Source of the DNA: Thermoplasmata archaeon
GTDB taxonomy: Archaea; Thermoplasmatota; Thermoplasmata; Thermoplasmatales; GCA-001856825
NCBI GenBank assembly: GCA_021792255.1
Contig: JAJYUZ010000001.1
Coordinates: forward strand, 434,135 to 498,134
Direction: 5' to 3'
Length of the DNA stretch: 64,000 nt
Notes under the pieces: generated by a model
What the model saw: the letters and a program-made list of their open reading frames with translations, nothing else
The model's database searches: none
What the model was told of the DNA's origin: nothing
In this document: in pieces, positions 1 to 64,000 of the stretch
How positions within the stretch are numbered: position 1 is the first letter of the stretch
Layout of the letters: every line of letters begins with the position of its first letter
Position numbers and translations under genes: made by a program

Positions 1-206
1 AACTGTAAAATGAATCAGAGAATCTCAGCTCGATTTTCCCCTTTTCAGAAATTTCCCTGAGAAGATAATTTCCTAAATCGACCCTTCCTCTAGCTCCGTA
101 TATTGAATTAAATCCCACGGCTGGAAAAGTTGGACAAACCGACTCACAAAAACCGCAGTTTATGCACTTACCTGCTTCATCAGATATCAGCTGAAGTATC
201 GGATCC

Positions 207-1607
207 TCAAACGTCAAAGATCTTTCCCCTGTTCAGCAGATTTTTTGGATCTATGGTAGTCTTAATGGACTTCATTAGTTCCATCGTTCCTGGTGAATTT
301 TTGAGTCTAAATTCTTCCTTGAGCAAGTCCTTTTTTTCCATTCCGATACCGTGTTCCGCGGATACACTTCCCGCGTGCTTTAGTGAAATCATCCCCAACT
401 CCTTTTGGAAACGTTCTACGCTCTCCACCTTTTCCTTGCTTGAAAGATCCACAAAGATGTTTGCGTGTATATTTCCGTCCCCTATGTGACCGAAAATTGC
501 GGCTCTGATTGCAAACGATTCCATGGATTCCTTTACTTCTTTCAGGGTAGCGGGCAGTTCTGAAGTTGGTACCACTATGTCGCTCAAAACGACACGCTCT
601 GAAGTCGATTTCCGTTGCGAAAGTATCGAAGAGTATAGCCCTTTTCTTGCCTCGTACATTTTCTGCATTTCACTTTCGTCAGTGGTTACCTTGACCGAAA
701 TTGGATGAAATTCTGATAGCATCGTTGCAACCTCTTTGAGTTGTCTTTCGAGAGATTCTTTTGTAGATGCGATGTCTAATAGAAGCATATAGTTGGTTTT
801 CTCGGGGAATTCTATCTCCTTTGTTAGCCTTATAGATTCGAGCGATATTCTGTCCATGAATTCTGCCACTTGTGGATTTATTCCCTTTCCCTTGATTGAT
901 GCAACCGCCTTTCCTGCGCTTTCTATGTCTTCAAAATAGGAGAGGACTCTTCCTACCTTTTCTGGCTTAGGCCAAATCTTTAAAATGGCCTTGGTCATAA
1001 TTCCGAGAGTCCCCTCGCTTCCAATCAGTAGGGCCGTGAGATCGTACCCAGCGCTTCTCTTGAGAGTCATTCCGCCCATCTGCACGATCTCTCCATTGGG
1101 CAGTACGGCCTCTATCCCAAGCACCCAGTCCTTGGTGACCCCATACATTGCTCCCCTGAGTCCTCCAGCGTTTGTTGACAGAGACCCGCCAACAGTGCAT
1201 ACTCTAGAGCTCGCAGGGTCTGGTGGATAGAAATGGTCATATTTTGACAAAAACTCGTTCAAGTCGTCTAACCTGACTCCCGACTCCACGAGTGCGTATC
1301 TGTCCTCAACCTTGACTTCCAAAATCTTGTTGAACTTCGAAAGACTGATTATTACTCCGTTGCCATTGAGAACTGATGACCCTGTCAGGGAAGAGCCACC
1401 GCCCCTTGCCGTCATCTGCACATCGTTTTCATAGCAGTACTTCATTATTTGAGACAGTTCTTGGACGCTTTCTGGGATGACAACAGCTAGAGGGAAGTCA
1501 CCTTGGTGCTCTGATGCATCTCTCGTGTAAGGAATCATTTCCTCTTTGGAAAAAAGAACGTTATTTCCTGAAATTCTCCTCAATCCTGAAGAAATATCCA
1601 TTCTCAT
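207..1607 (-). CDS. FAD-linked oxidoreductase, D-lactate dehydrogenase/GlcD family
   Basis: Motifs RGGGSSLTG, PPDPAS..CTVGG...NAGG, GYDL..L.IGSEGTLG, GHIGDGNIH, AEHGIG and C-terminal DP.NLLN.GKIF. D-lactate specificity is inferred from the murQ context. Confidence 0.85.
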   Translation of the reverse strand: MRMDISSGLRRISGNNVLFSKEEMIPYTRDASEHQGDFPLAVVIPESVQELSQIMKYCYENDVQMTARGGGSSLTGSSVLNGNGVIISLSKFNKILEVKVEDRYALVESGVRLDDLNEFLSKYDHFYPPDPASSRVCTVGGSLSTNAGGLRGAMYGVTKDWVLGIEAVLPNGEIVQMGGMTLKRSAGYDLTALLIGSEGTLGIMTKAILKIWPKPEKVGRVLSYFEDIESAGKAVASIKGKGINPQVAEFMDRISLESIRLTKEIEFPEKTNYMLLLDIASTKESLERQLKEVATMLSEFHPISVKVTTDESEMQKMYEARKGLYSSILSQRKSTSERVVLSDIVVPTSELPATLKEVKESMESFAIRAAIFGHIGDGNIHANIFVDLSSKEKVESVERFQKELGMISLKHAGSVSAEHGIGMEKKDLLKEEFRLKNSPGTMELMKSIKTTIDPKNLLNRGKIFDV

Positions 1608-1825
1608 CTGGAATTAAGATTAATTCAATAAGTTTACGATTATGAGTACCTCTGCGTTATTTATTTGACCCCATTAGATGGAAGAGGACTGAAATGGTCC
1701 ACTCATCCTCGAATTTTAGAATTGTTCAGATCTGACGTCGACATGAATTTGTTCTATGGCTCCGGAGGAATCAGGTTGATCTGACCGGTGGGCTAAGTAT
1801 ATTATTCAGGTCATCATATTTGCTT

Positions 1826-2965
1826 ATGAAGAAGATACCGGCGTTGCTAGTGACAGTTATATTGATTGTGTTGACCCTTTCCATAACAAATTTTGTTGCC
1901 CCTACGTATTCTTCTTTAGGTCACAGCGACAATGGAAATTATCCGGCCGTCTCTCAGGCATCTTACTATAATGGCACAAAGGCGGTGGACTATGGGCTTA
2001 TGGTTCACACCGATTACATTCACAAAGCGTACTATCCAGCAGGAATTAATCAGTCGATTCTTCAGAAGAACTTGGATTACTTTAATTCAGAGGACTGTGC
2101 CCATTTTGTCTCGGAATCTCTAATCGCGGGAGGACTCACAGTGTTGGCAAGCAATCCACCGGGGGACAATTTGACCAGCTACGATCAAGGATACTTTGGG
2201 AACGGGAGCTATGGAATTGTAGGAGTATACAGACTCGCTGATTGGCTTGCGGGATACGACCTGCCAATCTTCCCTAACAATGCTACGGACGAGCAAACTA
2301 TCGGATATTATCCAATCCCAGCGTCCTACGCTGGCAGCCCACAAGCGACCATGTTCTATGTTTTCAACTATACGATGTTCCCATCATATTTCCTTTCACC
2401 GGGTGACGTGGTCATGGATGGAGGCGCGGGAGGCGGTCACGCAATGCTATACATCGGAAACGGACAGGTTGTCCAAACGGACCCCGCTGCGATATGGAAT
2501 TATTCCCCTGCCGTGGACAATAATATCACTTTTTATGGTATATTGAGCTACTTTGGAAAGAATGTTTCTTCGCTGTACGTTCATATTCCTACTTTTGGTG
2601 AAAAGAGCGTAAGAATATCGGTACTGAACGACAATACGAACATAACAGGAAACCTCTCTGCAGTCAAGGCTGGAGAAAAACTGACGTTTATTGGCTCTTT
2701 CCCGAACGGAGTTGGTGAAGGGAATTACACCTATCAATGGATCGTTAACGGAAAATCAATGTCCAATAGTCAGTTCTTTAACCTCACTCCATCATCGGGA
2801 ACGTACAACATTGAAGTCGTATCCACCGGTTCAACTGGATCTGTAAATACGTCTATGTCATTTACGATTGGTGGTAGTTCAACAACGACAACCATTCTGG
2901 TTGTTGGATTGGTAATTGTGGTAGCAGCTGTCTCTGCAATATTCCTCTTCAAAAGGAGAAAATGA
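1826..2965 (+). CDS. Secreted, C-terminally membrane-anchored putative cell-wall amidase/peptidase (Amidase_6, NlpC/P60-CHAP superfamily) with an Ig/PKD-like domain
   Basis: MKK plus hydrophobic signal peptide. YNGTKAVDYG...DCAHFVSESLIAGG (Cys) and PGDVV...GHAMLYIG (His) match the Amidase_6 pattern. NYTYQWIVNG is PKD-like. Ser/Thr linker, TM helix, KRRK tail and about 14 N-x-S/T sequons. ATG 1826 is preferred over TTG 1820. Confidence 0.65.
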   Translation: MKKIPALLVTVILIVLTLSITNFVAPTYSSLGHSDNGNYPAVSQASYYNGTKAVDYGLMVHTDYIHKAYYPAGINQSILQKNLDYFNSEDCAHFVSESLIAGGLTVLASNPPGDNLTSYDQGYFGNGSYGIVGVYRLADWLAGYDLPIFPNNATDEQTIGYYPIPASYAGSPQATMFYVFNYTMFPSYFLSPGDVVMDGGAGGGHAMLYIGNGQVVQTDPAAIWNYSPAVDNNITFYGILSYFGKNVSSLYVHIPTFGEKSVRISVLNDNTNITGNLSAVKAGEKLTFIGSFPNGVGEGNYTYQWIVNGKSMSNSQFFNLTPSSGTYNIEVVSTGSTGSVNTSMSFTIGGSSTTTTILVVGLVIVVAAVSAIFLFKRRK

Positions 2966-3048
2966 GTTGGCGATTGGTGAAAGAGAACTTCGCGCGCATA
3001 ATACCTCTCGAATGAGGAAGGACAAGCTTACTCTAGATACGGTGAAGT

Positions 3049-4185
3049 ATGAAGACTAGCGAAACGTATGCATTCTCTACGATATATACCGGACAAGGGA
3101 TAGTCCACAGGGGATTCCTGAAGATAATCGACGGATCGATTGAGGAATTAGGTGAGGCTCCTCAGAATTCCATTGACCTCACGGATAGGATTGCAGTCCC
3201 CGGATTCATAGATATACACACTCATGGAATTAATGGAATCGACTCCTTCAACCTGACGAAGACAGAGCTCCTAGAGTGGAGCCAATTGTTACTAGAAAGG
3301 GGGACACTGGGATTTGTGCCGACTATCGTTTCTGCTCCTATTGAGAAGATAAAGGGTTTCTTGGGAGTCTTAAAGAGTTCTGAAGGATCTGAAAACGGAG
3401 CCGAAATAATTGGAGGAAGAATGGAAGGGCCCTTCATAAGTCATGTCAGGAAGGGAGCACACGATCCGTCTTTACTCAGAGTTCCTGCGAATACCAATTT
3501 TCAAGCAATCTTGTCGCAATTCAAAGGAATTCTTAAGATTGTAGACATTGCACCCGAACTGGACGGAGCTGGAGAGCTAATTTCAGAACTGGTCAGAGAA
3601 GACGTGGTGGTATCAATCGGTCACACGGATTGCGATTCCGTCACCGCGAAACGCGCATTTGCCTTGGGAGCGACGCTGGTGACGCACCTGTACAATGCGA
3701 TGCGACCATTTCATCATCGATTCCCCGGGGCAATTGACTTCGCATTGTTAGAGAAGAATGTTATGGCAGAGATTATCTGTGATCTCGTTCACGTATCTCC
3801 TGAAGCAATCAAACTCGCCATCAGTAATAAAGGAGCAAAAAGAATTGTGCTTATTACTGACTCGACGCCAGCAACTGGCAGGCCCGATGGAAAATACAAA
3901 CTAGGTCGACTTGATGTTCTAAAACAGGGAGATAAGTGCACGATAAGTGGGACAGAGACGCTGGCAGGAAGTGTACTCACCATGGATAGAGCAGTCAAGA
4001 ATCTAGTAGACTTAAAATATGATCTGGATGAGGTGGTCAAGATGTCTTCAAAAAATCCTGCTACCTTACTCGGAAGGAAAGACTTGGGCAGTATAAAGAA
4101 AGGGAAAAAGGCCAATATTACAATTCTGGACAAATCCCTAAGAGTAAGAGGTGTCGTTTCCAGGGGTGCGCTGATAGAGTTCTAG
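3049..4185 (+). CDS. nagA: N-acetylglucosamine-6-phosphate deacetylase
   Basis: PGFIDIHTHG, EGPF, KGAHD, APE, GHTD, THLYNAM, LITD and LAGS motifs. Confidence 0.93.
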   Translation: MKTSETYAFSTIYTGQGIVHRGFLKIIDGSIEELGEAPQNSIDLTDRIAVPGFIDIHTHGINGIDSFNLTKTELLEWSQLLLERGTLGFVPTIVSAPIEKIKGFLGVLKSSEGSENGAEIIGGRMEGPFISHVRKGAHDPSLLRVPANTNFQAILSQFKGILKIVDIAPELDGAGELISELVREDVVVSIGHTDCDSVTAKRAFALGATLVTHLYNAMRPFHHRFPGAIDFALLEKNVMAEIICDLVHVSPEAIKLAISNKGAKRIVLITDSTPATGRPDGKYKLGRLDVLKQGDKCTISGTETLAGSVLTMDRAVKNLVDLKYDLDEVVKMSSKNPATLLGRKDLGSIKKGKKANITILDKSLRVRGVVSRGALIEF

Positions 4186-4219
4186 TAATGTCTAATATTA
4201 TGTTGGCTATGCGATAATC

Positions 4220-5062
4220 ATGCCTGAAAGGGAAAGATTGCCAGACACCGAAAAGTCAAATCCTAGAACAACGAACATCCCTGAACTTTCAACCTATGAA
4301 ATCGTCAATCTGATTCATTCGGAGGACATCAGTGCATTTAGAGCCATTGACGGCACAACAAGACCCATTTCTAAAGTCATAGATTCTTGTTTCAAAAAAC
4401 TAATGATGGGTGGAAGGGTTGTGTATGTTGGATCTGGCACCAGTGGCAGAATCGGAGCACAAGACGCGATTGAAATGTGGCCAACGTATGGACTGGGTAA
4501 GGAGACATTTGATTATGTGATAGCAGGAGGTGAACGAGCCCTGACCAGGTCAATCGAAGGTGCAGAAGACTCAAGAGAAAGTGCGGTAGAAATGATCGAG
4601 AAGAAAAACATTACTGCTAACGACTGTGTAATAGGTATTACCGCATCTGGCCGAACGCCATTCGTGTTCGGAGCTTTGGAGAGCGCATCTAAAAAGGGAG
4701 CCTATACCGCTGCGATAGTGAATTCGAGAAATTCTCCATTGAAGGAAGTATCGAGAAATGTCATATTCCTGAACACGGGAGAAGAAGTCATCCAGGGATC
4801 AACGAGAATGAAAGCTGCGACCGCTCAAAAGATGGTTCTGAACATAATCAGCACATCTCTTGCAATCAAACTGGGACGAACTTACGGAAATCAAATGATT
4901 CATATGAAGGCGTCTTACAATGCAAAGCTAAGAAACAGGGCAGTCAGAATTCTAGCACAAAGGTTCGATATTTCTGTGATCGAAGCAGAGAAGAGACTCA
5001 AATCGCACAAGTACAACTTGAGCGAAACAGTAAAAGAGCTGGAACAGGTCAAGAGAGATTGA
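4220..5062 (+). CDS. murQ: N-acetylmuramic acid 6-phosphate etherase
   Basis: TE..NPRT, GSGTSGRIG, DAIEMWPTYG (cf. DASECPPTFG), EGAED, GITASGRTPFV and GSTRMKA.TAQKMVLN. Both catalytic Glu positions appear retained. Confidence 0.93.
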   Translation: MPERERLPDTEKSNPRTTNIPELSTYEIVNLIHSEDISAFRAIDGTTRPISKVIDSCFKKLMMGGRVVYVGSGTSGRIGAQDAIEMWPTYGLGKETFDYVIAGGERALTRSIEGAEDSRESAVEMIEKKNITANDCVIGITASGRTPFVFGALESASKKGAYTAAIVNSRNSPLKEVSRNVIFLNTGEEVIQGSTRMKAATAQKMVLNIISTSLAIKLGRTYGNQMIHMKASYNAKLRNRAVRILAQRFDISVIEAEKRLKSHKYNLSETVKELEQVKRD

Positions 5063-6131
5063 GGAATACCGTGTTGTGAAAGAGCCTCCTCAATCTTAAA
5101 TTCTTAATATTCTCCCTCGTAGGATATACCCTGTTCGTCAGGAGAATACACGCCAACTTCATGTCAGAATTAATGCATATAGAGGTCCCCGTAAAACCAG
5201 TATGGCCGAAAGTACCGTATGGAGAAAATTCTCCCATGAAACCGTTGAAATCAAATGACTCGCTCTTTACTTCCGGCACTGGCACCTTCGTCATCCAACC
5301 CAGTCCAAACATTCCACCAAGATGTGCATTCTTATTCCTCGTTGCCAGTTCCCAAACACTCCTCTGTAGAAGCTCTCCATTCGCGAGAGAATGAATTATC
5401 CTGTTTATCTCTGAAGCGGTCGAAAATAGGCCCGCGTGTCCAGCGACCCCTCCGAGATAGTAAGACTTTTCATCGTGCACTTTCCCCCACACCAAACCTC
5501 TTTCTTCTGTAACTTCGGTAGGAGCTATTCTTTCCTTGCTCTGATGGGGGTTAAATCCCGAGTTCTTGAGTCCGAGTTTTTCCGCTACTTCGTGTTTCCA
5601 AATCGTGTCAAGGGGCTTGTTGTGCAGTTCTTCCAGTACGAACCCGAGAAGTATGTAATTCAGGTCGCTGTAAAGCTCCTTCTTGTTCACAGTCGCCTTT
5701 TCTGCTTCTACTTCGATTCCAGAAAGATATGCCCTTCTGTCTCTTCCCGCGGTGTAGAGAGGTTTGTCTGGTATGAGCCCTGAAGTATGAGTCATCAGAT
5801 TTTCTATGGTAAATTTCCCCAGATTCGGGAATTCTCCAAACAACCCGATATCAGCTATCGAATCCTTTAAGGATATCTTCCCTTTTGCGAGAAGCCTGCA
5901 CATCAGCAGGGACGTCACCAGGGGTTTCGTTAGCGATGCTAGATCGAATATCGTGTCTTTGTTGTAGCTGAACCCCAGTTCGTCGATTTGTCCAAATGCG
6001 TTTTGATAAAGGACCTTTCCATCGAGAGAAACGAGGGCGCTCAAACCCCTTGTGGAGGAAGGTACATTGTCGTGCAGCACCGAGTCGATTTCAGTGGAAA
6101 GCTTCTCTTCATCAATGGTACTCATATTCAA
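5049..6131 (-). CDS. Serine hydrolase of the beta-lactamase fold, AmiE(YbbE)/YfeW-like; probable muropeptide N-acetylmuramoyl-L-alanine amidase
   Basis: FDLASLTK (SxxK), YSDLNY, VHDE...LGGVAGHAGLFST and FGHTGFTGTS, typical of AmiE/YfeW-like proteins found next to murQ. No signal peptide. Confidence 0.75.
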   Translation of the reverse strand: MNMSTIDEEKLSTEIDSVLHDNVPSSTRGLSALVSLDGKVLYQNAFGQIDELGFSYNKDTIFDLASLTKPLVTSLLMCRLLAKGKISLKDSIADIGLFGEFPNLGKFTIENLMTHTSGLIPDKPLYTAGRDRRAYLSGIEVEAEKATVNKKELYSDLNYILLGFVLEELHNKPLDTIWKHEVAEKLGLKNSGFNPHQSKERIAPTEVTEERGLVWGKVHDEKSYYLGGVAGHAGLFSTASEINRIIHSLANGELLQRSVWELATRNKNAHLGGMFGLGWMTKVPVPEVKSESFDFNGFMGEFSPYGTFGHTGFTGTSICINSDMKLACILLTNRVYPTRENIKNLRLRRLFHNTVFLNLS

Positions 6132-6178
6132 CTATCTTCTATTGGTATTATAATCATTCTGATTTCAGCTCCTTCGAA

Positions 6179-7078
6179 TCACCTTGGTTTTAATAGATCC
6201 TTTTTCATTATTGTGAATCTTCTGGTCACCTTGAAACCAAATCTTGAATAGAGGTGAGTGGCCCGTTCGCTTGTCCACAAAAAGTAAGCGTGCTTCAGAC
6301 CCAGCCCCTTCATGTTGTTCAACAATTGGGCTAGGATCAGTGCCCCTATCCCCTTTGATCTCTCTTTGTCCTCGACGCCGAATGGACCAAACCTTTCCCC
6401 CGGGGAGTACCACATGTCGCCCCTTCCAGCAGAAAACATTCCATAGCCAACTATTCTCCTTCCGATTCTTGCAATCACAACTTGATCCTTGATTCCCATT
6501 TCAGCGACTCCCTTTGCACGATAGTAACAGTCGGAATTGAAGTTCTTTTCCACGAACGAAAGGAACTTGGCCTCTTCACCTTGTCTGAGGGAGGAAACTT
6601 CAAACTCACTCGGCTCTATTTCTAAGTGCTGCATCTTTCCAATTTCTGCTTCCATGGAAATAGCCTCTTCGTGTGGGACGAAACCCAGCCTACCCAGTTC
6701 CCTTGCCAGCGAACGATACCTAACGGCGTCCACTCCTGGCATCAAGTAATTTGGTACCACATTAGAGTAGTATACCGTTTTCACTTTTCTATTGAGGAAT
6801 TCTTCAAATTGCAAGTCCATTAATTTTCCAAAATTCTTCCTATCCTTGAATCCGCTCCCGAAGAACCACCCCTTGTCGCTCTCGGAGGATTCGTAGTAGA
6901 ATTTCTTCTTCCTAGTTACAGCGAGCGAGAATGCATCTTCCAGTGTAATCGGTAAAATGGGGTTCAAGTATTCGTCCTGAAGAAAGCTTCTTCGGATTTC
7001 CCGAGTCGTCACCGGATCGAGGCTATAAAATGAATTCCACTTTTTTTGAATTTCTTCTGCAGAATCATTCTTACTCAT
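6179..7078 (-). CDS. GNAT N-acetyltransferase (tandem-GNAT-like, possibly GlmA-like glucosaminide N-acetyltransferase)
   Basis: C-terminal GNAT with FGPFGV...RSKGIG acetyl-CoA motif and LYSRFGF. Internal PNYLMPGVD. Translationally coupled to the ABC ATPase gene (7071-7078 overlap). Confidence 0.7.
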   Translation of the reverse strand: MSKNDSAEEIQKKWNSFYSLDPVTTREIRRSFLQDEYLNPILPITLEDAFSLAVTRKKKFYYESSESDKGWFFGSGFKDRKNFGKLMDLQFEEFLNRKVKTVYYSNVVPNYLMPGVDAVRYRSLARELGRLGFVPHEEAISMEAEIGKMQHLEIEPSEFEVSSLRQGEEAKFLSFVEKNFNSDCYYRAKGVAEMGIKDQVVIARIGRRIVGYGMFSAGRGDMWYSPGERFGPFGVEDKERSKGIGALILAQLLNNMKGLGLKHAYFLWTSERATHLYSRFGFKVTRRFTIMKKDLLKPR

Positions 7079-8051
7079 AGAGATAGCACGCCACTAGGTG
7101 GTCTTTTTCAACTTCTCTGAACTTAGGCCTCTCCTTCCTGCAGTTGTCCATTACGAATGGACACTTGTTCGCGTAACTGCATTCATTTTTCCCCTCGTTG
7201 ACGTATTCAGATATCTGTCCCTTTGACTCGTCCAAATTCCACTTCTTCTTGGGATCGGGGACAGGTATTGAATCTATCAGGGACTTAGTGTATGGATGCA
7301 TGGGGTTGTTTATGATCCTGTCAGATTTGGCGACTTCCACCAGCTGACCGAGATGCATGACCGCAATTCTATCCGAGACATATTGAGTGACTGCAATGTC
7401 GTGTGAGATGAACATCATTGATTTGCCAAACTTGCGTTTCAGATCCAGAAGAATATTTAGGATGTCGGCTCTCAGTGAAACATCAAGCATAGAAACTGGC
7501 TCATCGGCGATGATGAAGTCCGGATTGTTGATTACCGCCCTGGCTATACCTATTCTTTGCCTTTGACCGCCACTCAGTTGGTTCGGGAATTTATTCAGGA
7601 ACTGTTCCGCTGGTGTCAGGCCAACCATTTCTATGGTCTCGATCGCCTTATTCAGAACTTCTTCCTCTTTCAGTTCCTTGTGAAACACTCTGAGAGGCGT
7701 AACTATTGATTTATAGACTGAGATCACCGGGTTTAGAGAACTGTATGGGTCCTGGAAAATCATCTGTGTCTTTTCCCTGAAACCGAACAGCTGGCGCCCT
7801 GTGTATTTCATTATATTGTTACCATTGAAAATTATTTGTCCGGAATCGACGTCCATTAACTTCAACAGCGCAAGTCCTAGAGTCGTCTTTCCACTGCCGC
7901 TCTCCCCTATGAGTCCGAAAATTTCGTGCTCTTTGATCTGCAGTTTGACCTGGTCCAGGGCTCGTGTTGTCCTGCTCTCTCTCCTTATGATCCCTCTCTT
8001 GTTGATGAAATCCTTCGTGAGTTCATTAGTTTCGATCGTACTACTTTCCAT
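7071..8051 (-). CDS. Oligopeptide/dipeptide-family ABC transporter ATPase (OppF/DppF)
   Basis: GESGSGKT, QDPYSSLNP, LSGGQRQR, ADEP, HPYT and C-terminal Cys motif. Start moved to ATG 8051, after GGTGA and the upstream stop. Confidence 0.92.
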   Translation of the reverse strand: MESSTIETNELTKDFINKRGIIRRESRTTRALDQVKLQIKEHEIFGLIGESGSGKTTLGLALLKLMDVDSGQIIFNGNNIMKYTGRQLFGFREKTQMIFQDPYSSLNPVISVYKSIVTPLRVFHKELKEEEVLNKAIETIEMVGLTPAEQFLNKFPNQLSGGQRQRIGIARAVINNPDFIIADEPVSMLDVSLRADILNILLDLKRKFGKSMMFISHDIAVTQYVSDRIAVMHLGQLVEVAKSDRIINNPMHPYTKSLIDSIPVPDPKKKWNLDESKGQISEYVNEGKNECSYANKCPFVMDNCRKERPKFREVEKDHLVACYLYE

Positions 8052-8055
8052 CAGA

Positions 8056-9027
8056 TCACCTTCCATAGAGATGACACGCGGCATAGTGTCCCTGTGAAAC
8101 CATTTTCAATTCTGGCACCTCGTTCTTACACCTGTCGAATACGCTGTCGCACCTGTCCTTGAATGGGCATCCTTTAATTTCCTCTGAAAGATCTGGTGGA
8201 GTTCCTCTGATTCCCTTGACGGACTTCTCTTGTTCGAGAGATGGAATCGAGGCCAGTAGGGCCTTTGTATATGGATGCTGAGGACTGTCGAAGATTTCGT
8301 TAGATGGTCCACTTTCTGCAATCTTACCCGCGTACATCACATTGACTTTGTCTGCTATGTTAGCCACCAGAGAAATATCGTGCGTAATGAAGATCAGTGA
8401 AATTGAAAGGTCATCCTTTAACTTGAGTAGCCTCGTCAGTATCTGTCTCTGAACCACTACGTCAAGGGCAGTCGTGGCCTCATCTGCTATTAGAATCTTA
8501 GGATCACAAGACAATGCCAGTGCTATGTTGACTCTTTGTTTCATCCCACCGCTCAACTCGTGAGGGAAAGATTTTCTAACGTTCTTGGTGAGCCCCGCAA
8601 GTTGAAGCATATAGTCGATCCTCTCGTCCACCTCATCTTCCTTGTACCCGTGTTCAACCATAACGTCCCCCATCTGATCCTCAATTCTCATTACTGGATT
8701 TAGTGAGTTCATAGCACTCTGGAATATCATAGAGACTTCTTTCCATCTGTACTTTCTGAGCGCGGATGGTTTCATCTTTAAAACATCAGACTTCCCCTCA
8801 CTCCCGTAGTACACAACTTTTCCACCCTTGATTTTCCCCGGATATTCGAGGAGTTTAAGGAAGGTCATTGCCAGTGTGGATTTACCAGATCCGCTTTCAC
8901 CCACTATCCCAATCACTTCTCCCTTGTTGACATCAAGACTGACGTGTGAAACGGCTTTTATTGTCCTATCAGGAAGTACGTAGTCTACGGAGAGATCGAC
9001 CACTTCCATAATCGTTGAAGTCGTCAT
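8056..9027 (-). CDS. Oligopeptide/dipeptide-family ABC transporter ATPase (OppD/DppD)
   Basis: GESGSGKS, LSGGMKQR, ADEATTALD, HPYT and GCPF..RC. Confidence 0.93.
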   Translation of the reverse strand: MTTSTIMEVVDLSVDYVLPDRTIKAVSHVSLDVNKGEVIGIVGESGSGKSTLAMTFLKLLEYPGKIKGGKVVYYGSEGKSDVLKMKPSALRKYRWKEVSMIFQSAMNSLNPVMRIEDQMGDVMVEHGYKEDEVDERIDYMLQLAGLTKNVRKSFPHELSGGMKQRVNIALALSCDPKILIADEATTALDVVVQRQILTRLLKLKDDLSISLIFITHDISLVANIADKVNVMYAGKIAESGPSNEIFDSPQHPYTKALLASIPSLEQEKSVKGIRGTPPDLSEEIKGCPFKDRCDSVFDRCKNEVPELKMVSQGHYAACHLYGR

Positions 9028-9929
9028 TTCCCATTCCCCTTTGAAGCTTTTGAAATTTCGTATATCGCATTCGATAGGAAATTAGCGCCAATTCCCAATA
9101 TCACGATCCCCAATCCCGGGGGAAGTAGCCACCACCATGCTCTGTAAACGATTCCATCTTCGGCCTGGAAGAAATATAGCATGGTCCCCCAGTTCACAGA
9201 CCTTAGGTCTCCAAGACCAAAAAAGGCAAGACCAGCTTGAGCTACTACTCCACCGACTGCCAAGAATATCGCATTGATGAAGATTATAGGAAGGAGGTTC
9301 GGAAGGATATCTCTGATAATAATCTGCATTCCATTCAGCCCCGAGAGCTTTGAAGCCATGATGTATGGTCTTTCTTTGAGAGACAGTGTTTGCGATCTTA
9401 CTACCCTAGCAAGAAAAGGCCAACTCAAGATCGAGAGGACAAAAATCGTAGTTTCCAGAGTCGGTGGGAGAAATGCGGAAAGTATGACGAGCAAAGGAAA
9501 TCCCGGGATCACCAGCAGAACGTCTACTGCCCTCATCAGTACGTCGTCGACCTGTCTTCCAAAGTATCCTGCCACCACTCCAACTAGAACTCCTATGAAA
9601 GCAGAAAGGAGCGCGATGCTTAATCCCACGACCAGAGATGTTCCAGTACCGATGAGGAACCAAGAGAATATGTCAGCCCCTTCGTAATCGGTACCTAGCA
9701 GGTGTTGATAACTCGGTGGTTGGAAGGCTAGAGAGTTAGTGTTATAGGGCGAATACGGAGCAAAAAAGTATCCGAATATCGCAAGAAGACCCAATGCCGT
9801 CAGAATTATGAGACCCGCCCGTCCTTTTTTGTGCGACCATACTCCCTTCATGAAGCTCCTGAACCTGTTCATCGGGCTATTGCTTGCCAACGCCCTTTGT
9901 ATTTCTTCCGCTCTTGCTTCGGACATCAT
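9024..9929 (-). CDS. ABC transporter permease (OppC/DppC)
   Basis: HLLGTD..G.DIFS, multiple TM segments, EAA-like region and WWW..PPG. Confidence 0.92.
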   Translation of the reverse strand: MMSEARAEEIQRALASNSPMNRFRSFMKGVWSHKKGRAGLIILTALGLLAIFGYFFAPYSPYNTNSLAFQPPSYQHLLGTDYEGADIFSWFLIGTGTSLVVGLSIALLSAFIGVLVGVVAGYFGRQVDDVLMRAVDVLLVIPGFPLLVILSAFLPPTLETTIFVLSILSWPFLARVVRSQTLSLKERPYIMASKLSGLNGMQIIIRDILPNLLPIIFINAIFLAVGGVVAQAGLAFFGLGDLRSVNWGTMLYFFQAEDGIVYRAWWWLLPPGLGIVILGIGANFLSNAIYEISKASKGNGK

Positions 9930-10924
9930 TTTAAAACCACCCTTGGATCCAAATACGCATACAGCAAATCGACTATAAAATTGGCAATAATGGTAGTAAA
10001 TGTAATCATGACGAAAATTCCCTCGATCAGAGGATAATCAGAGACCGTCACGGCATTGTATAGAACATATCCAATCCCGGGGTAAGAGAATACGACTTCG
10101 ACCAGAAACGCACCTCCAACGATTGATGCAAACGCTAGTGCGACGCTGGTCGCAACAGGTAACCTGGCGTTCTTGTTCACATACTGTTTCCTTATCGTAT
10201 TGTCACTAAGTCCTTTGGCCTTGGCAAGGAGAACATAGTCCTCGTCTAGCACAGTCACTACCGTATTTCTCATCAGAAGTGCAAATCCCGTGAAAGACGT
10301 GATAACAAGAGTTATAATCGGGAGCGCAGAATGTCTGAGTACCGATAGGACGAATGGAAGATTAGTTCCAGGGGTTACCGTTATTCCATATCCCTGAGCC
10401 ACAGGGAATATATGAAAACCATTGATCACAATCAGAACTGCAAAAACGAGTTGGAATATTAGAGCCAGCCAGAAGTATGGTACTGAAGTGAGAGATATAG
10501 AAAAGCCCTGCAAGAATGAATCGCTTGCGCCTCTCTTCCATCCTGAATAGGAGCCAATGAATATTCCTAACACGATTGAAATCATCAAAGAGGTACCTAG
10601 GAGAAACAGGGTCCAAGGGAGATGTGTCATAATCAATTGCGAGACGGGCTCTGGATAATAATAGAACGAAGGTCCAAAGTTTCCATGAATAAGGGACCCC
10701 CAAAATCCGACATATTGTTGCCACAGGGTACCTCCAAGATGGAGTTCGCTCTCGATTATCTTGAGCTGGTATGGATTTATGCGCCCTGCATATTTTGTAA
10801 GCAAAACATCCATAACTGGATTTCCCGGTACAGCCCTAGGAAGAAGAAAGACAAGGGTCAAAGCAATGAAAAGAGTGATCGCCATATATATGGTTCTGCG
10901 TATAAGATACCGAAGCGTTATCAT
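9926..10924 (-). CDS. ABC transporter permease (OppB/DppB)
   Basis: PGNP, QQY..F...L.HG.FG.S, AKAKGL, VE.VFSYPGIG, DYPLI.G and LDPRV. Confidence 0.93.
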   Translation of the reverse strand: MITLRYLIRRTIYMAITLFIALTLVFLLPRAVPGNPVMDVLLTKYAGRINPYQLKIIESELHLGGTLWQQYVGFWGSLIHGNFGPSFYYYPEPVSQLIMTHLPWTLFLLGTSLMISIVLGIFIGSYSGWKRGASDSFLQGFSISLTSVPYFWLALIFQLVFAVLIVINGFHIFPVAQGYGITVTPGTNLPFVLSVLRHSALPIITLVITSFTGFALLMRNTVVTVLDEDYVLLAKAKGLSDNTIRKQYVNKNARLPVATSVALAFASIVGGAFLVEVVFSYPGIGYVLYNAVTVSDYPLIEGIFVMITFTTIIANFIVDLLYAYLDPRVVLK

Positions 10925-11105
10925 TTCAATGTTATTAGCTCATGTGATATAGTCCTTTTTGAACCTGAACTTACCCTCCCCTCACTTCAATCTCATAGTC
11001 GTATACTTTGGTGACGAACCTAAAAATTAAGATCGGAGGTGCTCGTCTATCTAAGATAATTCTAATTGCGAGTTTTCATAATTTAAATTTTAATTGAAAT
11101 GCGTT

Positions 11106-11147
11106 CTTAACGACCCACTTTTTTAACTGTTTTAAGTGGGGTTTAAG
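11106..11147. promoter_or_regulatory. Imperfect inverted repeat in the divergent permease/SBP promoter region; candidate operator
   Basis: CCCACTT (11114-11120) and AAGTGGG (11134-11140) with a 13-nt spacer, flanked by CTTAA/TTAAG. TATAAA at 11176-11181 lies about 25 nt before the SBP ATG. Confidence 0.4.
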
Positions 11148-11203
11148 TAGTTTATCTCTTAAAAGACCAGAAATCTATAAATTCAGGATGTATTATAAAG
11201 TCT

Positions 11204-13048
11204 ATGACGTCTGAAAATTCTGGAAACAAAGGAACTAAGGTACGGAGTAAAATCTTGACAATAGCAATTGTTACCTTCGTTCTGACTATGTCTTTCGCAG
11301 TTCTTTTTGCGAATGGAAACGCAGCAACGCAACCCAGCGGAACGTATATCTGGGGTACTCCGGTAAGTACTCCGGTCACGGACCTTAACCCGCTTGTGGC
11401 AACCAATCTTGCAGGCGAAGCGACAGCAATAATGTATCCAACAAGTCTTCTGTATCCTCTGTCAGATGGCAGTTTGATACCCTGGCTAGCAGAAAACTAC
11501 ACGATAAGTTCAAACGGCTTGGTCTATACATTTAATTTAGTCCACAACGCAACGTGGATGAATGGAACGAGTGTCGCTGGTCCAATAACTGCTCAGGATG
11601 TTGCATTTACATTCAATGTCCTTAAAGCAAATTCGACGCTCGATTCGTATGGAGTAGATCCCTATCTCAAGTCTGTCACCGCTGTGAACAACTATACGGT
11701 CCAATTCGTGCTTAACTCATCTTCAATAATGATGTTGACGTATCTTGCAACACAAACGGTAATACCCGCCGCGTGGGGATCCCTAGTGAATGGCAATCTT
11801 TCGGCGGTAGGAGGCTACAACAATCTTGACACACCTCACCAACTGCAGGCAGGGCCTTTTATCCTACAGTCTGCAAGTGAAACCTCATTAAACTTCGTTG
11901 CAAATACTCATTTCTGGATGGGTACACCTCACGTACTGAATTTGATCGTTGAGCCGTTTAAGTCTACCTCCGCAATGACTCTCTCATTCCAAAGTGGAGC
12001 TATTGACGCAGAGTATCCGGCCATCAGCGACTATGCTGCACTAAGCACAACCTCTAATGTAGTCAACAATATTTACAAGGAACCCTGGTCATACTACCTG
12101 TGGGACAACACACAAGTAGCACCATACAACAACACGAGTTTCAGACAGGGGCTTGCTTATGCAATTAACAAGACTCAAATCATGCAGAAGGCAGAAGATG
12201 GCATAGGCGGAAGCGGATCGTATGGAGGAGAACCTTGGACGAATACTTCTTGGTGGGCAGCAGGTTTGCCCGAGTATAAGTACAACACCACACTCGCTAC
12301 GCAGTCATTCGAAGCCGCTGGTCTTACTATGAAGGGAGGTTTCTGGACATATCCAAACGGGACTGCAGTGCAGATCAAGATCGTGGATCCACCAGTTTCT
12401 GATTGGACTACGGCTGCCTCTTTCATTGCCAATGACTTGGGCCAGGCAGGATTCCAGGTAACGGAGTCTATAGTGCCTTTCAGTACATGGGCAACCGACA
12501 TGTTCCACAGCAAAGTGTCCCAAGCAACTAATGTCATCAGCTACTTTGGTGCAACGCCATCATACTCCAACGCTTGGTATGTGTTACAGGACCTTTATTC
12601 CTACAACAGCTTCTGGGATGGCTATATAACTCACTGGAACAATGCAACGGTCAACAACATATTCAATCAGACAGCGACCTTGGTCAATAACAACACATTA
12701 CTGCTCCAAAAACTTGCAGTAGCACAGAGAATAATTGCACAGCAGGTACCAATGGTTCTGATAGGAGATGTTGGCAATTACTATGCGTATAACGATCAGA
12801 AGATAACCGGATTTGTTGCAAACGAGCCACCAGATGGAACCTACAATCTGATAAGAATATCAGTACCATCCTCGGTAACGACTACCCCAACTTCGACGAT
12901 ACCTTCCTACGTGTATGCACTGATAGTAGTGATTGTTCTGATAGTTGTCATAGTGCCTATAGTCTACATAATGTCCAAGAGAGGAAAGGCGAAGAAAACG
13001 GAAGAAGCCCCCTCGACACAACCGCAGGAACCTGAAAAGAAAACATAG
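11204..13048 (+). CDS. ABC transporter substrate-binding protein, family 5 (OppA/DppA), archaeal type with C-terminal TM anchor
   Basis: Signal peptide, DLNPL, PWLAENYT..NGL.YTFNL and ITAQDVAFTF. Ser/Thr linker plus C-terminal TM. Roughly 15 N-glycosylation sequons; Trp/Tyr-rich. Confidence 0.9.
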   Translation: MTSENSGNKGTKVRSKILTIAIVTFVLTMSFAVLFANGNAATQPSGTYIWGTPVSTPVTDLNPLVATNLAGEATAIMYPTSLLYPLSDGSLIPWLAENYTISSNGLVYTFNLVHNATWMNGTSVAGPITAQDVAFTFNVLKANSTLDSYGVDPYLKSVTAVNNYTVQFVLNSSSIMMLTYLATQTVIPAAWGSLVNGNLSAVGGYNNLDTPHQLQAGPFILQSASETSLNFVANTHFWMGTPHVLNLIVEPFKSTSAMTLSFQSGAIDAEYPAISDYAALSTTSNVVNNIYKEPWSYYLWDNTQVAPYNNTSFRQGLAYAINKTQIMQKAEDGIGGSGSYGGEPWTNTSWWAAGLPEYKYNTTLATQSFEAAGLTMKGGFWTYPNGTAVQIKIVDPPVSDWTTAASFIANDLGQAGFQVTESIVPFSTWATDMFHSKVSQATNVISYFGATPSYSNAWYVLQDLYSYNSFWDGYITHWNNATVNNIFNQTATLVNNNTLLLQKLAVAQRIIAQQVPMVLIGDVGNYYAYNDQKITGFVANEPPDGTYNLIRISVPSSVTTTPTSTIPSYVYALIVVIVLIVVIVPIVYIMSKRGKAKKTEEAPSTQPQEPEKKT

Positions 13049-13060
13049 TATTTGACCATC

Positions 13061-13094
13061 TTTTTTTTATTTTTCTTTATTTTCTTTCAATTTT
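13061..13094 (+). terminator. T-rich archaeal-type terminator
   Basis: TTTTTTTTATTTTTCTTTATTTTCTTTC directly after the SBP stop codon. Confidence 0.6.
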
Positions 13095-13170
13095 AAATCA
13101 CAGCTAACCTCTTTTGAATCGCTAGGATTTGTGACCACATTTTAATTATACGAACCTGAATTCTCTCCAG

Positions 13171-14385
13171 TCACCGGTAGATTAGGAATTCTTCTCTATT
13201 CTCGATAAACAACGACTCATCAGATTTCAGTTTCTCTTCAAGCGCTTCCATTTCACCGTTTTGGAGGTAGTTTCTTATCAGAGAAGTGCCAGCAACTCGG
13301 TCAAAATAGTCGTTGTGAAACTGGAATTCTTCTGGATAGTCGTGAATTAATAAGTCCAGTAGCCTGGCACTGAATATGAATGGCCTAAATTTGTTCCTGT
13401 CTCTTATGTGAACCTCAATGCCCTGACATTTCATACCCTGGAACTTTGAGAACGTCGGTGTGAACCTGATCTCGCTTACTGCCACACCGGGCATATTAAG
13501 ATCGTTGATTTCGTGGGCGAATTTGTGACCATCTATCCACGGTGCACCGATTATCTCAAACGGTTTTGTAGTTCCCCTTCCTTCAGAGACGTTTGTTCCC
13601 TCGAACATTACCTGTCCGGGATAAACGGTGGCCGTGTCAATTGAGGGCATGTTGGGAGACGGAAGTGTCCATGGCCATCCCGTTTCATCAAACCACATTT
13701 TTCTATTCCAAGAAGCCATCCTTGAGATTCTTAAATCGACCCTGTTCTCGAACAAATTTGCATTGGTCATCGAGGCAAGCTCCCCTAACGTCATTCCGTG
13801 CCTCATCGTAATGGCATAGGCACCAATATAAGATCTGTACTTGGGATAATCAAGAATTGGCCCTTCCACGCTCGCTCCGTTTATCGGATTTGGTCGGTCC
13901 AAGACTGTCAGCTCGATCCCCCTATTGGCACAAGTTTCCATTGCATTGACCATCGAAGCTACGTGCGTATAAACCCTTGTTCCCACGTCTTGAATATCGA
14001 AAATCACCGCATCCAGCTCCGATGCTATCTCTTCTGGAATATACTTTCCAGTATCTTTTGTATCGAACGATCTCATCTTGCCGTCCGTGCTCGGGATTCT
14101 CTGCTCTTTTTTACCTTGTCTGTATATGCTATAGACCATGACGCCTAGTTCTTTGTCAAAATAGGAAGGTACAGACTCGCCTGCCTGTTCGTTGATATGA
14201 AATCCGTGCTCGGGTGAGAACAGAGCAGAGATTTTAATTCCGAATTTATTTAGTAGGTAGTCTGCTGTATATCCCAGATCAAAAGAGATTCCAGTCCTAT
14301 TAGTTATTAGACCAATTCTCTTTTTTTGCAATTGCTGAGCGAATTCTTTCCCAACCGTTTCTAGGCCAACTTTGACGCGCACCAC
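13171..14385 (-). CDS. namZ: Exo-beta-N-acetylmuramidase NamZ/YbbC (DUF1343, GH171)
   Basis: KVGLE, GLITNRTG, LFSPEHG, FDIQDVGTR.YT, LDRPNP, RHGMTLGE, PSPNMP and EGTNVSEGRGTT.PFE. No signal peptide. Confidence 0.9.
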   Translation of the reverse strand: MVRVKVGLETVGKEFAQQLQKKRIGLITNRTGISFDLGYTADYLLNKFGIKISALFSPEHGFHINEQAGESVPSYFDKELGVMVYSIYRQGKKEQRIPSTDGKMRSFDTKDTGKYIPEEIASELDAVIFDIQDVGTRVYTHVASMVNAMETCANRGIELTVLDRPNPINGASVEGPILDYPKYRSYIGAYAITMRHGMTLGELASMTNANLFENRVDLRISRMASWNRKMWFDETGWPWTLPSPNMPSIDTATVYPGQVMFEGTNVSEGRGTTKPFEIIGAPWIDGHKFAHEINDLNMPGVAVSEIRFTPTFSKFQGMKCQGIEVHIRDRNKFRPFIFSARLLDLLIHDYPEEFQFHNDYFDRVAGTSLIRNYLQNGEMEALEEKLKSDESLFIENREEFLIYR

Positions 14386-14539
14386 CTCGTAGATTTCTCC
14401 AACTCTTAAGTGTTGCTAAATTATATACTGCTCCAGTAATCTGTCAGCGACCAGTCTAATAGGCTCAATTTCAGAATGCCGATAATAATTTCATTCTCTG
14501 GTTATGCAAAGAATTTTAGACCCAGTGGAATTGAGTTGG

Positions 14540-15556
14540 GTGAATATTGTATCAGTAGACGGCGGGGCAACGAAAACTATAGCCGTTGTCTACAACGAAG
14601 AAAAAAAATTGCTGGGAGCAGGAGTTTCTGGTCCATCGAACTACAGAAACGTCGGTGTTCGGATGTTTAAGATCAACCTTTTGAGCGCAATCGAAAAGGC
14701 AGTAGCTTCATCTGGAGCATCCGATATAGGGGAGTACACTTTTGCGCTAGCTGGAATGAAGGATTCCAAGAAGTCCTCAGATAAGATCATGGGGATTCTT
14801 AACGCGATCATTCCTAGCTCTAATATTTCGTTCTTCAATGATGGGGAGGCGGGTTTCTTCTCAAGGTTCCCTGAAGGGAGAGGAATTGTAGTGGCTCCAG
14901 GTACCGGAATGGTATCATACGGACGCATTGGAGAAAAGATCGAAAGATCGTCGGGTTGGGGTTGGTTTCTGGACGACGAAGGAAGTGCCTTTTCGATCGG
15001 TAAGCGGGCACTCCAGGAGGCAGTAAAATTAATGGACAAGAGGGACGAAAGAGTGTCGATTCTGCCTGATTTTGTGAGACAATATTACGGACTATCTGCG
15101 GATAGAGACATAATCAACATAATACACAGAAGAGTGTTCGATGTCAGGGGGATAGCTCTACTGTCTCGATACGTTTCAAAATTTGCAGTGGAGGGGGATC
15201 CCGTCTCTTTGGGAATAATGAAAGAAGCAGCGGAGGAGACATCACGAGCTGCAGTTTCACTCTACAAGAGACTGGGAGAGCCCAAAGATATCGCGATTAG
15301 TGGGTATGGCGGGGTTCTGAGAGCAGGCGAGTGGTACTGGGACACGATCAAGAAGAACATCGAAAACAAAATAGGAAAATCTCAGTTCAGACCTCCAATT
15401 TCTGGATACGAAGCGGTTCTAGGTTCCATAGTACTGAAATACAAAATCCTTGGAGTGAACGTCGACGAGGCTATGGTTACTGACTTTAGGAAGCAATTAT
15501 CGGTACTGATTGATAGAATGAGCGTTGAGGACAAGAAAGAGTTTCTTCTGCTTTGA
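14540..15556 (+). CDS. BadF/BadG/BcrA/BcrD-family amino-sugar kinase (GlcNAc/MurNAc kinase, MurK-like)
   Basis: VDGGATKT, GPSNY, ND, APGTG and GWG..LDDEGSAF.IG. The in-frame GTG at 14540 is the likely start (ORF track gives 14504). Confidence 0.8.
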   Translation: MNIVSVDGGATKTIAVVYNEEKKLLGAGVSGPSNYRNVGVRMFKINLLSAIEKAVASSGASDIGEYTFALAGMKDSKKSSDKIMGILNAIIPSSNISFFNDGEAGFFSRFPEGRGIVVAPGTGMVSYGRIGEKIERSSGWGWFLDDEGSAFSIGKRALQEAVKLMDKRDERVSILPDFVRQYYGLSADRDIINIIHRRVFDVRGIALLSRYVSKFAVEGDPVSLGIMKEAAEETSRAAVSLYKRLGEPKDIAISGYGGVLRAGEWYWDTIKKNIENKIGKSQFRPPISGYEAVLGSIVLKYKILGVNVDEAMVTDFRKQLSVLIDRMSVEDKKEFLLL

Positions 15557-15589
15557 ATGATGACAATTATTCTGAACTCGGACAGAAAT

Positions 15590-17014
15590 CTAGAGGTTTG
15601 CTCCCTCTATTTCCCCTGGATCATAAAATCCGAGTATCGAGTATAAAGAAGCCAGAACACTTTCGAGCTTTTCGCTCATCGCACTGATGTAACCAACCTG
15701 TTCGTTAAGAAGACTGGAATCTACTGGTATTCCTGTCGAAACAAAACAGCATTTATTGCTATTCGAAAGTTCGTTTATCATCTTCCATGTTTCACTCAAA
15801 TGAAGATTCTTTCCTATGAAGATCACATTTGCGTTTTCTAACTTCAGTTCGTCGTTGAGATAGCGTATCTCGTTCTCTATCTTCAGATCGTTAAGCTTCT
15901 TGCCTAATTGTTGATACATAGTAAAGGGCCAGGAGCTTTCGTCCCCCCTATTCCGGAGGGGCACGATAAAGACGCGTTTCTCCAGATCAAGTTTCTTCTT
16001 CCTGATCCACTTTATTGCATTAACTGATATCCAATTCATAACTTCAGGTGGAGAGGATGTGTGACCGGACGGATGGATGTTCATTCTCAGGAGCCTTTCC
16101 TCTTTTTGTTTCGTGTCCACCTCGGCTCTCTTTTCAAGATGTTCAAATATTTCTAGTGCCAGATCAGGGTCTGCGCATTCGAGAACGTCTGCGCCTCCGG
16201 AAAAAGACGATTTGGTGAACTCTGCAACTGAAAAATTTGCAGATATTGCTTTCATATCCAGAGAATCCGTAATTATCAGATTTTGGAATCCCAGATCCTT
16301 CCTGAGATACGACATTATTTTATTAGACATCGATGCTGGGAAATCTGGGTCTAGGGCTTCGTATTTGATGTGGGACATCATTATACTTTTCACATCTTTC
16401 TTTATTGCACTCTTGAATGGAGTGATGCTGTTCATTATTGAATCTGCCCCTCTTCCGTCAACTGGCAGTTTTAGATGTGAATCCTCACGCACGTAACCGT
16501 GTCCTGGAAAATGTTTCGCAGTAGCAGCAACTCCAGCAGCCTGTATTCCTTCTATATAGCCCTCGCCCAACCTAGAAACTACTTCTGGGTTTGCCCCGAA
16601 CGACCTCTCCATCACTATTGGGTTGTCTGAATTGGAAAATGTGTCGAGGACAGGGGCTAGGTTCCAATATATTCCGACCTCCCTAAGCTGATGTCCGGTG
16701 ATGTTTCCAGCGTACCTCGCAAAGACCTGGCTTCCAAGGACCCCGAGAGCATAATTGCTTGGTAGGTAATCTAGGTCCCTTATTCTGACAACATTCCCTC
16801 CTTCTTGATCTATGGCGATTATCGGTCTTTGAATTTTTAACTCCTTGTCGTAGAAAGAGAAGATAGTTCTAATCAAATTTCTCAAAGAGTCAATACCGTT
16901 GAAATCCCTTCCCAGGAGCACAATTGATCCTGGCTTTATCGTATTCAGAACCTTCTTCGTTTTCTCCATGTTGGTTCCGTCGATGCCGGGCTGAAGGAAT
17001 AGTCCTGATCTCAT
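15590..17014 (-). CDS. nagZ: Beta-N-acetylglucosaminidase, GH3 (NagZ)
   Basis: IDQEGG.V.R, NLAPVLD, RSFG, KHFPGHG....DSH (NagZ signature), MMSH and ITDSL.M nucleophile. No signal peptide. Confidence 0.9.
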   Translation of the reverse strand: MRSGLFLQPGIDGTNMEKTKKVLNTIKPGSIVLLGRDFNGIDSLRNLIRTIFSFYDKELKIQRPIIAIDQEGGNVVRIRDLDYLPSNYALGVLGSQVFARYAGNITGHQLREVGIYWNLAPVLDTFSNSDNPIVMERSFGANPEVVSRLGEGYIEGIQAAGVAATAKHFPGHGYVREDSHLKLPVDGRGADSIMNSITPFKSAIKKDVKSIMMSHIKYEALDPDFPASMSNKIMSYLRKDLGFQNLIITDSLDMKAISANFSVAEFTKSSFSGGADVLECADPDLALEIFEHLEKRAEVDTKQKEERLLRMNIHPSGHTSSPPEVMNWISVNAIKWIRKKKLDLEKRVFIVPLRNRGDESSWPFTMYQQLGKKLNDLKIENEIRYLNDELKLENANVIFIGKNLHLSETWKMINELSNSNKCCFVSTGIPVDSSLLNEQVGYISAMSEKLESVLASLYSILGFYDPGEIEGANL

Positions 17015-17153
17015 CGCTAATTATCCATTTCCTGTATATAATTTGATGGAGAGCTTTGAGTATCTTTGGTTAATGCCTTTCCCAGTGTCCTATCGATAGT
17101 TCACTTCCTTCCCTGAAAGACTGGGTTTAATTATTTGTAAGGCATGCTTTGCC

Positions 17154-18218
17154 ATGATATCTTCAGTCGAGTTCAAGAGAATCGAAATTGCAATGAAGAA
17201 GCCTTTTGTTATAGCAATCGGAAGCACTTCAGTCTATGAAGGATTCATCGTGAAGGTGAAGACTGACGACGGATACGAGGGAATAGGAGAGGCTGTGCCG
17301 ACGCCACATATCATGGGCGATACCATGGGTTCGGTCGAGAACGAGCTTGGAATATTCCAAAAGAATATAGTTGGAATGGAGACCAGCCCGGAAAGGATCA
17401 ATGAGAAGATGTTCTCTCTCGCAAGAAATTCAAAGGCGAGCAGAGCGGCAGTAGATATGGCCATTTGGGACATTATAGGAAAAAAAGCGAAACTTCCAGT
17501 TCATTCCATCCTTGGAAATTACAGGAGCGAATTTGAGACAAGTTACACGGTCGATCTAGTAGAGCCAGAAGTTGCAGGAAGGGAAGCCGCAGAACTGCTG
17601 AGGGATGGAGTCGTTGTTTTCAAGATTAAGCTCGGATCTGGATTGGAAAAGGACTATGCTAGGGTAGAAAGGGTTAGGAAAATAGTGGGTGATGATAAGG
17701 AGGTATATGTGGACTTCAATCAGTCATACTCTGCAAAGAAAGCAATAGCACTATCAGAAAAGATTTCAAAATTCAACATAGAGTTTCTTGAACAACCCGT
17801 GCCCGCAAACGATGTGAGAGCGCTGAGGTTTGTCAGGGAGCACACGTCTATCCCCGTGATGGCAGATGAGGCTGTCATGTCACCTCAGGATGCTGCCACA
17901 ATCATACAAAACGAAGCAGCCGATATGATAAACCTGAAGCTCATGAAGTCAGGGGGCATCACAGATGGGTTGACCATCATCAAGACTTCACAATCGTTCA
18001 GAATTCCTGTGATGATTGGTTGCATGGTGGAGACCAGACTGGCAAATACTGCGGGCTTGCACCTGGCTCTTTCTCAACCAGCCGTCAAATATACCGATTT
18101 AGATGGGTTCTCTAGCTTAAAGGAAGATATAGTCAACGGCGGAATCTCCTTCAAGAATGGAAAGAATTCGTTGGGAGATGGACCGGGATTGGGAGTCAAT
18201 CTCAAAAAAGGTTATTGA
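17154..18218 (+). CDS. Dipeptide epimerase (L-Ala-D/L-Glu epimerase-like), enolase superfamily MLE subgroup
   Basis: KIK, DFNQ, EQP, ADE, NLKLMKSGG, GCM.E and the DLD (DxD) motif diagnostic of dipeptide epimerases. Confidence 0.85.
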   Translation: MISSVEFKRIEIAMKKPFVIAIGSTSVYEGFIVKVKTDDGYEGIGEAVPTPHIMGDTMGSVENELGIFQKNIVGMETSPERINEKMFSLARNSKASRAAVDMAIWDIIGKKAKLPVHSILGNYRSEFETSYTVDLVEPEVAGREAAELLRDGVVVFKIKLGSGLEKDYARVERVRKIVGDDKEVYVDFNQSYSAKKAIALSEKISKFNIEFLEQPVPANDVRALRFVREHTSIPVMADEAVMSPQDAATIIQNEAADMINLKLMKSGGITDGLTIIKTSQSFRIPVMIGCMVETRLANTAGLHLALSQPAVKYTDLDGFSSLKEDIVNGGISFKNGKNSLGDGPGLGVNLKKGY

Positions 18219-18389
18219 AGGAATTTTTCTGGATTGATATCCATTATGATACGTTCCGAGTTCACTCTAGACTGTAGAAAGACCTTGGATCATTCGTTCA
18301 AATCGCCCCATAGCTTTATCGCTAAGTCGGATGCTGCGAAGAAAGATTTGATGAAAAGAAATATTAAAGCTCCTTGGATTTGACTGAGA

Positions 18390-19481
18390 ATGAACGAATC
18401 TTTATCATTTATCTTTAGGGACAAGAAGGGAAGAGACATCCATTCCCAATCTTCAAAACTGCCAATGATACCTGCCTCAAACATGAAGATAGTGACTGGA
18501 CTCATCAGTTCTTTTTTGCTTGGAGAAAATTTTGAAATCTTGACTGAATTCAGAATCTCGGGAGACAAACTCATAGTTTCAGGAGGCCCCTCTCCGTTAC
18601 TGCGGACACCAGAGGTAGAAACGATACGAGAGCAACTTGGGAAATATAATGTGACTAGGGTAATGTTCAACGGAAGCTTTGACTGGAATGAATACGCTCC
18701 GAAATGGGCCCCTGAAGACCAAAATGAATGTTATCAGTCGAGAATTTCGTCCTTCTCGCTCAATGAAAATTGTATTCCTAGAACGAAAAAAATTCGTGTG
18801 ACGAAGACATATGACCCGCATTCGGAAAGAGGGGTCTCAGACATCCGACCATATGACACTCTTTCGAAGAAATTGCTTCGCGATTCGGCTGATAATATTT
18901 TCCCTTCTTTTGAATTTACAACCTTCTCCAAAGGAAAACTCGTTTATGTTCACAAAGAAAAGATAGGAGACATACTCGAACATCTGGAACCTATTAGCTG
19001 CAACTTTTCGGCCGATAGCTTATACAAGTTCATTCACCATTTCCGAACCGGACTGCCAGGAAGCTGGAAGGGAGGTTCTGAAACCATAATGGAAGAGATT
19101 GGAAAGCTAGGTCTGTCAGAGCCGGATCTATTTGTCGTGGATGGATCGGGTCTTTCATCTCTCAACAAACTTACTCCCTCCTTTTTGTCCAGACTGATGA
19201 GATTTGCTGTTGAACACAATGGTGGCAAATTCTTGGAATATCTGCCATCTCCAGGAACTGGAACTTTAGAGAAGAGACTCGAGGAATTCAGGGACTATGG
19301 AATCAAGGCGAAGACCGGATCTCTTACCGGAGTGGCGACCCTCAGTGGATACATAAAGAAACTCGACATCACTTTTAGTATCATGTTGAACAACACAGGC
19401 AAGAAAGGCAAGGCTGCCAGCGACGTTGTAGATGAAACTCTCGGGGAAGGGATCGATAGGATAGAGAAATTACGGAAATGA
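18390..19481 (+). CDS. dacB: D-alanyl-D-alanine carboxypeptidase/endopeptidase, peptidase S13 (DacB/PBP4-like)
   Basis: PASNMK (SxxK), SCNF (SxN), DGSGLS and KTGSL...LSGY (KTG). Compact, with no signal peptide. Confidence 0.85.
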   Translation: MNESLSFIFRDKKGRDIHSQSSKLPMIPASNMKIVTGLISSFLLGENFEILTEFRISGDKLIVSGGPSPLLRTPEVETIREQLGKYNVTRVMFNGSFDWNEYAPKWAPEDQNECYQSRISSFSLNENCIPRTKKIRVTKTYDPHSERGVSDIRPYDTLSKKLLRDSADNIFPSFEFTTFSKGKLVYVHKEKIGDILEHLEPISCNFSADSLYKFIHHFRTGLPGSWKGGSETIMEEIGKLGLSEPDLFVVDGSGLSSLNKLTPSFLSRLMRFAVEHNGGKFLEYLPSPGTGTLEKRLEEFRDYGIKAKTGSLTGVATLSGYIKKLDITFSIMLNNTGKKGKAASDVVDETLGEGIDRIEKLRK

Positions 19482-19576
19482 GCACCGAAAGAAACATTGC
19501 TTTGGAAGAGCACTATGCTTCCTCCTAGCGGGACTTGAACGTTCAAAAGTTGTCTCCTTTAAAAAATCGACATCCT

Positions 19577-20845
19577 TTATTGACCAAGTGGAAGGGCGAA
19601 AGTGTTGAGCATATCATCGAGGCTCTCTTTCCTTTTGATGATAATCTCTTCGGACCCATCTAGTAGGAGTTCAACGGGTCTCTTCAAGAGGTTGTAATTA
19701 GACGCCATCGAGGATACGTAAGCGCCACAATTGAGAAAGGCAATCGTGTCTCCTTCTTCAATCTCTGGGAGCGACACTCCTTTGAACAATATATCAGTGT
19801 TCTCGCATACCTGCCCTCCAATATTACACTTCACAATATGAGGATCTGTGGCCTTATTCGCAACCAGAATGGGATGAGTCGCTCCGTACAGAGGTGCCCT
19901 TATCAGCGAATTCATACCGACATCTGTTCCAATGTACAGTCCGTCATAGCTCTTCACATTCGCGACCCTGCCCAAGAGAACTCCTGTGTTTGCAATTATA
20001 TAGCGACCAGGCTCTATAACGAGTCTACAATTCTTGAAGAAACCTCTCGATCGACTGTCCTCGAAGTTCTCTAAGATGTATTTGGCTACGGATCTTATAT
20101 CAAGTTCCTCCTCATCTTTCTTGTACGGAACACCCAAGCCACCTCCAATATCCAAAAATTCGAATTCTATGTCATTATCTTGGGCGATCCTTTCTGCAAT
20201 GGAGAAGAACATTCTGGACGATTGCCTGAAGAACGACGGGTCAAGAACGTTCGATCCAGTCATCATGTGTATGCCAAATCTCTTACATCCGTGTGCCTTT
20301 GCGGTCTTGTAAGCATTATTAGCGGCCTCTGGGGGCATACCGAACTTGCTGCCTTTGCCGCCCGTGGTTATTCCTTTAAACTCTCCCTTGCCTATTCCTG
20401 GATTCACTCTGAAAGACACCACGTTTGGAAGATTGTCCTTTATCAGTTCCATTTGGCCGACATCGTCAAAATTTAATATCACACCTTCAGCCGATATTTT
20501 CGCTAACTCATCCTTCGATAGGTTATTGGGGGTAGCAATTATCCTATCTGCGCTGGCTCCGACCCTTAGTGCCAACAGTACTTCGTTCAGGTTCGCTGCG
20601 TCAAAACCAACTCCCATTTCTCTCAAGATTGAGAGAAGGGCTGGATTGAAATTCGACTTGATGGAAAAAATGACAGACAGGTAGTCTGCATTGAAAGCAT
20701 CTGAGAGTTTCTTTACATTTTCCTGAATCTTTCTCTTAGAATACACAATGAGTGGGGTACCATACTTCCTACTCAGTTCTACCAGATTCCTGTCGTCAAG
20801 AAATAGATTATTGTTCTTTACATCAAAGTACCTTAGATAATCCAC
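19577..20845 (-). CDS. lysA: Diaminopimelate decarboxylase
   Basis: YGTPL.VY, FSIKSN (PLP Lys), RVNPG, SKFG, DIGGG, EPGRY, GQVCENTD and GAY...MASNYN. Confidence 0.88.
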   Translation of the reverse strand: MDYLRYFDVKNNNLFLDDRNLVELSRKYGTPLIVYSKRKIQENVKKLSDAFNADYLSVIFSIKSNFNPALLSILREMGVGFDAANLNEVLLALRVGASADRIIATPNNLSKDELAKISAEGVILNFDDVGQMELIKDNLPNVVSFRVNPGIGKGEFKGITTGGKGSKFGMPPEAANNAYKTAKAHGCKRFGIHMMTGSNVLDPSFFRQSSRMFFSIAERIAQDNDIEFEFLDIGGGLGVPYKKDEEELDIRSVAKYILENFEDSRSRGFFKNCRLVIEPGRYIIANTGVLLGRVANVKSYDGLYIGTDVGMNSLIRAPLYGATHPILVANKATDPHIVKCNIGGQVCENTDILFKGVSLPEIEEGDTIAFLNCGAYVSSMASNYNLLKRPVELLLDGSEEIIIKRKESLDDMLNTFALPLGQ

Positions 20846-20987
20846 GTCCTTCTATAATTTATGGATATTTTAGCTCTTTGACTGTCATTGGATCCTCTCA
20901 GAAGATTTCACGCTTCGAACTCTGATAAACACAGAAACGTTTCTTCTGCTAGCAAACGTGATTGCATAGGGAGCAAGCAATATTCCA

Positions 20988-22262
20988 TCAACGTTTCTTC
21001 CAACCGTGACTGAGGATTTGCCAATCTCCAGATTCCACGTTCTCAAGAAATCCTTTGGTCCACGAATATTCTGGGTGTAGGGAAAGAAAAAGAGAACTGT
21101 CGAATCTGTCAGAACACGGTTTCCCCCACTTAACTTGAGACTCTCCCCTAAGTGCACCTTCCCCTGAGACTATCTTACCATCTATTGATCCTACTGGATA
21201 AAATGGTCCCTTCTTGTCAAACGCGTCGAGATTGGGTTCGATCTCTCTGTGGCCACAGATAGAGTTCTTACCAGGATTCATTTTTTGCAGGAAGTGGTCG
21301 TGGTGATCTGAAAGTATTTTCTTGTAGTCGAGAGTATCTTTTCTTCCATTCCTCAACAGTTCTTCTAGTCGATACAACCTGCTGTTGTCGGAGTTGATCG
21401 AACCGTCGTAAGATATGCTAGATTCTTTTCTCACTTCTTCAAATTGGACATAGTTACTGGAGGGAAAAAAGCCGTTGTTTTTCTTCAAGAACACGTGGTT
21501 GTAAGTGGCGATCTCAAGCAATCCTATCTCCTTATTCTTGCCATCTCCGATAAGGTAGTCGTTCGCGTATCCTCCGGTGTTCCCATCAATGATGTACTTA
21601 GCAAATTCGTCTATGGAATTGGAATTCTGAATAGCTAACCTGAGTCTCTGAAATATCGGAGTTCCCTTTACGTTATAGGTATCTATCCCGTCCAGGGTCG
21701 TCTCGCTTGCCATGATGCCCTTTTCGTTGTAGTAAAAGTCTGTCCCGCTGAAAACCAGACCGGGAGCAGTCTGCATTACGAAACCTAGCCCTTCATCTGG
21801 AGTTATCTTCAGCATCAGATTGAAATTGACGCCAGTGAAGTACCTCCACCACGTCGTGTGAGCGAGCATCACATCACTGTCTGTAGTGTAGTCTCCTGTT
21901 GCCACGAAGGAAGTGCACGATCCGTGGTTTCTAGCCTTACCGACCGACAGGAAACTTTCTGCATCAAAGGTGACATTTAACGCGAAAATGTCATCAAAAT
22001 TTATTTGGTCGGGTGCGACCGAGTTGTACCCTTTAACTATTCCTTCCATTTCCTCCTTAATGTCTCCATCCAGGGAGGAGAGAAAATTGTCTTTCGAGAA
22101 CTCTACAAGCCACTGCCAGCTCTTAGAAAAATCGTGCGTGAAGATAAAGCTGAAGGTATCGATCGTCCTTCTAATTTCTTTGCTAAAATTCTGGCCTATT
22201 TCCCTGCCTATTTCAGCTGGTGTACCTGCTACCTCTTTGAAAATGAACCTATCTCGTTCCAT
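20988..22262 (-). CDS. Ntn-hydrolase, peptidase C45/phospholipase-B-like family
   Basis: N-terminal G.P.EIG...G, autoprocessing Cys site HGSCTSFVATG, LAHTTW, SGTDFY, SETT and NTGGYANDYLIGD. Confidence 0.7.
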   Translation of the reverse strand: MERDRFIFKEVAGTPAEIGREIGQNFSKEIRRTIDTFSFIFTHDFSKSWQWLVEFSKDNFLSSLDGDIKEEMEGIVKGYNSVAPDQINFDDIFALNVTFDAESFLSVGKARNHGSCTSFVATGDYTTDSDVMLAHTTWWRYFTGVNFNLMLKITPDEGLGFVMQTAPGLVFSGTDFYYNEKGIMASETTLDGIDTYNVKGTPIFQRLRLAIQNSNSIDEFAKYIIDGNTGGYANDYLIGDGKNKEIGLLEIATYNHVFLKKNNGFFPSSNYVQFEEVRKESSISYDGSINSDNSRLYRLEELLRNGRKDTLDYKKILSDHHDHFLQKMNPGKNSICGHREIEPNLDAFDKKGPFYPVGSIDGKIVSGEGALRGESQVKWGKPCSDRFDSSLFLSLHPEYSWTKGFLENVESGDWQILSHGWKKR

Positions 22263-22408
22263 TCACTAACCCACTCTTTAGAAACAATTTTTCGATTTTG
22301 ATAAGGATTTCGGTTGAAACAGAGATGCTTTTAACTGGTATATTCGAAATTGACTCGTGCTGTCCGTTCCCGAATTGGACGATGAATATCTTTTTGGGAG
22401 AAATCCTC

Positions 22409-24280
22409 TTAGAGCGTGAACGGTGAGACGTCCTCTCCGTGACTTTGCTGGAGTTCCTTTAACCGAGCAATCTCCTTGTCAAGCTCCGTCAGGACTTGCT
22501 TTGGAGTCGTGGTTAAGCCTCTGTATACTTCCCTTATCCTAAGATCCTTCTCGATCAATTTGGATGTCCTGATCCTGAACTGAGCATCGTACTGATCCTT
22601 TGTGTATTCTTTCTGAAGGACTGTCTTGAATAATGGTCTCAAGTCCTCGTATTTGGGAATGTATCCGATCGGAGTTAATGTCGCTTCACCTTCTCCGTGA
22701 ACTCTCTCTTCCATCCACTTCAACCATACTGCCTTGTCCACTTTCTCGTTGAGGAATGCGCCGTTCTCCTTCAGGAAATAATTGACTGCAAAGATCAAGG
22801 GCTTCTTCTTCAGCTTGACCCCGAACTTGAGATAGTTTTCCAGATATTTCCCAAGATCTACAGAAAGGAATTCCATTATTGACATTGCGTTGAATGTCCT
22901 CACTCCTGTCTTTCCGATCGAGGCTGCCGTGGTTTCTGATTCGATGCTCGCTCCTTTGTTTATCACTCCGTGATTCCAATCTAGAGATTCACAGACTGGA
23001 GGCCATGTATCACTATCCCTGCCACCAAAAATAATACCTTCCACCGGGACTCCCTCCTTGCTATCGAGAGCCGCCTTGTCTAGGCCCGAAAACGAGCTCA
23101 GTTTGACTGTGAATCTGGCATTCTTGTGAGAAGCAGGTATGTCCTTCCCTTCGGAGTCCTTGTTTCCTTTCTTCCACACTGCGCTGTGATTTTCTCCGGT
23201 TTCCGGTATCGAAACCCCCATTCCGTTCCAGTAAGGTTCTCCGTTGTTTATCAGTACATTCGAGAAAATTGTTTCATCGTTGCCGTACAGGACATCCCAT
23301 ATCGTACCATCGTCCTCCTCGTTCACACCGTCTATTATTCCAAATACCCCATATTCCAAGTTTATGGCACGTGCAATTCCATCCTTCTCCTTGATGAATA
23401 CTAGGTCATCTCCAACGATCCTTTCTGACGGAACCATGCAGGTAGAAGTCTTTCCACAAGCTGACGGAAATGCTCCCGTGAAATATGTCACCCTGTTTCC
23501 CTTTCCATTGACGCCCATGAGGAACATGTGTTCCGACAACCAACCTTCCTCTAGTGCCTTCTTTATCGTGAGTCTAAATGCCAGTTTCTTGAGTCCCACG
23601 GTGTTACCTGCGTACTGAGTGTTTACAGAGAGACTCGCGTTTCCCTCCAGATCGAAGAACACTCTCCTGCCCTTGATGTTCTTGGTAGTCTTTCTTGAAT
23701 CGACCTCTCCCTGACTGTGGATAAATTTTAGAAAATTTGTCTCAGGATTGCGTATAAAATATTCGTAATCGGACCTGTAGAGGATCATTTCGCTGTGCAT
23801 CACATAATATGAATCCGTAATCTGTACTGCTTTTAACGAAAGAGGGGAATTCTTCGGACCAAGAGAAAAGAAGCCTATGAGCATGGTTCTTCCCTTCATT
23901 ATGCCCTTCATCAGGCTTTCTATCTCGTTTATTCCCGCGGTCCTTTCCATCGTGTTTATGAATGGAAGCTTTTCCCTTTTTTCTGTCAGAACCTTAGTAT
24001 TCTCCTTATCCCTGGCCTGATCGAGGTAGTTATCAAAATGATATGTGTGAGAGGTCTTCTTCAAAAGTTTCTCCTCGCCATATTCTAGTGACTTTCTTCT
24101 TATGAATTCATAATCCTCATCTGAATCGGTCACCAGGAATACGGAAGAGGGTTCCATTAGGTCAATGTAGTGTGATATGAATTTCTGAAGATCCTGGTTC
24201 TCTATAAATTCGATTTTTTTTGTTTCGGAGGGAGGGAAAATAGGTCGATTAGATATGTTAGAACTTTTCATATATTTCAT
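22409..24280 (-). CDS. pckG: Phosphoenolpyruvate carboxykinase (GTP)
   Basis: QITDS.YV, YAGN..GLKK...R, WLSEHM, AFPSACGKT, VGDD, H.NARF and IFGGR. Start is uncertain (ATG 24280 or 24271, or TTG 24319). Confidence 0.92.
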   Translation of the reverse strand: MKYMKSSNISNRPIFPPSETKKIEFIENQDLQKFISHYIDLMEPSSVFLVTDSDEDYEFIRRKSLEYGEEKLLKKTSHTYHFDNYLDQARDKENTKVLTEKREKLPFINTMERTAGINEIESLMKGIMKGRTMLIGFFSLGPKNSPLSLKAVQITDSYYVMHSEMILYRSDYEYFIRNPETNFLKFIHSQGEVDSRKTTKNIKGRRVFFDLEGNASLSVNTQYAGNTVGLKKLAFRLTIKKALEEGWLSEHMFLMGVNGKGNRVTYFTGAFPSACGKTSTCMVPSERIVGDDLVFIKEKDGIARAINLEYGVFGIIDGVNEEDDGTIWDVLYGNDETIFSNVLINNGEPYWNGMGVSIPETGENHSAVWKKGNKDSEGKDIPASHKNARFTVKLSSFSGLDKAALDSKEGVPVEGIIFGGRDSDTWPPVCESLDWNHGVINKGASIESETTAASIGKTGVRTFNAMSIMEFLSVDLGKYLENYLKFGVKLKKKPLIFAVNYFLKENGAFLNEKVDKAVWLKWMEERVHGEGEATLTPIGYIPKYEDLRPLFKTVLQKEYTKDQYDAQFRIRTSKLIEKDLRIREVYRGLTTTPKQVLTELDKEIARLKELQQSHGEDVSPFTL

Positions 24281-24516
24281 GAGAGAATATCTTGTAATAA
24301 CTTTATCTATAATATTCAATTAAACCAAGTCTAATCACAGTTATTTATCATAGAACAAAACTCATCTTTCCCGCGTCTAGCAACAGTTTCTGTTGAAAAA
24401 ATACAGGATTTGTCCACATTGTACCGGGATGACTTTACCGATCCTGAACTGCTACTTTTAGAATAAAAAGAAATAAAATTATTAATTATGAGAACGCGTT
24501 GGTCTTCGGCAGTGGT

Positions 24517-24657
24517 TTATTTTTCGTCTTTCTTCTTTATTCCTTTCATTATGCCTTTCCCAAAGCCTTTTACGACGTCCGCTCCCTTCTTGGCCGCGTT
24601 TCCCACAACTTCTCCTGATTTTTCCACTGCTCCTTCCTTCTTTTTCTCTTCTTCCAT
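24517..24657 (-). CDS. Small 46-aa Lys/Glu/Gly-rich amphipathic protein (not in ORF track)
   Basis: MEEEKKKEGAVEKSGEVVGNAAKKGADVVKGFGKGIMKGIKKKDEK*. Strong SD GGAGGT before the ATG and TTTATA further upstream. Confidence 0.75.
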   Translation of the reverse strand: MEEEKKKEGAVEKSGEVVGNAAKKGADVVKGFGKGIMKGIKKKDEK

Positions 24658-24856
24658 TTTTTGACCTCCTCTAGAGTAATTTCACTTCACGTATAAATTA
24701 TCTTCCCTGAATAGTGTGATATTGCTTAAACAGGGTGAATTGCTTCTTAAAGCTGCTCTGATGAATACGATTTTTCGATTGAGAGTGAATTCTCTCTGTT
24801 ATGGGCTTTTGGAGACCGATCTAACGTGACCGCCAAAAGACCCGGTTTGAACTTTT

Positions 24857-26134
24857 TTAAGTCTTTTGCACTCTATGTTCCCTCACCTGGAATGAATATA
24901 CTACTATTCCGGAAAGAATCATCAAACTGCCGAGATATAGTGCCTGGGAGCCAAGAGTTAACATTATCACTGCAGACAGAAAAACCGAAATTATCGGCAG
25001 GTAAGGAAAGAGGGGAGTATTGAAATCACCCTGTAGTTTTCTCCTCCTGACTATTATTACGGCTACTCCCGTCAGCGAGTATGAGAAGATCACTCCGAAA
25101 TTTGATGCTAATGCTACATATTGCAGATTCCCAAGAAAGAGAGATAATATTGCTAGAGTTCCGATAATTATCACTGCTCTTTTTGGTGAGTCGCCTCCCT
25201 TTCCTTCTATCCATTTTGGGAAGAGACCATCCTCGCTCATTTGGAGGAGCGTTCTGGAGCCTGCAACTATGAGCGAAAGAGTTACAGTAACAGTCGCAAT
25301 AAGTGCGATAATACTTACCGTAAACGAGACAAAAAATGGAGCACCTGAATAACTGAGCGCACTTACTAGAGGATCGGCCGATACGCCATAGAGTTTCCAG
25401 GGCATCATCGCCAGCATCCCTAGAACGACAAGAATGTAAAGAACGGTGCTCACGACGAGCGATATCATTATCGCCTTAGGCACATTTTTCCTTCCATTCT
25501 CCACCTCTGGTGTGAGCGTCGCTATGGTGTTGAATCCAGAATAAGCAAAGAATGCCAGGGAAGCAGCTTCTATAATGCTCAAGGGCCCGTGTGGCAAAAT
25601 AGGGGTAAAGTTAGAAGGGGACCATTTACCATAGAAGAATGATATTATAATAAACAGTACCAGTCCCGCGCTGGTTACAAAGACCAGAATCTGTTCAATT
25701 TTGGCTACTACCTTAATGCCTGCATAATCGACCGCAGTTATGGCGATCAGGAAGATTATCGAGATAGCGAGGATGATGAATTCTGACTGAGAATGAAAGA
25801 AGGATAGCAAGTACGATGAAAAACCCAGTGTCACTGCTGCCCCAGCTATTGCATAAGATATCCCCCTCAGCCATCCCACTAGGAAACCTAGAGAATCGCC
25901 CATTGTGACCCTGATAAATGAGTAGAGACCTCCGTGAGAGACTATTTTTGAGGACAGCTCTGCACTGCTGAAAGCGACAGTCATCGCTAGGAAAGCGGTG
26001 AATGCAAAGGCAATAACTGCGCCTGGACCGGACTCTTTGATGACGACTCCTGCGAGCACAAATATCCCTGCGCCGATGATATTACCCAGGCCGATGGCGG
26101 CTGCCTGCCCCATCGTTATCCTTGAATCGCTCAC
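24857..26134 (-). CDS. APC-family amino acid permease
   Basis: GNIIGAGIF, AELSS..GG.Y, FFAYSGF...EV.N and about 12 TM segments. Confidence 0.9.
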   Translation of the reverse strand: MSDSRITMGQAAAIGLGNIIGAGIFVLAGVVIKESGPGAVIAFAFTAFLAMTVAFSSAELSSKIVSHGGLYSFIRVTMGDSLGFLVGWLRGISYAIAGAAVTLGFSSYLLSFFHSQSEFIILAISIIFLIAITAVDYAGIKVVAKIEQILVFVTSAGLVLFIIISFFYGKWSPSNFTPILPHGPLSIIEAASLAFFAYSGFNTIATLTPEVENGRKNVPKAIMISLVVSTVLYILVVLGMLAMMPWKLYGVSADPLVSALSYSGAPFFVSFTVSIIALIATVTVTLSLIVAGSRTLLQMSEDGLFPKWIEGKGGDSPKRAVIIIGTLAILSLFLGNLQYVALASNFGVIFSYSLTGVAVIIVRRRKLQGDFNTPLFPYLPIISVFLSAVIMLTLGSQALYLGSLMILSGIVVYSFQVREHRVQKT

Positions 26135-26187
26135 TCCTTGTCATGAGAAGCGATATTAATACGTTGTCCGAGTATCTCTGGAAAATC

Positions 26188-26559
26188 TCAGAAATACGCC
26201 CAGAAGTTATCCTGCCAGAGATCATACTCTTCCTCCACTTCTCTGGCAAATTGCCTCTTAAATGTTTTCTTTTTCTCTTCTTCGCGATACAAGCTCAGGA
26301 TTTCTTCCTTGCTTGTCTTTGATAGCGTATCAAATCTTTGTCTCACTTGTTTCTCCAAGATCGGGTGCAGTCTGGACATCTTCGATCCAGTAAAACAGAC
26401 TTTGAAGAATCTTTCGTTCCCCATTTTGACGTGAAAGATCCTCCAATCTATGTCTATCTTATTCGTGAATTCGTTTCCAACGAGATTGGCAAGAGCCTCG
26501 GTAATCTGTTTTTGGTCCACATCTGAGACTTTAAAAGTTATCTCAAGTCCTTTTTCCAC
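26188..26559 (-). CDS. Hypothetical protein
   Basis: 123-aa ORF with plausible composition, ending EEEYDLWQDNFWAYF. No function recognised. Confidence 0.65.
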   Translation of the reverse strand: MEKGLEITFKVSDVDQKQITEALANLVGNEFTNKIDIDWRIFHVKMGNERFFKVCFTGSKMSRLHPILEKQVRQRFDTLSKTSKEEILSLYREEEKKKTFKRQFAREVEEEYDLWQDNFWAYF

Positions 26560-26692
26560 TCAGCTTCCCTAAATATTGATCAAAGTTCCATTTTTAAATC
26601 TATCCTTATCTAAAATGACGACTATGGGATGAATTAATAACAAAAGAAGCAGGCACTCCTAATCTCATTCATTTTTCAAGAGAATAAGATTC

Positions 26693-26773
26693 TCACTGGC
26701 TCCAATTGATGTAAGAAAACTTCCTCATCCTATCTTTGGTTTCCTTTTCAATCCTAGTGGAAATTGTTTCTAT
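26693..26773 (-). pseudogene. Remnant of a VapB/ribbon-helix-helix-type antitoxin
   Basis: Reads (ATA)IETISTRIEKETKDRMRKFSYINWSQ*, resembling archaeal VapB 'TISIR...K..M....INWSE'. No start codon and truncated. Confidence 0.4.
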
Positions 26774-26983
26774 GACAAGTAATACCAATTAGTAATAAAC
26801 ATATCACCATTCGAGAAAACCATTATCTTCGCGCTACAAACACACAGGAATGCCCCTCTCCAATGGGACGTTGCCTGAAAACAAATGTCTGCAATGCCCA
26901 CGAAGGACAAAGTCCTCGTGCAAAGTCAGAACATATTTTGAGAGCCTATCTTGCTGTTTCGACTTATAAAACGCCTTTTCGTA

Positions 26984-27068
26984 TGCGGAGGGAGGGATTT
27001 GAACCCTCGGATCCCTACGGAGCCAGACCCTCAATCTGGCACCTTTGACCTAGCTCGGCAACCTCCGC
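26984..27068 (-). tRNA. tRNA-Leu, anticodon GAG
   Basis: GCGGAGG...CCTCCGC-A acceptor stem, CCAGA-TTGAGGG-TCTGG anticodon arm, long variable arm and GGTTCAAATCC T-loop. CCA is not encoded. Confidence 0.96.
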
Positions 27069-27198
27069 CCAGCAGAAAAGTTATTCATTTTATTTATTCT
27101 TTGGCAAATAATCGGTCGTTCTATACCATATTTCTCGAGTCGTTCGTAATTCGCATGAGCATAAATCGTTTAGATTTTAGATGGTGCAATATTTTGAG

Positions 27199-28089
27199 TC
27201 ACCACTTTTGTCCCGTAATCCTCTCATATAGACTTCTATATAAGGAAGAAGTTTCAGACAGCATGTTCTCTGGAAGTGGTGGAATGGACGGTTCCTCCAA
27301 TTTCTTGCTTCTCGCATCTAAGAGCTTCTCGTAATATCCAGTTCTTCGGTAGTACTGCCTCACGAATTCCTTGCTTCTCTCCACGAGGGTGCCGTTTCTC
27401 TCATATTCATCCTTCTCCCAGAATCTGTCCTCATCGGCAGTGCCGAAGGTGTCAACCAGGACTGGTTCTCTCTCGTCGTCCAGTGCAAACTCTTTCTTTC
27501 CATCCGCGTGTATGAGGCCTCTGTTGAGGGACTCGCTGTTGATCTTTTTGTCCATCTTCAGGATAGTCTCCTTTATCTTCTCTACGTCTTCACTGCTCAG
27601 CCCTCCAATCTGTTTTGCTTCTGAGACATCCAACGGCCTGTCTGTCTTTTCGAATTTTGTCGTCATTTCAAAAAGCGGTTCTGGTATCTTTTCTCCATGC
27701 TTTGGAATATTCTTGAATCCCAGATCCTGGAATCTCGTTTTCCCCTTTTCGAATCTGTCTAAGAGTGAGCCGGCTACGTAGTACCGCACAATGAATTCAA
27801 GCGGAACCAAGTAGTTCTTCATGCTTTCAGAGGCTCTGCCCTCGATGATCTCAAATTTCTTTACAATCATTTCTTTCTTGTTTCTGAACTCGAGAAGATG
27901 ATTCGGAATTTGCAATTTCGATGCTTGTTCAAACCAGTACGCTGAGGTCCTTGCCAGGGACTCTCCCTTGTCCGGGACGAGTGAAGGGATGATCTTGTCA
28001 AAAACGGATATTTGATCTGTGAAAACAAATAAGAGGTTTTCCCCGATGTCGTAGACCTCTTTTACCTTGCCCTTTCTTAAAAGCTTCAC
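27199..28089 (-). CDS. purC: SAICAR synthase
   Basis: KGKVKEVY, TDQISVFD, DKG, PLEFIVR.Y.AGS, DGKKEF, DTFGTADEDRFW and KEFVR. Confidence 0.94.
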   Translation of the reverse strand: MKLLRKGKVKEVYDIGENLLFVFTDQISVFDKIIPSLVPDKGESLARTSAYWFEQASKLQIPNHLLEFRNKKEMIVKKFEIIEGRASESMKNYLVPLEFIVRYYVAGSLLDRFEKGKTRFQDLGFKNIPKHGEKIPEPLFEMTTKFEKTDRPLDVSEAKQIGGLSSEDVEKIKETILKMDKKINSESLNRGLIHADGKKEFALDDEREPVLVDTFGTADEDRFWEKDEYERNGTLVERSKEFVRQYYRRTGYYEKLLDARSKKLEEPSIPPLPENMLSETSSLYRSLYERITGQKW

Positions 28090-28270
28090 ATTTCATTATC
28101 TCGAGGTAAACATTAATTTTTCGTCGTTTTTCAATGAATGAATCCTGATAGAAGTTAATTACGGCCCCAGGAAAAAAGAACCAAACATTACAGGCTGCTT
28201 TCGGACATTTATTCGATAGTCCTCCGGTTAGATTGGAAATGTATATTTTGAAGATTGTAATGCATCCTAT

Positions 28271-29278
28271 ATGGCGACAGAAATCAAGGTCAAATATGGA
28301 ACTGATCTATTAAAGAAGGGATTTGCCAAGATGACAAAAGGAGGGGTCATTATGGATGTTACAAATGCAGATCAAGCCAAGATAGCAGAGGGAGCCGGAG
28401 CCATTTCGGTTATGGCGCTAGAGAGAGTTCCAGCGGACATAAGGGCAGAGGGGGGAGTGGCTAGAATGGCGGACCCGCTCAAGATTAAGGAAATAGTGGA
28501 GGCGGTCACAATCCCGGTCATGGCCAAGGTCAGGATAGGTCACCTTGCTGAGGCCAAAGCTTTAGAGGAACTCGGAATAGATATGATAGACGAATCCGAA
28601 GTTCTTACCCCAGCGGACCCATTTTTTCACGTAAACAAGAAAGAGATCACCATTCCATTCGTGTGCGGTGCAAGAAACCTCGGAGAGGCTGTCAGAAGAA
28701 TCTGGGAAGGAGCCGCTATGATTAGAACGAAGGGTGAAGCAGGCACTGGAGATATAATAGAAGCGGTCAGACACGTTAGAATGGTCAACCAGGGAGTCCA
28801 GGAAGTCGTGCTGGCCGACGAAGACGAGCTCTGGGAAATGACGGCTAGCATCTCGAAGAGTTACGAGAGCCTTATTAGAGAGGTGAGAGGGGGGCTCTAC
28901 GGGAGGGAGATTGTGACAGACAAGGATGTAATATTTGGCAACTACACATATGGAGAAATTAAATCTGGAATTCACGAAGTCTTGAAGGAGATTAAGAAGG
29001 CAAGGAGACTCCCAGTAGTGAATTTTGCTGCGGGAGGAATTGCATCTCCGGCTGACGCGGTACTGATGATGGAACACGGCGTCGATGGAGTTTTCGTCGG
29101 AAGCGGAATATTCAAGAGTACCAATCCGGACAGGATGGCGTCTTCGATAGTGCAGGCAACCGCAGCGTGGGACGACCCTTCGATCCTGGTGGAAACGAGC
29201 AAGGGGTTACCGGGGATGAAAGGAAGGGACGTAGGAAAGATGGAGGCATCTGACAAGATCCAAGGCCGAGGATGGTAA
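28271..29278 (+). CDS. pdxS: Pyridoxal 5'-phosphate synthase lyase subunit
   Basis: [49 protein letters not shown] and [11 protein letters not shown]. Confidence 0.97.
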
Positions 29279-29287
29279 ATTTACATA

Positions 29288-30100
29288 ATGAATTTCCTAA
29301 CAGTCGTCGGTCACATCAACGTAGACATAGTACTTGATATTGAGCAGATTCCGTCTTTTGGAAGCGAGGAGATTAGGGCCATAGACACAAGACTGGGTGG
29401 CACTGGTGCTAATATCGCAAAATTTGCTGCAGCCCTTGGCACACCGGTCAATCTGATATCGAGAATCTCCAGAAAGTTTCCAGAAGACCTCCTGTATTCC
29501 CTCAAGCGAGACAACCTCAGGCTGTCGCTCGAAATCGGCGACGAAGACGGACCCATTTGCTACATTGCAGATGCCAAGGATAATCAAATTGCTTACATGT
29601 ATCAGGGGCCTATGAACAATCCTGGAAAGGAGTACGAGATCGACAGCAAATACTGCCACTTTGCGACATCCAACCCGGATTGGATCCTCAAACTGATGCG
29701 CAAGAGCAAAAGTATAAAGGTCCTGGACCCGGGACAGGAAATAAAGTACAGATGGAAAAAGGAAAAACTCAATGAGGCTCTAAGGATGGCAGATTTAGTG
29801 ATGCTGAATGAGCAGGAGTTCAACTACCTGTCATCGTTCACCAAGATCGATCCGGAGAAAACTATAGTGACTCTCAGCGGAAAGGGAGCAATATTCAGGG
29901 ACGAACTCATTCCTACTGAGCACGTTCCGAAAGCGTCATCTCTTGGTGCAGGTGATATGTTCAGGGCTGGATTCTACTCCGCACTATATCGTGGAAAGGG
30001 AACGAGAGATTCCATCGCCTGCGCGAATAAAGTCACAAGCTTCTATCTGAGTAATGGAATGAATACGTCTATCGGGTACGAATGGAATAAGAGTTGCTAG
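29288..30100 (+). CDS. PfkB-family carbohydrate/nucleoside kinase
   Basis: GHINVD, GGTGAN, DPGQ, N..E, VTL.G.GA and GAGD.F.AGF. Confidence 0.88.
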   Translation: MNFLTVVGHINVDIVLDIEQIPSFGSEEIRAIDTRLGGTGANIAKFAAALGTPVNLISRISRKFPEDLLYSLKRDNLRLSLEIGDEDGPICYIADAKDNQIAYMYQGPMNNPGKEYEIDSKYCHFATSNPDWILKLMRKSKSIKVLDPGQEIKYRWKKEKLNEALRMADLVMLNEQEFNYLSSFTKIDPEKTIVTLSGKGAIFRDELIPTEHVPKASSLGAGDMFRAGFYSALYRGKGTRDSIACANKVTSFYLSNGMNTSIGYEWNKSC

Positions 30101-30207
30101 TCCTTCGTTAGTGGTCAAGTCCCGTTTAAGAGGAAGGACCGAGATGCCATTTTCTTCCTTCTAGAACTGAGCTTTAAATAGATATAATCGCAAGAAATAA
30201 CCTCTAA

Positions 30208-31452
30208 ATGAGCACATCTTCAGGGAAGGACAGATGGTTTCTGTCCTACTTCCCAATGAACACTTCTTCAGGCATCATTAGCCCATTAGCTCCACTTTTC
30301 ATCACAGAACTTCTCGCGGGCGGAATCGTAGATTATTCGGTATACGTCATTGCTTCATCGATCGCGACCATTTTGGGCCTATTCGTTTGGGGCAGCCTTT
30401 CCGATAAGTTGGGAAAGAGACGAATCTTCGTGCTCATAGCATTTGTCTCGTTAGCCGTGACTTCCGTTATGCTAGCTATTTCGTTCAACACAGAGTACTT
30501 CATCTCCGTATCATTCTTATCAGGATTTTTTGGTAGCGCAGCGACCCCTGTCTCGTCCATCCTAATAATGGAACTTACGGAGAGAAGGGACTGGGCGATG
30601 AAGATATCAAAATTCTCCCAGTACAACAGCTATGGAAACATAGCTGGAGTAATCTTTGCTTCAGTTTTCACCGGGGCATTCCCGAAGGCATTTCTGTTGA
30701 GATATCTGTACCTGTTCGCCTTTGCATTTTACGTAATATCAGCAGTACTTGGTTACATGTACATCCCAGAGAGCTCGACGAGGATCAACAGGGACGAAGT
30801 CCCGATCAGGACGTTTAGAGTGATTGAAAGGGTCAGATACATTCCTTCGCAGATAATCCACTTCAATTTCCATTTCAGGGAGCTTGCCAGTGATCTGAAA
30901 TTCATTATCATAGGGTTCATGATAATGATGACCGGATTTCAGCTATTTTTCGTTGCATTCCCCATAATGTTGAGATCACTCGATGTGACGTCATCGGTAT
31001 ATTTCCTCATCTATCTCGGAAATTACCTCTTTGGTGCAATATCGTTCGGATTTTCTGGACAGACTTGCCTAAGATACGGAAACAGGAAAGTCGCTACAAT
31101 GGCAGTCATCGCGAGGATATTCATCTTCCCCTCAGTGATAGCACTCGTTGCACTCGGTATGACCCATCGTCCACTGCTTTTCGTAGGATTGCTGCTCGTC
31201 TATTCGGTGCTGGGGGCACTCTGGTCCTTCATTTCAGTCGGAACCGGTACAATGGTCTCAAATCTGTCCAAGCCCGAGGAGAGAGGAAGAGTTAGTGGGA
31301 CGTACAACGCTGTCCAAAGCTTTGGAGCGGTCATCGGTTCTGCACTGGCAGGAGTAATTGTTAGCAGTGTAGGCTACTCTCCCGATTATCTCATAGCTTC
31401 TGGAATTGTCGTTGCTGGTCTCCTGATATTTCTGCGAGAACGGTCAAAGTGA
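30208..31452 (+). CDS. MFS transporter
   Basis: G.LSDKLGKRR motif A, about 12 TM segments and PEERG...G. Confidence 0.88.
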   Translation: MSTSSGKDRWFLSYFPMNTSSGIISPLAPLFITELLAGGIVDYSVYVIASSIATILGLFVWGSLSDKLGKRRIFVLIAFVSLAVTSVMLAISFNTEYFISVSFLSGFFGSAATPVSSILIMELTERRDWAMKISKFSQYNSYGNIAGVIFASVFTGAFPKAFLLRYLYLFAFAFYVISAVLGYMYIPESSTRINRDEVPIRTFRVIERVRYIPSQIIHFNFHFRELASDLKFIIIGFMIMMTGFQLFFVAFPIMLRSLDVTSSVYFLIYLGNYLFGAISFGFSGQTCLRYGNRKVATMAVIARIFIFPSVIALVALGMTHRPLLFVGLLLVYSVLGALWSFISVGTGTMVSNLSKPEERGRVSGTYNAVQSFGAVIGSALAGVIVSSVGYSPDYLIASGIVVAGLLIFLRERSK

Positions 31453-32085
31453 TTGTTCCATTTTCACTATTTTTCCGTTAGTGAAAATGGGGATCACTTC
31501 GGTTGTGTCCTGTTGCAGACAAAAATCAAGATCTGCATCGAATTTGTGTTTCTTTAGAAGAGCCGCCCCGTTTCCAATTCTAGCCCTGTTGATATTGACA
31601 TCGATGTTAGAGCCTGGTTCGAAAATTTTCTTGGTAAGAGCGTAGGCAAACTCGTTGTCTTCTGTAGAGACTCCGTTCCTCAGGTTCGCCGGAAAGATGT
31701 GAACTTCCTTGTTCCTTAGGTGCCTCGATAGAGAGGTAATGTTTAGAAATGATCCGATAAGAGTTCCTTCTCCAGCCCTCAGAATTGCGCCGGATCCATT
31801 AGTTGTCTTAAGGACTATCCTTGCGCCTTCAAGGTCCAGTTCAGAGGTCTGAGTAGGGGAATTGCCGTACTCGAACCCATCGATCGGCAAAAGATCGTTT
31901 TCACCAAAGAGAAGATATCCCTCCTTCTTTAGCGAGTAAGCCGTGTTTACTTCACTGACAGGTACGATTTCTTTCGCTCCCTTCTTGATCATCGTTACGA
32001 TATTTGAGGTAGCCCTGAAGATGTCTGCAACTACCGGTGTCCCATAGACGTTCCGAATATACCTGCCATCCGTAATTCTAATCAT
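31444..32085 (-). CDS. 2-phosphosulfolactate phosphatase (ComB)-family protein
   Basis: DIFRATS, GE, GNSP, TTNG, GSFLN and ED motifs. Confidence 0.8.
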   Translation of the reverse strand: MIRITDGRYIRNVYGTPVVADIFRATSNIVTMIKKGAKEIVPVSEVNTAYSLKKEGYLLFGENDLLPIDGFEYGNSPTQTSELDLEGARIVLKTTNGSGAILRAGEGTLIGSFLNITSLSRHLRNKEVHIFPANLRNGVSTEDNEFAYALTKKIFEPGSNIDVNINRARIGNGAALLKKHKFDADLDFCLQQDTTEVIPIFTNGKIVKMEQSL

Positions 32086-32444
32086 TGAACCATTTCCAGT
32101 TTTATTTCGATGCCCTCGTTATTGAAGGCTCTCCAGGAATACAGGTTGAATGGATATCCCACGATGATGTGAACGTTCCCGAATTTTGAATAAAGGCTTC
32201 TATCATCGTTGCTCGGATGTATGACCCCCGACGGGTGCGAATGAATTGTTCCTACGTACCCGAGATCTATTGGCCTGTTCCAAAGCTGCATTATAGCACT
32301 TCTGTCGCCTGAGATCGTTCCCGGTAGGAGGGCGATTTCATATATTATATCCTTCTTCGCCTTGAGGATGGCTGCGAATTCGTTTGGAAGAGAGTCTTTG
32401 CTGCTCTCCATAACGAGCTCGATGACCCCCCTCCGTATCTTCAT
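32082..32444 (-). CDS. JAMM/MPN+ metalloprotease
   Basis: PNEF...GTIHSHPS....PS.DD (E-HxH-x7-SxxD JAMM motif). Confidence 0.88.
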   Translation of the reverse strand: MKIRRGVIELVMESSKDSLPNEFAAILKAKKDIIYEIALLPGTISGDRSAIMQLWNRPIDLGYVGTIHSHPSGVIHPSNDDRSLYSKFGNVHIIVGYPFNLYSWRAFNNEGIEIKLEMVQ

Positions 32445-33247
32445 GACATTTTCTCCCTGGTATTCTTGTAAAAGTCTGAATTGAATCTTATGAATCTTGC
32501 AGGATATTCGCTTTCTGTGAACGAAATCTCATCGTGGAACCCGACTTCTATTCCCTCCTGCCCATCGAGAGTGAGCATTATGTTTCTTCCTTTGTCAAGG
32601 GCTACCGCCCTGATTGTGGACTGAGATGGGACCACCATGCTTCGCGCACTGAGGCTGAAAGGGGCCATGTATGAGATTATGAATGCCTTTACCTTCGGGT
32701 CCAGGATCGGTCCCCCGACGCTAAGCGAATATGAAGTGGAACCAGTTGGGGAGGCAATGATTATACCATCCGCCCTGATGTTGTGAATGAAGTCGTCGTC
32801 GAGATAGATTCCAAACCATCTGATCTTGGAAATGATCATCGTCTTTAACACTGCCTCGTTCAGCGAGTCTGGCAATCTCTTCGAGTTCACCGTGGTCTTT
32901 ATTCTCGCCCGCTCTTCAATCTTGTAATCTCCTCTCAGGAACTTGTTCAAGCACTCTAGGGCCGTCCTGGAATCGGCCTCAGCAAGGAATGCAAGACTGC
33001 TAACATTTACCGGTAGGACCGGAAGTTTCGTCTTCTGAATGGTCCAGAGGGCAGTACCATCCCCTCCGACCGTGACTATTGCATCTGCTTTTATCTTTTC
33101 TATCCTTTCCCCGTCCATTTTCAAATCCTTCGACGTTCCCAATTCAACTACAAAATCGTGGCCATTCTCTGTCAGAAAATTGGAAAGGAATCTGATGACC
33201 TCAGCGCATTTGGGGCACTCCGGCTTTGAAACGAACCCTATCTTCAT
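32441..33247 (-). CDS. nadK: NAD kinase
   Basis: GGDGT, LNE, ADG...SPTGSTSYSLSVGGP and DGQ. Confidence 0.93.
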   Translation of the reverse strand: MKIGFVSKPECPKCAEVIRFLSNFLTENGHDFVVELGTSKDLKMDGERIEKIKADAIVTVGGDGTALWTIQKTKLPVLPVNVSSLAFLAEADSRTALECLNKFLRGDYKIEERARIKTTVNSKRLPDSLNEAVLKTMIISKIRWFGIYLDDDFIHNIRADGIIIASPTGSTSYSLSVGGPILDPKVKAFIISYMAPFSLSARSMVVPSQSTIRAVALDKGRNIMLTLDGQEGIEVGFHDEISFTESEYPARFIRFNSDFYKNTREKMS

Positions 33248-33401
33248 GCCTAGTGCACCTCCTTTGGCAGAAAAGCAGACGCAAGGATGCTATTCATTAT
33301 CGGGTAGGAATCATTACCAAATATATAAAAAATACAGAAAGAAGGATACATCGAGAACTGCACCATAAAATAGAAATTTCCGTAACATCTGGAGAAATTG
33401 C

Positions 33402-35483
33402 ATGAAATTAGGGAGGCGGGATACCGCTATTATCATCTCCATAATCGTAGCCGGGGTAGCGATAAGACTCTTCCCTAACGTTCTTAATTACGCCTGGGGG
33501 AACGACTACGGCATCTACTACTATCTCAGTCAGGCATTCCTAAGCGGCAGGGCCCTTGCCTATCCGCCAAATTCTCCTTGGGGCACAGATGGCTACCAGT
33601 ATTTTCCAGTTACTTACATAATCGTCGATATAGTCCACTACGTGACACACGTCCCGATTGCGGTAGCTCTTGACTACTCCATCCCCTTCCTTGGGGGACT
33701 GACACCATTCCTAATCTACATGATATCGAGGGAGATCGGCTTTGACAGGAACATCTCTGCTTTGGCCGGATTTCTGCTGGTCGTAAGTCCTGTTCAGCTG
33801 TACCAGACTTCTCAACCCAACTACCTGACGACGGGCCATTTCTTTCTCCTGCTCTCCATCTACTTCTTTCTGGCATACCACCGGAAGAGAATATTTGCAG
33901 TACCCATGGCAATCTCTGTGGTCCTCCTGGTGCTGTCACATCAACTTTCGACCTACTTTTTCCTGATCGCAATCATTGGAATGGTCTTCTCCGTAAATCT
34001 TCTCAGCACCAAATGGAAACCCAGACTGATTGCGGATATGCTGACCATAGAACTCTCTGGTACGCTCATGATTTCGTACCTTCTCCTGAGAGTACCGAAC
34101 ATGGTGTCATTCTTTTCGAAGGCCGTGCACGGTCTGGGGTATGGTGCAGTCATAACGCTCTTTTACGCTCTAGTCCTTGGGATGTACTTCATCCTAAGGA
34201 AGATCAACTCTACGAACGTCAGAGAGAGGACGATCAAGATCATAGAGAAAATGAAACTGGAAATTGCACCTAGAAGGGATGTGACTCTCGTTTTTGTGGC
34301 CTCGTTGACGCTTATAGGGATTTTTTTTATCCTGAGTCTCATTGGTTTCATTCCAAAGTACATAACGTACGAGGTTTTGCTGATCTCTCTCCCGTTCATA
34401 ATATTCATCTCCATTTCCGTGGTCGGAGTCAAGTATTTCCTCGTTGAAAACAACATTTCCGAGGTCTTTGGATGGACCATGGCGATCATATTCTCGATGG
34501 TCTACAGTTTCCTCTCAAAAAATACCGTCCTGATACCAGCTAGATCCATTGAATACCTTTCGGAACCCTTCTGTATTGTTGCCGGTTATGTCTTGATAAA
34601 GTGGTATCAGTACTTCCGGTCCCATAAGAAAATAAGGGCAGTCAGAGTCGGGCAGGTATACGGAGGTGCAGCAACAGTCTCCTCACCCATTGCGATAAAC
34701 ACTCCAGCGGGAATCAACGTGATAACTATGCCGAGGACGAGAACTGTGAACACCATAAAGCATTACACCTACACGGTCAGGAGACCCGTCGAAAATATCA
34801 TTGTCATAGCGGCTATTTCCCTGGTTCTCCTGATGGGAGTTGCGAGCTATCCGATGGTCTCAGACTTCGTGCCTTCCCACACGGAGGCGATCACGCTTGA
34901 GGACAATTCCACCATTCAGTACCTCGTTCAGACGGGGAACACGAGCCTCTCTGTTGCAACCGATCATCAGATAGGGATACTCCTCTATTCATACGGATAC
35001 AGCTCACCCTTCAACAACATCTCGGTCCTCTGGAATTCTACGAGCTGGTTTGGTGCCATAGGCGAAATAACCGGAGATAACGGTTCCTATGCTCCGCTTG
35101 GTTACGTATTCCTGAACTCATACATGCTGAGGTACGGCGTCTGGGGGTTCAATAGTTCCCAGAATCCTAACGAGGCTGCAATAATGGTGAATGGTTCGGC
35201 ATTCACGAAGTTCTTCGAACCTCCGTTCGAACTCGTTTATGAAAACAGTTCCACGACTGTCAACAGTACGACCTATCTGTTCGAACTGAACTGGACTTAT
35301 CTCGGAGACAGGGGATACAACCTCGCGTTCTACGAGGGTCTCTACCAAAGCAAAAGTATCAGGGCCTCTGCTATCCCACTTTCTCCCACTTCTCAAGCTT
35401 CTGAACTGACGAAAGAGTACTCCCTCTCTTTATCTCTTCTCTTAACCTATTCTCTCTCTCAGCCACGTCCACGGCTCTATTAG
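33402..35483 (+). CDS. Large polytopic membrane protein, GT-C-type glycosyltransferase-like
   Basis: TM1 followed by WGNDYG.YY acidic loop, many TM segments and a C-terminal extracellular domain with sequons. Family assignment is tentative. Confidence 0.5.
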   Translation: MKLGRRDTAIIISIIVAGVAIRLFPNVLNYAWGNDYGIYYYLSQAFLSGRALAYPPNSPWGTDGYQYFPVTYIIVDIVHYVTHVPIAVALDYSIPFLGGLTPFLIYMISREIGFDRNISALAGFLLVVSPVQLYQTSQPNYLTTGHFFLLLSIYFFLAYHRKRIFAVPMAISVVLLVLSHQLSTYFFLIAIIGMVFSVNLLSTKWKPRLIADMLTIELSGTLMISYLLLRVPNMVSFFSKAVHGLGYGAVITLFYALVLGMYFILRKINSTNVRERTIKIIEKMKLEIAPRRDVTLVFVASLTLIGIFFILSLIGFIPKYITYEVLLISLPFIIFISISVVGVKYFLVENNISEVFGWTMAIIFSMVYSFLSKNTVLIPARSIEYLSEPFCIVAGYVLIKWYQYFRSHKKIRAVRVGQVYGGAATVSSPIAINTPAGINVITMPRTRTVNTIKHYTYTVRRPVENIIVIAAISLVLLMGVASYPMVSDFVPSHTEAITLEDNSTIQYLVQTGNTSLSVATDHQIGILLYSYGYSSPFNNISVLWNSTSWFGAIGEITGDNGSYAPLGYVFLNSYMLRYGVWGFNSSQNPNEAAIMVNGSAFTKFFEPPFELVYENSSTTVNSTTYLFELNWTYLGDRGYNLAFYEGLYQSKSIRASAIPLSPTSQASELTKEYSLSLSLLLTYSLSQPRPRLY

Positions 35484-36663
35484 CGATCTCCTGAGCTTGC
35501 TCCTCTGGAATCACCACTACGCCGGAATAATCCGCGATTATGTAGTCTCCCGTTCTTATCTTCCTTCCGCTGATTTCTATCTCGCTACCAATTTCACCAA
35601 AACCTTTTGGATCTCCGGCATTGGAAGAAACGTATCTGGAAAACGCCGGAAAAGGAATATTTATTATTGTATCCAAGTCCCTTATTGCTCCCCAGATTAC
35701 GACCCCCCTGACCCTCTTAGTGACTGCACTCCAAGACGCCAGCTCTCCCCATATAGCATCCTCTCCCCCATCGGCGTCAATGACTATTATGTCCCCTTCC
35801 TTTGCGTGATCTATCGCCTCTACTGGCTTTGCCCAGTCACCGTTCACCGTCTTGACTGTCAACGCTCTTCCCACTATCTTTGTTCCTGGCTTGATCCTAG
35901 GAATTATTCCGTGAATTGCTCCTTCCCTGTGCATAGCATCGGAAACGTTGCACGAAGAAACGGTCGATAGTGCTTCGATGATCTCGTTCTTGGAATATTT
36001 CTTGTACATCTCCCCGTGTTCTGCCACTCCAGTTGCCATAACTCTCTTTATCGATGCAGTCTCCTCGGTGACGTTCGGAGCCTTGGTTATCGCTCCACCA
36101 ACGATTATGATCGAGGCTCCTCTCTTGATAACTTCTGGTATGGATTCCTTGTTCAGTCCCCCCGCCACAGCTACTGGTACTTTAGTCACTGCAACCACTT
36201 TCTCGAGAATCTTTAAGGGGTTCTTGCCTATCATCTGCATGTCTATTCCAACGTGTTCGCAAAAATATTTTACTCCCAATTTTTCGAGCTGCCCTACCCT
36301 CTCTTCGACGTTTTCCACCTGAAGAAGGTCGATCATTATTTCTGCGCCATACTTCTTTCCGGCCTTTACTGCCTCCGTGATGGTAGGGTCGTCACTTATA
36401 CCGAGTATGGTAACTACCTGAGCTCCGCTCTTTGCCGCGAGTTCGGTCTCAAATCCTCCGACGTCAGCAGTTTTCATGTCCGCGACGATTATCTTGTTTG
36501 GGAAATTTTTCTTTATTTCCCTTATTGCCTGCATCCCCTCGCTCTTTATCAGAGGGGTTCCCACCTCAATCCAGTCTGCTCCACCTTCTACCGCTTCCTT
36601 TGCCACCTGTAGCGCTCTGTGAAGATTCTCAAAATCCAAGGCTACCTGAAGAACAGGTTCCAT
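35371..36663 (-). CDS. 3-hexulose-6-phosphate synthase fused to an RraA/HMG-aldolase-like domain
   Basis: N-terminal LQVALD, IEVGTPLIK.EG, ADMKT.D.G and VAGG. C-terminal VSDAM, WGEL, GAIRD and GD.I.AD..GVVVIP. Confidence 0.9.
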   Translation of the reverse strand: MEPVLQVALDFENLHRALQVAKEAVEGGADWIEVGTPLIKSEGMQAIREIKKNFPNKIIVADMKTADVGGFETELAAKSGAQVVTILGISDDPTITEAVKAGKKYGAEIMIDLLQVENVEERVGQLEKLGVKYFCEHVGIDMQMIGKNPLKILEKVVAVTKVPVAVAGGLNKESIPEVIKRGASIIIVGGAITKAPNVTEETASIKRVMATGVAEHGEMYKKYSKNEIIEALSTVSSCNVSDAMHREGAIHGIIPRIKPGTKIVGRALTVKTVNGDWAKPVEAIDHAKEGDIIVIDADGGEDAIWGELASWSAVTKRVRGVVIWGAIRDLDTIINIPFPAFSRYVSSNAGDPKGFGEIGSEIEISGRKIRTGDYIIADYSGVVVIPEEQAQEIANRAVDVAERENRLREEIKRGSTLSSVQKLEKWEKVG

Positions 36664-36927
36664 AATATCGCCGTTTAAAATTGAGAATAACTACTTTAAG
36701 TTATCATGCAATCGGGACCTAACTTGTAGTTCCGAATCTTTTGTTTTAAAACTACAGAAGAGCATCAAAAGATATGCCCACTTCTGTCACAGATCTGATT
36801 GAGAAAAAGTTTGAGCTCCGTATAAGCATTAAGGCTCACATCAATGATTGATTGTAACGCGCACAAGCGTTAGAGGTCTGAAACCCACTCTGATCCTTCC
36901 GATATCTGTGGTGCTGATCCAGGAGGA

Positions 36928-37725
36928 TCAATTCTTCGTGTTCTTCCTTATTTCTTCAATTCTCTTCTTAAGTTTTACATCAGATTCCGATGCAATTCCG
37001 ACAAGATCTGCCCTTGCGGCCTTCACTATCGCATTCGAGTACGCTCTCGATATTCTTCCTGAACTCCCCCTTGGCGCTTTGTATATGTCTGGAATCTCAT
37101 AAATCAGGCCGTGTTTCGGTGGCGTACCTCGTCCCTTCCTGAACCTGAAGAATGCCTTTTCTGCACCTATTATCTGCACCGTGCTCGCCGAACTAAGTGC
37201 CAGATTTCTGATTCCTCTAAATGACTTTAGCAGTCTTGCGGCAACCTTGTAACCAACGACCTTCTTTAGGTTTGGAGCTGCCCTCTCGACGTACTCATCC
37301 AGGGACTCTTCCAGCTCTTTGCTAAACCCCCTCACCTCAGTAAGTATCTTTCCAAGCTGATCCGAAAAGTCGCTCTTTACAGAGGTCGCATACTTCATGA
37401 AGACGGAAGTTTCTTCGGTTTTCTGCTCCAGAAAGTTCTCGAACTTTTCCATTTCGTCTAGAGTCGTGATTATTTTTTCGATTAACTGATCTTCAGTCAA
37501 CTTTGTGGAAAGCAGTTTTTTGTTAAGTAGCTCGAGACTTTCCCTTAGAACGGTATAGTCAACACCTTTCTTGTTGAACTTAGAAGAAAGGGAAACCGAT
37601 TCACCGTTGTAGTCCGCTTTTCCATTTTGGATTATGTCTATATAGATTGTTGCAAACTCTTCCCTTGTCAAAGGATATTCCTTTCCCTCTCCCTTGAGTT
37701 TGTCGACCGAAACCAGATAAAGCAT
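36928..37725 (-). CDS. nop5: Nop5/Nop56-family C/D box RNP protein
   Basis: APNL..VVG..VAARL, ASTVQIIGAEKAFFR and PPKHGLIY. Confidence 0.85.
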   Translation of the reverse strand: MLYLVSVDKLKGEGKEYPLTREEFATIYIDIIQNGKADYNGESVSLSSKFNKKGVDYTVLRESLELLNKKLLSTKLTEDQLIEKIITTLDEMEKFENFLEQKTEETSVFMKYATSVKSDFSDQLGKILTEVRGFSKELEESLDEYVERAAPNLKKVVGYKVAARLLKSFRGIRNLALSSASTVQIIGAEKAFFRFRKGRGTPPKHGLIYEIPDIYKAPRGSSGRISRAYSNAIVKAARADLVGIASESDVKLKKRIEEIRKNTKN

Positions 37726-37759
37726 TATTCATTGAAAAATGGCAAAGATAAATACTTTC

Positions 37760-37892
37760 GTGAGTGTTTGTGTGTTTTCATAGATGAGAACGGCGGATTG
37801 AGGAACGGATTCTATGGACGGAAAATGAAGACGAGGTTTGGGGAGATAGACGACCTCACCGTTCCCAGTGACAAGGAAGGGATATTCAGATT
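37760..37892 (+). mobile_element. IS256 (Mutator)-family transposase fragment
   Basis: RNGFYGRKMKTRFGEIDDLTVPSDKEGIF matches the IS256 N-terminal pattern RNG.Y.R...TR.G....L.VPRDR.G.F. Only a short remnant; boundaries approximate. Confidence 0.7.
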
Positions 37893-38444
37893 TGCCGCTT
37901 ATCCGACGGTCGCGTGGGTTTTTTCACCTGGTACGTCCACAAGGGACTTGGTATCTTTGTTGTGATCAGTGGTACTGATCCGAACACAGGTCTGCCTATC
38001 ATACTGATTCCTTGGCTTTCCTTTTGATTATTAGGTCAAAAAATCGCGTTCGAAACTATGGCGTCGCTCTCTACGAGAGAAAGGAAAATTTGGAATAAGA
38101 AAGAGAATTGGTTGTCACAAAATGGTGCGCTTATTACAGTTTAAATCAGAGAAGACATATGCACTGAAAGATTAGAAACAGATTTGGTTCAATTAAAGAG
38201 TTCTTTCTACCGTGTTTCCAAGGTTCTACTCTCTCACAGAGCTTCCGGAGAAAGTATTCCACGAGGCCGTAAAATAAGTAGTTCCTCTTGACCAAAGGGC
38301 CCCGAACTGAAGGTGTAACAAAAGTCCCAACCCCGCACAATAATAACGATTGAATACAGGAAGTAGTTCGAGACCACAAAGTCCTGTCCTTATATTCAAC
38401 TGGTCACATGATGATACAAGACTGTCATTTATAGAGGTATGAAT

Positions 38445-38463
38445 TCTTTACTAAAAGTAAAGA
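38445..38463. promoter_or_regulatory. Palindrome upstream of the AbrB-type antitoxin; candidate TA autorepression operator
   Basis: TCTTTACT-AAA-AGTAAAGA perfect 8-bp arms, just downstream of TTTATA (38428-38433). Confidence 0.5.
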
Positions 38464-38492
38464 TATAATACCACAATTCCATATATTATAAG

Positions 38493-38720
38493 ATGGTAAA
38501 GAAAGGGACTATAAGTTCGAAGGGACAGATTACGTTGCCCAAAGTGTTGAGAGAAAAATACCATTTCAATGCTGGGGAGACAGTTGTGATGCTTGATTCT
38601 GGAGACGGTATTTTGATAAAGCACCCCCGAGAATCGCTTCGTGGACTTCTGAAAGAAGAAATTGATATTGACAAATTTGAAAAAGAATTAAAGAAACTTC
38701 GAAAAGAGTGGACAACATGA
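38493..38720 (+). CDS. AbrB/MazE/SpoVT-family antitoxin (VapB)
   Basis: ISSKGQITLPK.LR.KY....G. ATGA overlap with the PIN gene. Confidence 0.88.
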   Translation: MVKKGTISSKGQITLPKVLREKYHFNAGETVVMLDSGDGILIKHPRESLRGLLKEEIDIDKFEKELKKLRKEWTT

Positions 38721-39118
38721 CGGACTTCCTCATGGATACAGTTGCGCTTGTTCACTATCTTGAAGATAATTTGCCACGCTCGGCTGAGTCTGCAGTTGAT
38801 CAGGCAGAAAGAGGAAAGGGATCTCTGCTTCTACCTCAAATAGTCTTGGGTGAGTTCATCTATATCACACTAAAAGGTCGATTAAACATCCCAAATCCTA
38901 TTAGTTCAATCGGACAGATTATAGATCAACTCAGAGGCTCTCCACTATTTTCAATTTCGTCCATGCCCCTGGAAGCATGGGATATCTTTACGCAACTAAA
39001 GGTTCCTGAATTACACGATCGCATGATTGCGGCAGAAGCTTTGGCGAGAGATCTTCCCGTAATTTCAAATGATCCGTCATTGGCTTCTGTAAAGGATCTT
39101 AAGATAATCTGGAAATAA
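38717..39118 (+). CDS. PIN-domain toxin (VapC)
   Basis: MDT.AL, IVLGE, LHDRMIAA.A and ISND. Start ATG 38717 overlaps the antitoxin stop. Confidence 0.88.
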   Translation: MTDFLMDTVALVHYLEDNLPRSAESAVDQAERGKGSLLLPQIVLGEFIYITLKGRLNIPNPISSIGQIIDQLRGSPLFSISSMPLEAWDIFTQLKVPELHDRMIAAEALARDLPVISNDPSLASVKDLKIIWK

Positions 39119-39253
39119 TAGGATTTGGTCATTGCAAGCCATTCAACCACTCTTCTACATAGAAATTGTTTTACTGGGAAAGAGAATGTTTATCCAGAAT
39201 TTTGGTCGCAGAGTTCCCTTTCAAGTATATATAACAAATGTGAATTAAGAGAA

Positions 39254-39706
39254 GTGAAAGCACCAGACTTTGATTCGTTGTTCAAAGAATTTGAAAGTGA
39301 ATTGAAAGTTCAAAAAGAGGATATCGCATTGTTTGTGGTTCGATTCCTTAACACGAAGATCCCGCACTACAACTGGGTTGGAATCTATATGATAGATGGT
39401 GAGAACCTTGTGCTGCGAACTTATTCTGGCCCTAAAGAGACAGAGCATACAAGGATAAAAGTGGGCGACGGGATATGCGGACTTGCAGCAAAAGAAGAGC
39501 TTACGGTGATAGTACCAGACGTTTCAAAGGATTCGAGATATATCGCTTGCTTCCCGGAGACAAAATCTGAGTTGGTCGCCCCCATCTTTAAGGAAGGGAA
39601 AGTGACTGGTGAAGTAGACATAGACAGTGATTTTGTCAATCCATTCACCAATCAAGACAAACATTTCCTTGATAGAATAATAAACTTAATAGGGAGAAGG
39701 CTATAA
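39254..39706 (+). CDS. msrC: GAF-domain free methionine-(R)-sulfoxide reductase (fRMsr)
   Basis: NWVGIY, I.VG.GICG, VPDV, YIAC...KSE.V.PI and DIDS. GTG 39254 lies about 25 nt after TATATA. Confidence 0.82.
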
Positions 39707-39765
39707 CTAAAAAAGGGAGATTTGTGACAGTTTCAAGTATTGTTAAGTATTCCACAGGTGGTATA

Positions 39766-39957
39766 ATGGCGAATAAAAAGTATTCTAAATATGAAAAAGC
39801 TAGGATAGTTGGTGCAAGGGCTCTTCAGATTTCCATGGGAGCGCCCATCATCATAGAAATTCCAAAAGATGTCATAGACCCATTAAAGATTGCTCTCGTC
39901 GAGTATGACAACGACGCTATACCGATGACCGTAAAAAGGAAAACTCGGGCGAAGTAG
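39766..39957 (+). CDS. rpoK: DNA-directed RNA polymerase subunit K (Rpo6)
   Basis: [22 protein letters not shown]...DPL.IA..E. ATG 39766 is preferred. Confidence 0.96.
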
Positions 39958-39962
39958 ATTTT

Positions 39963-40346
39963 ATGAAGAACTGGAGCGGGCACATCATTTTCCCACAAAA
40001 CTTTGAATGGAAGCAACTCGAGAAAAGCTTCCGGGGAATGATGGAACTCTTCTTCAAGGAAACGAACGAGATGGAAGATGAGCCTGATCACAGGGACGTG
40101 ATCATAATGCTCAACATGCAGGACATAAAGAACAATAGGAAGCCAGAGGGATATACCAGGGAAGGAAAACTGAGAATGATTTTCCCCCTAGACAAGAAGG
40201 AAATTACTATCCTTGCAGGACTGCCAGAAACGTACGTCAGAGACGTATCGGAAGACATAAGCAAGTATCTGCTCACAAAGAAAATCAGGCACATTCTGGA
40301 ATTTGACCAGATGAAGTATACTGCTTACAGAAAGAAAAGAAAGTGA
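39963..40346 (+). CDS. Hypothetical protein
   Basis: 127-aa ORF 5 nt downstream of rpoK. No family recognised. Confidence 0.65.
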   Translation: MKNWSGHIIFPQNFEWKQLEKSFRGMMELFFKETNEMEDEPDHRDVIIMLNMQDIKNNRKPEGYTREGKLRMIFPLDKKEITILAGLPETYVRDVSEDISKYLLTKKIRHILEFDQMKYTAYRKKRK

Positions 40347-40626
40347 TTAGAACTCTGCGAAGCAATAAATTTTTTGCTGTGGCTCTTTACGCATTTATAT
40401 GAGCCAATATCATCTGGATCATTCCTGAGGGTTTTACCATTCTTATGGTTTAGAGTATATACTTCTAAGTAATTTATTCAAAATTAAAAGCAAAAGCTGA
40501 GCTGACGAAAATACAAGGTGATAAGGAGTTTAGCCTTTTTGTAAAGGAAGTCTCTGGAAAGCCGTCCGTACCTGCTACACAACTAGCTGATCTATATTGA
40601 GAAATCCCGTGATTGTTCTCGATGCA

Positions 40627-41772
40627 TCACGACAAGAACTGGACTATTCTCTCTGCACCTTCTTCTAGATCCTTGTCAGCAAGAGCGAAGGATAGTCTGA
40701 CCCTGTTTTTCCCAGAGGGTCCAAATCCAGAACCCGGGGTGACTAGCACCTTCTTTTGTTCCAGGAGACCGGTCGAAAATTCTTCGCCGGTCATCCCATT
40801 TTTAAGTCTAGGAAATGCATAGAAGGCTCCGGCCGGTTTATTGAATTCTATCTTGTCACTCTTTGTAAGGATGGAATGAAGAATGTCTCTTCTTTTCTGG
40901 AATATCTTTTTAAGACTTTCTGGAAATGCAGGTTCGTCTATCGCCTTCAAGGCGGCATATTGTGAAACGGACGGAGCGCAGGTGATCGTGTGCTGCTGGT
41001 ACGCGTCCATGTAGGATGTGAATTCTGGTGGAGAGATCAGATATCCGATCCTCCATCCCGTCATGGCGTGACTCTTTGAGAATCCGTTGATGATGAACGA
41101 TCTCTCTCCCATCTCTGGATATGAGAGTATGGAAATGTGCTTACCTTCGTAGATTATCTTTTCATAGAGCTCGTCCGATACAACGTATAGATCGTTGTCT
41201 GCGGCCACTTCGGCGATACTCTTGATGTCTTGACTGGATGCGACCCAGCCGTGGGGATTGGATGGTGAATTTATAATGATCATCTTCGTCTTGTCGTCTA
41301 TCTTCTCTTTGAGTCCTTCTATGTCTGGACTACCGTCACTCTTTGACGGAAAATATTTGGGTATTCCCCCAGCTATCTTGATTATCTCCGGATAAGATAC
41401 AAAACTGGGGTCCTGTATCAGAACGTTGTCCCCAGGTTCTATAACTGCTTGCACGGCCATATTGATTGCAAACTTTGCAGGAGTGACAATCACGTTGCCG
41501 CTCTTTATGTCCTTCCCCGTCATTCCGTGATACTTCTGTGCCACCTTGTCCCTTAACTCCTTGATTCCCAGAGAAGATGTGTAATGGGTCTTCCCCTCTC
41601 TTGCTTTCTTCGCTGCAAAATCTATAACGTCTTCGGGAGTCGTTGCATCCGGCTCTCCTACGCCGAACGATATTGGGTTCTCTCCCTTTTCCTTGAGTTC
41701 TGCGAACTTGTTGTTGAGCGAAACTGTCGGAGAGGGAAGTATTGCTTTAAACCTTGACGATACCATTTCCAC
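40627..41772 (-). CDS. Class I/II PLP-dependent aminotransferase (aspartate aminotransferase-like)
   Basis: VGEPD, INSPSNP.G, SDE.Y, GFSKSHAMTGWRIGY, GAFY and PGSGFG...RLSFA. Confidence 0.92.
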   Translation of the reverse strand: MEMVSSRFKAILPSPTVSLNNKFAELKEKGENPISFGVGEPDATTPEDVIDFAAKKAREGKTHYTSSLGIKELRDKVAQKYHGMTGKDIKSGNVIVTPAKFAINMAVQAVIEPGDNVLIQDPSFVSYPEIIKIAGGIPKYFPSKSDGSPDIEGLKEKIDDKTKMIIINSPSNPHGWVASSQDIKSIAEVAADNDLYVVSDELYEKIIYEGKHISILSYPEMGERSFIINGFSKSHAMTGWRIGYLISPPEFTSYMDAYQQHTITCAPSVSQYAALKAIDEPAFPESLKKIFQKRRDILHSILTKSDKIEFNKPAGAFYAFPRLKNGMTGEEFSTGLLEQKKVLVTPGSGFGPSGKNRVRLSFALADKDLEEGAERIVQFLS

Positions 41773-42004
41773 TTCATGTTCCTTTCAATATTTAAATTTC
41801 TGACCCTTCGGATGCTACTTATCTCATTCCTTCGGTGCTGTCCACCGGGTGCATAGAATGGAAATGTTTGGTTCTTCCTTTATATCTACTGACCTCCTTC
41901 CAACAAAGGTACTTGCCCTAATTCCTAGAGTACCTTTTGAGCAAAACAGAAGGGCTTTCCGTTTCGTTCAGAAAAAGTAAATAAATAAATCGGTTTTTAG
42001 TAAT

Positions 42005-42760
42005 GTGTCCATCCAGGTCAATTCTCTTAGCAAATTTTACGGGGATAAGCAGGTGCTATCTGATTTCTCTATAGAGATTAAAACCGGAGAAATCCACGGT
42101 ATCCTGGGACCTAACGGATCCGGCAAGACTACCCTCCTAAAGATAATGGCCGGCATTTCACAATTCGATAAGGGAACGGTCACTGTGGGCGGAGTTGACG
42201 CAAAGTCTGATCAAATAGGTGTGAGGAAGATTGTCGGTTATGTTCCGGAGACCCCGTGGCTCTACGAAAGTCTTACACCTTACGAATATTTCAGCTTCAT
42301 TGGCTCGATTAGAGAGATTCCTAATGATATCGCGGAGCGAAGAGCGAATGATCTTACCAAGGCGTTTGGAATGGAAGAGTACAATGACCAATTCATAGGG
42401 AGCCTGTCCTTTGGAACCAAACAAAAAGTCTCGATCATTGCCTCTCTGATACACGCTCCAAAAATACTGATACTAGACGAAAGCATCAATGGGCTTGATC
42501 CTCAGTCTGCAAAGATATTCAGAGATCTGCTGAGGAGCCTTGCTCAGGACGGCATGACTGTCGTCTTCTCGACCCACATCCTGGAAATTGCTGAAAACGT
42601 GTGCAACGAAATTGCCATAATGAATACGGGTAAAATCGTGGCAGAGGGAAGAACAGAAGAACTTTTAAAAGAAAGAAATCTGGAAGACGTTTTCATTGGC
42701 CTCACCTCTACGGAAGATATCAGTTCTGTGGTGAACGCGTTAAGGGGAACTTTACGCTAG
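42005..42760 (+). CDS. ABC-2-type transporter ATP-binding protein
   Basis: GPNGSGKTT, LSFGTKQK, ILDE..NGLDP and STH. No adjacent permease. Confidence 0.88.
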   Translation: MSIQVNSLSKFYGDKQVLSDFSIEIKTGEIHGILGPNGSGKTTLLKIMAGISQFDKGTVTVGGVDAKSDQIGVRKIVGYVPETPWLYESLTPYEYFSFIGSIREIPNDIAERRANDLTKAFGMEEYNDQFIGSLSFGTKQKVSIIASLIHAPKILILDESINGLDPQSAKIFRDLLRSLAQDGMTVVFSTHILEIAENVCNEIAIMNTGKIVAEGRTEELLKERNLEDVFIGLTSTEDISSVVNALRGTLR

Positions 42761-42802
42761 CCTTCGACAAAATTATTAGTTGATGAACTTCATGCAATAG
42801 CT

Positions 42803-43888
42803 ATGTTATCATACAGCAAGATTTCTATTCCTCTAGTAAAACCATTCAAGACAAGTTTTGGAACTCAACTCACTCGAGATGCCATTTTGTTATTGTATCA
42901 AGACGGTGAGACCAGAGCATTCGCCGAGGCAGTCACAGAAAAGGGTCCGTATTACGGTTATGAGGACAATTACACGGTTCTTCACGTAATGAACGACCAT
43001 CTGAAAGGAATTTTTTCTCCTGATCTGGAACCGCATGAATTCAATGAGAAGGCCAGGAAGATTCGTGGACACAACATGGCAAAGGGTGCCGTGGAAATGT
43101 TGCTGTGGGATATTAACGCTAAGCGAGAAAGGAAACCTCTACACGAATTCCTGGGAAAGAGCAAGGGTTACGCAGATGTTGGAATTTCAATTGGAATGTC
43201 CACGATCGAAGACGAATTGAGGACCATAGAAGAATCCATAAAGAAGGGATTCAAGAGAATCAAAGTCAAGATTGAGAAGGGTTACAACGTAGAGTTGCTA
43301 AAGGCCATTAGAGAAAAATTTGGAGACGTCCCGATCAGCGCAGATGCAAATCAGGGGTTCACTAGGGCGGACTTCAAGCTCCTAAAAAAATTGGATGAAT
43401 TCAATCTCGTGTACCTCGAACAACCTCTTCCGCTTGAGGACATCAACGGTCACGCCCTTCTGAAGAAGGAAATCAAGACTCCCATCTGCCTGGATGAAAG
43501 TATTGAATCCGTAGAATCAGCCATGAATGCGATTGAGAGGGGAGCGGTGGACGTCATAAACATTAAGCCTGGGAGAGTTGGAGGACTGCAGAATTCCCTT
43601 GACGTTATGGAAAAAGCCAAAGAGAACGACATAAAGATTTGGATAGGGGGGATGTTAGAGACCGGAATTGGCAGATCATTCAACGTTTCATTGGCCGCTA
43701 ATTCGTTGGTGAATATGCCTGGCGATACTTCGCCAAATTACAGATACTTTAAGAAGGACATAACGAACGAGACCTTCGAAATGAAGGACGGCAAGATTTC
43801 ACCGTTTAAGGGAGATGGAATTGGAGTATCCCTCGATTACGAATTCCTGAGTAAGGTGCAGATCGAAGGGGGCAGATTGCTTGATTGA
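42803..43888 (+). CDS. N-acylamino acid racemase / o-succinylbenzoate synthase (NAAAR/OSBS subfamily)
   Basis: PFKTSFG, KVKI, DAN, EQP, LDESI, NIKPGRVGG, GGMLETG and PGDTS. Confidence 0.85.
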   Translation: MLSYSKISIPLVKPFKTSFGTQLTRDAILLLYQDGETRAFAEAVTEKGPYYGYEDNYTVLHVMNDHLKGIFSPDLEPHEFNEKARKIRGHNMAKGAVEMLLWDINAKRERKPLHEFLGKSKGYADVGISIGMSTIEDELRTIEESIKKGFKRIKVKIEKGYNVELLKAIREKFGDVPISADANQGFTRADFKLLKKLDEFNLVYLEQPLPLEDINGHALLKKEIKTPICLDESIESVESAMNAIERGAVDVINIKPGRVGGLQNSLDVMEKAKENDIKIWIGGMLETGIGRSFNVSLAANSLVNMPGDTSPNYRYFKKDITNETFEMKDGKISPFKGDGIGVSLDYEFLSKVQIEGGRLLD

Positions 43889-44987
43889 TTTGACGGAAGT
43901 AGAGAAGATATATCCGCTGATGGTAGAATATAGGAGATACATCCACGAGAATCCAGAGCTCGGAATGGAAACTGTTGAGACAAAAAATTACGTGAAAAAA
44001 CTTGCCAACGATCTGGGATTTGTGGTAAGAGAGATTGGAAACGGTCTCATCGTTGATTCGGGAAAATCGCCACGAATTGCACTGAGAGCCGATATGGATT
44101 CTCTTCCGATAGTGGAGGAGACGGGGCTCGCCTTCTCTTCCAAGAACATGGGAAAGATGCACGCTTGTGGCCACGATTTGCACACGTCGGTGTTGATGGG
44201 TGCAATGATCTACTGCAAGAGGATGAGCCTAAAGCCCGTACGATTTATTTTCCAGCCTGGAGAGGAAATCGGACAAGGCGCGTCAATGATGATAGAGGGT
44301 GGTTCGCTGGACGGAATATCTCACACCTTCGGACTTCATTCCTGGCCCGCCTTGAACGTGGGAGAATATTCTATTTGCAGAGGAAAGGCTATGGCCGCGG
44401 TAGATAGTTTTGAAATAAAAGTGAAAGGAAAGGGTGGACACGGCGCCTACCCTCATCTAGCATACGACACCATCCTGGAATCATCACGCATAATCCAATA
44501 TCTACTTACCGTGCCTGCTAGAAAAATAGACCCGCTAGATTCTGCGGTCCTGAGTATAGGCTACGTGAACGGGGGAAAGGCGAACAACATAATTCCTGCA
44601 GAAGTCAATATTGGAGGGACAGTAAGAACCTACAAGAGCGAGGATTCGGAGATCATTGAGAATGAAATTAACAAACTGAAGGGAGAGCACGTCGAAATCT
44701 CTTATCACAGGGAGCTACCTCCTCTGATAAACGAAGAGAAATTTTCCAAACTTGTGGATTCTGTCGCTTCCAAATACGTCAAGCAAGTCGAAGCAAAACC
44801 GACAATGGGAGGAGAAGATTTTGCATATTACTGTTCAAAGGTTCCGAGTGCATTTGCGTTTCTCGGAACGGGCAAGATCCAGGGCAGAGAAGTTTCTAAA
44901 CACTCGAGCGTATTCGATATAAACGAGGAAGCTCTGAAATATGGCCTTCTGCTGCATTTATCTGCCATCTATTCCACCTTGGTTTAG
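43881..44987 (+). CDS. M20D amidohydrolase (aminoacylase/carboxypeptidase)
   Basis: H.NPEL, RADMD.LP, MHACGHD.H, FQPGEE, GGHGA.PH and GGEDF. Confidence 0.9.
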   Translation: MIDLTEVEKIYPLMVEYRRYIHENPELGMETVETKNYVKKLANDLGFVVREIGNGLIVDSGKSPRIALRADMDSLPIVEETGLAFSSKNMGKMHACGHDLHTSVLMGAMIYCKRMSLKPVRFIFQPGEEIGQGASMMIEGGSLDGISHTFGLHSWPALNVGEYSICRGKAMAAVDSFEIKVKGKGGHGAYPHLAYDTILESSRIIQYLLTVPARKIDPLDSAVLSIGYVNGGKANNIIPAEVNIGGTVRTYKSEDSEIIENEINKLKGEHVEISYHRELPPLINEEKFSKLVDSVASKYVKQVEAKPTMGGEDFAYYCSKVPSAFAFLGTGKIQGREVSKHSSVFDINEEALKYGLLLHLSAIYSTLV

Positions 44988-45026
44988 TTAAAATAACATT
45001 TATTATTGATGCTGTTATTTGGTAGA

Positions 45027-45398
45027 GTGGTCGATCCCGCAACGAATTATTTTTCCTGCACCGATAAGGAGAGGGCAATTTTCGAGGCTGGAGTTAAACT
45101 AGGTTCAATTTATCATCAATATACAGGAATACCAATCAACGAGAACAACGTCGATTATGTGGAGAGAGCTATTGAAAAGGCAACTGCCGCTCAACCTTTC
45201 GTAACCAAAGTGAAGGTGAGCGTCGATAGGAGAAAAGTTGGAAAGGCTAAATCCACATACAGGTACAAGACCCTTCTGGGAGACATGATGGACGTCAGAT
45301 TGCAGATCAGGTACGGAAATGCGGTCGTAGAAGGAAAGATGGCATGGGTTCCCTCAATGAGATACCCCCTAATGAGATTCAAGGTGCTCAAGGGATGA
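45027..45398 (+). CDS. mptD: Archaeal dihydroneopterin aldolase
   Basis: ERAIFEAGVKLGSIYHQYTG.P...QPFV...YPLM. GTG 45027 is the likely start. Confidence 0.82.
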   Translation: MVDPATNYFSCTDKERAIFEAGVKLGSIYHQYTGIPINENNVDYVERAIEKATAAQPFVTKVKVSVDRRKVGKAKSTYRYKTLLGDMMDVRLQIRYGNAVVEGKMAWVPSMRYPLMRFKVLKG

Positions 45399-45934
45399 AG
45401 GTAAAAATCTCACTGGCCGGACTTCCTGGAGTTGGAAAGACCCAAACGCTCCTCAAAACGATTGACATTCTTGAAAAAGAGGGAAACGTCATCGGTGGAA
45501 TCCTGACCGAGAAGGTCATGGACGGAAAGGAGTCAGTCGGCCTTAAGGTGCTGGATTGGCACAGCAAGAATTCGATCATATTCGCGCACAAGAGCATAAA
45601 CTCGAGGATCAGAATAGGAAAATTTGGGGTAGACCTGAAGGCATTTGATCAGGTCGCGATTCCTGCGATTGAATGGTCGAGAGACAACGCTGACGTAATA
45701 GTCGTTGATGAAGTAGGCAAAATCGAGCAAGAGAGCAAGCCATACACAGAGATAGTTAAAGAGGTAATCGAGCTGGACAAGATGATGATTCTTACCCTAC
45801 ACAAGAAAGGTAGAAACCCCCTGCTCCAGGAGGTTAAGAAAAGGGACGACGTCAGGAGTCTGGAGGTTACCCAGATAAACAGAACCCTTCTTCCCTACAA
45901 GATCGCACAGCTCCTCAAGGGAGAGGAAGCTTGA
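45395..45934 (+). CDS. Nucleoside-triphosphatase (THEP1/NTPase_1)
   Basis: G.PGVGKT, GG..T, RIGKFGVD and DEVGK.E. ATGA-coupled start at 45395. Confidence 0.88.
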   Translation: MKVKISLAGLPGVGKTQTLLKTIDILEKEGNVIGGILTEKVMDGKESVGLKVLDWHSKNSIIFAHKSINSRIRIGKFGVDLKAFDQVAIPAIEWSRDNADVIVVDEVGKIEQESKPYTEIVKEVIELDKMMILTLHKKGRNPLLQEVKKRDDVRSLEVTQINRTLLPYKIAQLLKGEEA

Positions 45935-46929
45935 TTATTCACGAAGGAACAGTAGACATAGAAACTATTTCGACTTTTGAAAAGGGTCCCGGAAGAATTT
46001 CCCCTGGCTTCTACAACAGAACGATGGAATTGTCTAGAGATATGAGCGTAGCTCTCCTAAAAGTGCTCAAACCTGGAGTGGCGCTTGACTCGATGGCTGG
46101 CACGGGGATCAGGGGACTGAGGATCGCAAAAGAAACAGAATGGACCGTCGTGCTCAACGATAAGGATTCGAGAAACACCGAAATCCAGAAGAAGAACGCC
46201 GCGTTGAATTCGCTCGACCTGGAAGTGATGAGAGGGGACTATTTTTGTGCCGTATCGTCGCGAAAGTGGGACTACATTGATGTCGACCCATTCGGGACTC
46301 CATCGGGACTGGTGGATGCTGCTATAATGAATCTCAAGAACAACGGAATAGTCGGGGTGACGATGACCGATACGGCTAACCTGGAAGGGAAATCAATTTC
46401 AAAAGGCCACAGGATCTATGGCTCAAGATCCATCAAGGGAATCTATTCAAGGGAAATTTCGACCAGGATATTCGCAAAATATGTTATTGAAAGAGGAGCT
46501 TCGCTCGGCAGGGCTGGAAGAATCCTACTATCGATAAGGGACGGCCACTTCATAAGGGTGTTTGTCAGATTCAAGAAAGGAAATATGGTAGCCGATGACT
46601 CTCTGAAGGACTTGAAAATGGTAAACGTTGGTGGAGAGGAGATCGGACCTGTATATACCGGAAGGTTGTACGATCCCGAGATTCTCGAAAAGATTAATGG
46701 CTTCCATCTTTCTGACTATTCCCAAAAAGTGCTCTCCAATTTCAAGAACGAGGATCTGATGTTCCTCTTCTATGAGAACTCGAATGGAGGACGAGAGGTG
46801 AAGAAATCTAGGATCATAGAAGAACTACAAAATAGAGGTCATAAGGCGGGTAACACAAATTTCAGCGAAAAAGGAATCAAATCGGATGCAGAAAGCGAAG
46901 AGTACAGAAAAATTGTGAGCCTGCTATAA
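45931..46929 (+). CDS. trm1: tRNA (guanine-26-N2)-dimethyltransferase
   Basis: FYN..M..SRD, AGTGIRGLR, ND, DVDPFGTP and TD.A.L.G. Confidence 0.88.
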   Translation: MIIHEGTVDIETISTFEKGPGRISPGFYNRTMELSRDMSVALLKVLKPGVALDSMAGTGIRGLRIAKETEWTVVLNDKDSRNTEIQKKNAALNSLDLEVMRGDYFCAVSSRKWDYIDVDPFGTPSGLVDAAIMNLKNNGIVGVTMTDTANLEGKSISKGHRIYGSRSIKGIYSREISTRIFAKYVIERGASLGRAGRILLSIRDGHFIRVFVRFKKGNMVADDSLKDLKMVNVGGEEIGPVYTGRLYDPEILEKINGFHLSDYSQKVLSNFKNEDLMFLFYENSNGGREVKKSRIIEELQNRGHKAGNTNFSEKGIKSDAESEEYRKIVSLL

Positions 46930-46981
46930 AAAGGCTATATTCAGACAAGCTTATTTAATAGTTGAACCTTCGGTTGTAGGC

Positions 46982-47800
46982 ATGAAAGGATATCTCGCAC
47001 TGATGAGACCTGTTAACGCGGTTATGGCGTCCTTTGGAACCGTGATCGGTGGAATCATTGCAGTAGAGAGCATCAGGGGACTTCTGTACCCCAAACTGTA
47101 TTTGGCTATGGCAGTAGTTTTCTTGGTACTGCTAGGCGGAAATATCCTGAACGATTACTTCGATGCTGAAACAGACAGGATCAACCATCCTTCGAGACCC
47201 ATACCTTCAGGGGAGGTTTCAAGGACGTCTGCAAAGTACCTGGCAATCGCCCTCTTTGTGGCTGGTTTAGTACTGTCAATATTTACGCTTAACATAACGC
47301 AATTCCTGATTGCGGGTCTGGCCGTTTTTCTGCTCGTGACCTATGAGTGGAAAACAAAGGCCTGGGGACTTGTGGGAAATATAATCATATCAGCGCTAGT
47401 TGGGCTGATTTTCATCTACGGAAGTTTATCGATCAAACTGACCTACGTGGTGATAGTCTTATCCCTGATGGCATTCCTCGCCAATCTTGCGAGGGAGATA
47501 GTCAAGGACGTGGAGGATGTCACTGGAGACGTCAACAGGACGACCCTCCCCAAAAAGATAGGTAAGGGGCTCAGTCTGGTCGCAGCAGCGATCCTGATCA
47601 TCCTGGCCGTTTCTCTGACCCCCATACCCTACGTCTTCTTCAACTGGAGTGGGTTTTACGCTTTCACTGTCGCACTTTCCGACATAATTTTCATAGCCTC
47701 CGTTTTCTTCTTCTTTAACAACCAGACCAGAGGACAGAATCTGATTAAGATAGCAATGATCCTCGGTCTGGTGGCTTTCCTGGTTGGTAGCGCTTTATGA
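46982..47800 (+). CDS. Digeranylgeranylglyceryl phosphate synthase (UbiA family)
   Basis: L.RP.N, NDYFD.ETDRINHPSRPIPSG, GN and AREIVKDVEDV.GD. Coupled to the GGGP synthase gene. Confidence 0.9.
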   Translation: MKGYLALMRPVNAVMASFGTVIGGIIAVESIRGLLYPKLYLAMAVVFLVLLGGNILNDYFDAETDRINHPSRPIPSGEVSRTSAKYLAIALFVAGLVLSIFTLNITQFLIAGLAVFLLVTYEWKTKAWGLVGNIIISALVGLIFIYGSLSIKLTYVVIVLSLMAFLANLAREIVKDVEDVTGDVNRTTLPKKIGKGLSLVAAAILIILAVSLTPIPYVFFNWSGFYAFTVALSDIIFIASVFFFFNNQTRGQNLIKIAMILGLVAFLVGSAL

Positions 47801-48513
47801 TTCTTGAAAACATTAAGTATGGAAGAATTAGGCACTTGACATTACTGGATCCAGAAAAGAACGGACCGAAGAACATTGAAAAGGTCATAGATTTCATTGA
47901 CAGGTCTGGAAGCGATGCAATTATGGTGGGAGGATCCACAGGAACCGGGACAAAATCGGTGGACGATCTGGTAGGTGCCATTAAGGGACTCACCAAGAAA
48001 CCAGTGATCCTTTTCCCCTCCAGCCCTGAAGCTTTCTCCCCTAGAGCAGATGCTATCTTCTATCTCAGTCTACTGAACTCGTCTTCCCTGAGGTACGTTA
48101 TGGGATTTCAGGTCCAATCTGCGAGGCTGCTCAAGAGTGCGAGGATGGAGGTCATTTCAGTCGCCTACCTCGTATTCGAACCGGGCATGACTGTCGGAAA
48201 AGTCGGCGGCGCTAAATTGATAGGGCGTGAGGACGTTTCGACTGCCCTAGATTACGCCACTGCTGCAGAACTGATCGGTTTCCATGCGATTTACCTGGAA
48301 GCGGGCTCAGGAGCTCCACAGAGTATTGATCCTGCCGTGGTAAAGGCCGTCTGCGAAGACATGACAATTCCGGTAATAGTCGGAGGGGGCATCAGAGATC
48401 CCGTTACTGCGAAGAAAATGTTAGACGCAGGTGCGGCTGCGATCGTTACAGGCACCATAGCTGAAAACGATCCGGAAATCCTCGGGAAAATTGTCAGCGC
48501 AATTAAGGCCTAG
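47797..48513 (+). CDS. Geranylgeranylglyceryl phosphate synthase (PcrB family)
   Basis: LTLLDPEK, DAIMVGGST, ILFP, YLEAGSGA, VGGGIR and GT. Confidence 0.92.
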   Translation: MILENIKYGRIRHLTLLDPEKNGPKNIEKVIDFIDRSGSDAIMVGGSTGTGTKSVDDLVGAIKGLTKKPVILFPSSPEAFSPRADAIFYLSLLNSSSLRYVMGFQVQSARLLKSARMEVISVAYLVFEPGMTVGKVGGAKLIGREDVSTALDYATAAELIGFHAIYLEAGSGAPQSIDPAVVKAVCEDMTIPVIVGGGIRDPVTAKKMLDAGAAAIVTGTIAENDPEILGKIVSAIKA

Positions 48514-49127
48514 ATTCCAGACTCGATCTTCTGCAGATTCAGCTTTGCCTTGTTGTTGGATGGATCGAGGGAGAGGGCCTTTTCTAAATCTTCTACTGCC
48601 GTCGCATTGTCACCCTTGGACATGTACGCAAGACCCCTGTTGACGAAGTAGTCTGCGTTTTGAGGATTGAGTTTGATCGACTGGTCGTAGTTCTTGATAG
48701 CGTTGCCATAATCCTGGAGATAGAAATAAGCGTTCCCGAGATTTACGAATCCTTCGAGATACATCTCATCCCTCTCAATACACTTCTGAAGATTCTCCAC
48801 TGCATTCCTGTAGTCTCCCCGTTCTAGATAGATGCTTCCGACATTGAAGTAAAGATCCTGATCGTCTCTGCCTTCCTTGATTAGTTCGTCAAAAACTTCC
48901 AGTGCCTTTTCGTATTTGCCAGAATGGAAGTATGTCACCGCTAGATTGAATCTCGTTTCATAATCGTCCTTGTTCAGTTCGAGTGCCCTCTGGAAATTCT
49001 CGATGGCTTCCTTGTATTTCTTTAGAGAGAGATACCTAGAGCCCCTTTCAAAATAGATCTCCGCACTCACGGTTCTTTCCTCGTCCTTGCCCTCTTCATT
49101 GTTTTCCTTTGTGACTCTAAAGTCCAT
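48510..49127 (-). CDS. Tetratricopeptide-repeat protein
   Basis: About five TPR-like repeats, e.g. YFVNRGLAYMSKGD..TAVEDLEKALSLDP. Confidence 0.88.
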   Translation of the reverse strand: MDFRVTKENNEEGKDEERTVSAEIYFERGSRYLSLKKYKEAIENFQRALELNKDDYETRFNLAVTYFHSGKYEKALEVFDELIKEGRDDQDLYFNVGSIYLERGDYRNAVENLQKCIERDEMYLEGFVNLGNAYFYLQDYGNAIKNYDQSIKLNPQNADYFVNRGLAYMSKGDNATAVEDLEKALSLDPSNNKAKLNLQKIESGI

Positions 49128-49172
49128 TGTTCACTTGAATTGAAGAAGGAAATAAAATGTTTGTCAGAAAGT

Positions 49173-50507
49173 TCAGGACATTTCCCGAAGAACCTGTTCC
49201 ACCTTTTCAGAGAATTGATCTATGTCCTCTTCGTCCAGGATCATTGGAGGCCTGAACCTTATCGTCTTCTCCGCTGCTTTCAGTACTACGACTCCCTTGG
49301 AATAGAGGCGATCGGAGAATTCGTCCCTCAACTTTGTTGTGTTGAGATCGATGGCATCCATCACTCCCTTTCCCCTCGGATTGTTCACCAGATCAGGGAA
49401 CTTGTCATTTATCTCGTTCAGGAACTCCACAATGATCTTTCCCATATTCTCTGCATTCCTAATGAGATTGTATTTCTTCATGATCTCTAACGTCTTGGTA
49501 GATCTGACCATATCTGCTAGATTTCCCCCCCAAGTCGAATTGATCCTGCTGGACACCTTGAAAACGTTGTCTTCCACTTCATCTAATTTATCTCCGGCCA
49601 TCATACCACAGACCTGCGACTTCTTTCCGAATGCGAGCAGATCTGGTTTTATTCCGAAGTGCTGGTGTGCCCACCATTTTCCCGTGATACCCATTCCCGA
49701 TTGGACTTCATCCACTATGAACAGCGCATCGTTTTCGTGGACTACTTCAAACGCCCTTTCAAAATATTCCTTTCTGAAGTGGTTGTCCCCACCCTCCCCC
49801 TGGATTGGCTCCATAATGAAGGCTGCAATATCGTTCCCATATTTCTTGAAGGCGGCTTCCATTTCCTCGATACTCTTGTCCTCTAGCTTTTCTACTTCGT
49901 CTGTGGATTTCTTGTTCAGAGGGAATTTTACCTTAGGGTTCACTATTCTTGGCCAGTCAAACTTTGGGAAGTACTTGGTTTTGTTGGGGTCGAAAGTATT
50001 GGTAAGGCTGAGCGTGTAACCTGTCCTGCCGTGGAATGCATCCTTCAGGTGAATTATCTTTGATCCCTTCTCTCCTTTGACTCCATTCGACTGATTTTTC
50101 CTGACCTTCCAGTCGAATGCTGCCTTCAACGCATTTTCCACTGCAAGCGCACCGCCGTCAATGAAGAAAAAATGTTTCATGTACTCGGGTCCAGTCTCCA
50201 CCGCAAATGTGTCTACGAACCTCGCCATTTCGGGCGTGTAGATATCGGAATTCGTGACTTTTGTGATGGCAGCCCATTTCAGTTCCTCGAGAAATTCCTT
50301 CTCAAACATGTCGGGATGGTTCATCCCTACGGCATTTGAAGCGAAGAAACCAAAGAAATCCAGAAATTCTCTATTGGTCTCGAGATCGTACAACTTCATC
50401 CCCTTGCTCCTCTGAAGATCCAGGATGAGAGGAAGACCGTCTGCTAGCATGTGAGACGATATCATTTTTTTAATCTCATTTGCATCCAATAATTGTTCAT
50501 TAAACAT
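49173..50507 (-). CDS. lat: L-lysine 6-transaminase (class III aminotransferase)
   Basis: HMLADG..L.LDL, GALAVENALKAAFDWK, AFHGRTGYTLSLTNT, EPIQGEGGD, DEVQSG, FGKK and RINSTWGG. Confidence 0.88.
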   Translation of the reverse strand: MFNEQLLDANEIKKMISSHMLADGLPLILDLQRSKGMKLYDLETNREFLDFFGFFASNAVGMNHPDMFEKEFLEELKWAAITKVTNSDIYTPEMARFVDTFAVETGPEYMKHFFFIDGGALAVENALKAAFDWKVRKNQSNGVKGEKGSKIIHLKDAFHGRTGYTLSLTNTFDPNKTKYFPKFDWPRIVNPKVKFPLNKKSTDEVEKLEDKSIEEMEAAFKKYGNDIAAFIMEPIQGEGGDNHFRKEYFERAFEVVHENDALFIVDEVQSGMGITGKWWAHQHFGIKPDLLAFGKKSQVCGMMAGDKLDEVEDNVFKVSSRINSTWGGNLADMVRSTKTLEIMKKYNLIRNAENMGKIIVEFLNEINDKFPDLVNNPRGKGVMDAIDLNTTKLRDEFSDRLYSKGVVVLKAAEKTIRFRPPMILDEEDIDQFSEKVEQVLREMS

Positions 50508-50579
50508 ACAACAAAATTAAGATAATCGATAAATACCTTTCTTATTTTTAAAATTATTGTATAATTAAAATAAAACAAA

Positions 50580-51227
50580 TTATTTTAAAATGCCTTTGCA
50601 ACCATCAATCTTGATGTCTTCGTGGAATACTTTGGAGAGGTTTTGGATGATTAAGTCCAAGAACTTTTTTTCGTCTACTTCTCCCTCTGTTTCTTTGTTC
50701 AGAGATGTCATGACACCAGGGTCAAGATCACACGGACTAATGTTGAAGAACTTGCTGAGGTCCGTATTCAGGTTGATAGCCACTCCGTGCATCGTAGAGA
50801 AGCCTTTCACTGCGAATCCGATGGAGCATATTTTCCTTCCGTTCACCCAGACACCAGTCTCCTTATACAGCCTTCCTTCTCCCTCGAGTCCGTACATTGA
50901 AAGCGTTTCGTTGAGTGCATTCTGGACCTGTTCTATGAGTTCCCTGACATTAATTCCTCGCTCCTTCAGATTGAATATAAAATACAGGACCAATTGGCCC
51001 TTTCCGTGATAGGTGAGGTTTCCCCCCCTTTCGACTCTGATGATAGGAACAGAATAGCTTTGCTCATTTTCCCGGTTAAAATGGATCCCTCCCGTGTAAG
51101 TGTCGCTGTGCTCCGTCGCTATTATCGTATCCCCTATTTTTCCATCGTTTCTAAGTTCATTCAACTCTCTCTGCAATTCTAGGCATCTACCGTAATCCAT
51201 TGGAATGCATTTGAGGAGAGAGATCAT
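50580..51227 (-). CDS. lipB: Octanoyltransferase (lipoate biosynthesis)
   Basis: EH..TYT.G, RGG..TYHG.GQLV.Y, GVWV..RKI.SIG, HG.AIN and PC. Confidence 0.88.
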   Translation of the reverse strand: MISLLKCIPMDYGRCLELQRELNELRNDGKIGDTIIATEHSDTYTGGIHFNRENEQSYSVPIIRVERGGNLTYHGKGQLVLYFIFNLKERGINVRELIEQVQNALNETLSMYGLEGEGRLYKETGVWVNGRKICSIGFAVKGFSTMHGVAINLNTDLSKFFNISPCDLDPGVMTSLNKETEGEVDEKKFLDLIIQNLSKVFHEDIKIDGCKGILK

Positions 51228-51550
51228 TTAGCTCCAAAATGCATCTATGAATATATCATTAGTCTTTTACAGATGACTCATTTTTTAGCTTGAGATTCTT
51301 CGACAGCTGCGTGAATTCAGCCATTTCTGAATACGAGTAGTAAACGGCTACATTCTATCGCTTCACGACCGTTCTCTTTTATTGAGATTCGTTGCAGATA
51401 TTCGATTCGTTCTCAGAAACGTCATTTTGGTAAGGTCATCGGACGGTCAATTGTAGTTATCGACCAAGGCAAGGTTGCTGTGACTTTATCGGCATCAATT
51501 AAAAGGTTTTATACATTAAACATCTTTAGGTCTTACTCTGCAGTGATCAA

Positions 51551-52087
51551 ATGGCTGAACAGAAAGTAAAGAATGAGAATATAAAATATATTGTTAGACT
51601 TGCGAACACAAACCTAGACGGTACGAGACAGGCCGTGTACGCTCTTTCAAATATCAAGGGAATTGGATACAGGACTGCCGAAATCTTGCTCAAGAAGATG
51701 AAGATACCCATGAACACCAAGCTGGGAGAAATTGACGATAGTAAGATTGAGGAGATTAAAGAGTTAATAGACAAAAGGTACAACGAGATCTATCCCACTT
51801 GGACGCTCAATCACCAGAAGGACATACAGACTGGTGAGAATCTGCTGAAAGTTGGACCGGATCTTGGCGTTGCTCTTCAGGACGACGTTAACAGGATGAA
51901 GAGAACGAGAAGTTATAAGGGGACTAGGCACGAGAGAGGTAAGAAGGTAAGGGGACAGAGAACGAGATCGAATGGAAGAAAGGGACTCGCGGTGGGAGTT
52001 ATAAAGAAGAGAGAGGGACCGGCTGAGGGTGCTCCGGCACCATCTGCGGCACCGGCAGCAGCACCTGCTGAAGAGCCCAAGAAGTGA
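51551..52087 (+). CDS. rps13: 30S ribosomal protein S13
   Basis: YIVRLANTNLDG, IKGIG and SYKG.RH..G.KVRGQRTRSNGR. Confidence 0.97.
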   Translation: MAEQKVKNENIKYIVRLANTNLDGTRQAVYALSNIKGIGYRTAEILLKKMKIPMNTKLGEIDDSKIEEIKELIDKRYNEIYPTWTLNHQKDIQTGENLLKVGPDLGVALQDDVNRMKRTRSYKGTRHERGKKVRGQRTRSNGRKGLAVGVIKKREGPAEGAPAPSAAPAAAPAEEPKK

Positions 52088-52093
52088 TGATTT

Positions 52094-52669
52094 ATGGGAG
52101 ATCCTAGAAAAATTAGGAAGAAATACGAGACTCCGAGACATCCTTACGAGGGGGAGCGTATAAAGGCAGAGAACCAGATTGTTGGCGCTTACGGACTGAA
52201 GAACAAGAGAGAACTGTGGAAGGCCGAGTCCGAACTCAGGAAATACAGGACGAATGCAAGGGATATTCAGGCGAGCCTGAGACTGGGGGACACACGAGCC
52301 GCGGAGCAGGTAAAGAGCATGATCGGCAGACTCTCCAGATACGGAATACTCAGCGAGAACGCGACCGCTGACGACATACTGGCACTCAATGTTCAATCTT
52401 TCCTGGAAAGAAGACTTCAAACTCTGGTCATGAGGAAGGGCCTGGCCAGAACTCCCGGGATGGCGAGGCAACTCATAGTGCACGGACACATCTCCGTGGG
52501 TGAGAGAAAGGTCACAATCCCTGGATACAAGGTTCTCAAACTAGAGGAAGAATCGGTCGAATATGCACCAAACTCTCCGCTCGCAAACGAATTACATCCG
52601 ATGAGAGTAGTGGGCGAGAATAAGAGAGGAGAGGCAGCAGAACCAGTCAAGAATGAGGAGGTAAAATAA
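52094..52669 (+). CDS. rps4: 30S ribosomal protein S4
   Basis: [31 protein letters not shown] and [10 protein letters not shown]. Confidence 0.97.
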
Positions 52670-53052
52670 TGGGCAAATTAGGAGTTGTAAATATCTACGC
52701 TTCACAGAACAACACGGTTATCACGGTAACGGACATCACCGGGGCCGAGACGCTTGCGAAGGCATCTGGTGGTATGGTCGTAAAGGCAGACAGGGATGAG
52801 AGTTCACCCTATGCCGCCATGAAAGAAATAGACCTGATAGTTGAAAAACTGAGGGAGAAGGAGATCACCGACGTTGTTATCAAGATCAGAGCTCCGGGAG
52901 GAGCAAAGAGCCACAACCCTGGACCGGGGGCTCAGGCAGCTGTAAGAGCACTAGCCAGAGCAGGCATAAAGATTTCAAGAATAGAGGACTCAACACCCAT
53001 TCCCCACGACGGAACCAAGAAGAAAGGGGGGAAGAGGGGAAGGAGAGTATGA
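52669..53052 (+). CDS. rps11: 30S ribosomal protein S11
   Basis: [35 protein letters not shown] and TPIPHDG...KGG.RGRRV. Confidence 0.97.
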
Positions 53053-53870
53053 CGGAAAATATCAAGATCCTTGAGGAAGGAGAAACATCTATCAGATTCG
53101 AGATCAGCGACATCACCCCAGCCTACGCAAACCTTCTTAGGAGAACGCTCATAAACGATATCCCAAAACTGGCAATCTCGAAAGTGAATTTCCACCACGG
53201 AGAAATCAGACAGGAGGGAGAGAAAGTTTATTCTTCGCTCACTTCTCTTTTCGACGAAGTCATTGCATCGAGGCTTGGAATGGTACCTCTGCCGACCGAC
53301 CTGAAGATGAACGAGAGAGAGAGCTGCACCTGCGGAGGAACCGGGTGTTCACTCTGCACCGTGAATTACAGCATTTTCGTCGTAGGGCCCAAGAAGGTCA
53401 CGAGCGGCGACTTGGTTGCAATAGGAGATTCGACTATGGCTCCTCCAGACAAAGAGATACCCATTGTAGAGCTCAACGAAAGACAGGCAATGATGCTGGA
53501 TGCAGAGGCCTACGTCGGAAGGGCGAGGGAACACGCGAGGTTCCAGACGACGAGCGGCGTCTCTTATAGGTATGGAAGAGAGCTTAAGGTCTCGGCCAAG
53601 GAACTGGAATTGGAAGAGATCATAAAAAAGTCTCCCAAAAATGTGCTCAAAAAGAATGACAAGGAAGTCGTTTTCATTGCTGATTACCCTTCAAAATACA
53701 TTGGCAAGCTGTACAGAATGGATTCGTTGGAAGTGAAGGAAGACGAAAGAAGGTTTATATTCTATTTTGAAACTGACGGTAGCCTGAAACCTAGACAGGT
53801 TCTCGATTATGCCCTTTCCAGGATAAAGGAAAGGCTGTCGAGCATCGTGGAAAAGGTTCCGGGCGAATAA
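53049..53870 (+). CDS. rpoD: DNA-directed RNA polymerase subunit D (Rpo3)
   Basis: ANLLRR, DE.IA.RLG.VPL, CTC...GC..C, EHARF and ETDGSL. Follows rps13-rps4-rps11. Confidence 0.95.
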
Positions 53871-53889
53871 TTAGAGCAGGTGAAAATCT

Positions 53890-55254
53890 ATGGTACTGGA
53901 TTCACTAGCGAAGAGCCTACGTGATGCCCTGAAGAGGATTAACAGAAGCGCACTTGTCGATGACAGGCTCGTCGAGGAGATTGTGAAGGAAATGCAGAGG
54001 GCTCTTCTGATGGCCGACGTGGACGTTGGTCTCACCCTAGAGATGACGAACAATGTGGAGAGGAGAGCAAAGGAAGAACCAGTGCCTAAGAATTCCAACC
54101 CGAGAAACCACCTCATCAAGATCATTTACGAAGAACTGCTCAGAATACTTGGCAAACCCAGAGAATTCCATGTTAAGCCGGCGACCCTTATGCTGGTCGG
54201 ACTGTACGGTCAGGGAAAGACCACCAGCGCGGGCAAACTGGCAAAGTTTTATCTAAAGCACGGGTACAAGGTAGTTCTGATAGCAGCCGACACCCAGAGA
54301 CTGGGTGCGTACGAACAGCTGGAGCAGGTTTCAAGCTCCGTAGGGGCCAGTTTCTTCGGAATCTACGGTGAAAAGGACAGCAGAAAAGTCGTGAAACAGG
54401 CACTCGAAAAATACAACGAGTGGGACGTGAAGATCATAGATACCAGCGGCAGGAACGCGATCGATGCTTCGCTCACAAAGGAGATATCGGACATCAACGA
54501 GTTCGTGAAACCGGACGAAGTCGTTCTGGTTCTGGATGCGAGCATAGGTCAACAGGCCGGCAAGCAGGCAAAGGCTTTCAACGATTCGGTGAAGATTACA
54601 GGCGTATTCATCTCCAAGCTGGACGGTACTGCAAAGGGGGGAGGCGCTCTGAGTGCGGTGGCTTCGACGGGTGCTCCGATTCTCTTCATTGGGACCGGGG
54701 AACACATGGAGGACATGGAATATTTCAATCCTGCCAGGTTCTTGTCAAGACTCCTCGGGATGGGAGATTTTGAGACACTGATGGCTGCTGCAAAGGAATT
54801 CCAGAAGGAAATAGACGAGAGTGCTATGGAGAAGATGGCGGGAGGGAAGTTCACTCTGAAGGAGATGTACGATATCTGGGACCAGATGAACAAACCCGGT
54901 CTCTTCAAAAAATTGTTCGAATCGATGCCAATGGCAGCAGGAGGAATGAAGAAGGATATGGATGACCAGTTCTTCAATGATTCAGAAGACAAGCTGAAAA
55001 GATACAAGGTCATAATGGACTCCATGACTTACTACGAAATGGAGAACCCTGATGAAATAAAGGGCTCCAGAGTGGAGAGGATAGCGGAGGGATCTGGTTA
55101 CACGACTGCGGACGTGAAGGAGCTTCTGAAAGACTACAAAAGAGTGAAGGACATGGTAAAGAACATAAGGGGCAACAGGAAGATTCTCAGCATGATGAAG
55201 AAGCAATTCAAGTCAGGCGGTCTTCCGGAAGATTTTGGAAATATGCCTCAGTGA
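53890..55254 (+). CDS. srp54: Signal recognition particle protein SRP54
   Basis: ALL.ADV, GLYGQGKTT, DTSGR, SKLDGTAKGGGALS, GTGE, LLGMGD and Met-rich M domain with RIA.GSG. Confidence 0.96.
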   Translation: MVLDSLAKSLRDALKRINRSALVDDRLVEEIVKEMQRALLMADVDVGLTLEMTNNVERRAKEEPVPKNSNPRNHLIKIIYEELLRILGKPREFHVKPATLMLVGLYGQGKTTSAGKLAKFYLKHGYKVVLIAADTQRLGAYEQLEQVSSSVGASFFGIYGEKDSRKVVKQALEKYNEWDVKIIDTSGRNAIDASLTKEISDINEFVKPDEVVLVLDASIGQQAGKQAKAFNDSVKITGVFISKLDGTAKGGGALSAVASTGAPILFIGTGEHMEDMEYFNPARFLSRLLGMGDFETLMAAAKEFQKEIDESAMEKMAGGKFTLKEMYDIWDQMNKPGLFKKLFESMPMAAGGMKKDMDDQFFNDSEDKLKRYKVIMDSMTYYEMENPDEIKGSRVERIAEGSGYTTADVKELLKDYKRVKDMVKNIRGNRKILSMMKKQFKSGGLPEDFGNMPQ

Positions 55255-55745
55255 GAATGTTCCTCAAATTTCCTGGCAAGATGCATTTTAATGAGGTTCT
55301 GGTAGGTTTCTCCGTTCTTCCTGGCTGCTTCCCCAATTGATTCGTCACATTTTATGACCTTGGCTGGAGAGCCCACTGCAAGGCAATTTTTTCCTACGAC
55401 CTTACCGGAAGTGACGATAGATCCTGCCCCTACGATTGCTCCAGGTTCAATTACCGAACCGGATAGCAGGATGCTGCCCATTCCGATGAGGGCATTTGAC
55501 CCGATTTTTGTTCCGTGGACTATTGCCCCGTGTCCTATCGATACGTTCTCACCGATCTCCGTTTTGTTCTCCTTATCAGCGTGAATCACCACGTTATCCT
55601 GAACGTTGGAATTCTTGCCTATGTAAATCGAGTTCTGATCTCCCCTAATGACGGCGCCGAAGAATATTCCTGCATTGTCTTCGATAGTCACATCGCCTAT
55701 CAAGGTGGCGTTGTGGGCAATGAAAACGTTCTCTCCTATCTTCAT
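55248..55745 (-). CDS. Gamma-carbonic anhydrase-like (hexapeptide-repeat) protein
   Basis: IGDV, VIRGD, SNVQDN.VIH and IGH.AIVHG. Confidence 0.9.
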   Translation of the reverse strand: MKIGENVFIAHNATLIGDVTIEDNAGIFFGAVIRGDQNSIYIGKNSNVQDNVVIHADKENKTEIGENVSIGHGAIVHGTKIGSNALIGMGSILLSGSVIEPGAIVGAGSIVTSGKVVGKNCLAVGSPAKVIKCDESIGEAARKNGETYQNLIKMHLARKFEEHSH

Positions 55746-55883
55746 GTTTCTTTAGGACTTGAGTATATTTATGAATTGCTTTTCCGGATCAATTTACTCC
55801 CCTGCTGTATTACTCAAGACTACCACAATATCGTATTACAATTTTGTAGTAAGCTTAATTAGCAATGATTTCATTCCACCAAT

Positions 55884-56114
55884 ATGACGGAAAAAGTCAC
55901 CGTATCAGCGAAGATAGAAAAGGAGAAATGGAATAAGATCAAAGAGTACGGAATAGACACCTCTGCCACTATAAGAAAGAGTATTGACAATGCCATTAGG
56001 GACAAGGAGTTAGAAGACTTCAGGAGATTAATGCAAAGGACCCGCCCGATTTTGAAGAAAATAACAAAGGACGATTGGATGAAGAGCATCAGAGAAGACA
56101 GGGAATCCAGATGA
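55884..56114 (+). CDS. VapB-like antitoxin (RHH/CcdA-like)
   Basis: VTVSAKI...YGI..S..IRK...SIREDRE.R. ATGA overlap with the PIN gene. Palindrome TACAA-TT-TTGTA at 55837-55848 upstream. Confidence 0.8.
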   Translation: MTEKVTVSAKIEKEKWNKIKEYGIDTSATIRKSIDNAIRDKELEDFRRLMQRTRPILKKITKDDWMKSIREDRESR

Positions 56115-56491
56115 GAGTATACGATACCTCGGCGATATATGACCTGATTGACAACGGAAATGTGATTGACTTTGATGATGGTGCAACCATAGAACTCTCG
56201 AAATTTGAGGTAGGAAATGTGATTCGGAAGCAGTTTGCCCTGAGGCATAAGATATCAATGGATGATGCGCTGGTTCTAGTCAAAGCTGTAACAATCTTCC
56301 TCGGGAATCTTAGGGTGTTAGAACCTGATCCATCTGACACCCTGAAATTTGCAATCAAAGAGAAGATCACTTTCTACGACGCGTCATATATCGTTGCGGC
56401 AATGCAGTCTCAATCAATCCTAGTCACAGAAGATAAAGTACAGCAAGAAGTGGCCCGTAAGTACTTGTCAGTAGAAGGAGTAAAAGACTAG
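56111..56491 (+). CDS. PIN-domain toxin (VapC)
   Basis: YDTSAI, EVGN, ITFYDASYI and LVTED. Start ATG 56111. Confidence 0.88.
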   Translation: MRVYDTSAIYDLIDNGNVIDFDDGATIELSKFEVGNVIRKQFALRHKISMDDALVLVKAVTIFLGNLRVLEPDPSDTLKFAIKEKITFYDASYIVAAMQSQSILVTEDKVQQEVARKYLSVEGVKD

Positions 56492-56543
56492 AGAGAAACC
56501 TGAATCTGTAATAACCAGTTAATTCCTTGGTCCTGTATCGGAT

Positions 56544-57587
56544 TCAACCTTTTGCTCTGAGGGATTTCAAGGTCCTCTTTCTTATTATGTGCATGTCCTC
56601 CCCGCAAAAAGGGCAGCGTCCATCAGGGGTGATATCGTATTTCATTATTTGGAACCCAAATCTCTTGATCAGTTCGTTACCGCAATTAGGACAATATGTA
56701 TTTTCCAACGGGTGCCCCGGTACATTGCCGACGTAAACGAATTTCAGTCCCTCTTCCTTCGCGATCTCATAGTGCCTTTCAAGCGCCTCTACGGCAGTAA
56801 TCGGAACGTCTCTCATCTTGTAGTCTGGGTGAAATCTAATGAAATGGAGAGGGGTGTCAGGACCAAGATTGTCCCTTATCCATCTAGCGAGGGTTCTTGC
56901 ATCTTCTGGATTGTCTCCCATACCCTTGACCGGAACGACCAGATCAGTTATCTCTATGTAGATGCCTGCTTGCTTTAGCCTCTTGAGAGTATCAAAAACT
57001 GGTGAATAACTCAATATTCCTATGTATTTCCTGCCAAACAGATCGTTTCCATTGCCTTTGAAATCTATGCTCGTTGCGTCGAGGAATTCCTTAAGGTAAG
57101 GAATTGCCTCAGCGGATTCATATCCATTGCTGACAAAGGTGTTGAACAGCCCATGCTTCTTCGCTTCTATGCCGATATCGTGGGCGTACTCCGCAAATAT
57201 GGTTGGTTCGTTGTACGTGTACGAGATACCATCTGACCCGCTCTTTATGGCAAGATTGACAACTTCGTCAGGACTTAGATATTCTCCTCTTATTTCCCTC
57301 CTCTGAGAGATATCGTAGTTTTGGCAGAAAGAACACATCCAGTTGCAGCCACTGGTCGATAATGAGAGAACTCTTCCACCTGGAAGATAATGGTACAGAG
57401 GCTTCTTCTCTATTGGATCCACGGCTAAAGCTTCTGCTCTGCCGTACGATAACAAGAAGAGTTTTCCGCCAATGTTCTTCCTTATGCCGCAGAAGCCAGT
57501 CTGTCCTTCTTTCATAATGCAATATCTGCTGCAGGCGGTACATTTGACTCTACTCCCTGCGGTAGAGTAAAGAAATGCTTCGTTCAT
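56544..57587 (-). CDS. AmmeMemoRadiSam-type radical SAM enzyme
   Basis: C..C.RYC......GFC..R, DPIEKKPLYH, GCNW.C.FCQN, YTYNEP, RFHP.Y and Y.GNVPG....T.CP.CG. Confidence 0.88.
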   Translation of the reverse strand: MNEAFLYSTAGSRVKCTACSRYCIMKEGQTGFCGIRKNIGGKLFLLSYGRAEALAVDPIEKKPLYHYLPGGRVLSLSTSGCNWMCSFCQNYDISQRREIRGEYLSPDEVVNLAIKSGSDGISYTYNEPTIFAEYAHDIGIEAKKHGLFNTFVSNGYESAEAIPYLKEFLDATSIDFKGNGNDLFGRKYIGILSYSPVFDTLKRLKQAGIYIEITDLVVPVKGMGDNPEDARTLARWIRDNLGPDTPLHFIRFHPDYKMRDVPITAVEALERHYEIAKEEGLKFVYVGNVPGHPLENTYCPNCGNELIKRFGFQIMKYDITPDGRCPFCGEDMHIIRKRTLKSLRAKG

Positions 57588-57676
57588 TGACGATAAATGA
57601 AAAATTAGAACTTATCGTTTTCCTTTGAAAGGATATTACGCTCAATCCCTGAACCTTGCTTGTCTCAAAAATTTCT

Positions 57677-57844
57677 TCAGAGCGGCCAGAATACCTTCAA
57701 AAGTTCTATTACTACCCCGAAGATCACTGCTATATAAAGTACCAATTTTGGATCGAAGATAGGTCCTAGGTCTTCCTCTTCATCAAAGTAACGTATTAAA
57801 CCAGCTGCTGACTGGAATCCTGACCCTCTTTTCTCGTCTGGCAA
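57677..57844 (-). CDS. secG: Preprotein translocase subunit Sec61-beta (not in ORF track)
   Basis: TTG-start 55 aa: MPDEKRGSGFQSAAGLIRYFDEEEDLGPIFDPKLVLYIAVIFGVVIELLKVFWPL. AGLIRYF/DP.LV signature plus one TM. TTTAAA about 25 nt upstream. Confidence 0.92.
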   Translation of the reverse strand: MPDEKRGSGFQSAAGLIRYFDEEEDLGPIFDPKLVLYIAVIFGVVIELLKVFWPL

Positions 57845-58029
57845 CTCTTGGTGATTTCAACACTATGTTTAAATCTTTCTGGGTCTTTTCAAGATCCCGT
57901 CCTGGTACTAGTTTGAATTAAAACTGTTTAGCTAAGGCTTCTACCTCCTCGAATAATTCGTACGACGGGCATATAAAAAAGCCTAAGTTATTTTAACTCA
58001 GATGTCATACGAGAGGAAGGGGGAATTGA

Positions 58030-59760
58030 ATGATACACGACCTAAATCTAATGGTAGCGGGTCCCCAAGGAAGCGGAATAAATTTTACGTCTGACACTTT
58101 TGCGAAGGTTATGGCCAGGGAGGGCTATCACGTTTTTACGAATGCTGAGCTATTCTCCACAATAAAAGGAGAACATTCTTACTTCAGGGTAAGAGTGTGT
58201 AAGGACATGATCAGGAGCTATTCGGAGAGGATAGACATCCTCATACCCCTGGATGCAAAGAGCGTTCTTCTTCACCTGAAAGAATTGTCGCACGATGGAA
58301 CAATCATCTACGAGGAAAACCTTGACGACCCCAGACACGCTGCTATACCTTACAAAGACATACTACAGACCGTTGCGACGAGGTTCGGAAAGGCTCTATC
58401 AGAACTGAACGTCATGAAGAACACTGTGGCACTCGCTGGAGCCACTAAAATGATCGGGCTCGATAAGGAGAAGCTCAAGAAGGTCATTTCGGAGAATTTC
58501 GCTTCCAAACCGAAGATCGCCGAGATGAACAATGCCATAGTCGACGAAGTCTATGCAGAATTCGGTCAGACGAGGACATTCGATCTCGAACCCACGACCT
58601 ATAAGAAGAGAATGTTCATAAACAGCACTCACGCAGTGGGAATGGGAAAGATTGAGGCTGGGATGAAATTCCAGTCCTATTATCCGATAACACCCGCGAG
58701 TGATGAGTCAAATTATCTGGAAAGTATAATGGACAAATACGATTTCGTGGTCGAACAGACTGAGGACGAGATTGCTGCAATAAACATGGCTATAGCTGCA
58801 GCAAACACGGGCCTGAGATCTGCCACCAGTACATCCGGTCCAGGATTCTCGTTGATGGTCGAGGCTCTATCGTACGCAGGGATGACAGAAACTCCAGTGG
58901 TGATCTTCTATTACCAGAGGGCTGGTCCTGCAACCGGTATGCCTACCAGACACGAACAGGGAGATCTGAAGTACGCTCTTAGTGCTGGACACGGCGAATT
59001 TCCCAGAGTTGTAATCGCTCCTGGTGATCACAAGGAGGCATTCTACGATACCATTGAAGCGTTCAACATAGCTGAGAAATTCCAGCTTCCAGTCATTGTA
59101 CTCCTTGACAAGGCGATGGCCATGAGCAACTACACGGTAGACCCGTTCGATCTGAGCAAGATCACGATAAACAGGGGTAAGTTGATTCTGAGTGAGACCA
59201 AAGATTACTTGAGATACAGATTCACGGAAGATGGGGTATCCCCGAGATCAGTACCTGGGATAAAGGGCGGACTGATAACTGTGGCGGGAGACGAACACGA
59301 CGAGGATGGGCACATATTTACGGAGGATGCAGACAACAGGATAAAGATGATGGACAAGAGGATGCACAAGATGACGTCAGTGCTCAAAGAAGTACCGGCA
59401 GATTTGAAAGTAAAATTCTACGGTTCACCCACCAACAAGAAAGTCATCGTTTCGTGGGGATCTGCAAAGGGACCGATACTGGATGCGATGGAGAAGGCAA
59501 AGGACGTATCATTCCTGCAGATTAGAATGATGGAACCGTTCCCGGTGGAGGAAGCAATGAGATACCTTAAGGGAAAGACGATAATTGACGTTGAACAGAA
59601 TTACAGCGGCCAGCTTGCTGACCTGCTGAGAGAGAAGACGGGATTGGAAGCTAGTACGAGGATTTTGAAATTTAATGGAAGGCCCATGGCCTTTGAGGAG
59701 ATGGTGGAAGTGCTGAGTAAACCCAAGATGGAAGGAAGGGAGGTGCTGACCTATGATTAG
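58030..59760 (+). CDS. 2-oxoacid:ferredoxin oxidoreductase alpha subunit (with fused gamma domain)
   Basis: G.QG.G, I.GEHS, YPITPA, Q.EDEIAA, TSGPG.SLM.E, QR.GPATG.PT and E.NYSGQL. Confidence 0.94.
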   Translation: MIHDLNLMVAGPQGSGINFTSDTFAKVMAREGYHVFTNAELFSTIKGEHSYFRVRVCKDMIRSYSERIDILIPLDAKSVLLHLKELSHDGTIIYEENLDDPRHAAIPYKDILQTVATRFGKALSELNVMKNTVALAGATKMIGLDKEKLKKVISENFASKPKIAEMNNAIVDEVYAEFGQTRTFDLEPTTYKKRMFINSTHAVGMGKIEAGMKFQSYYPITPASDESNYLESIMDKYDFVVEQTEDEIAAINMAIAAANTGLRSATSTSGPGFSLMVEALSYAGMTETPVVIFYYQRAGPATGMPTRHEQGDLKYALSAGHGEFPRVVIAPGDHKEAFYDTIEAFNIAEKFQLPVIVLLDKAMAMSNYTVDPFDLSKITINRGKLILSETKDYLRYRFTEDGVSPRSVPGIKGGLITVAGDEHDEDGHIFTEDADNRIKMMDKRMHKMTSVLKEVPADLKVKFYGSPTNKKVIVSWGSAKGPILDAMEKAKDVSFLQIRMMEPFPVEEAMRYLKGKTIIDVEQNYSGQLADLLREKTGLEASTRILKFNGRPMAFEEMVEVLSKPKMEGREVLTYD

Positions 59761-60685
59761 TACGGTCAGTCCACCAGCGAAACCCCAGAGTTACAAGACG
59801 AACGTGGAGATAGATTGGTGTCCAGGGTGCGGCGACTTCGGAATACTCAATGCCCTGGTGCTTGCACTTCAGGAACTGAAGATACCCAACGAGAATGTGG
59901 TACTCACAGGAGGAATTGGGTGCAGTTCCAAGATTCCTCACTACGTTAACGTCAATACACTCCACACTCTGCACGGGAGATCGCTCGTCCAAGCACAGGC
60001 AGTAAAGATGGCGAATCCGCGTCTAGAGGTAATATCTGCCTCCGGTGATGGAGACGGGTTAGGAATAGGTTCTGCTCACTTTGTAGCTGCGGGAAGAAGA
60101 AATGTGGATCTAACTTACATACTCTTCGACAACGGTGTCTACGGACTCACAAAGGGACAGGCTTCTCCTACTCTTCCGTATGGAGAGATGCCAAAGAGCA
60201 TAGAGACGGAAAACATAAAATTCCCCGTGAACCCACTCTTCCTCGGACTGGCGTCGGGTTTCACTTTCGTTTCAAGGAGCTACTCCTATAACATAAAGCA
60301 CCTGAAGGAAACGCTCATCAGAGCGATGAAGCACAGGGGGCTTTCTCTGGTTGACGTCATGCAGCCGTGTGTTACCTACAACAACATCAATACCAAGGAA
60401 TTCTACGATCCTAGACTCTACGACATAGAGAAGGAAGGATGGAACCCTGTGGCCAATAACGAGAGCGAGTACAAGCAGAAAGTGCCGCAGGCAGTGCTGA
60501 AATCACTGGAATGGGGCGATAGGATACCGATGGGAGTATTCATGGACTACCAGACGGAAACTTACGACGAGAAGCTTCAGAGACTGGTGCCCGACTATGG
60601 AAAGAAGAACTACGTGATGGATCCAATAGATTCGTCCGGAAAACCGCTGAATGACGTTACGGACCTTATGAATTCGTTCTCTTAG
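59753..60685 (+). CDS. 2-oxoacid:ferredoxin oxidoreductase beta subunit
   Basis: WCPGCGDFG, GIGCS, HTLHGR, GDGD...IG (TPP motif), N.VYGLTKGQ.SPT and QPCVTYN. Confidence 0.95.
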   Translation: MISTVSPPAKPQSYKTNVEIDWCPGCGDFGILNALVLALQELKIPNENVVLTGGIGCSSKIPHYVNVNTLHTLHGRSLVQAQAVKMANPRLEVISASGDGDGLGIGSAHFVAAGRRNVDLTYILFDNGVYGLTKGQASPTLPYGEMPKSIETENIKFPVNPLFLGLASGFTFVSRSYSYNIKHLKETLIRAMKHRGLSLVDVMQPCVTYNNINTKEFYDPRLYDIEKEGWNPVANNESEYKQKVPQAVLKSLEWGDRIPMGVFMDYQTETYDEKLQRLVPDYGKKNYVMDPIDSSGKPLNDVTDLMNSFS

Positions 60686-60688
60686 TCC

Positions 60689-60710
60689 CTTTTTCCTTTT
60701 ATTTTCATTT
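60689..60710 (+). terminator. T-rich terminator
   Basis: TTTTTCCTTTTATTTTCATTT just after the beta-subunit stop. Confidence 0.5.
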
Positions 60711-60975
60711 ACCTCCAGGCTTTATGGATACCAGTTTCCATTACCTGGGCCACATTGCAAATTAGTCAGCTTATTTGCAGTGCAGCAACTGACACATCAA
60801 AAAGAAGCTAGTGAGTCACATTTTTATGGACTCATCTATCATTAAAGTTGGTCCAATTCTATTCAGCACTGTCTGTTTTCCTCTGTATTGCATGATTCAT
60901 ATTTTTCGGATGGGTCGCTTGGTAGCTGGTCAGTCGTGAGTGCACGTTAACCTGGACGTTCCTCTCTGCCTCTAA

Positions 60976-61701
60976 TCATTCTGGGAATGTTCCTCCTATG
61001 GTAACACGCAGTGACATTACGCTGTTTATTGCACCTGGAAGGATTCGGAAATACGTAGGAGCATCACGCCCTGTTGAGAAGAGGAAGAGCAACTGGACCT
61101 GTGGTAAATATTCATCCTTGCCGTTGTGTCCTAGGGTGGCGGAAATGACGCCCTCACTCATGCTCAGAATGTGCGTAAGATCAACGGCGAGATACCGCTC
61201 ATCCCTCATGAAAGATTTCATGAATCCAGTGATGGAACTCCTGTCCATCCCTATATTGCGTGGCATATCCCCGAGCGAGCCAGGAGAGACGTGAGCATCT
61301 CTTATGGCCTCTGAGAGGAATGAAGTCCTTTAATGGAATTCAACGTTCTTCATCGGTGACCTGTGGATGAGCCTCATACAGCTGAAAACGAATATCTCCT
61401 TCCATTCGGGGAAGAAATCCTCTAGTGACTGCACTATGTCTCCGGAGACGTGCTGCATCAGGAAGGAGGAACCGTACTCCTTCACCGTAATCTGGTCATA
61501 ACGCTTCATCACTCTCTTCACCCTTGGTTCAACGATACCTTCGGGTGTGATCTTTCCGAGGTATTCCTCTGTCTTCAGCCTCGTTTTCTTCCTTTCCTTG
61601 TCCCACACACTTCTTACCCTATAGAGATAGTAGTTGTCTCCCCTCCTCATTATGAGGGTCCTCTTCCTCTTTTGCTTCAACACCAAGTCGGGGTATGACG
61701 T
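60976..61701 (-). pseudogene. IS1634/IS4-like transposase pseudogene (N-terminal part)
   Basis: (ACG)SYPDLVLKQK...YYLY...VWDKERKK.....EYLGKI...EYG, then an in-frame TAA at 61330-61332. The same frame continues to LAVDLT...LGHN....LPQV. Truncated before a complete DDE domain. Confidence 0.78.
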
Positions 61702-61816
61702 GGTATGTAATTTCGTATCTTACGAAGTAATATACTTTTGCACTTAAACCAGTTGCATCAAGGGAATATCAAAACATATTATGCAAAACAGCCTGAGTTA
61801 GAGATTAAATCCTGTA

Positions 61817-62191
61817 TTATCTCAAAACAGTTACCTTGGAGACATCACTGAAGTCGTTGTCGCAAGTCAGAATTTCCATGTCATACATCTCGGCTGTTGC
61901 TAGTATCATCGAATCCATTATTCCCCATTTCCTGTTCTCTTTCTTCCGGTTGAAGTTCAACTTCCCTGCAAGAACAGCAATGTCTTCGTCTAAGCCTATG
62001 ACAGCGCTAAGCTCTTTTACCGCATCAATGATCCTTTCTGTCGCCTGGTTTTCTCTCTGTGCCCAATTGGACAACTCCGCAATGGTCACTATGCTGCTGT
62101 AGCACGCTTCGCTGTTGATTCTCTCTCTCACCCTATTTCCCTTCCTGCTTCCCAGCAGGAATTCCACCCATGCAGAAGTGTCTATCAGCAT
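61817..62191 (-). CDS. PIN-domain toxin (VapC)
   Basis: LIDTSAWVE, TIAE, WGIMDS.ILATA and LTCD.DF. Confidence 0.9.
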   Translation of the reverse strand: MLIDTSAWVEFLLGSRKGNRVRERINSEACYSSIVTIAELSNWAQRENQATERIIDAVKELSAVIGLDEDIAVLAGKLNFNRKKENRKWGIMDSMILATAEMYDMEILTCDNDFSDVSKVTVLR

Positions 62192-62404
62192 TCAGTACGT
62201 CCTGTCCCTCTTGTCTCTTCTGAAGTGTGATGCTCCCTTTGCAATACCAAATGAGCTTGAAATCAGTTCCTTCTTTCTTCTTATTACGGCAATCTCTATT
62301 TCTTCCCCCTCCTTGACCGATCTCTCGTCTATCAACTTCTTTGGTATCAAAACACCTAACGATGAGCCTATTCTCCTCACTTTCGTTTTGAATACGCTTT
62401 CCAT
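62192..62404 (-). CDS. AbrB/MazE-family antitoxin (VapB)
   Basis: KVRRIGSSLGVLIPK......KEGEEI. Abuts the PIN gene. Confidence 0.88.
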   Translation of the reverse strand: MESVFKTKVRRIGSSLGVLIPKKLIDERSVKEGEEIEIAVIRRKKELISSSFGIAKGASHFRRDKRDRTY

Positions 62405-62410
62405 GGTACG

Positions 62411-62428
62411 ATTATAACATATTATAAT
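62411..62428. promoter_or_regulatory. Palindrome at the antitoxin promoter; candidate autorepression operator
   Basis: ATTATAA-CATA-TTATAAT immediately upstream of the antitoxin ATG. Confidence 0.45.
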
Positions 62429-62571
62429 TTAAGGGTTTTCCTAGCGTAGACTTTGTCGTTAGATTATTAATTACCTGAATTTTAATCGTATTTTATACGC
62501 TACTTGAATCATCGGCCATATTTCTAGATCCACATAAATATGCAATGGTATGTGGTGATTACTCATTCACC

Positions 62572-62650
62572 ACGACATTCATAAGGAAGATCAAACAAAA
62601 TACGGCACTTACCTTGCGGAAGTAAGGAGTGTGAGAGTTGATGGAAATAG
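62572..62650 (+). mobile_element. Second transposase N-terminal remnant (IS1634/IS4-like)
   Basis: (ACG)TFIRKIK / frameshift / KYGTYLAEVRSVRVDG resembles 'M.FIRKIK....Y..EV...R.DGK' transposase N-termini. Confidence 0.5.
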
Positions 62651-62721
62651 GCTCCTGGAAAACCGTCCGGACCGTGAGGGATGAAGACGAAATAAATGCA
62701 AAAGAAGGAACCCCACAGAAT

Positions 62722-63066
62722 TTATTCGTGGGAGGATGTCAGGTGATTGACTTCAAATCTAATTTCTGTTCTCCTATCGGTAACCTTAGAAAATATTAAT
62801 TTGCCGGTATCTTCAAGTTTCGAAACAGACAATCCTGCAGACCTGATCTCTCTTCTGAAGGTATTGACCTTCTCTATGAATGAGTTTGAGTAAAAATCCA
62901 GATCCTCTGAAAATCTTTTGCCAGAGTAACATCTCCAGACAGACGTTCAGCCATGTAGTACTGAATCGTTTGAGACATTGTAAATGATCCGGATCAGTTC
63001 ATCTTGAAGAACAGCCGTTTCCATTTGATGTCGCTTCTCCAGCTGGTTTACCAGTGGAATTTTCAT
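62722..63066 (-). pseudogene. AbiEii-like nucleotidyltransferase (type IV TA toxin family) pseudogene
   Basis: MKIPL...LQDE...VLHG*TSVWRCYSGKRFSEDLDF. TGA at 62947-62949 replaces the second Gly of the GGT motif. The frame ends after about 114 codons. Confidence 0.75.
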
Positions 63067-63398
63067 TTATTTGTAATTAACAATAAATATATAAAACTGT
63101 ACCGTTGGTTAGCTGTTAATATTAGGGAGATCCATATTAATCTATCATTCCCTCACAGATGCACGCTTAACTGACGATCCCGTGTCCCTCCTAAGGAACT
63201 ATACCACCTATTTTGCGCTTGCTACTGTCCCTGATCGAGCCGGAGTGAGCTCATTCGAGAGCAAATTCAAGCCGGACGGCACAGTATGTACGTTGGAGTT
63301 GGGAAGCATCGAACTTTTCAGCAAGAGAGTTCTCTGAGCTTCCTTCAGATTATGGAACCTTGCATCTGTGTATTCTTGGAATAAACTTCAGAACGATG

Positions 63399-64000
63399 TC
63401 AATTTTGGCTTCCTTCAACCAGCAGCCACTTCCATAGTGGCAGGAATTGTATCCTCTTCCCATTGACAGTTTCTTCCCCTCTATAATCCCACGTTATCAC
63501 CAGTAGTTCTTCTGTTTTTAGGTCTTCTGATGCCCTAAGTAGAGATTCAGTCTCTCTCCTTTCAATCCCTTCCGAACTGGAAGCAAGGGTCACCTGAATG
63601 AGCTGCTTAACCTCTTTATCTTCCTTCAGAACAAAATCAACTTCCCTTCCCTGGTGGTCCTTCCAGTAGAAAATTTCCTTATTACTTTCTGAATAACTCT
63701 TCCGTCTGAGTAATTCAAGGAAAACGATATTTTCAATGATTCTACCCCTGTTCCCTCCTACCTCAAATGCAGTAGCTTTTGTGAGACCTGTGTCGATGGA
63801 GTAAACCTTCTTCGGTGCTTTGTATTGTTCCTTTAATTTGAAGGAAAACCTCTCCACCAAGAATATCAGATAGGAATTTTCCACGAAGTTGACGTATTTA
63901 GAAACCGTGTGAACATTTTGAAGATCTATAACCGACTTCAGACTATTGTATGTTATCTCCTTTCCCGCGTTGGAAATAAGATACTTGGCTAGATTCCTGA
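63399..64000 (-). CDS. AAA+ ATPase with DUF4143 domain (5' part outside the window)
   Basis: Frame is open to the window edge. PKKVY.IDTG, ENIV..EL and YWK....EVDFV...LIQV. Confidence 0.85.
   Translation of the reverse strand, partial: RNLAKYLISNAGKEITYNSLKSVIDLQNVHTVSKYVNFVENSYLIFLVERFSFKLKEQYKAPKKVYSIDTGLTKATAFEVGGNRGRIIENIVFLELLRRKSYSESNKEIFYWKDHQGREVDFVLKEDKEVKQLIQVTLASSSEGIERRETESLLRASEDLKTEELLVITWDYRGEETVNGKRIQFLPLWKWLLVEGSQN

What the first reader, a model, noticed from the sequence alone, without database searches (positions are those of the whole stretch)
207..22262. An archaeal gene cluster for near-complete catabolism of bacterial peptidoglycan
Seen in sequence: 17 contiguous genes in a clearly archaeal contig, most mapping onto one polymer. 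Glycan steps: NamZ, NagZ, MurK-like kinase, MurQ, NagA, GNAT. Peptide steps: AmiE-like amidase, DacB, dipeptide epimerase, LysA, C45 hydrolase. Also a D-lactate-dehydrogenase-like enzyme, an ABC importer and a surface Cys hydrolase. Established: these families form the Bacillus namZ-nagZ-amiE/murQ and Clostridium MurK/GlmA recycling routes, and archaea make no murein (pseudomurein has no MurNAc, D-amino acids or mDAP). Inference: with no murein of its own to recycle, this archaeon feeds on bacterial walls, as a necromass scavenger or an antagonist. I know of single peptidoglycan-hydrolase homologues in archaea but not of an integrated pathway like this; novelty is unverified.
Basis: partly seen in the sequence, partly recalled or inferred. 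Interest (0 to 1): 0.96.

Follow-up and report, generated by a model that had tools for sequence, protein, structure and literature searches.

The report
Archaeal gene cluster for eating bacterial cell-wall fragments
A wall-less, acid-mine archaeon carries a conserved block of bacterial-type genes that together look able to import and break down fragments of bacterial cell wall (peptidoglycan), a diet not previously described for archaea in the papers I could search.

Summary
Their families are NagA, MurQ, NamZ (GH171), NagZ (GH3), a MurK-like BadF kinase, an AmiE/PBP4B-like serine hydrolase, an S13 DD-peptidase, a dipeptide epimerase, LysA, a C45 hydrolase, a GNAT, an Opp-type ABC importer, a GlcD-type oxidase and an anchored surface protein. 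Two more members lie just upstream of the window: a GlcF-like Fe-S subunit and a YkfC-like endopeptidase.

The host is archaeal and Thermoplasmata-like. The cluster sits 434 kb inside a 498-kb contig that also carries PolD and has normal composition. It recurs, shuffled, in 12 other archaeal genomes at 30-82% identity. NamZ occurs in 31 of 168 genomes of the order, MurQ in 32, and 28 have both.

No MurB, lysozyme, SLT, Amidase_2 or LD-carboxypeptidase was found. Only the binding protein and the surface protein look extracellular. LysA occurs only in genus-mates that carry the cluster.

Best reading: uptake and cytoplasmic catabolism or salvage of soluble muropeptides, so scavenging rather than lysis of intact walls. 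"Near-complete" overstates it. No prior report turned up in ten literature searches. No enzyme activity or expression was shown.

The parts
1..217 (-). 5' part of a GlcF-like Fe-S/CCG subunit gene. It continues upstream of the window to C3:433101 and is the partner of the GlcD-type oxidase.
   Evidence: CCG domain by Pfam. Weak NCBIfam hits to TfrB, LdhH and GlcF. The ORF was traced across the window edge, has N-terminal CxxCxxCxxxCP motifs and overlaps the GlcD stop. A homologue lies beside GlcD in 6 of 12 related loci.
207..1607 (-). GlcD-family FAD-linked oxidase. Candidate D-lactate dehydrogenase for the D-lactate released by MurQ.
   Evidence: PF01565 and PF02913. TIGR00387 at 404.7 bits, below the 567.9 cut-off. 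Found in the cluster neighbourhood in 6 of 12 related genomes. The substrate is inferred.
1820..2965 (+). P0001: membrane-anchored surface protein of an archaea-only family. [quoted passage not shown] Candidate divergent NlpC/P60-type hydrolase.
   Evidence: Hydropathy scan. Invariant residues in 30 sequences. AF2 pLDDT 80.2, but Foldseek matched only the Ig/PKD part. Weak NlpC/P60 signals. hhalign probability only 7.8%. Present in 21 of 168 genomes of the order, 19 of which have MurQ.
3049..4185 (+). NagA, GlcNAc-6-phosphate deacetylase.
   Evidence: TIGR00221 at 282.7 against a cut-off of 225.65. Present in 12 of 12 related loci.
4220..5062 (+). MurQ, MurNAc-6-phosphate etherase.
   Evidence: NF003915 at 311.2 against 168. 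PDB 4lzj/1nri/4s12 at E 3e-54, with the GTSGR, EGAED and ASGRTP blocks conserved. Present in 12 of 12 related loci.
5049..6131 (-). AmiE/PBP4B-like serine hydrolase (beta-lactamase fold). Candidate MurNAc-L-Ala amidase. No signal peptide.
   Evidence: PF00144 at 154 bits. Best NCBIfam model is PBP4B at 124.8, below the 385 cut-off. SLTK66 and HTG310 motifs. Present in 12 of 12 related loci. The activity is inferred.
6179..7078 (-). GNAT acetyltransferase, role unknown.
   Evidence: PF13508 and PF00583. Present in 6 of 12 related loci.
7071..10924 (-). OppF, OppD, OppC and OppB: two ATPases and two permeases of an Opp/Dpp-family ABC importer.
   Evidence: ABC_tran with oligo_HPY, and BPD_transp_1 with OppC_N. 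OppB/OppC found in 6 of 12 related loci.
11204..13048 (+). OppA-type family-5 solute-binding protein with N- and C-terminal membrane anchors. Candidate muropeptide receptor.
   Evidence: PF00496 at 175.7 bits. TM-like segments at residues 13 and 562. The nearest solved structures (HbpA, NikA) do not indicate a ligand.
13171..14385 (-). NamZ (GH171) exo-beta-N-acetylmuramidase homologue. No signal peptide.
   Evidence: PF07075 and PF20732. PDB 4k05 at 2e-57 and 4jja. Tree.
14504..15556 (+). BadF/BcrAD-family sugar kinase, MurK-like.
   Evidence: PF01869 at 117 bits. PDB 2e2n hexokinase at 2e-30 and 8zo3 'N-acetylmuramic acid/N-acetylglucosamine kinase' at 8e-28. Present in 10 of 12 related loci.
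15590..17014 (-). NagZ-type GH3 beta-N-acetylglucosaminidase. No signal peptide.
   Evidence: PF00933 at 205 bits. All 22 PDB hits at E<=1e-25 are GH3 hexosaminidases, including B. subtilis YbbD. KHFPGHG...DSH motif at residues 167-180. Present in 10 of 12 related loci.
17154..18218 (+). Dipeptide (L-Ala-D/L-Glu-type) epimerase of the enolase superfamily.
   Evidence: PF13378 and PF02746. PDB 3jva 'Dipeptide epimerase' at 8e-66 and 1jpm 'L-Ala-D/L-Glu epimerase' at 1.5e-62. Present in 9 of 12 related loci.
18390..19481 (+). Short (363 aa) S13/PBP4-family DD-peptidase without a signal peptide.
   Evidence: PF02113. TIGR00666 at 109.5 against 107.8. SNMK30, SLN257 and KTG308 motifs. No TM or signal segment. 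Present in 8 of 12 related loci at E<=1e-15.
19577..20845 (-). LysA, meso-diaminopimelate decarboxylase. An accessory gene that travels with the cluster.
   Evidence: TIGR01048 at 342.3 against 297.9. Single copy in the genome. Among 5 same-genus genomes of at least 90% completeness, found only in the one that carries the cluster. Next to cluster genes in 5 of 12 related loci.
20988..22262 (-). C45-family (Ntn) autoproteolytic hydrolase/acyltransferase, role unknown. A peripheral member.
   Evidence: NF040521 at 123.2 against 85. Present in only 2 of 12 related loci.

Best explanation
This is a muropeptide (peptidoglycan-fragment) uptake and catabolism/salvage system. A wall-less, Thermoplasmata-like archaeon from acid mine habitats holds it. 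It is built mostly from bacterial-type enzyme families that have resided in this archaeal lineage for a long time.

Proposed mechanism. All steps are inferred from homology and gene context; none was assayed.
1. Soluble wall fragments shed by or leaking from neighbouring bacteria are captured by the membrane-anchored OppA-type binding protein. The Opp-type ABC transporter imports them. The anchored surface protein P0001 may trim fragments outside the cell.
2. In the cytoplasm, NagZ removes terminal GlcNAc, the AmiE-like hydrolase removes the stem peptide, and NamZ removes terminal MurNAc.
3. The MurK-like kinase makes MurNAc-6P and GlcNAc-6P. [quoted passage not shown] NagA gives GlcN-6P. A GlmD/NagB-II-like protein encoded elsewhere may give fructose-6P. 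The GlcD/GlcF-like pair oxidises the D-lactate.
4. For the stem peptides, the cytoplasmic S13 DD-peptidase opens cross-links or trims D-Ala. The YkfC-like endopeptidase cuts gamma-D-Glu-mDAP. The epimerase turns L-Ala-D-Glu into L-Ala-L-Glu. LysA turns mDAP into L-lysine.
For: Family assignments:
- Active-site motifs are intact in MurQ, S13, AmiE-like, NagZ and LysA.
- Nearest solved structures are MurQ, GH171, a MurNAc/GlcNAc kinase, NagZ including B. subtilis YbbD and L-Ala-D/L-Glu epimerase.

Co-occurrence:
- In the order, NamZ is in 31 of 168 genomes and MurQ in 32 of 168. Both occur in 28, NamZ only in 3, MurQ only in 4, neither in 133.
- The two genes usually lie a few kb apart on one contig.
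- In 12 other genomes chosen for having NamZ, within 40 kb or less: MurQ, NagA and AmiE-like 12/12; NagZ and kinase 10/12; epimerase 9/12; S13 and YkfC-like 8/12; P0001 7/12; GlcD, CCG, GNAT and OppB/C 6/12; LysA 5/12.
- Gene order is shuffled and identity is 30-82%.

LysA as part of the cluster:
- LysA is single-copy.
- Among 5 same-genus genomes of at least 90% completeness, it is found only in the cluster-bearing one.
- DapB_N gives only a marginal 25.9-bit hit.

No sign of own murein synthesis:
- No MurB.
- One Mur-ligase-type gene per genome in 5 of 5 genomes checked.

Localisation: only OppA and P0001 show membrane or signal segments.

Habitat: the stretch is held by mine-drainage, tailings and sediment metagenomes of 3 studies.

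Published biochemistry: NagZ, AmiE and NamZ together digest peptidoglycan in B. subtilis (PMC8054146, passages read).
Against: - No enzymatic, growth or expression evidence. No RNA run was listed, which says nothing either way.
- Several assignments are below curated cut-offs: NagZ, AmiE-like, epimerase, kinase and GlcD.
- The ligand of OppA cannot be inferred.
- The pathway has gaps in this 93.55%-complete genome. Not found: an LD-carboxypeptidase, an alanine racemase, a classical NagB and endo-lytic wall hydrolases.
- The GNAT and C45 roles are unknown.
- The kinase is as close to an archaeal hexokinase (2e2n) as to MurK.
- Only 1 of 17 other species of the genus carries NamZ, so the trait is accessory.
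- The 12 loci used for synteny were picked by NamZ hits, so NamZ presence in them is by construction. Relatives are also not independent samples.
Confidence: 0.75

Rival explanations
1. Salvage for an auxotroph rather than energy catabolism. The system mainly supplies lysine (from mDAP), amino sugars and amino acids to a small-genome archaeon that cannot make them. This overlaps with the best explanation and differs only in the physiological purpose.
For: - LysA occurs only with the cluster among 5 genus-mates.
- DapB is only marginal.
- No classical NagB, so GlcN-6P might go to glycoconjugates.
- The genome is small, at 1.59 Mb.
Against: - A GlcD/GlcF-like D-lactate dehydrogenase candidate is part of the cluster in 6 of 12 loci.
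- A GlmD/NagB-II-like gene exists elsewhere.
- An L-lysine 6-transaminase lies 27 kb downstream.
- All three point to carbon and energy use as well.
- Genus-mates that lack the cluster also lack LysA, so they obtain lysine some other way.
Confidence: 0.15
2. A different substrate. The cluster degrades some non-murein glycopeptide or ether-linked amino sugar, for example an archaeal or fungal surface glycan, and the murein-specific names mislead.
For: - Several members score below equivalog cut-offs.
- Authors of the MupG paper assumed that archaeal homologues of a murein-recycling enzyme act on something else (PMC6262408, one passage read).
- Opp-family binding proteins bind many ligands.
Against: - The combination is hard to explain by any other known polymer: MurQ above cut-off, GH171, a YkfC-like gamma-D-Glu endopeptidase, an L-Ala-D/L-Glu-type epimerase, a DD-peptidase with all three motifs, and an mDAP decarboxylase.
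- This combination is conserved through shuffling across two orders.
- No MurB for endogenous MurNAc synthesis.
Confidence: 0.06
3. Antagonism or predation. The archaeon attacks living bacteria and opens their sacculi, with P0001 as the lytic weapon.
For: - P0001 is surface-exposed and has invariant Cys and His.
- It has weak links to NlpC/P60 wall endopeptidases.
- It is tightly associated with the cluster: 19 of 21 P0001-positive genomes have MurQ.
Against: - P0001 is membrane-anchored at both ends and not secreted.
- No GH25, SLT or Amidase_2 was found.
- All other hydrolases look cytoplasmic.
- Cluster-bearing genomes of genus g16 and G029 lack P0001 with this query.
Confidence: 0.03
4. 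Assembly or binning artefact: a bacterial fragment joined to an archaeal contig.
For: The families are typical of bacteria. In the control genomes NamZ rings only in B. subtilis and B. thetaiotaomicron, and MurQ passes its cut-off only in 6 bacteria.
Against: - The cluster is 434 kb inside a 498-kb contig that carries PolD, with archaeal genes on both sides.
- Composition is typical of the genome.
- Depth is even, and a contig bridges positions 15001-22886.
- The same cluster with the same PEPCK flank is in G002.
- It is also in two single-contig genomes.
- P0001 belongs to a family whose named members are almost all archaeal.
Confidence: 0.01

Closest known systems
Bacillus subtilis murQ-murR-murP-amiE-nagZ-namZ peptidoglycan/MurNAc recycling operon (PMC8054146, passages read)
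   Same: The same four enzyme families are clustered: MurQ, AmiE-type beta-lactamase-fold hydrolase, GH3 NagZ and GH171 NamZ. The logic is the same: sequential exo-digestion to GlcNAc, MurNAc and peptide, then MurNAc-6P to GlcNAc-6P plus D-lactate.
   Different: - The host is an archaeon with no murein to recycle.
- There is no PTS transporter MurP and no MurR in the cluster. Uptake is by an Opp-type ABC system and phosphorylation by a separate kinase.
- NagZ, AmiE-like and NamZ lack signal peptides here, whereas the paper describes them as secreted in B. subtilis.
- The stem-peptide branch (S13, YkfC-like, epimerase, LysA) and a D-lactate dehydrogenase candidate are fused into the same cluster.
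MurK-dependent MurNAc/GlcNAc kinase route of Clostridium acetobutylicum and Tannerella forsythia (recalled; PDB 8zo3 is named 'N-acetylmuramic acid/N-acetylglucosamine kinase'; Tannerella NamZ1/NamZ2 preprint seen as search listing and abstract only)
   Same: A BadF/BcrAD-family kinase sits next to MurQ, with uptake of unphosphorylated sugars or fragments. Two NamZ paralogue types occur in some of the archaeal genomes, as in Tannerella.
   Different: Tannerella scavenges MurNAc to build its own wall; here no wall is built. Kinase specificity is untested, and the protein is equally similar to an archaeal hexokinase (2e2n).
Bacillus subtilis ykfABCD stem-peptide catabolism (YkfB L-Ala-D/L-Glu epimerase, PDB 1jpm; YkfC gamma-D-Glu-L-diamino acid endopeptidase; recalled)
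   Same: The epimerase matches 1jpm at E 1.5e-62. The 228-aa SH3+NlpC/P60 protein just upstream of the window has the YkfC-type architecture.
   Different: No YkfA-type S66 LD-carboxypeptidase was found. A cytoplasmic short S13 DD-peptidase and LysA are present instead.
Escherichia coli Opp/MppA and AmpG muropeptide import with cytoplasmic NagZ/AmpD/LdcA (PMC10622912, abstract in search listing only; details recalled)
   Same: Wall fragments are imported first and disassembled in the cytoplasm. An Opp-family ABC transporter is involved.
   Different: The E. coli system recycles material back into the cell's own wall. The amidase family differs (AmpD is Amidase_2, which was not found here). No AmpG was looked for.
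Single horizontally acquired wall hydrolases in archaea, such as the GH25 lysozyme of Aciduliprofundum (Metcalf et al. 2014, recalled, not seen)
   Same: Bacterial murein-directed genes are resident in a Thermoplasmata-related archaeon.
   Different: That case is one secreted lytic enzyme used as a weapon. Here there is a set of about 20 genes for import and catabolism, and no GH25.

Membership tests
B. subtilis-type MurNAc/peptidoglycan recycling operon | MurQ etherase | tested here: met
   NF003915 at 311.2 against 168. E 3e-54 to solved MurQ structures, with conserved blocks.
B. subtilis-type MurNAc/peptidoglycan recycling operon | GH171 NamZ and GH3 NagZ in the same cluster | tested here: met
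   PF07075 and PF20732. GH3 with the KHFPGHG...DSH motif, and PDB hits to YbbD/NagZ. NagZ is just below the NF003740 cut-off (187 against 207).
B. subtilis-type MurNAc/peptidoglycan recycling operon | AmiE exo-MurNAc-L-Ala amidase | tested here: inconclusive
   Same Pfam family (PF00144) with SxxK and HTG motifs. The best curated model is PBP4B at 125 against 385. The nearest solved structures are esterases. No direct comparison with B. subtilis AmiE was possible.
B. subtilis-type MurNAc/peptidoglycan recycling operon | MurP PTS transporter and MurR regulator | tested here: not met
   None of the ORFs at 207-22262, nor the two upstream members, matches a PTS or RpiR/MurR family. An Opp ABC system and a kinase take the transport role. 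The rest of the genome was not searched for them.
B. subtilis-type MurNAc/peptidoglycan recycling operon | Secreted exo-enzymes acting outside the cell | tested here: not met
   No N-terminal hydrophobic segment in NamZ, NagZ, AmiE-like or S13 by a Kyte-Doolittle scan. No dedicated signal-peptide predictor was available.
MurK-type MurNAc/GlcNAc kinase | BadF/BcrAD ATPase-fold kinase related to characterised MurK | tested here: inconclusive
   PF01869 at 117 bits. 8zo3 at 8e-28, but hexokinase 2e2n scores 2e-30. Specificity cannot be tested with these tools.
YkfB/YkfC stem-peptide pathway | L-Ala-D/L-Glu epimerase plus SH3+NlpC/P60 endopeptidase | tested here: met
   1jpm at 1.5e-62. PF00877 at 70.9 bits plus PF18348 SH3_16. 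Substrates are untested.
YkfB/YkfC stem-peptide pathway | S66 LD-carboxypeptidase (YkfA/LdcA) | tested here: not met
   PF02016 was not found in the 93.55%-complete genome.
NlpC/P60 (papain-like) superfamily, for P0001 | Significant profile or fold match with Cys then His catalytic order | tested here: inconclusive
   - Invariant Cys91, His205 and Asp219.
- Pfam NlpC/P60 at E 0.025 and Amidase_6 at E 0.042.
- Profile against PDB: RipA/RipB at E about 0.03, at the His motif.
- hhalign against the YkfC-like alignment: probability 7.8%.
- Library-wide profile hits at E 1.7e-5 to 6.5e-4: 3 of 5 carry Pfam NlpC/P60, and 2 overlap the matched stretch.
- Foldseek matched only the Ig/PKD part.
- The domain-only model failed at pLDDT 39.
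Biosynthetic DAP-pathway LysA | Part of the core lysine pathway, present regardless of the cluster | tested here: not met
   Among 5 same-genus genomes of at least 90% completeness, found only in the cluster-bearing one. DapB_N is marginal at 25.9 bits in a 353-aa frame.
Recent horizontal transfer or genomic island | Atypical composition; presence/absence at a syntenic site | tested here: inconclusive
   - Composition is typical of the genome (12th-24th percentile), so the DNA is not recently foreign.
- In same-genus G012 the flanks are syntenic, but the roughly 37-kb block holding this cluster and an alpha-glucan cluster is replaced by about 12 kb.
- On the NamZ tree the window clade sits beside a clade of 38 proteins. 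The only three of them with organism names are bacterial: Aminicenantia, Acidobacteriota and 'bacterium'.

The most novel reading that the evidence does not exclude
A subset of wall-less, acidophilic Thermoplasmata-type archaea are dedicated consumers of bacterial murein. On this reading they hold the first complete archaeal route from muropeptide to fructose-6P, pyruvate, glutamate, alanine and lysine. It was assembled from bacterial genes long ago. It was completed by an archaea-only surface enzyme family (P0001) that makes the first cut on wall material at acid pH. It was re-plumbed so that enzymes that are secreted in bacteria work in the cytoplasm behind an Opp-type importer. Archaea would then be a direct sink for peptidoglycan carbon and nitrogen, including D-amino acids and mDAP, in acid mine ecosystems.
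Probability: 0.35. Interest if true: 0.85.

Novelty: new variant of a known kind. Interest (0 to 1): 0.76.

Why it matters
Peptidoglycan is a major pool of microbial necromass carbon and nitrogen. Its known consumers and recyclers are bacteria and some eukaryotes.

An integrated, conserved archaeal pathway would add a domain of life to that list. It would give a concrete nutritional link between acidophilic bacteria and the Thermoplasmata-type archaea that live with them.

It is also a clean case of a multi-gene bacterial pathway being re-purposed after transfer, from recycling one's own wall to feeding on others'. The enzymes change compartment and the transporter is replaced.

The idea is directly testable. 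Related genomes that carry the cluster include two single-contig assemblies, and every step has a defined substrate.

It also attaches a function hypothesis to an unannotated surface-protein family known almost only from archaea (87 database members, no Pfam domain).

Tried and rejected
- 16S rRNA: none is assembled in the genome. Placement therefore rests on PolD, the proteasome alpha subunit (best PDB match is the 1pma group, which I recall as Thermoplasma), and the organism words in source names of P0001 homologues (Thermoplasmata, Thermoplasmataceae; also one Bathyarchaeia and one Methanomassiliicoccales label).
- The search for related loci in genome contigs with NamZ gave only two bacterial loci at 34-35% identity and no context of use.
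- The protein-atlas search on P0001: no usable hit.
- P0001 fold. The full-length AF2 model (pLDDT 80.2) matched only Ig/PKD domains in the PDB and BFVD libraries. A domain-only model from 7 sequences failed (pLDDT 39.1) and was not used. hhalign against the YkfC-like alignment gave 7.8% probability.
- Expression: no RNA holder was listed for the stretch, so nothing can be said about expression.
- Read laying used contigs only. No piece spans the whole 20 kb. Holes in X7-X9 are not evidence of anything.
- The SIS hit on C9 is a GmhA-type isomerase, not NagB.
- The OppA ligand could not be inferred from solved relatives.
- The donor of the cluster could not be named, because the protein libraries carry few organism names. 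The NamZ tree sampled only the 120 best hits of the window protein, so it cannot show one or several origins for the other archaeal NamZ clades.
- Fisher's test on co-occurrence is not reported as a probability, because relatives are not independent.
- Literature: ten searches found no paper describing MurQ, NamZ or a peptidoglycan catabolic cluster in archaea. The library lacks most subscription journals, and supplements were not consulted, so an earlier mention, for example in a genome paper's tables, cannot be excluded.

Full report
**1. What is there**

The window is positions 434135-498134 of contig C3 (498,134 bp). The assembly is 1.587 Mb in 11 contigs, 93.55% complete and 0.46% contaminated. 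GC is flat at 0.42-0.50 along the window.

Their Pfam and NCBIfam assignments are:

| Window position | Assignment |
|---|---|
| 207-1607 (-) | GlcD-family FAD oxidase |
| 1820-2965 (+) | protein with no family hit (P0001) |
| 3049-4185 (+) | NagA (over cut-off) |
| 4220-5062 (+) | MurQ (311 bits against 168) |
| 5049-6131 (-) | beta-lactamase-fold hydrolase; best curated model PBP4B |
| 6179-7078 (-) | GNAT |
| 7071-10924 (-) | OppF, OppD, OppC, OppB |
| 11204-13048 (+) | family-5 binding protein (OppA-type) |
| 13171-14385 (-) | NamZ, both domains |
| 14504-15556 (+) | BadF/BcrAD kinase |
| 15590-17014 (-) | GH3 |
| 17154-18218 (+) | enolase-superfamily dipeptide epimerase |
| 18390-19481 (+) | S13/PBP4 (just over cut-off) |
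| 19577-20845 (-) | LysA (over cut-off) |
| 20988-22262 (-) | C45 hydrolase (over cut-off) |

The next gene, at 22409-24319, is a GTP-dependent PEPCK. I do not count it as a member.

**2. The cluster runs past the window edge**

I fetched the 20 kb upstream (L025). Directly downstream of the GlcD-type gene on the minus strand lies a gene with ferredoxin-type Cys motifs and a CCG domain. It is GlcF/LutA-like. Its start lies at about window position 217 and overlaps the GlcD stop.

Next comes a 228-aa protein with an SH3_16 domain and an NlpC/P60 domain (70.9 bits). This is the architecture I recall for B. subtilis YkfC, a gamma-D-glutamyl-L-diamino-acid endopeptidase.

Further upstream are an alpha-amylase, a sugar ABC system, a TrmB regulator and a GH31 enzyme. 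That is a separate alpha-glucan block.

**3. The host is an archaeon and the join is real**

- The archaea-specific PolD large subunit is on the same contig, at C3:143653.
- The window itself holds GGGP synthase, a UbiA prenyltransferase, RpoD, ribosomal proteins S13 and S4, SRP54, an aNOP56-like protein and an archaeal-type 2-oxoacid:ferredoxin oxidoreductase.
- The proteasome alpha subunit is closest to the 1pma group of PDB entries, which I recall as Thermoplasma acidophilum.
- Source names of P0001 homologues read 'Thermoplasmata archaeon' and 'Thermoplasmataceae archaeon'.
- No mcrA was found, and no 16S gene is assembled.
- Three 10-kb windows over the cluster lie at the 12th-24th percentile of tetranucleotide distance from the genome mean, among 153 genome windows.
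- The stretch is held at 0.90 or more of sampled words by 9 runs. These come from mine-drainage, mine-tailings and sediment metagenomes in 3 studies; six of the runs may be the source.
- Contigs of four runs laid on 15001-35000 give even depth across cluster and flank. One 14,350-base contig bridges 15001-22886, that is C45 into PEPCK. That run may itself be the source.

**4. The cluster recurs in other archaea**

In the window's order, NamZ (PF07075) is found in 31 of 168 species genomes and MurQ (NF003915, E<=1e-30) in 32 of 168.
- 28 genomes have both, 3 have NamZ only, 4 have MurQ only and 133 have neither.
- The seven discordant genomes are MAGs of 56-93% completeness.
- Within the genus only 1 of 17 other species has NamZ.
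- In an even sample of the class, 13 of 401 genomes have NamZ. Three of these are outside the order, all in one family.
- In a sample of the phylum the count is 10 of 401. Three are outside the order, all in one other family.

I fetched up to 40 kb around NamZ in 12 other genomes. They were chosen because they had NamZ, so NamZ presence in them is by construction. I searched them with the window's proteins (tblastn, E<=1e-15, coverage >=60%):

| Gene | Found in |
|---|---|
| MurQ, NagA, AmiE-like | 12/12 |
| NagZ, kinase | 10/12 |
| epimerase | 9/12 |
| S13, YkfC-like | 8/12 |
| P0001 | 7/12 |
| GlcD, CCG subunit, GNAT, OppB/C | 6/12 |
| LysA | 5/12 |
| C45 | 2/12 |

At a looser threshold, G206 and G240 also show an S13-like gene at 26-27% identity.

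Gene order differs from genome to genome. Identities range from 82% down to about 30%. Two of these genomes are single contigs of 1.94 and 2.23 Mb. This is what long-standing selection for a functional unit looks like, not contamination.

**5. Where the enzymes work**

A Kyte-Doolittle scan finds hydrophobic N- and C-terminal segments only in P0001 and in the OppA-type protein. NamZ, NagZ, the AmiE-like protein and the S13 peptidase have none.

In B. subtilis, NagZ, AmiE and NamZ are secreted and digest peptidoglycan jointly outside the cell (PMC8054146, passages read). Here the same families appear to act in the cytoplasm, behind an ABC importer.

The S13 protein is short: 363 aa, where I recall about 477 aa for PBP4. 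It keeps SNMK, SLN and KTG.

**6. Residue-level and structural checks**

- MurQ aligns to solved MurQ structures over residues 10-263 at E 3e-54, with the conserved blocks intact.
- NagZ carries KHFPGHG...DSH. All 22 of its PDB matches at E<=1e-25 are GH3 hexosaminidases.
- The epimerase matches 'Dipeptide epimerase' 3jva and 'L-Ala-D/L-Glu epimerase' 1jpm.
- The kinase matches an archaeal hexokinase (2e2n, 2e-30) and a 'N-acetylmuramic acid/N-acetylglucosamine kinase' (8zo3, 8e-28) about equally.
- NamZ matches the two solved GH171-type proteins 4k05 and 4jja.
- The AmiE-like protein has SLTK and HTG motifs, but its nearest solved relatives are esterases. Its amidase role is inferred from family and context only.

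**7. LysA belongs to the cluster, not to lysine biosynthesis**

- LysA is single-copy in the genome.
- Among five same-genus genomes of at least 90% completeness, it is found only in G002, the one that also has the cluster. It is not found in G010, G011, G012 or G015.
- DapB_N gives only a marginal hit, 25.9 bits against a 25.6 cut-off, in a 353-aa frame.
- In G029, G077, G090 and G107, LysA again lies among cluster genes.

The simplest reading is that it decarboxylates imported meso-diaminopimelate to lysine. An L-lysine 6-transaminase (TIGR03251, 637 bits) lies at 49173-50507. It could take lysine further, but it is not in the fetched related loci (0/12), so I do not count it as a member.

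**8. What is missing**

In this 93.55%-complete genome I found none of the following:
- MurB;
- GH25, SLT or Amidase_2;
- an S66 LD-carboxypeptidase;
- an alanine racemase;
- a classical NagB.

There is one Mur-ligase-type gene, as in each of four relatives checked (5/5). The same family also rings in two wall-less control archaea.

A 322-aa double-SIS protein on C6 resembles GlmS-isomerase, GlmD and NagB-II, below all cut-offs. It is the only candidate for GlcN-6P deamination.

Taken together, self-recycling of murein is unlikely and lysis of intact sacculi is not provided for. The fates of the mDAP-D-Ala bond and of D-Ala are open. 'Near-complete' is therefore fair for soluble muropeptides only, and with these gaps.

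**9. P0001**

The family has 87 members in the 5.8-billion-protein collection. None has a Pfam domain. All source names are 'hypothetical', and where an organism is named it is archaeal.

In the 1.84-billion representative library the catalytic-domain profile finds one full-length cluster plus fragments. It also finds five weak full-length hits (E 1.7e-5 to 6.5e-4). Three of these carry Pfam NlpC/P60 domains, one with LRAT as well. In two of them the matched stretch lies inside that domain.

Cys91, His205 and Asp219 are invariant in 30 sequences.

Other tests were weak or negative:
- Pfam E 0.025 and 0.042;
- PDB profile E about 0.03 to RipA/RipB;
- hhalign probability 7.8%;
- Foldseek matched only the Ig/PKD part.

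The family occurs in 21 of 168 genomes of the order. 19 of those have MurQ, and it often lies on the same contig within about 5-26 kb. I treat it as a cluster member and a candidate divergent NlpC/P60-type hydrolase. That assignment is inconclusive.

**10. Origin**

The window's NamZ is 47-53% identical to many 430-450-aa proteins. The three among them that carry organism names are bacterial: Aminicenantia, Acidobacteriota and 'bacterium'.

I built a quick tree of 56 rows: 15 archaeal, 2 named bacterial loci and 39 of the 119 listed hits.
- The window groups with five other archaeal NamZ and three unlabelled proteins (support 89).
- This group lies next to a starred clade of 38 rows that holds all the named bacterial ones.
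- A second, shorter archaeal NamZ type forms its own starred clade.

The sampling is biased to the window's nearest hits, so the number of transfers is not resolved.

In same-genus G012, which lacks the cluster, both flanks are syntenic. They lie about 12 kb apart instead of about 37 kb. The cluster therefore sits in a variable region and has been gained or lost within the genus.

**11. Literature**

Ten full-text searches found no description of MurQ, NamZ/GH171 or a peptidoglycan catabolic cluster in archaea.
- The NamZ paper lists the family as mainly in Bacteroidetes, less often in Firmicutes, Actinobacteria and gamma-proteobacteria (abstract and passages).
- The MupG paper notes archaeal MupG-like proteins and assumes a different function because archaea lack peptidoglycan (one passage).
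- The library omits most subscription journals, and I saw no supplements.

**12. Verdict**

It should be narrowed to scavenging of soluble wall fragments with cytoplasmic breakdown.

It is a new variant of a known kind of system: bacterial cell-wall recycling, re-purposed in a domain that has no such wall. All functional steps are inferred, and none was measured.

Noticed in passing
window 42803-44987 (+): A MenC/N-succinylamino-acid-racemase-type enolase (TIGR01928, 357.9 against 200.65) is directly followed by an M20 amidohydrolase (TIGR01891, 293 against 153.75). The pair resembles the racemase plus L-deacylase route for turning D- into L-amino acids (recalled). It could deal with D-Ala or D-Glu from wall peptides.
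   Followed up: partly
window 49173-50507 (-): L-lysine 6-transaminase (TIGR03251, 637 against 520.8). It could take the lysine made by LysA further. It was not found in the fetched related loci (0/12).
   Followed up: partly
L025 (C3:414135-434134), upstream of the window: An alpha-glucan utilisation block (GH31, TrmB regulator, MalK-type ABC system, alpha-amylase) lies in the same variable region as the wall cluster. In same-genus G012 the conserved flanks are about 12 kb apart instead of about 37 kb.
   Followed up: partly
G077, G080, G083, G090 (for example G077:C1:1615419 and 1620616): Two NamZ paralogue types lie a few kb apart. One is 400-430 aa with an insert in the N domain (the window's type). 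The other is 365-377 aa. They form separate clades.
   Followed up: partly
window 19619 and 23981: In runs X4 and X8 a minority contig form (depth 8-9 against about 50) links these two places with 40 other letters between them. It may be a strain variant or a relative with another arrangement around LysA-C45-PEPCK. Unexplained (tables 5c and 7).
   Followed up: no
G012:C1:326565-328434: The PEPCK homologue of this genus-mate is read in two overlapping frames (301 and 357 aa). This could be a frameshift, a pseudogene or a sequencing error.
   Followed up: no
window 33402-35483 (+): A 693-aa ORF with no Pfam or NCBIfam match.
   Followed up: no
window 35371-36663 (-): Fused 3-hexulose-6-phosphate synthase and RraA-like protein (NF005442, 589 bits against a cut-off of 593).
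   Followed up: no
G000:C9:21881-21970: ARAGORN calls a tRNA-SeC. I did not check it further. No selenoprotein machinery was looked for.
   Followed up: no
window 26984-27068 (-): tRNA-Leu(GAG). Metagenome contig depth rises about tenfold here, because many organisms share the sequence.
   Followed up: no

Follow-up and report, generated by a model that had tools for sequence, protein, structure and literature searches.

Possible uptake and cytoplasmic breakdown of bacterial cell wall fragments encoded by a gene cluster of a Thermoplasmatales-type archaeon

What would an archaeon devoid of a cell wall do with a set of peptidoglycan-degrading enzymes encoded around a single ABC transporter, and on which side of the membrane would these enzymes act? 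The question is raised by a 64,000-nucleotide stretch of DNA, hereafter the window, where archaeal markers (a Nop56/58-type snoRNA-binding (Nop) domain protein, GGGP synthase, RpoD and S13/S4/S11) are present and whose host is a wall-less archaeon of acid habitats and of Thermoplasmatales type. Neither a PBP transpeptidase nor a SEDS protein was found in the host genome (93.55% complete) and, since peptidoglycan synthases are thus missing, the cluster would scavenge foreign cell wall rather than serve recycling. No paper on such an archaeal wall-eating cluster was found. The explanation as a whole, namely a catabolic cluster by which the archaeon feeds on bacterial peptidoglycan fragments, is regarded as somewhat probable; as for its parts, breakdown of imported wall fragments in the cytoplasm is very probable, while the chances that they enter as intact sugar-peptide units via this ABC system appear evenly balanced.

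Gene content of the cluster

The placements of NamZ, NagZ, the S13 peptidase, the AmiE-like hydrolase, the Opp system and its solute-binding protein (SBP) proposed in a sequence-only reading were borne out by Pfam and NCBIfam searches, but that reading had left out an extracellular hydrolase-like protein at 1820-2965 and a YkfC-like endopeptidase left of the window. The features are the following, in window coordinates:

Just left of the window: YkfC-like NlpC/P60 endopeptidase
From 217, off the left end: GlcF-like Fe-S protein (CCG domain)
207..1607, minus: GlcD-like FAD oxidase (Pfam FAD_binding_4 and FAD-oxidase_C; TIGR00387 404.7 bits, under cut-off 567.9)
1820..2965, plus: conserved extracellular Cys-His hydrolase-like protein (8-orthologue alignment, weak Amidase_6 matches)
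3049..4185, plus: NagA, GlcNAc-6-phosphate deacetylase (TIGR00221 282.7 bits, above cut-off 225.65)
4220..5062, plus: MurQ, MurNAc-6-phosphate etherase (NF003915 311.2 bits, above cut-off 168)
5049..6131, minus: PBP4B/AmiE-type beta-lactamase-fold serine hydrolase (Pfam Beta-lactamase 154 bits)
6179..7078, minus: GNAT acetyltransferase, GlmA-like (Pfam GNAT domains; PDB 5kga/5kf1)
7071..8084, minus: OppF-type ABC ATPase (ABC_tran and oligo_HPY)
8056..9027, minus: OppD-type ABC ATPase (ABC_tran and oligo_HPY)
9024..9929, minus: OppC-type permease (BPD_transp_1 and OppC_N)
9926..10924, minus: OppB-type permease (BPD_transp_1)
11204..13048, plus: family-5 SBP (SBP_bac_5 175.7 bits)
13171..14385, minus: NamZ, exo-beta-N-acetylmuramidase family (NamZ_N 226 bits, NamZ_C 171 bits)
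14504..15556, plus: BadF/BcrAD-family sugar kinase (PF01869 117 bits)
15590..17014, minus: NagZ, GH3 beta-N-acetylglucosaminidase (GH3 205 bits; NF003740 187.3 bits, under cut-off 207)
17154..18218, plus: L-Ala-D/L-Glu (dipeptide) epimerase (NF041118 222.8 bits, under cut-off 500)
18390..19481, plus: S13 (PBP4/DacB-type) DD-peptidase (TIGR00666 109.5 bits, above cut-off 107.8)
19577..20845, minus: LysA, diaminopimelate decarboxylase, meso-DAP to lysine (TIGR01048 342.3 bits, above cut-off 297.9)
20988..22262, minus: C45-family Ntn hydrolase/acyltransferase (NF040521 123.2 bits, above cut-off 85)

Membership is uncertain at both ends. The GlcD-like and GlcF-like pair may serve as a D-lactate dehydrogenase that handles the D-lactate set free by MurQ, but no GlcD-like oxidase adjoined the cluster in the other archaeal loci compared, and its belonging is uncertain; the same holds for the role and membership of the C45-family protein, whose gene was seen only in the window and L023 among these loci. 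LysA adjoins the cluster in L015, L016, L018, L023, L029, L031, L034, L035 and L036.

Regarding the sugar branch, NamZ matches PDB 4k05 (E 2e-57), and NagZ matches GH3 N-acetylglucosaminidases of the PDB (E down to 4e-46) and carries the KHFPGHG..EDSH stretch. The GNAT protein matches 5kga/5kf1 over residues 83-289 (E 2e-5), the 5KF1 series being presumably the glucosamine/glucosaminide N-acetyltransferase GlmA of C. acetobutylicum, and is kept at 38-50% identity in L014, L017, L018, L023, L034 and L035. The BadF-type, MurK-like kinase is a candidate MurNAc/GlcNAc 6-kinase. The AmiE-like hydrolase, with SLTKP and GHTGFTG stretches, has PBP4B as best NCBIfam match (124.8 bits, under cut-off 385) and esterases as nearest solved structures, and a named AmiE is absent among the 120 homologue matches listed; it is a candidate cytoplasmic MurNAc-L-Ala amidase, an assignment based on family and neighbourhood only. 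In the peptide branch, the epimerase matches the dipeptide epimerase 3jva (8e-66) and the L-Ala-D/L-Glu epimerase 1jpm of B. subtilis (1.5e-62), and the shortened S13 peptidase retains PASNMK, SCN and KTGS in alignment to 2ex2, the insert between these motifs falling short of that in E. coli PBP4 by about 58 residues.

The protein at 1820-2965 carries a hydrophobic segment at its N-terminus and, at its C-terminus, a membrane helix trailed by basic residues. It also has an Ig/PKD-like domain and a Cys-His hydrolase-like domain whose C93, H207, Q219 and D221 are invariant in the alignment of 8 orthologues. Weak Pfam matches to Amidase_6 occur in 8/8 of them (best E 9e-4) and to NlpC_P60 in 5/8, Amidase_6 clusters make up 28/30 of its ESM Atlas matches (score 0.91), and the His motif of RipA/RipB is weakly matched (E about 0.06). 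Found in 8/15 archaeal SBP loci, it is a candidate peptidoglycan amidase or endopeptidase active outside the cell, where it may act on the wall and alter the imported material.

Predicted location of the enzymes

That NamZ, NagZ, the S13 peptidase and the AmiE-like hydrolase lack signal peptides was confirmed by four heuristic measures with internal positive controls. Open codons upstream of the called starts number 10 for NamZ, 2 for NagZ, 2 for S13 and 0 for the AmiE-like hydrolase, and therefore leave no room for a signal peptide. The best N-terminal 12-residue Kyte-Doolittle window scores 1.04-2.02 in the four enzymes, 2.67 in the SBP and 3.27 in the 1820-2965 protein; Pfam domains begin at residues 24, 16 and 27 in three of the enzymes, and S13 residue 16 pairs with residue 32 of the E. 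coli PBP4 PDB chain. Charged residues (K+R+D+E) amount to 24.8, 24.3, 26.7 and 22.5% in the NamZ, NagZ, S13 and AmiE-like set (proteome median 25.5%), as against 10.1% in the SBP, 10.0% in the 1820-2965 protein and 8.7% in a second SBP of the genome, and N-glycosylation sequons to 0.4-1.4 per 100 aa versus 2.6-3.7 in surface-type proteins, the 1820-2965 protein having 3.67.

Orthologues follow the same pattern. A hydrophobic N-terminus is absent in 11/14 NamZ, 11/11 NagZ, 9/9 AmiE-like and 9/9 S13 proteins (the latter including L031, whose start is mis-called) and present in 15/16 SBPs, the exception being a mis-called 30-aa ORF in L024, as well as in 8/8 orthologues of the 1820-2965 protein; in composition, the enzymes and the SBP/1820-2965 group show zero overlap. 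A cytoplasmic location of the four enzymes is thus supported by these sequence features. NamZ is indeed normally exported, as the sequence-only reading held: an N-terminal hydrophobic segment occurs in 98 of the best 120 homologues, and the GLITN stretch, which starts at residue 24 here, has a median start of 65.5 in homologues with such a segment. Whereas AmiE, NagZ and NamZ of B. subtilis are described as secreted (PMC8054146), their archaeal counterparts here are all signal-less.

It is highly improbable that these enzymes are exported by an unrecognised route, or that the cluster has a different amino-sugar polymer as its target, for instance glycans of the archaeon itself. The signal-peptide calls do come from heuristics rather than a trained predictor, secretion has been mapped less fully in archaea than in bacteria, and Thermoplasmatales surfaces are heavily glycosylated. 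Yet the enzymes and their orthologues are cytoplasm-like in composition and do not overlap with known surface proteins; the kinase, MurQ, NagA and the acetyl-CoA-dependent GNAT depend on substrates found in the cytoplasm; and MurQ, NamZ, the D-Glu dipeptide epimerase, the DAP decarboxylase and the DD-peptidase are jointly specific to murein chemistry.

The transporter and its cargo

The SBP combines a hydrophobic signal at the N-terminus with a Ser/Thr-rich linker and, at the C-terminus, a membrane helix ending in a basic tail; judging from sequence and composition, it is extracellular and probably glycosylated. Its AlphaFold model has a pLDDT of 80. Its 51 homologues of at least 36% identity are all archaeal where labelled, the next match dropping to 27%, which delineates an archaeal-only clade by sequence. 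The description of the SBP as Trp/Tyr-rich holds in number (W+Y 8.1%, 97th percentile) but tells nothing specific, since two SBP paralogues encoded by this genome reach 8.8 and 9.0%.

As claimed earlier, the Opp system is the only transporter within 1820-22262. The nearest other carriers in the window are an amino-acid permease (24857-26134) and an MFS carrier (30208-31452), and a CUT1 sugar ABC system lies among alpha-glucan genes outside the window, about 4-8 kb to the left of its start. Wall-sugar or wall-peptide genes stand alongside the SBP in 12/15 archaeal loci, the remaining 3 being short or cut contigs, and in 0/14 bacterial loci, a count that sets aside LysA-like matches in 2; sugar-branch genes occur in 8 of the 15, and 4 more have only the 1820-2965 protein, S13 or LysA. 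Across 120 genomes of the order, related and hence not independent samples, the SBP clade (at least 557 bits; next match 241 bits) is present in 12 and NamZ in 17; both occur in 9, always on one contig and at most 23 kb apart, the SBP only in 3, NamZ only in 8 and neither in 100. The family-5 SBP/Opp-type ABC system is thus supported as the transporter travelling with the four enzymes in evolution, although the eight NamZ-bearing genomes without this SBP clade count against the explanation as a whole.

What the SBP binds is less clear-cut, with 17-22% identity to peptide, chitin-oligosaccharide, manno-oligosaccharide and nickel binders alike, in sequence and fold. One alternative, considered rather unlikely, is that free stem peptides are the cargo, as with MppA-Opp of E. 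coli and DppE-Dpp of B. subtilis, while wall sugars enter by another carrier and reach NagZ, NamZ and the kinase in the cytoplasm. Every family model types the transporter as peptide/nickel; in L031, L034, L035 and L036 it is immediately followed by the genes for the 1820-2965 protein, S13 and LysA; the YkfC-like, epimerase and LysA branch mirrors the gene content of B. subtilis dpp-ykf; and separate sugar carriers occur in related clusters (an MFS sugar transporter in L014, a CUT1 ABC system adjoining NagZ in L016). However, the cluster is not accompanied by any conserved sugar carrier, neither PTS EIIC nor an AmpG-type permease was found in the genome, and sugar-branch genes flank this same transporter in the 8 loci. 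MppA (E 8e-17) and DppE (6e-18) are among the weaker PDB matches of the SBP, no closer than about 50 other binders. Besides, the signal-less amidase candidate would then have no intracellular substrate.

Conversely, the 1820-2965 hydrolase could, as an amidase, strip peptides outside the cell, so that glycan and peptide might be imported separately: the SBP would bind peptide-free GlcNAc/MurNAc oligosaccharides, much as the chitin-oligosaccharide binders of its family do, and peptides would enter via one of the other Opp systems. Chitin-specific and manno-oligosaccharide binders are among the closest sequences and folds to the SBP, the hydrolase resembles Amidase_6, four other Opp-type systems are encoded in the genome (two adjoining epimerase paralogues), and NamZ requires peptide-free MurNAc at the non-reducing end (PMC8054146). 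This is nonetheless quite unlikely, as the hydrolase matches known families only below threshold and, among 1.84 billion representatives, its catalytic domain has no relatives outside the cluster to which it belongs, the peptide-branch genes sit with this transporter and not with the other Opp systems, and the archaeal loci compared show strict conservation, adjoining MurQ or NagZ, of the signal-less AmiE-like hydrolase. Since no Amidase_2, Amidase_3, GH73, GH25 or SLT domain was found in the genome, this protein is the main amidase candidate, and MurNAc-peptide bonds would be cut inside.

Import of intact sugar-peptide units also has a precedent in YejBEF-YepA of Agrobacterium, a peptide-type ABC muropeptide importer that takes dimeric, non-anhydro and GlcNAc-MurNAc forms (PMC9790009). 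The earlier phrase "distinct from AmpG, MppA or PTS" fits the present system but is overstated, such an importer being already published. The proposed "selfish" sugar-peptide import is partly supported, namely by the cytoplasmic enzymes, the co-travelling ABC system, the kinase in place of a PTS and the GlmA-like enzyme; sugar-peptide conjugates are one candidate ligand of the SBP beside peptides alone and glycans alone. Cross-linked fragments are possibly imported as well, on the sole ground of the signal-less S13 peptidase.

Proposed pathway

Gene families, missing signal peptides and conservation are read from the DNA, each enzymatic step below being deduced from homology and context. Outside the cell, the tethered SBP would capture soluble wall fragments, which the tethered Cys-His hydrolase may first trim or loosen, and OppBCDF would import them, most likely as GlcNAc-MurNAc units with the stem peptide attached. 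Inside, the GlmA-like acetyltransferase, cytoplasmic because acetyl-CoA dependent, would re-acetylate GlcN residues, NagZ would take off the terminal GlcNAc, the AmiE-like hydrolase would split the peptide from MurNAc and NamZ would remove the terminal MurNAc; NamZ of B. subtilis acts in sequence with NagZ and AmiE (PMC8054146). The kinase, whose presence implies unphosphorylated MurNAc and GlcNAc in the cell, would yield MurNAc-6P and GlcNAc-6P, which MurQ and NagA would turn into GlcN-6P; together with the GlmA-like enzyme and the failure to find PTS, AmpG or AnmK in the genome, it fits free wall sugars arising intracellularly. As for the peptide, the S13 peptidase would remove D-Ala or open D-Ala-DAP cross-links, the YkfC-like enzyme would cut gamma-D-Glu-DAP, the epimerase would convert L-Ala-D-Glu into L-Ala-L-Glu and LysA DAP into lysine; tetrapeptide handling is incomplete, since no LD-carboxypeptidase was found in this genome. 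If this reading is true, the archaeon imports fragments of bacterial cell wall and dismantles them inside its own cytoplasm with enzymes that Bacillus secretes.

Gene content of the cluster and its host

The gene calls, made by Pfam and NCBIfam scans of the window's ORFs, give one compact cluster in the window, from 207 to 22262.

Genes of the cluster, with coordinates, strand and assignment
207-1607, minus strand, GlcD-like oxidase
1820-2965, plus strand, unnamed protein with a hydrophobic N-terminus
3049-4185, plus strand, NagA
4220-5062, plus strand, MurQ
5049-6131, minus strand, beta-lactamase-fold hydrolase (AmiE-like; best model PBP4B)
6179-7078, minus strand, GNAT acetyltransferase
7071-10924, minus strand, OppF, OppD, OppC and OppB
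11204-13048, plus strand, family-5 substrate-binding protein (SBP)
13171-14385, minus strand, NamZ
14504-15556, plus strand, BadF-family kinase
15590-17014, minus strand, GH3 NagZ
17154-18218, plus strand, L-Ala-D/L-Glu epimerase
18390-19481, plus strand, S13 (PBP4-type) peptidase
19577-20845, minus strand, LysA
20988-22262, minus strand, C45 hydrolase

The remainder of the window is plainly archaeal, with genes for a Nop56/58-type snoRNA-binding (Nop) domain protein, GGGP synthase and a UbiA prenyltransferase, as well as an S13/S4/S11/RpoD block, SRP54, Trm1 and ComB; the labels on named homologues are Thermoplasmatales, Thermoplasmata or Thermoplasmatota. Elsewhere in the window, a 693-aa ORF without Pfam match lies at 33402-35483(+) and two PIN-domain genes at 38708-39118 and 61817-62191. 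Lying at the right-hand end of its 498-kb contig, the window belongs to a 1.59-Mb genome. Neither a PBP transpeptidase nor a SEDS protein turned up in this genome (93.55% complete); the host would therefore make no murein itself, and the cluster must act on a foreign cell wall. Apart from runs flagged as possible sources, the sequencing runs in which at least 90% of the sampled words occur belong to two studies, with mine tailings and sediment metagenomes as their labels, which is consistent with the acid-adapted composition of the surface proteins; RNA runs were absent from the listed holders.

At the cluster edge, a GlcF-like CCG Fe-S protein (window 1-217, continuing to C3:433101 on the same contig) adjoins the GlcD-like FAD oxidase; this pair could oxidise the D-lactate released by MurQ, and was not seen flanking the cluster in the other archaeal loci. 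A signal-less YkfC-like endopeptidase (NlpC/P60+SH3) is encoded outside the window, approximately 1.1 kb from its left end (C3:432358-433044(-), or L052:18224-18910 in locus coordinates), and is 55% identical to the copy within the related cluster of another genome (G209); the cluster therefore reaches past the left end of the window. By eye, no obvious shared operator was seen in the intergenic regions of the cluster.

Enzymes of the sugar and peptide branches

Regarding the sugar branch, NamZ exceeds the cut-offs of both its domain models (225.7 bits for NamZ_N and 170.6 bits for NamZ_C, against 26.9 and 25) and matches PDB 4k05 at 2e-57. Its SPEHG stretch is kept in all orthologues, and the Glu therein, judged by its offset, may correspond to Glu92, given in PMC8054146 as the putative catalytic Glu of B. 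subtilis NamZ. According to the same source, NamZ acts only on peptide-free MurNAc at the non-reducing end and, in Bacillus, sequentially with NagZ and AmiE (PMC8054146). Many homologues with signal-like N-termini and a length of 425-500 aa (P0310-P0425) share 47-52% identity with the window NamZ, the few named ones being bacterial (Aminicenantia, Acidobacteriota). The same-order archaeal copies (loci L014-L018) reach only 42-45%, a pattern of identities that hints at more than one transfer.

NagZ scores 205.3 bits with Pfam GH3, above the cut-off, and 187.3 bits with NF003740, under the cut-off of 207; its top PDB matches are GH3 N-acetylglucosaminidases and it displays KHFPGHG..EDSH, a NagZ signature. 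The hydrolase at 5049-6131 (PF00144, 154 bits) aligns its SLTKP with SvTKP of EstB, that is a beta-lactamase/PBP4B-type fold with the SxxK serine, and the name AmiE is absent among the 120 homologues listed for it. Its gene adjoins MurQ or NagZ in the window and in the related archaeal loci L014, L015, L019, L023, L032, L033, L034 and L035, and from this neighbourhood it is a candidate AmiE-type MurNAc-L-Ala amidase. Free MurNAc is phosphorylated by MurK-type kinases of the BadF family, as described in PMC5790795. The BadF-family protein of the cluster (PF01869, 117.3 bits) matches the MurNAc/GlcNAc kinase 8zo3 at 8e-28, behind the hexokinase of S. tokodaii at 2e-30, and is a putative MurK-like (MurNAc/GlcNAc) kinase. 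The GNAT protein matches, at 2e-5, the acetyltransferase of the 5kf1 series, which bears only the name 'predicted acetyltransferase' and is presumably the glucosamine/glucosaminide N-acetyltransferase GlmA of C. acetobutylicum; an enzyme of the GlmA type requires acetyl-CoA.

Regarding the peptide branch, dipeptide epimerases, YkfB of B. subtilis among them (1jpm, 1.5e-62), are matched by the epimerase of the cluster, and LysA would convert the diaminopimelate released. The S13 peptidase passes TIGR00666 (109.5 bits, cut-off 107.8) and reaches only 93 bits against 527 with NF008322; its PASNMK, SCN and KTGS align to the SxxK, SxN and KTG motifs of E. coli PBP4. With 363 aa, no signal and a middle insert about 58 residues shorter than that of E. 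coli PBP4 (residues 129-192 standing opposite residues 155-276 of 2ex2), it has neither the full three-domain PBP4 architecture (about 460-490 aa) nor a periplasmic location. As a cytoplasmic DD-peptidase it could shorten pentapeptides or cleave 4-3 cross-links, and this second activity is the only hint of dimer import. No LD-carboxypeptidase was found in the genome, and relatives carry one in the cluster. At window 42803-44987(+), a second enolase-superfamily epimerase-like gene stands operon-style with an M20 peptidase; the orthologous pair in genome G188 (51% identity) lies approximately 5 kb or less from S13 and GNAT genes (L017), and this pair may provide the missing dipeptidase step. Two further epimerase paralogues are encoded beside other Opp systems (C3:13331-14410 and, on another contig, C1:233-1303).

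Location of the hydrolases and a candidate extracellular step

The sequence-only reading held that NamZ, NagZ, S13 and the AmiE-like hydrolase all lack signal peptides. Judged by open codons, hydrophobicity and composition, heuristic measures rather than a trained predictor, this absence is confirmed and found conserved. The called ORFs of the four enzymes begin at the first start codon past the upstream stop, with 10 open codons before the start for NamZ, 2 for NagZ, 2 for S13 and 0 for the AmiE-like hydrolase, none of them hydrophobic. The first residues covered by Pfam domains are 24, 16 and 27, and S13 residue 16 aligns with residue 32 in the PDB chain of E. coli PBP4. A hydrophobic N-terminal stretch is absent in the four enzymes and present in the SBP and the 1820-2965 protein.

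Composition agrees with this. Three proteins of this genome serve as reference for the outside: the 1820-2965 protein and two SBPs, one from the cluster and one encoded left of the window. In these, charged residues amount to 8.7-10.1% and N-glycosylation sequons to 2.6-3.7 per 100 aa, against 22.5-26.7% and 0.4-1.4 per 100 aa in the four enzymes; the proteome medians are 25.5% and 0.46 per 100 aa. Among orthologues, there is no overlap between the outside and enzyme groups.

Charged residues in orthologues (leaving out the mis-started S13 of locus L031 and NagZ copies cut by locus ends)
SBP, n=23, 7.8-12.3%
1820-2965 protein, n=8, 9.0-11.7%
NamZ, n=11, 23.7-28.7%
NagZ, n=9, 21.7-25.6%
AmiE-like hydrolase, n=9, 20.0-22.5%
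S13, n=8, 20.5-28.3%

The N-termini of orthologues follow the same split. A hydrophobic N-terminus is lacking in 11/11 NagZ, 9/9 AmiE-like and 9/9 S13 orthologues (one of the latter with a mis-called start), as well as in 11 of the 14 NamZ orthologues, all 11 in the window's order; it is present in 15/16 SBP orthologues, the sixteenth being a mis-called ORF, and in 8/8 orthologues of the 1820-2965 protein. The other three NamZ orthologues comprise one with an unclear start and two with lipoprotein-like LLLPMC signals, from a distant family of the same phylum. These two copies (L020:9280-10572 and L021:9263-10555, from genomes G020 and G031), with NagA and NagB as only neighbours, would mean that a different lineage of archaea exports its NamZ.

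That NamZ, NagZ and AmiE are exported in B. subtilis, as the sequence-only reading stated, agrees with PMC8054146, where all three are called secreted and a signal peptide is shown for NamZ. Export is the norm for NamZ: a hydrophobic N-terminal segment is found in 98 of the 120 best homologues, other signal-less forms being a minority, and in homologues with the segment the GLITN stretch starts at a median of 65.5, against 24 in the window NamZ. Secretion is a trait of the founding NamZ member, not of the fold, and one that the window NamZ does not share.

The earlier account overlooked the protein encoded at 1820-2965, the best candidate for an extracellular step. Conserved at 47-63% identity across 8 loci, where it adjoins OppF or S13, it comprises a hydrophobic N-terminus, a Cys-His domain, an Ig/PKD-like domain and, at the C-terminus, a membrane helix followed by a basic tail. 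The invariant stretches SEDCAHFVSE and GGHAM.YIGNG.V.QTD supply a Cys, then His, then Gln/Asp; C93, H207, Q219 and D221 are invariant in 8/8 orthologues, which is the canonical Cys, His, polar order. The Pfam family Amidase_6 matches 8/8 members (best E 9e-4) and NlpC_P60 5/8, the protein itself staying at 14.4 bits under the Amidase_6 cut-off of 23.2; in the ESM Atlas, 28 of 30 matches are Amidase_6 clusters (score 0.91), and the His motif aligns with those of RipA/RipB and YkfC-like proteins. Together these matches give a weak but consistent indication that the protein may be related to the Amidase_6/NlpC-P60 clan. Closer kinship to the YkfC-like proteins was dismissed, hhalign giving a probability of 6% over the His motif alone. 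The AlphaFold model built from the 8 sequences is poor (mean pLDDT 48, catalytic domain below 50), only the Ig-like part being confident. A profile search of 1.84 billion representatives returned 125 matches, mostly to the Ig/PKD part; the catalytic domain was covered by one full-length match (P0181) and a few fragments, without any relative outside its own cluster. If this protein is an amidase, separate import of peptide and glycan becomes possible; if it is an endopeptidase, glycopeptides would be released.

The transporter, its cargo and known systems

The transporter is linked to the pathway by its neighbourhood. A scan with an alignment of the SBP clade, one genome per species, gave 29 loci. 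Identity is 39-70% at the 15 archaeal loci and 21-28% at the 14 bacterial ones, and their neighbours were searched by tblastn with the window proteins (E <=1e-6, coverage >=40%). Sugar-branch genes (NagZ, NamZ, MurQ, NagA, kinase or AmiE-like) occur in 8/15 archaeal loci, only the 1820-2965 protein, S13 or LysA in 4/15, and the remaining 3/15 are on contigs of at most 4 kb or cut at the SBP; at the bacterial loci, these genes were found in 0/14, except LysA-like and GlcD-like matches in two. Across 120 genomes of the order, a count that includes kin genomes and not independent samples, the SBP clade is present in 12 (557-902 bits, the next match at 241 bits) and NamZ in 17; both are found in 9, always on one contig and at most 23 kb apart, the SBP alone in 3 (in fragmented assemblies, close to where a contig ends), NamZ alone in 8 and neither in 100. 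Within the window's genus, the SBP clade or NamZ occurs in only 1 of 17 further genomes; the distribution is very patchy, and the cluster behaves like an accessory island.

The SBP has 51 homologues at 36% identity or more, the next, at approximately 27%, being actinobacterial proteins, and by this measure its clade appears archaeal-only. Its structural model is confident and retrieves in Foldseek a mixture of peptide, chitin, mannoside and nickel binders (16-22% identity), so no ligand is called from structure; by profile and fold it stands about equidistant from glutathione/dipeptide, Thermotoga manno-oligosaccharide and Vibrio chitin-oligosaccharide binders and NikA. In the profile ranking, MppA (E 8e-17) and DppE (6e-18) come below about 50 other binders, which is not a close kinship to these murein-peptide binders. 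The Trp/Tyr richness formerly read as a clue to sugar binding proved non-specific, paralogous SBPs being equally rich.

Besides this system, the genome has four further Opp-type systems, and an MFS sugar carrier or other SBPs occur in related clusters; in one of these clusters (L015:2251-6126, genome G073), a 1291-aa protein carries an SBP_bac_5 domain at approximately twice the usual SBP length. Directly left of the wall cluster, an alpha-glucan locus (C3:422068-432314, or L052:7934-18180) encodes GH31, a MalK-type ATPase, two CUT1 permeases, SBP_bac_8 and an alpha-amylase; sitting between the GH31 and alpha-amylase genes, this CUT1 system is unlikely to be a wall-sugar carrier. The corresponding GH31/CUT1 block adjoins NagZ in genome G188 (L016).

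What enters the cell can be approached from what is inside. No PTS EIIC, AmpG-type permease or AnmK gene was found in the genome, nor any Amidase_2, Amidase_3, GH73, GH25 or SLT gene. With NagZ, the AmiE-like hydrolase and NamZ all predicted to be inside, the simplest imported substrate would be a GlcNAc-MurNAc unit or short chain still carrying peptide, and the presence of NamZ would imply either chains with three or more sugars or MurNAc-GlcNAc disaccharides. Taken as a whole, the import of wall fragments by the ABC system and their dismantling inside, as first proposed from the sequence, has good support; for the exact cargo there are three readings, of which glycopeptide import is given about an even chance. 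Uptake of peptides only would resemble the murein peptide genes dppABCDE-ykfABCD of B. subtilis, which handle peptides only: there too, a family-5 SBP ABC system clusters with a YkfB-type epimerase and a YkfC-type NlpC/P60+SH3 protein. Here, however, a full MurNAc/GlcNAc branch is also in the neighbourhood, and no YkfA/LdcA homologue was found in the genome; peptide-only import is considered unlikely. Uptake of glycan only would suit a NamZ that needs peptide-free MurNAc, and the same neighbourhood holds the S13 peptidase, epimerase and LysA; this is considered quite unlikely.

Other known systems are comparable in part. In E. coli, the AmpG/NagZ/AmpD/LdcA recycling pathway relies on an amidase and a signal-less NagZ that process wall fragments in the cytoplasm, while the tripeptide is taken up through MppA-OppBCDF. 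The present system shares the signal-less NagZ, a candidate amidase in the cytoplasm and an Opp system that would take part in murein peptide uptake; unlike E. coli, none of AmpG-type permease, AnmK, Amidase_2 (AmpD family) and LdcA was found in the genome, NamZ, MurK-like and GlmA-like functions are extra, and MppA is distant. Clostridium acetobutylicum reportedly has a MurNAc/GlcNAc kinase, MurK, and a glucosamine/glucosaminide N-acetyltransferase, GlmA, which Reith and Mayer are said to have described in 2011. The BadF-family kinase (similar to 8zo3) and the GNAT protein (similar to the 5kf1 series) point to cytoplasmic handling of unphosphorylated, partly de-N-acetylated wall sugars, although that host is bacterial and the matches are modest (8e-28 and 2e-5).

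In gene content, there is a likeness with the MurNAc/muropeptide rescue operon murQ-murR-murP-amiE-nagZ-namZ (ybbC) of B. subtilis, where MurQ, an AmiE-type hydrolase, GH3 NagZ and NamZ are likewise clustered and stepwise removal from the non-reducing end precedes the MurQ route. According to PMC8054146, AmiE, NagZ and NamZ are secreted there and single sugars enter through PTS carriers. Here, in contrast, the three enzymes are signal-less, no PTS was found, a kinase stands in place of PTS phosphorylation and an Opp-type ABC system in place of MurP, no MurR regulator is present, and a host without peptidoglycan synthesis would be feeding rather than recycling. The enzymes of the cluster combine those of the murQ operon and of the ykf genes of B. 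subtilis, but with a cytoplasmic location in Gram-negative style.

Regarding transport, the idea has a precedent, since ABC muropeptide import has been published for YejBEF-YepA of Agrobacterium tumefaciens, described as a peptide-type ABC system with a dedicated binding protein that brings whole muropeptides into the cytoplasm for NagZ and an amidase, and that takes anhydro as well as non-anhydro forms, and also dimers (PMC9790009). The same account presents it as recycling in a walled alphaproteobacterium, tied to AmpC control, and YepA as exclusive to Alphaproteobacteria (PMC9790009). With Opp/Dpp/Nik models, the permeases and ATPases of the cluster reach higher scores than with YejB, YejE or YejF: 87 bits with YejB against 195 with Opp2B, 82 with the YejE type against 211 with Opp4C, and 238 and 223 with YejF against 289 with OppF and 299 with OppD, the ATPases being two separate proteins; besides, the SBP clade is archaeal-only. 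On these profile scores, orthology with Yej parts is ruled out.

Taken together, a tentative reading, held with somewhat less than even confidence, is that wall-less acidophilic archaea possess a dedicated wall-eating system, in which a tethered Cys-His hydrolase would make the first cut outside, an ABC system with an archaeal-only SBP would import whole muropeptides, possibly oligomeric or cross-linked, as a second independent invention, and NagZ, AmiE and NamZ, secreted in Firmicutes, would have moved to the cytoplasm together with a PBP4-type DD-peptidase. The system would be a form of the known peptidoglycan salvage that is set in archaea, with its own binding-protein clade and a relocated set of exo-enzymes; the listings of full-text literature searches showed no paper on an archaeal NamZ/MurQ-type peptidoglycan cluster. 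Related clusters occur in cultured relatives, the NCBI label of one homologue being Picrophilus oshimae, so that a direct test is possible. If true, this would be a second, unrelated case of ABC-mediated muropeptide import, and would offer biochemistry cytoplasmic NamZ, AmiE and PBP4-type enzymes from acid habitats. Bacteria and eukaryotes are assumed to be the consumers of peptidoglycan, a large reservoir of organic carbon and nitrogen; archaea would then join the turnover of bacterial necromass in acidic habitats, and part of the 'scavenger' lifestyle of the Thermoplasmatales would be explained.
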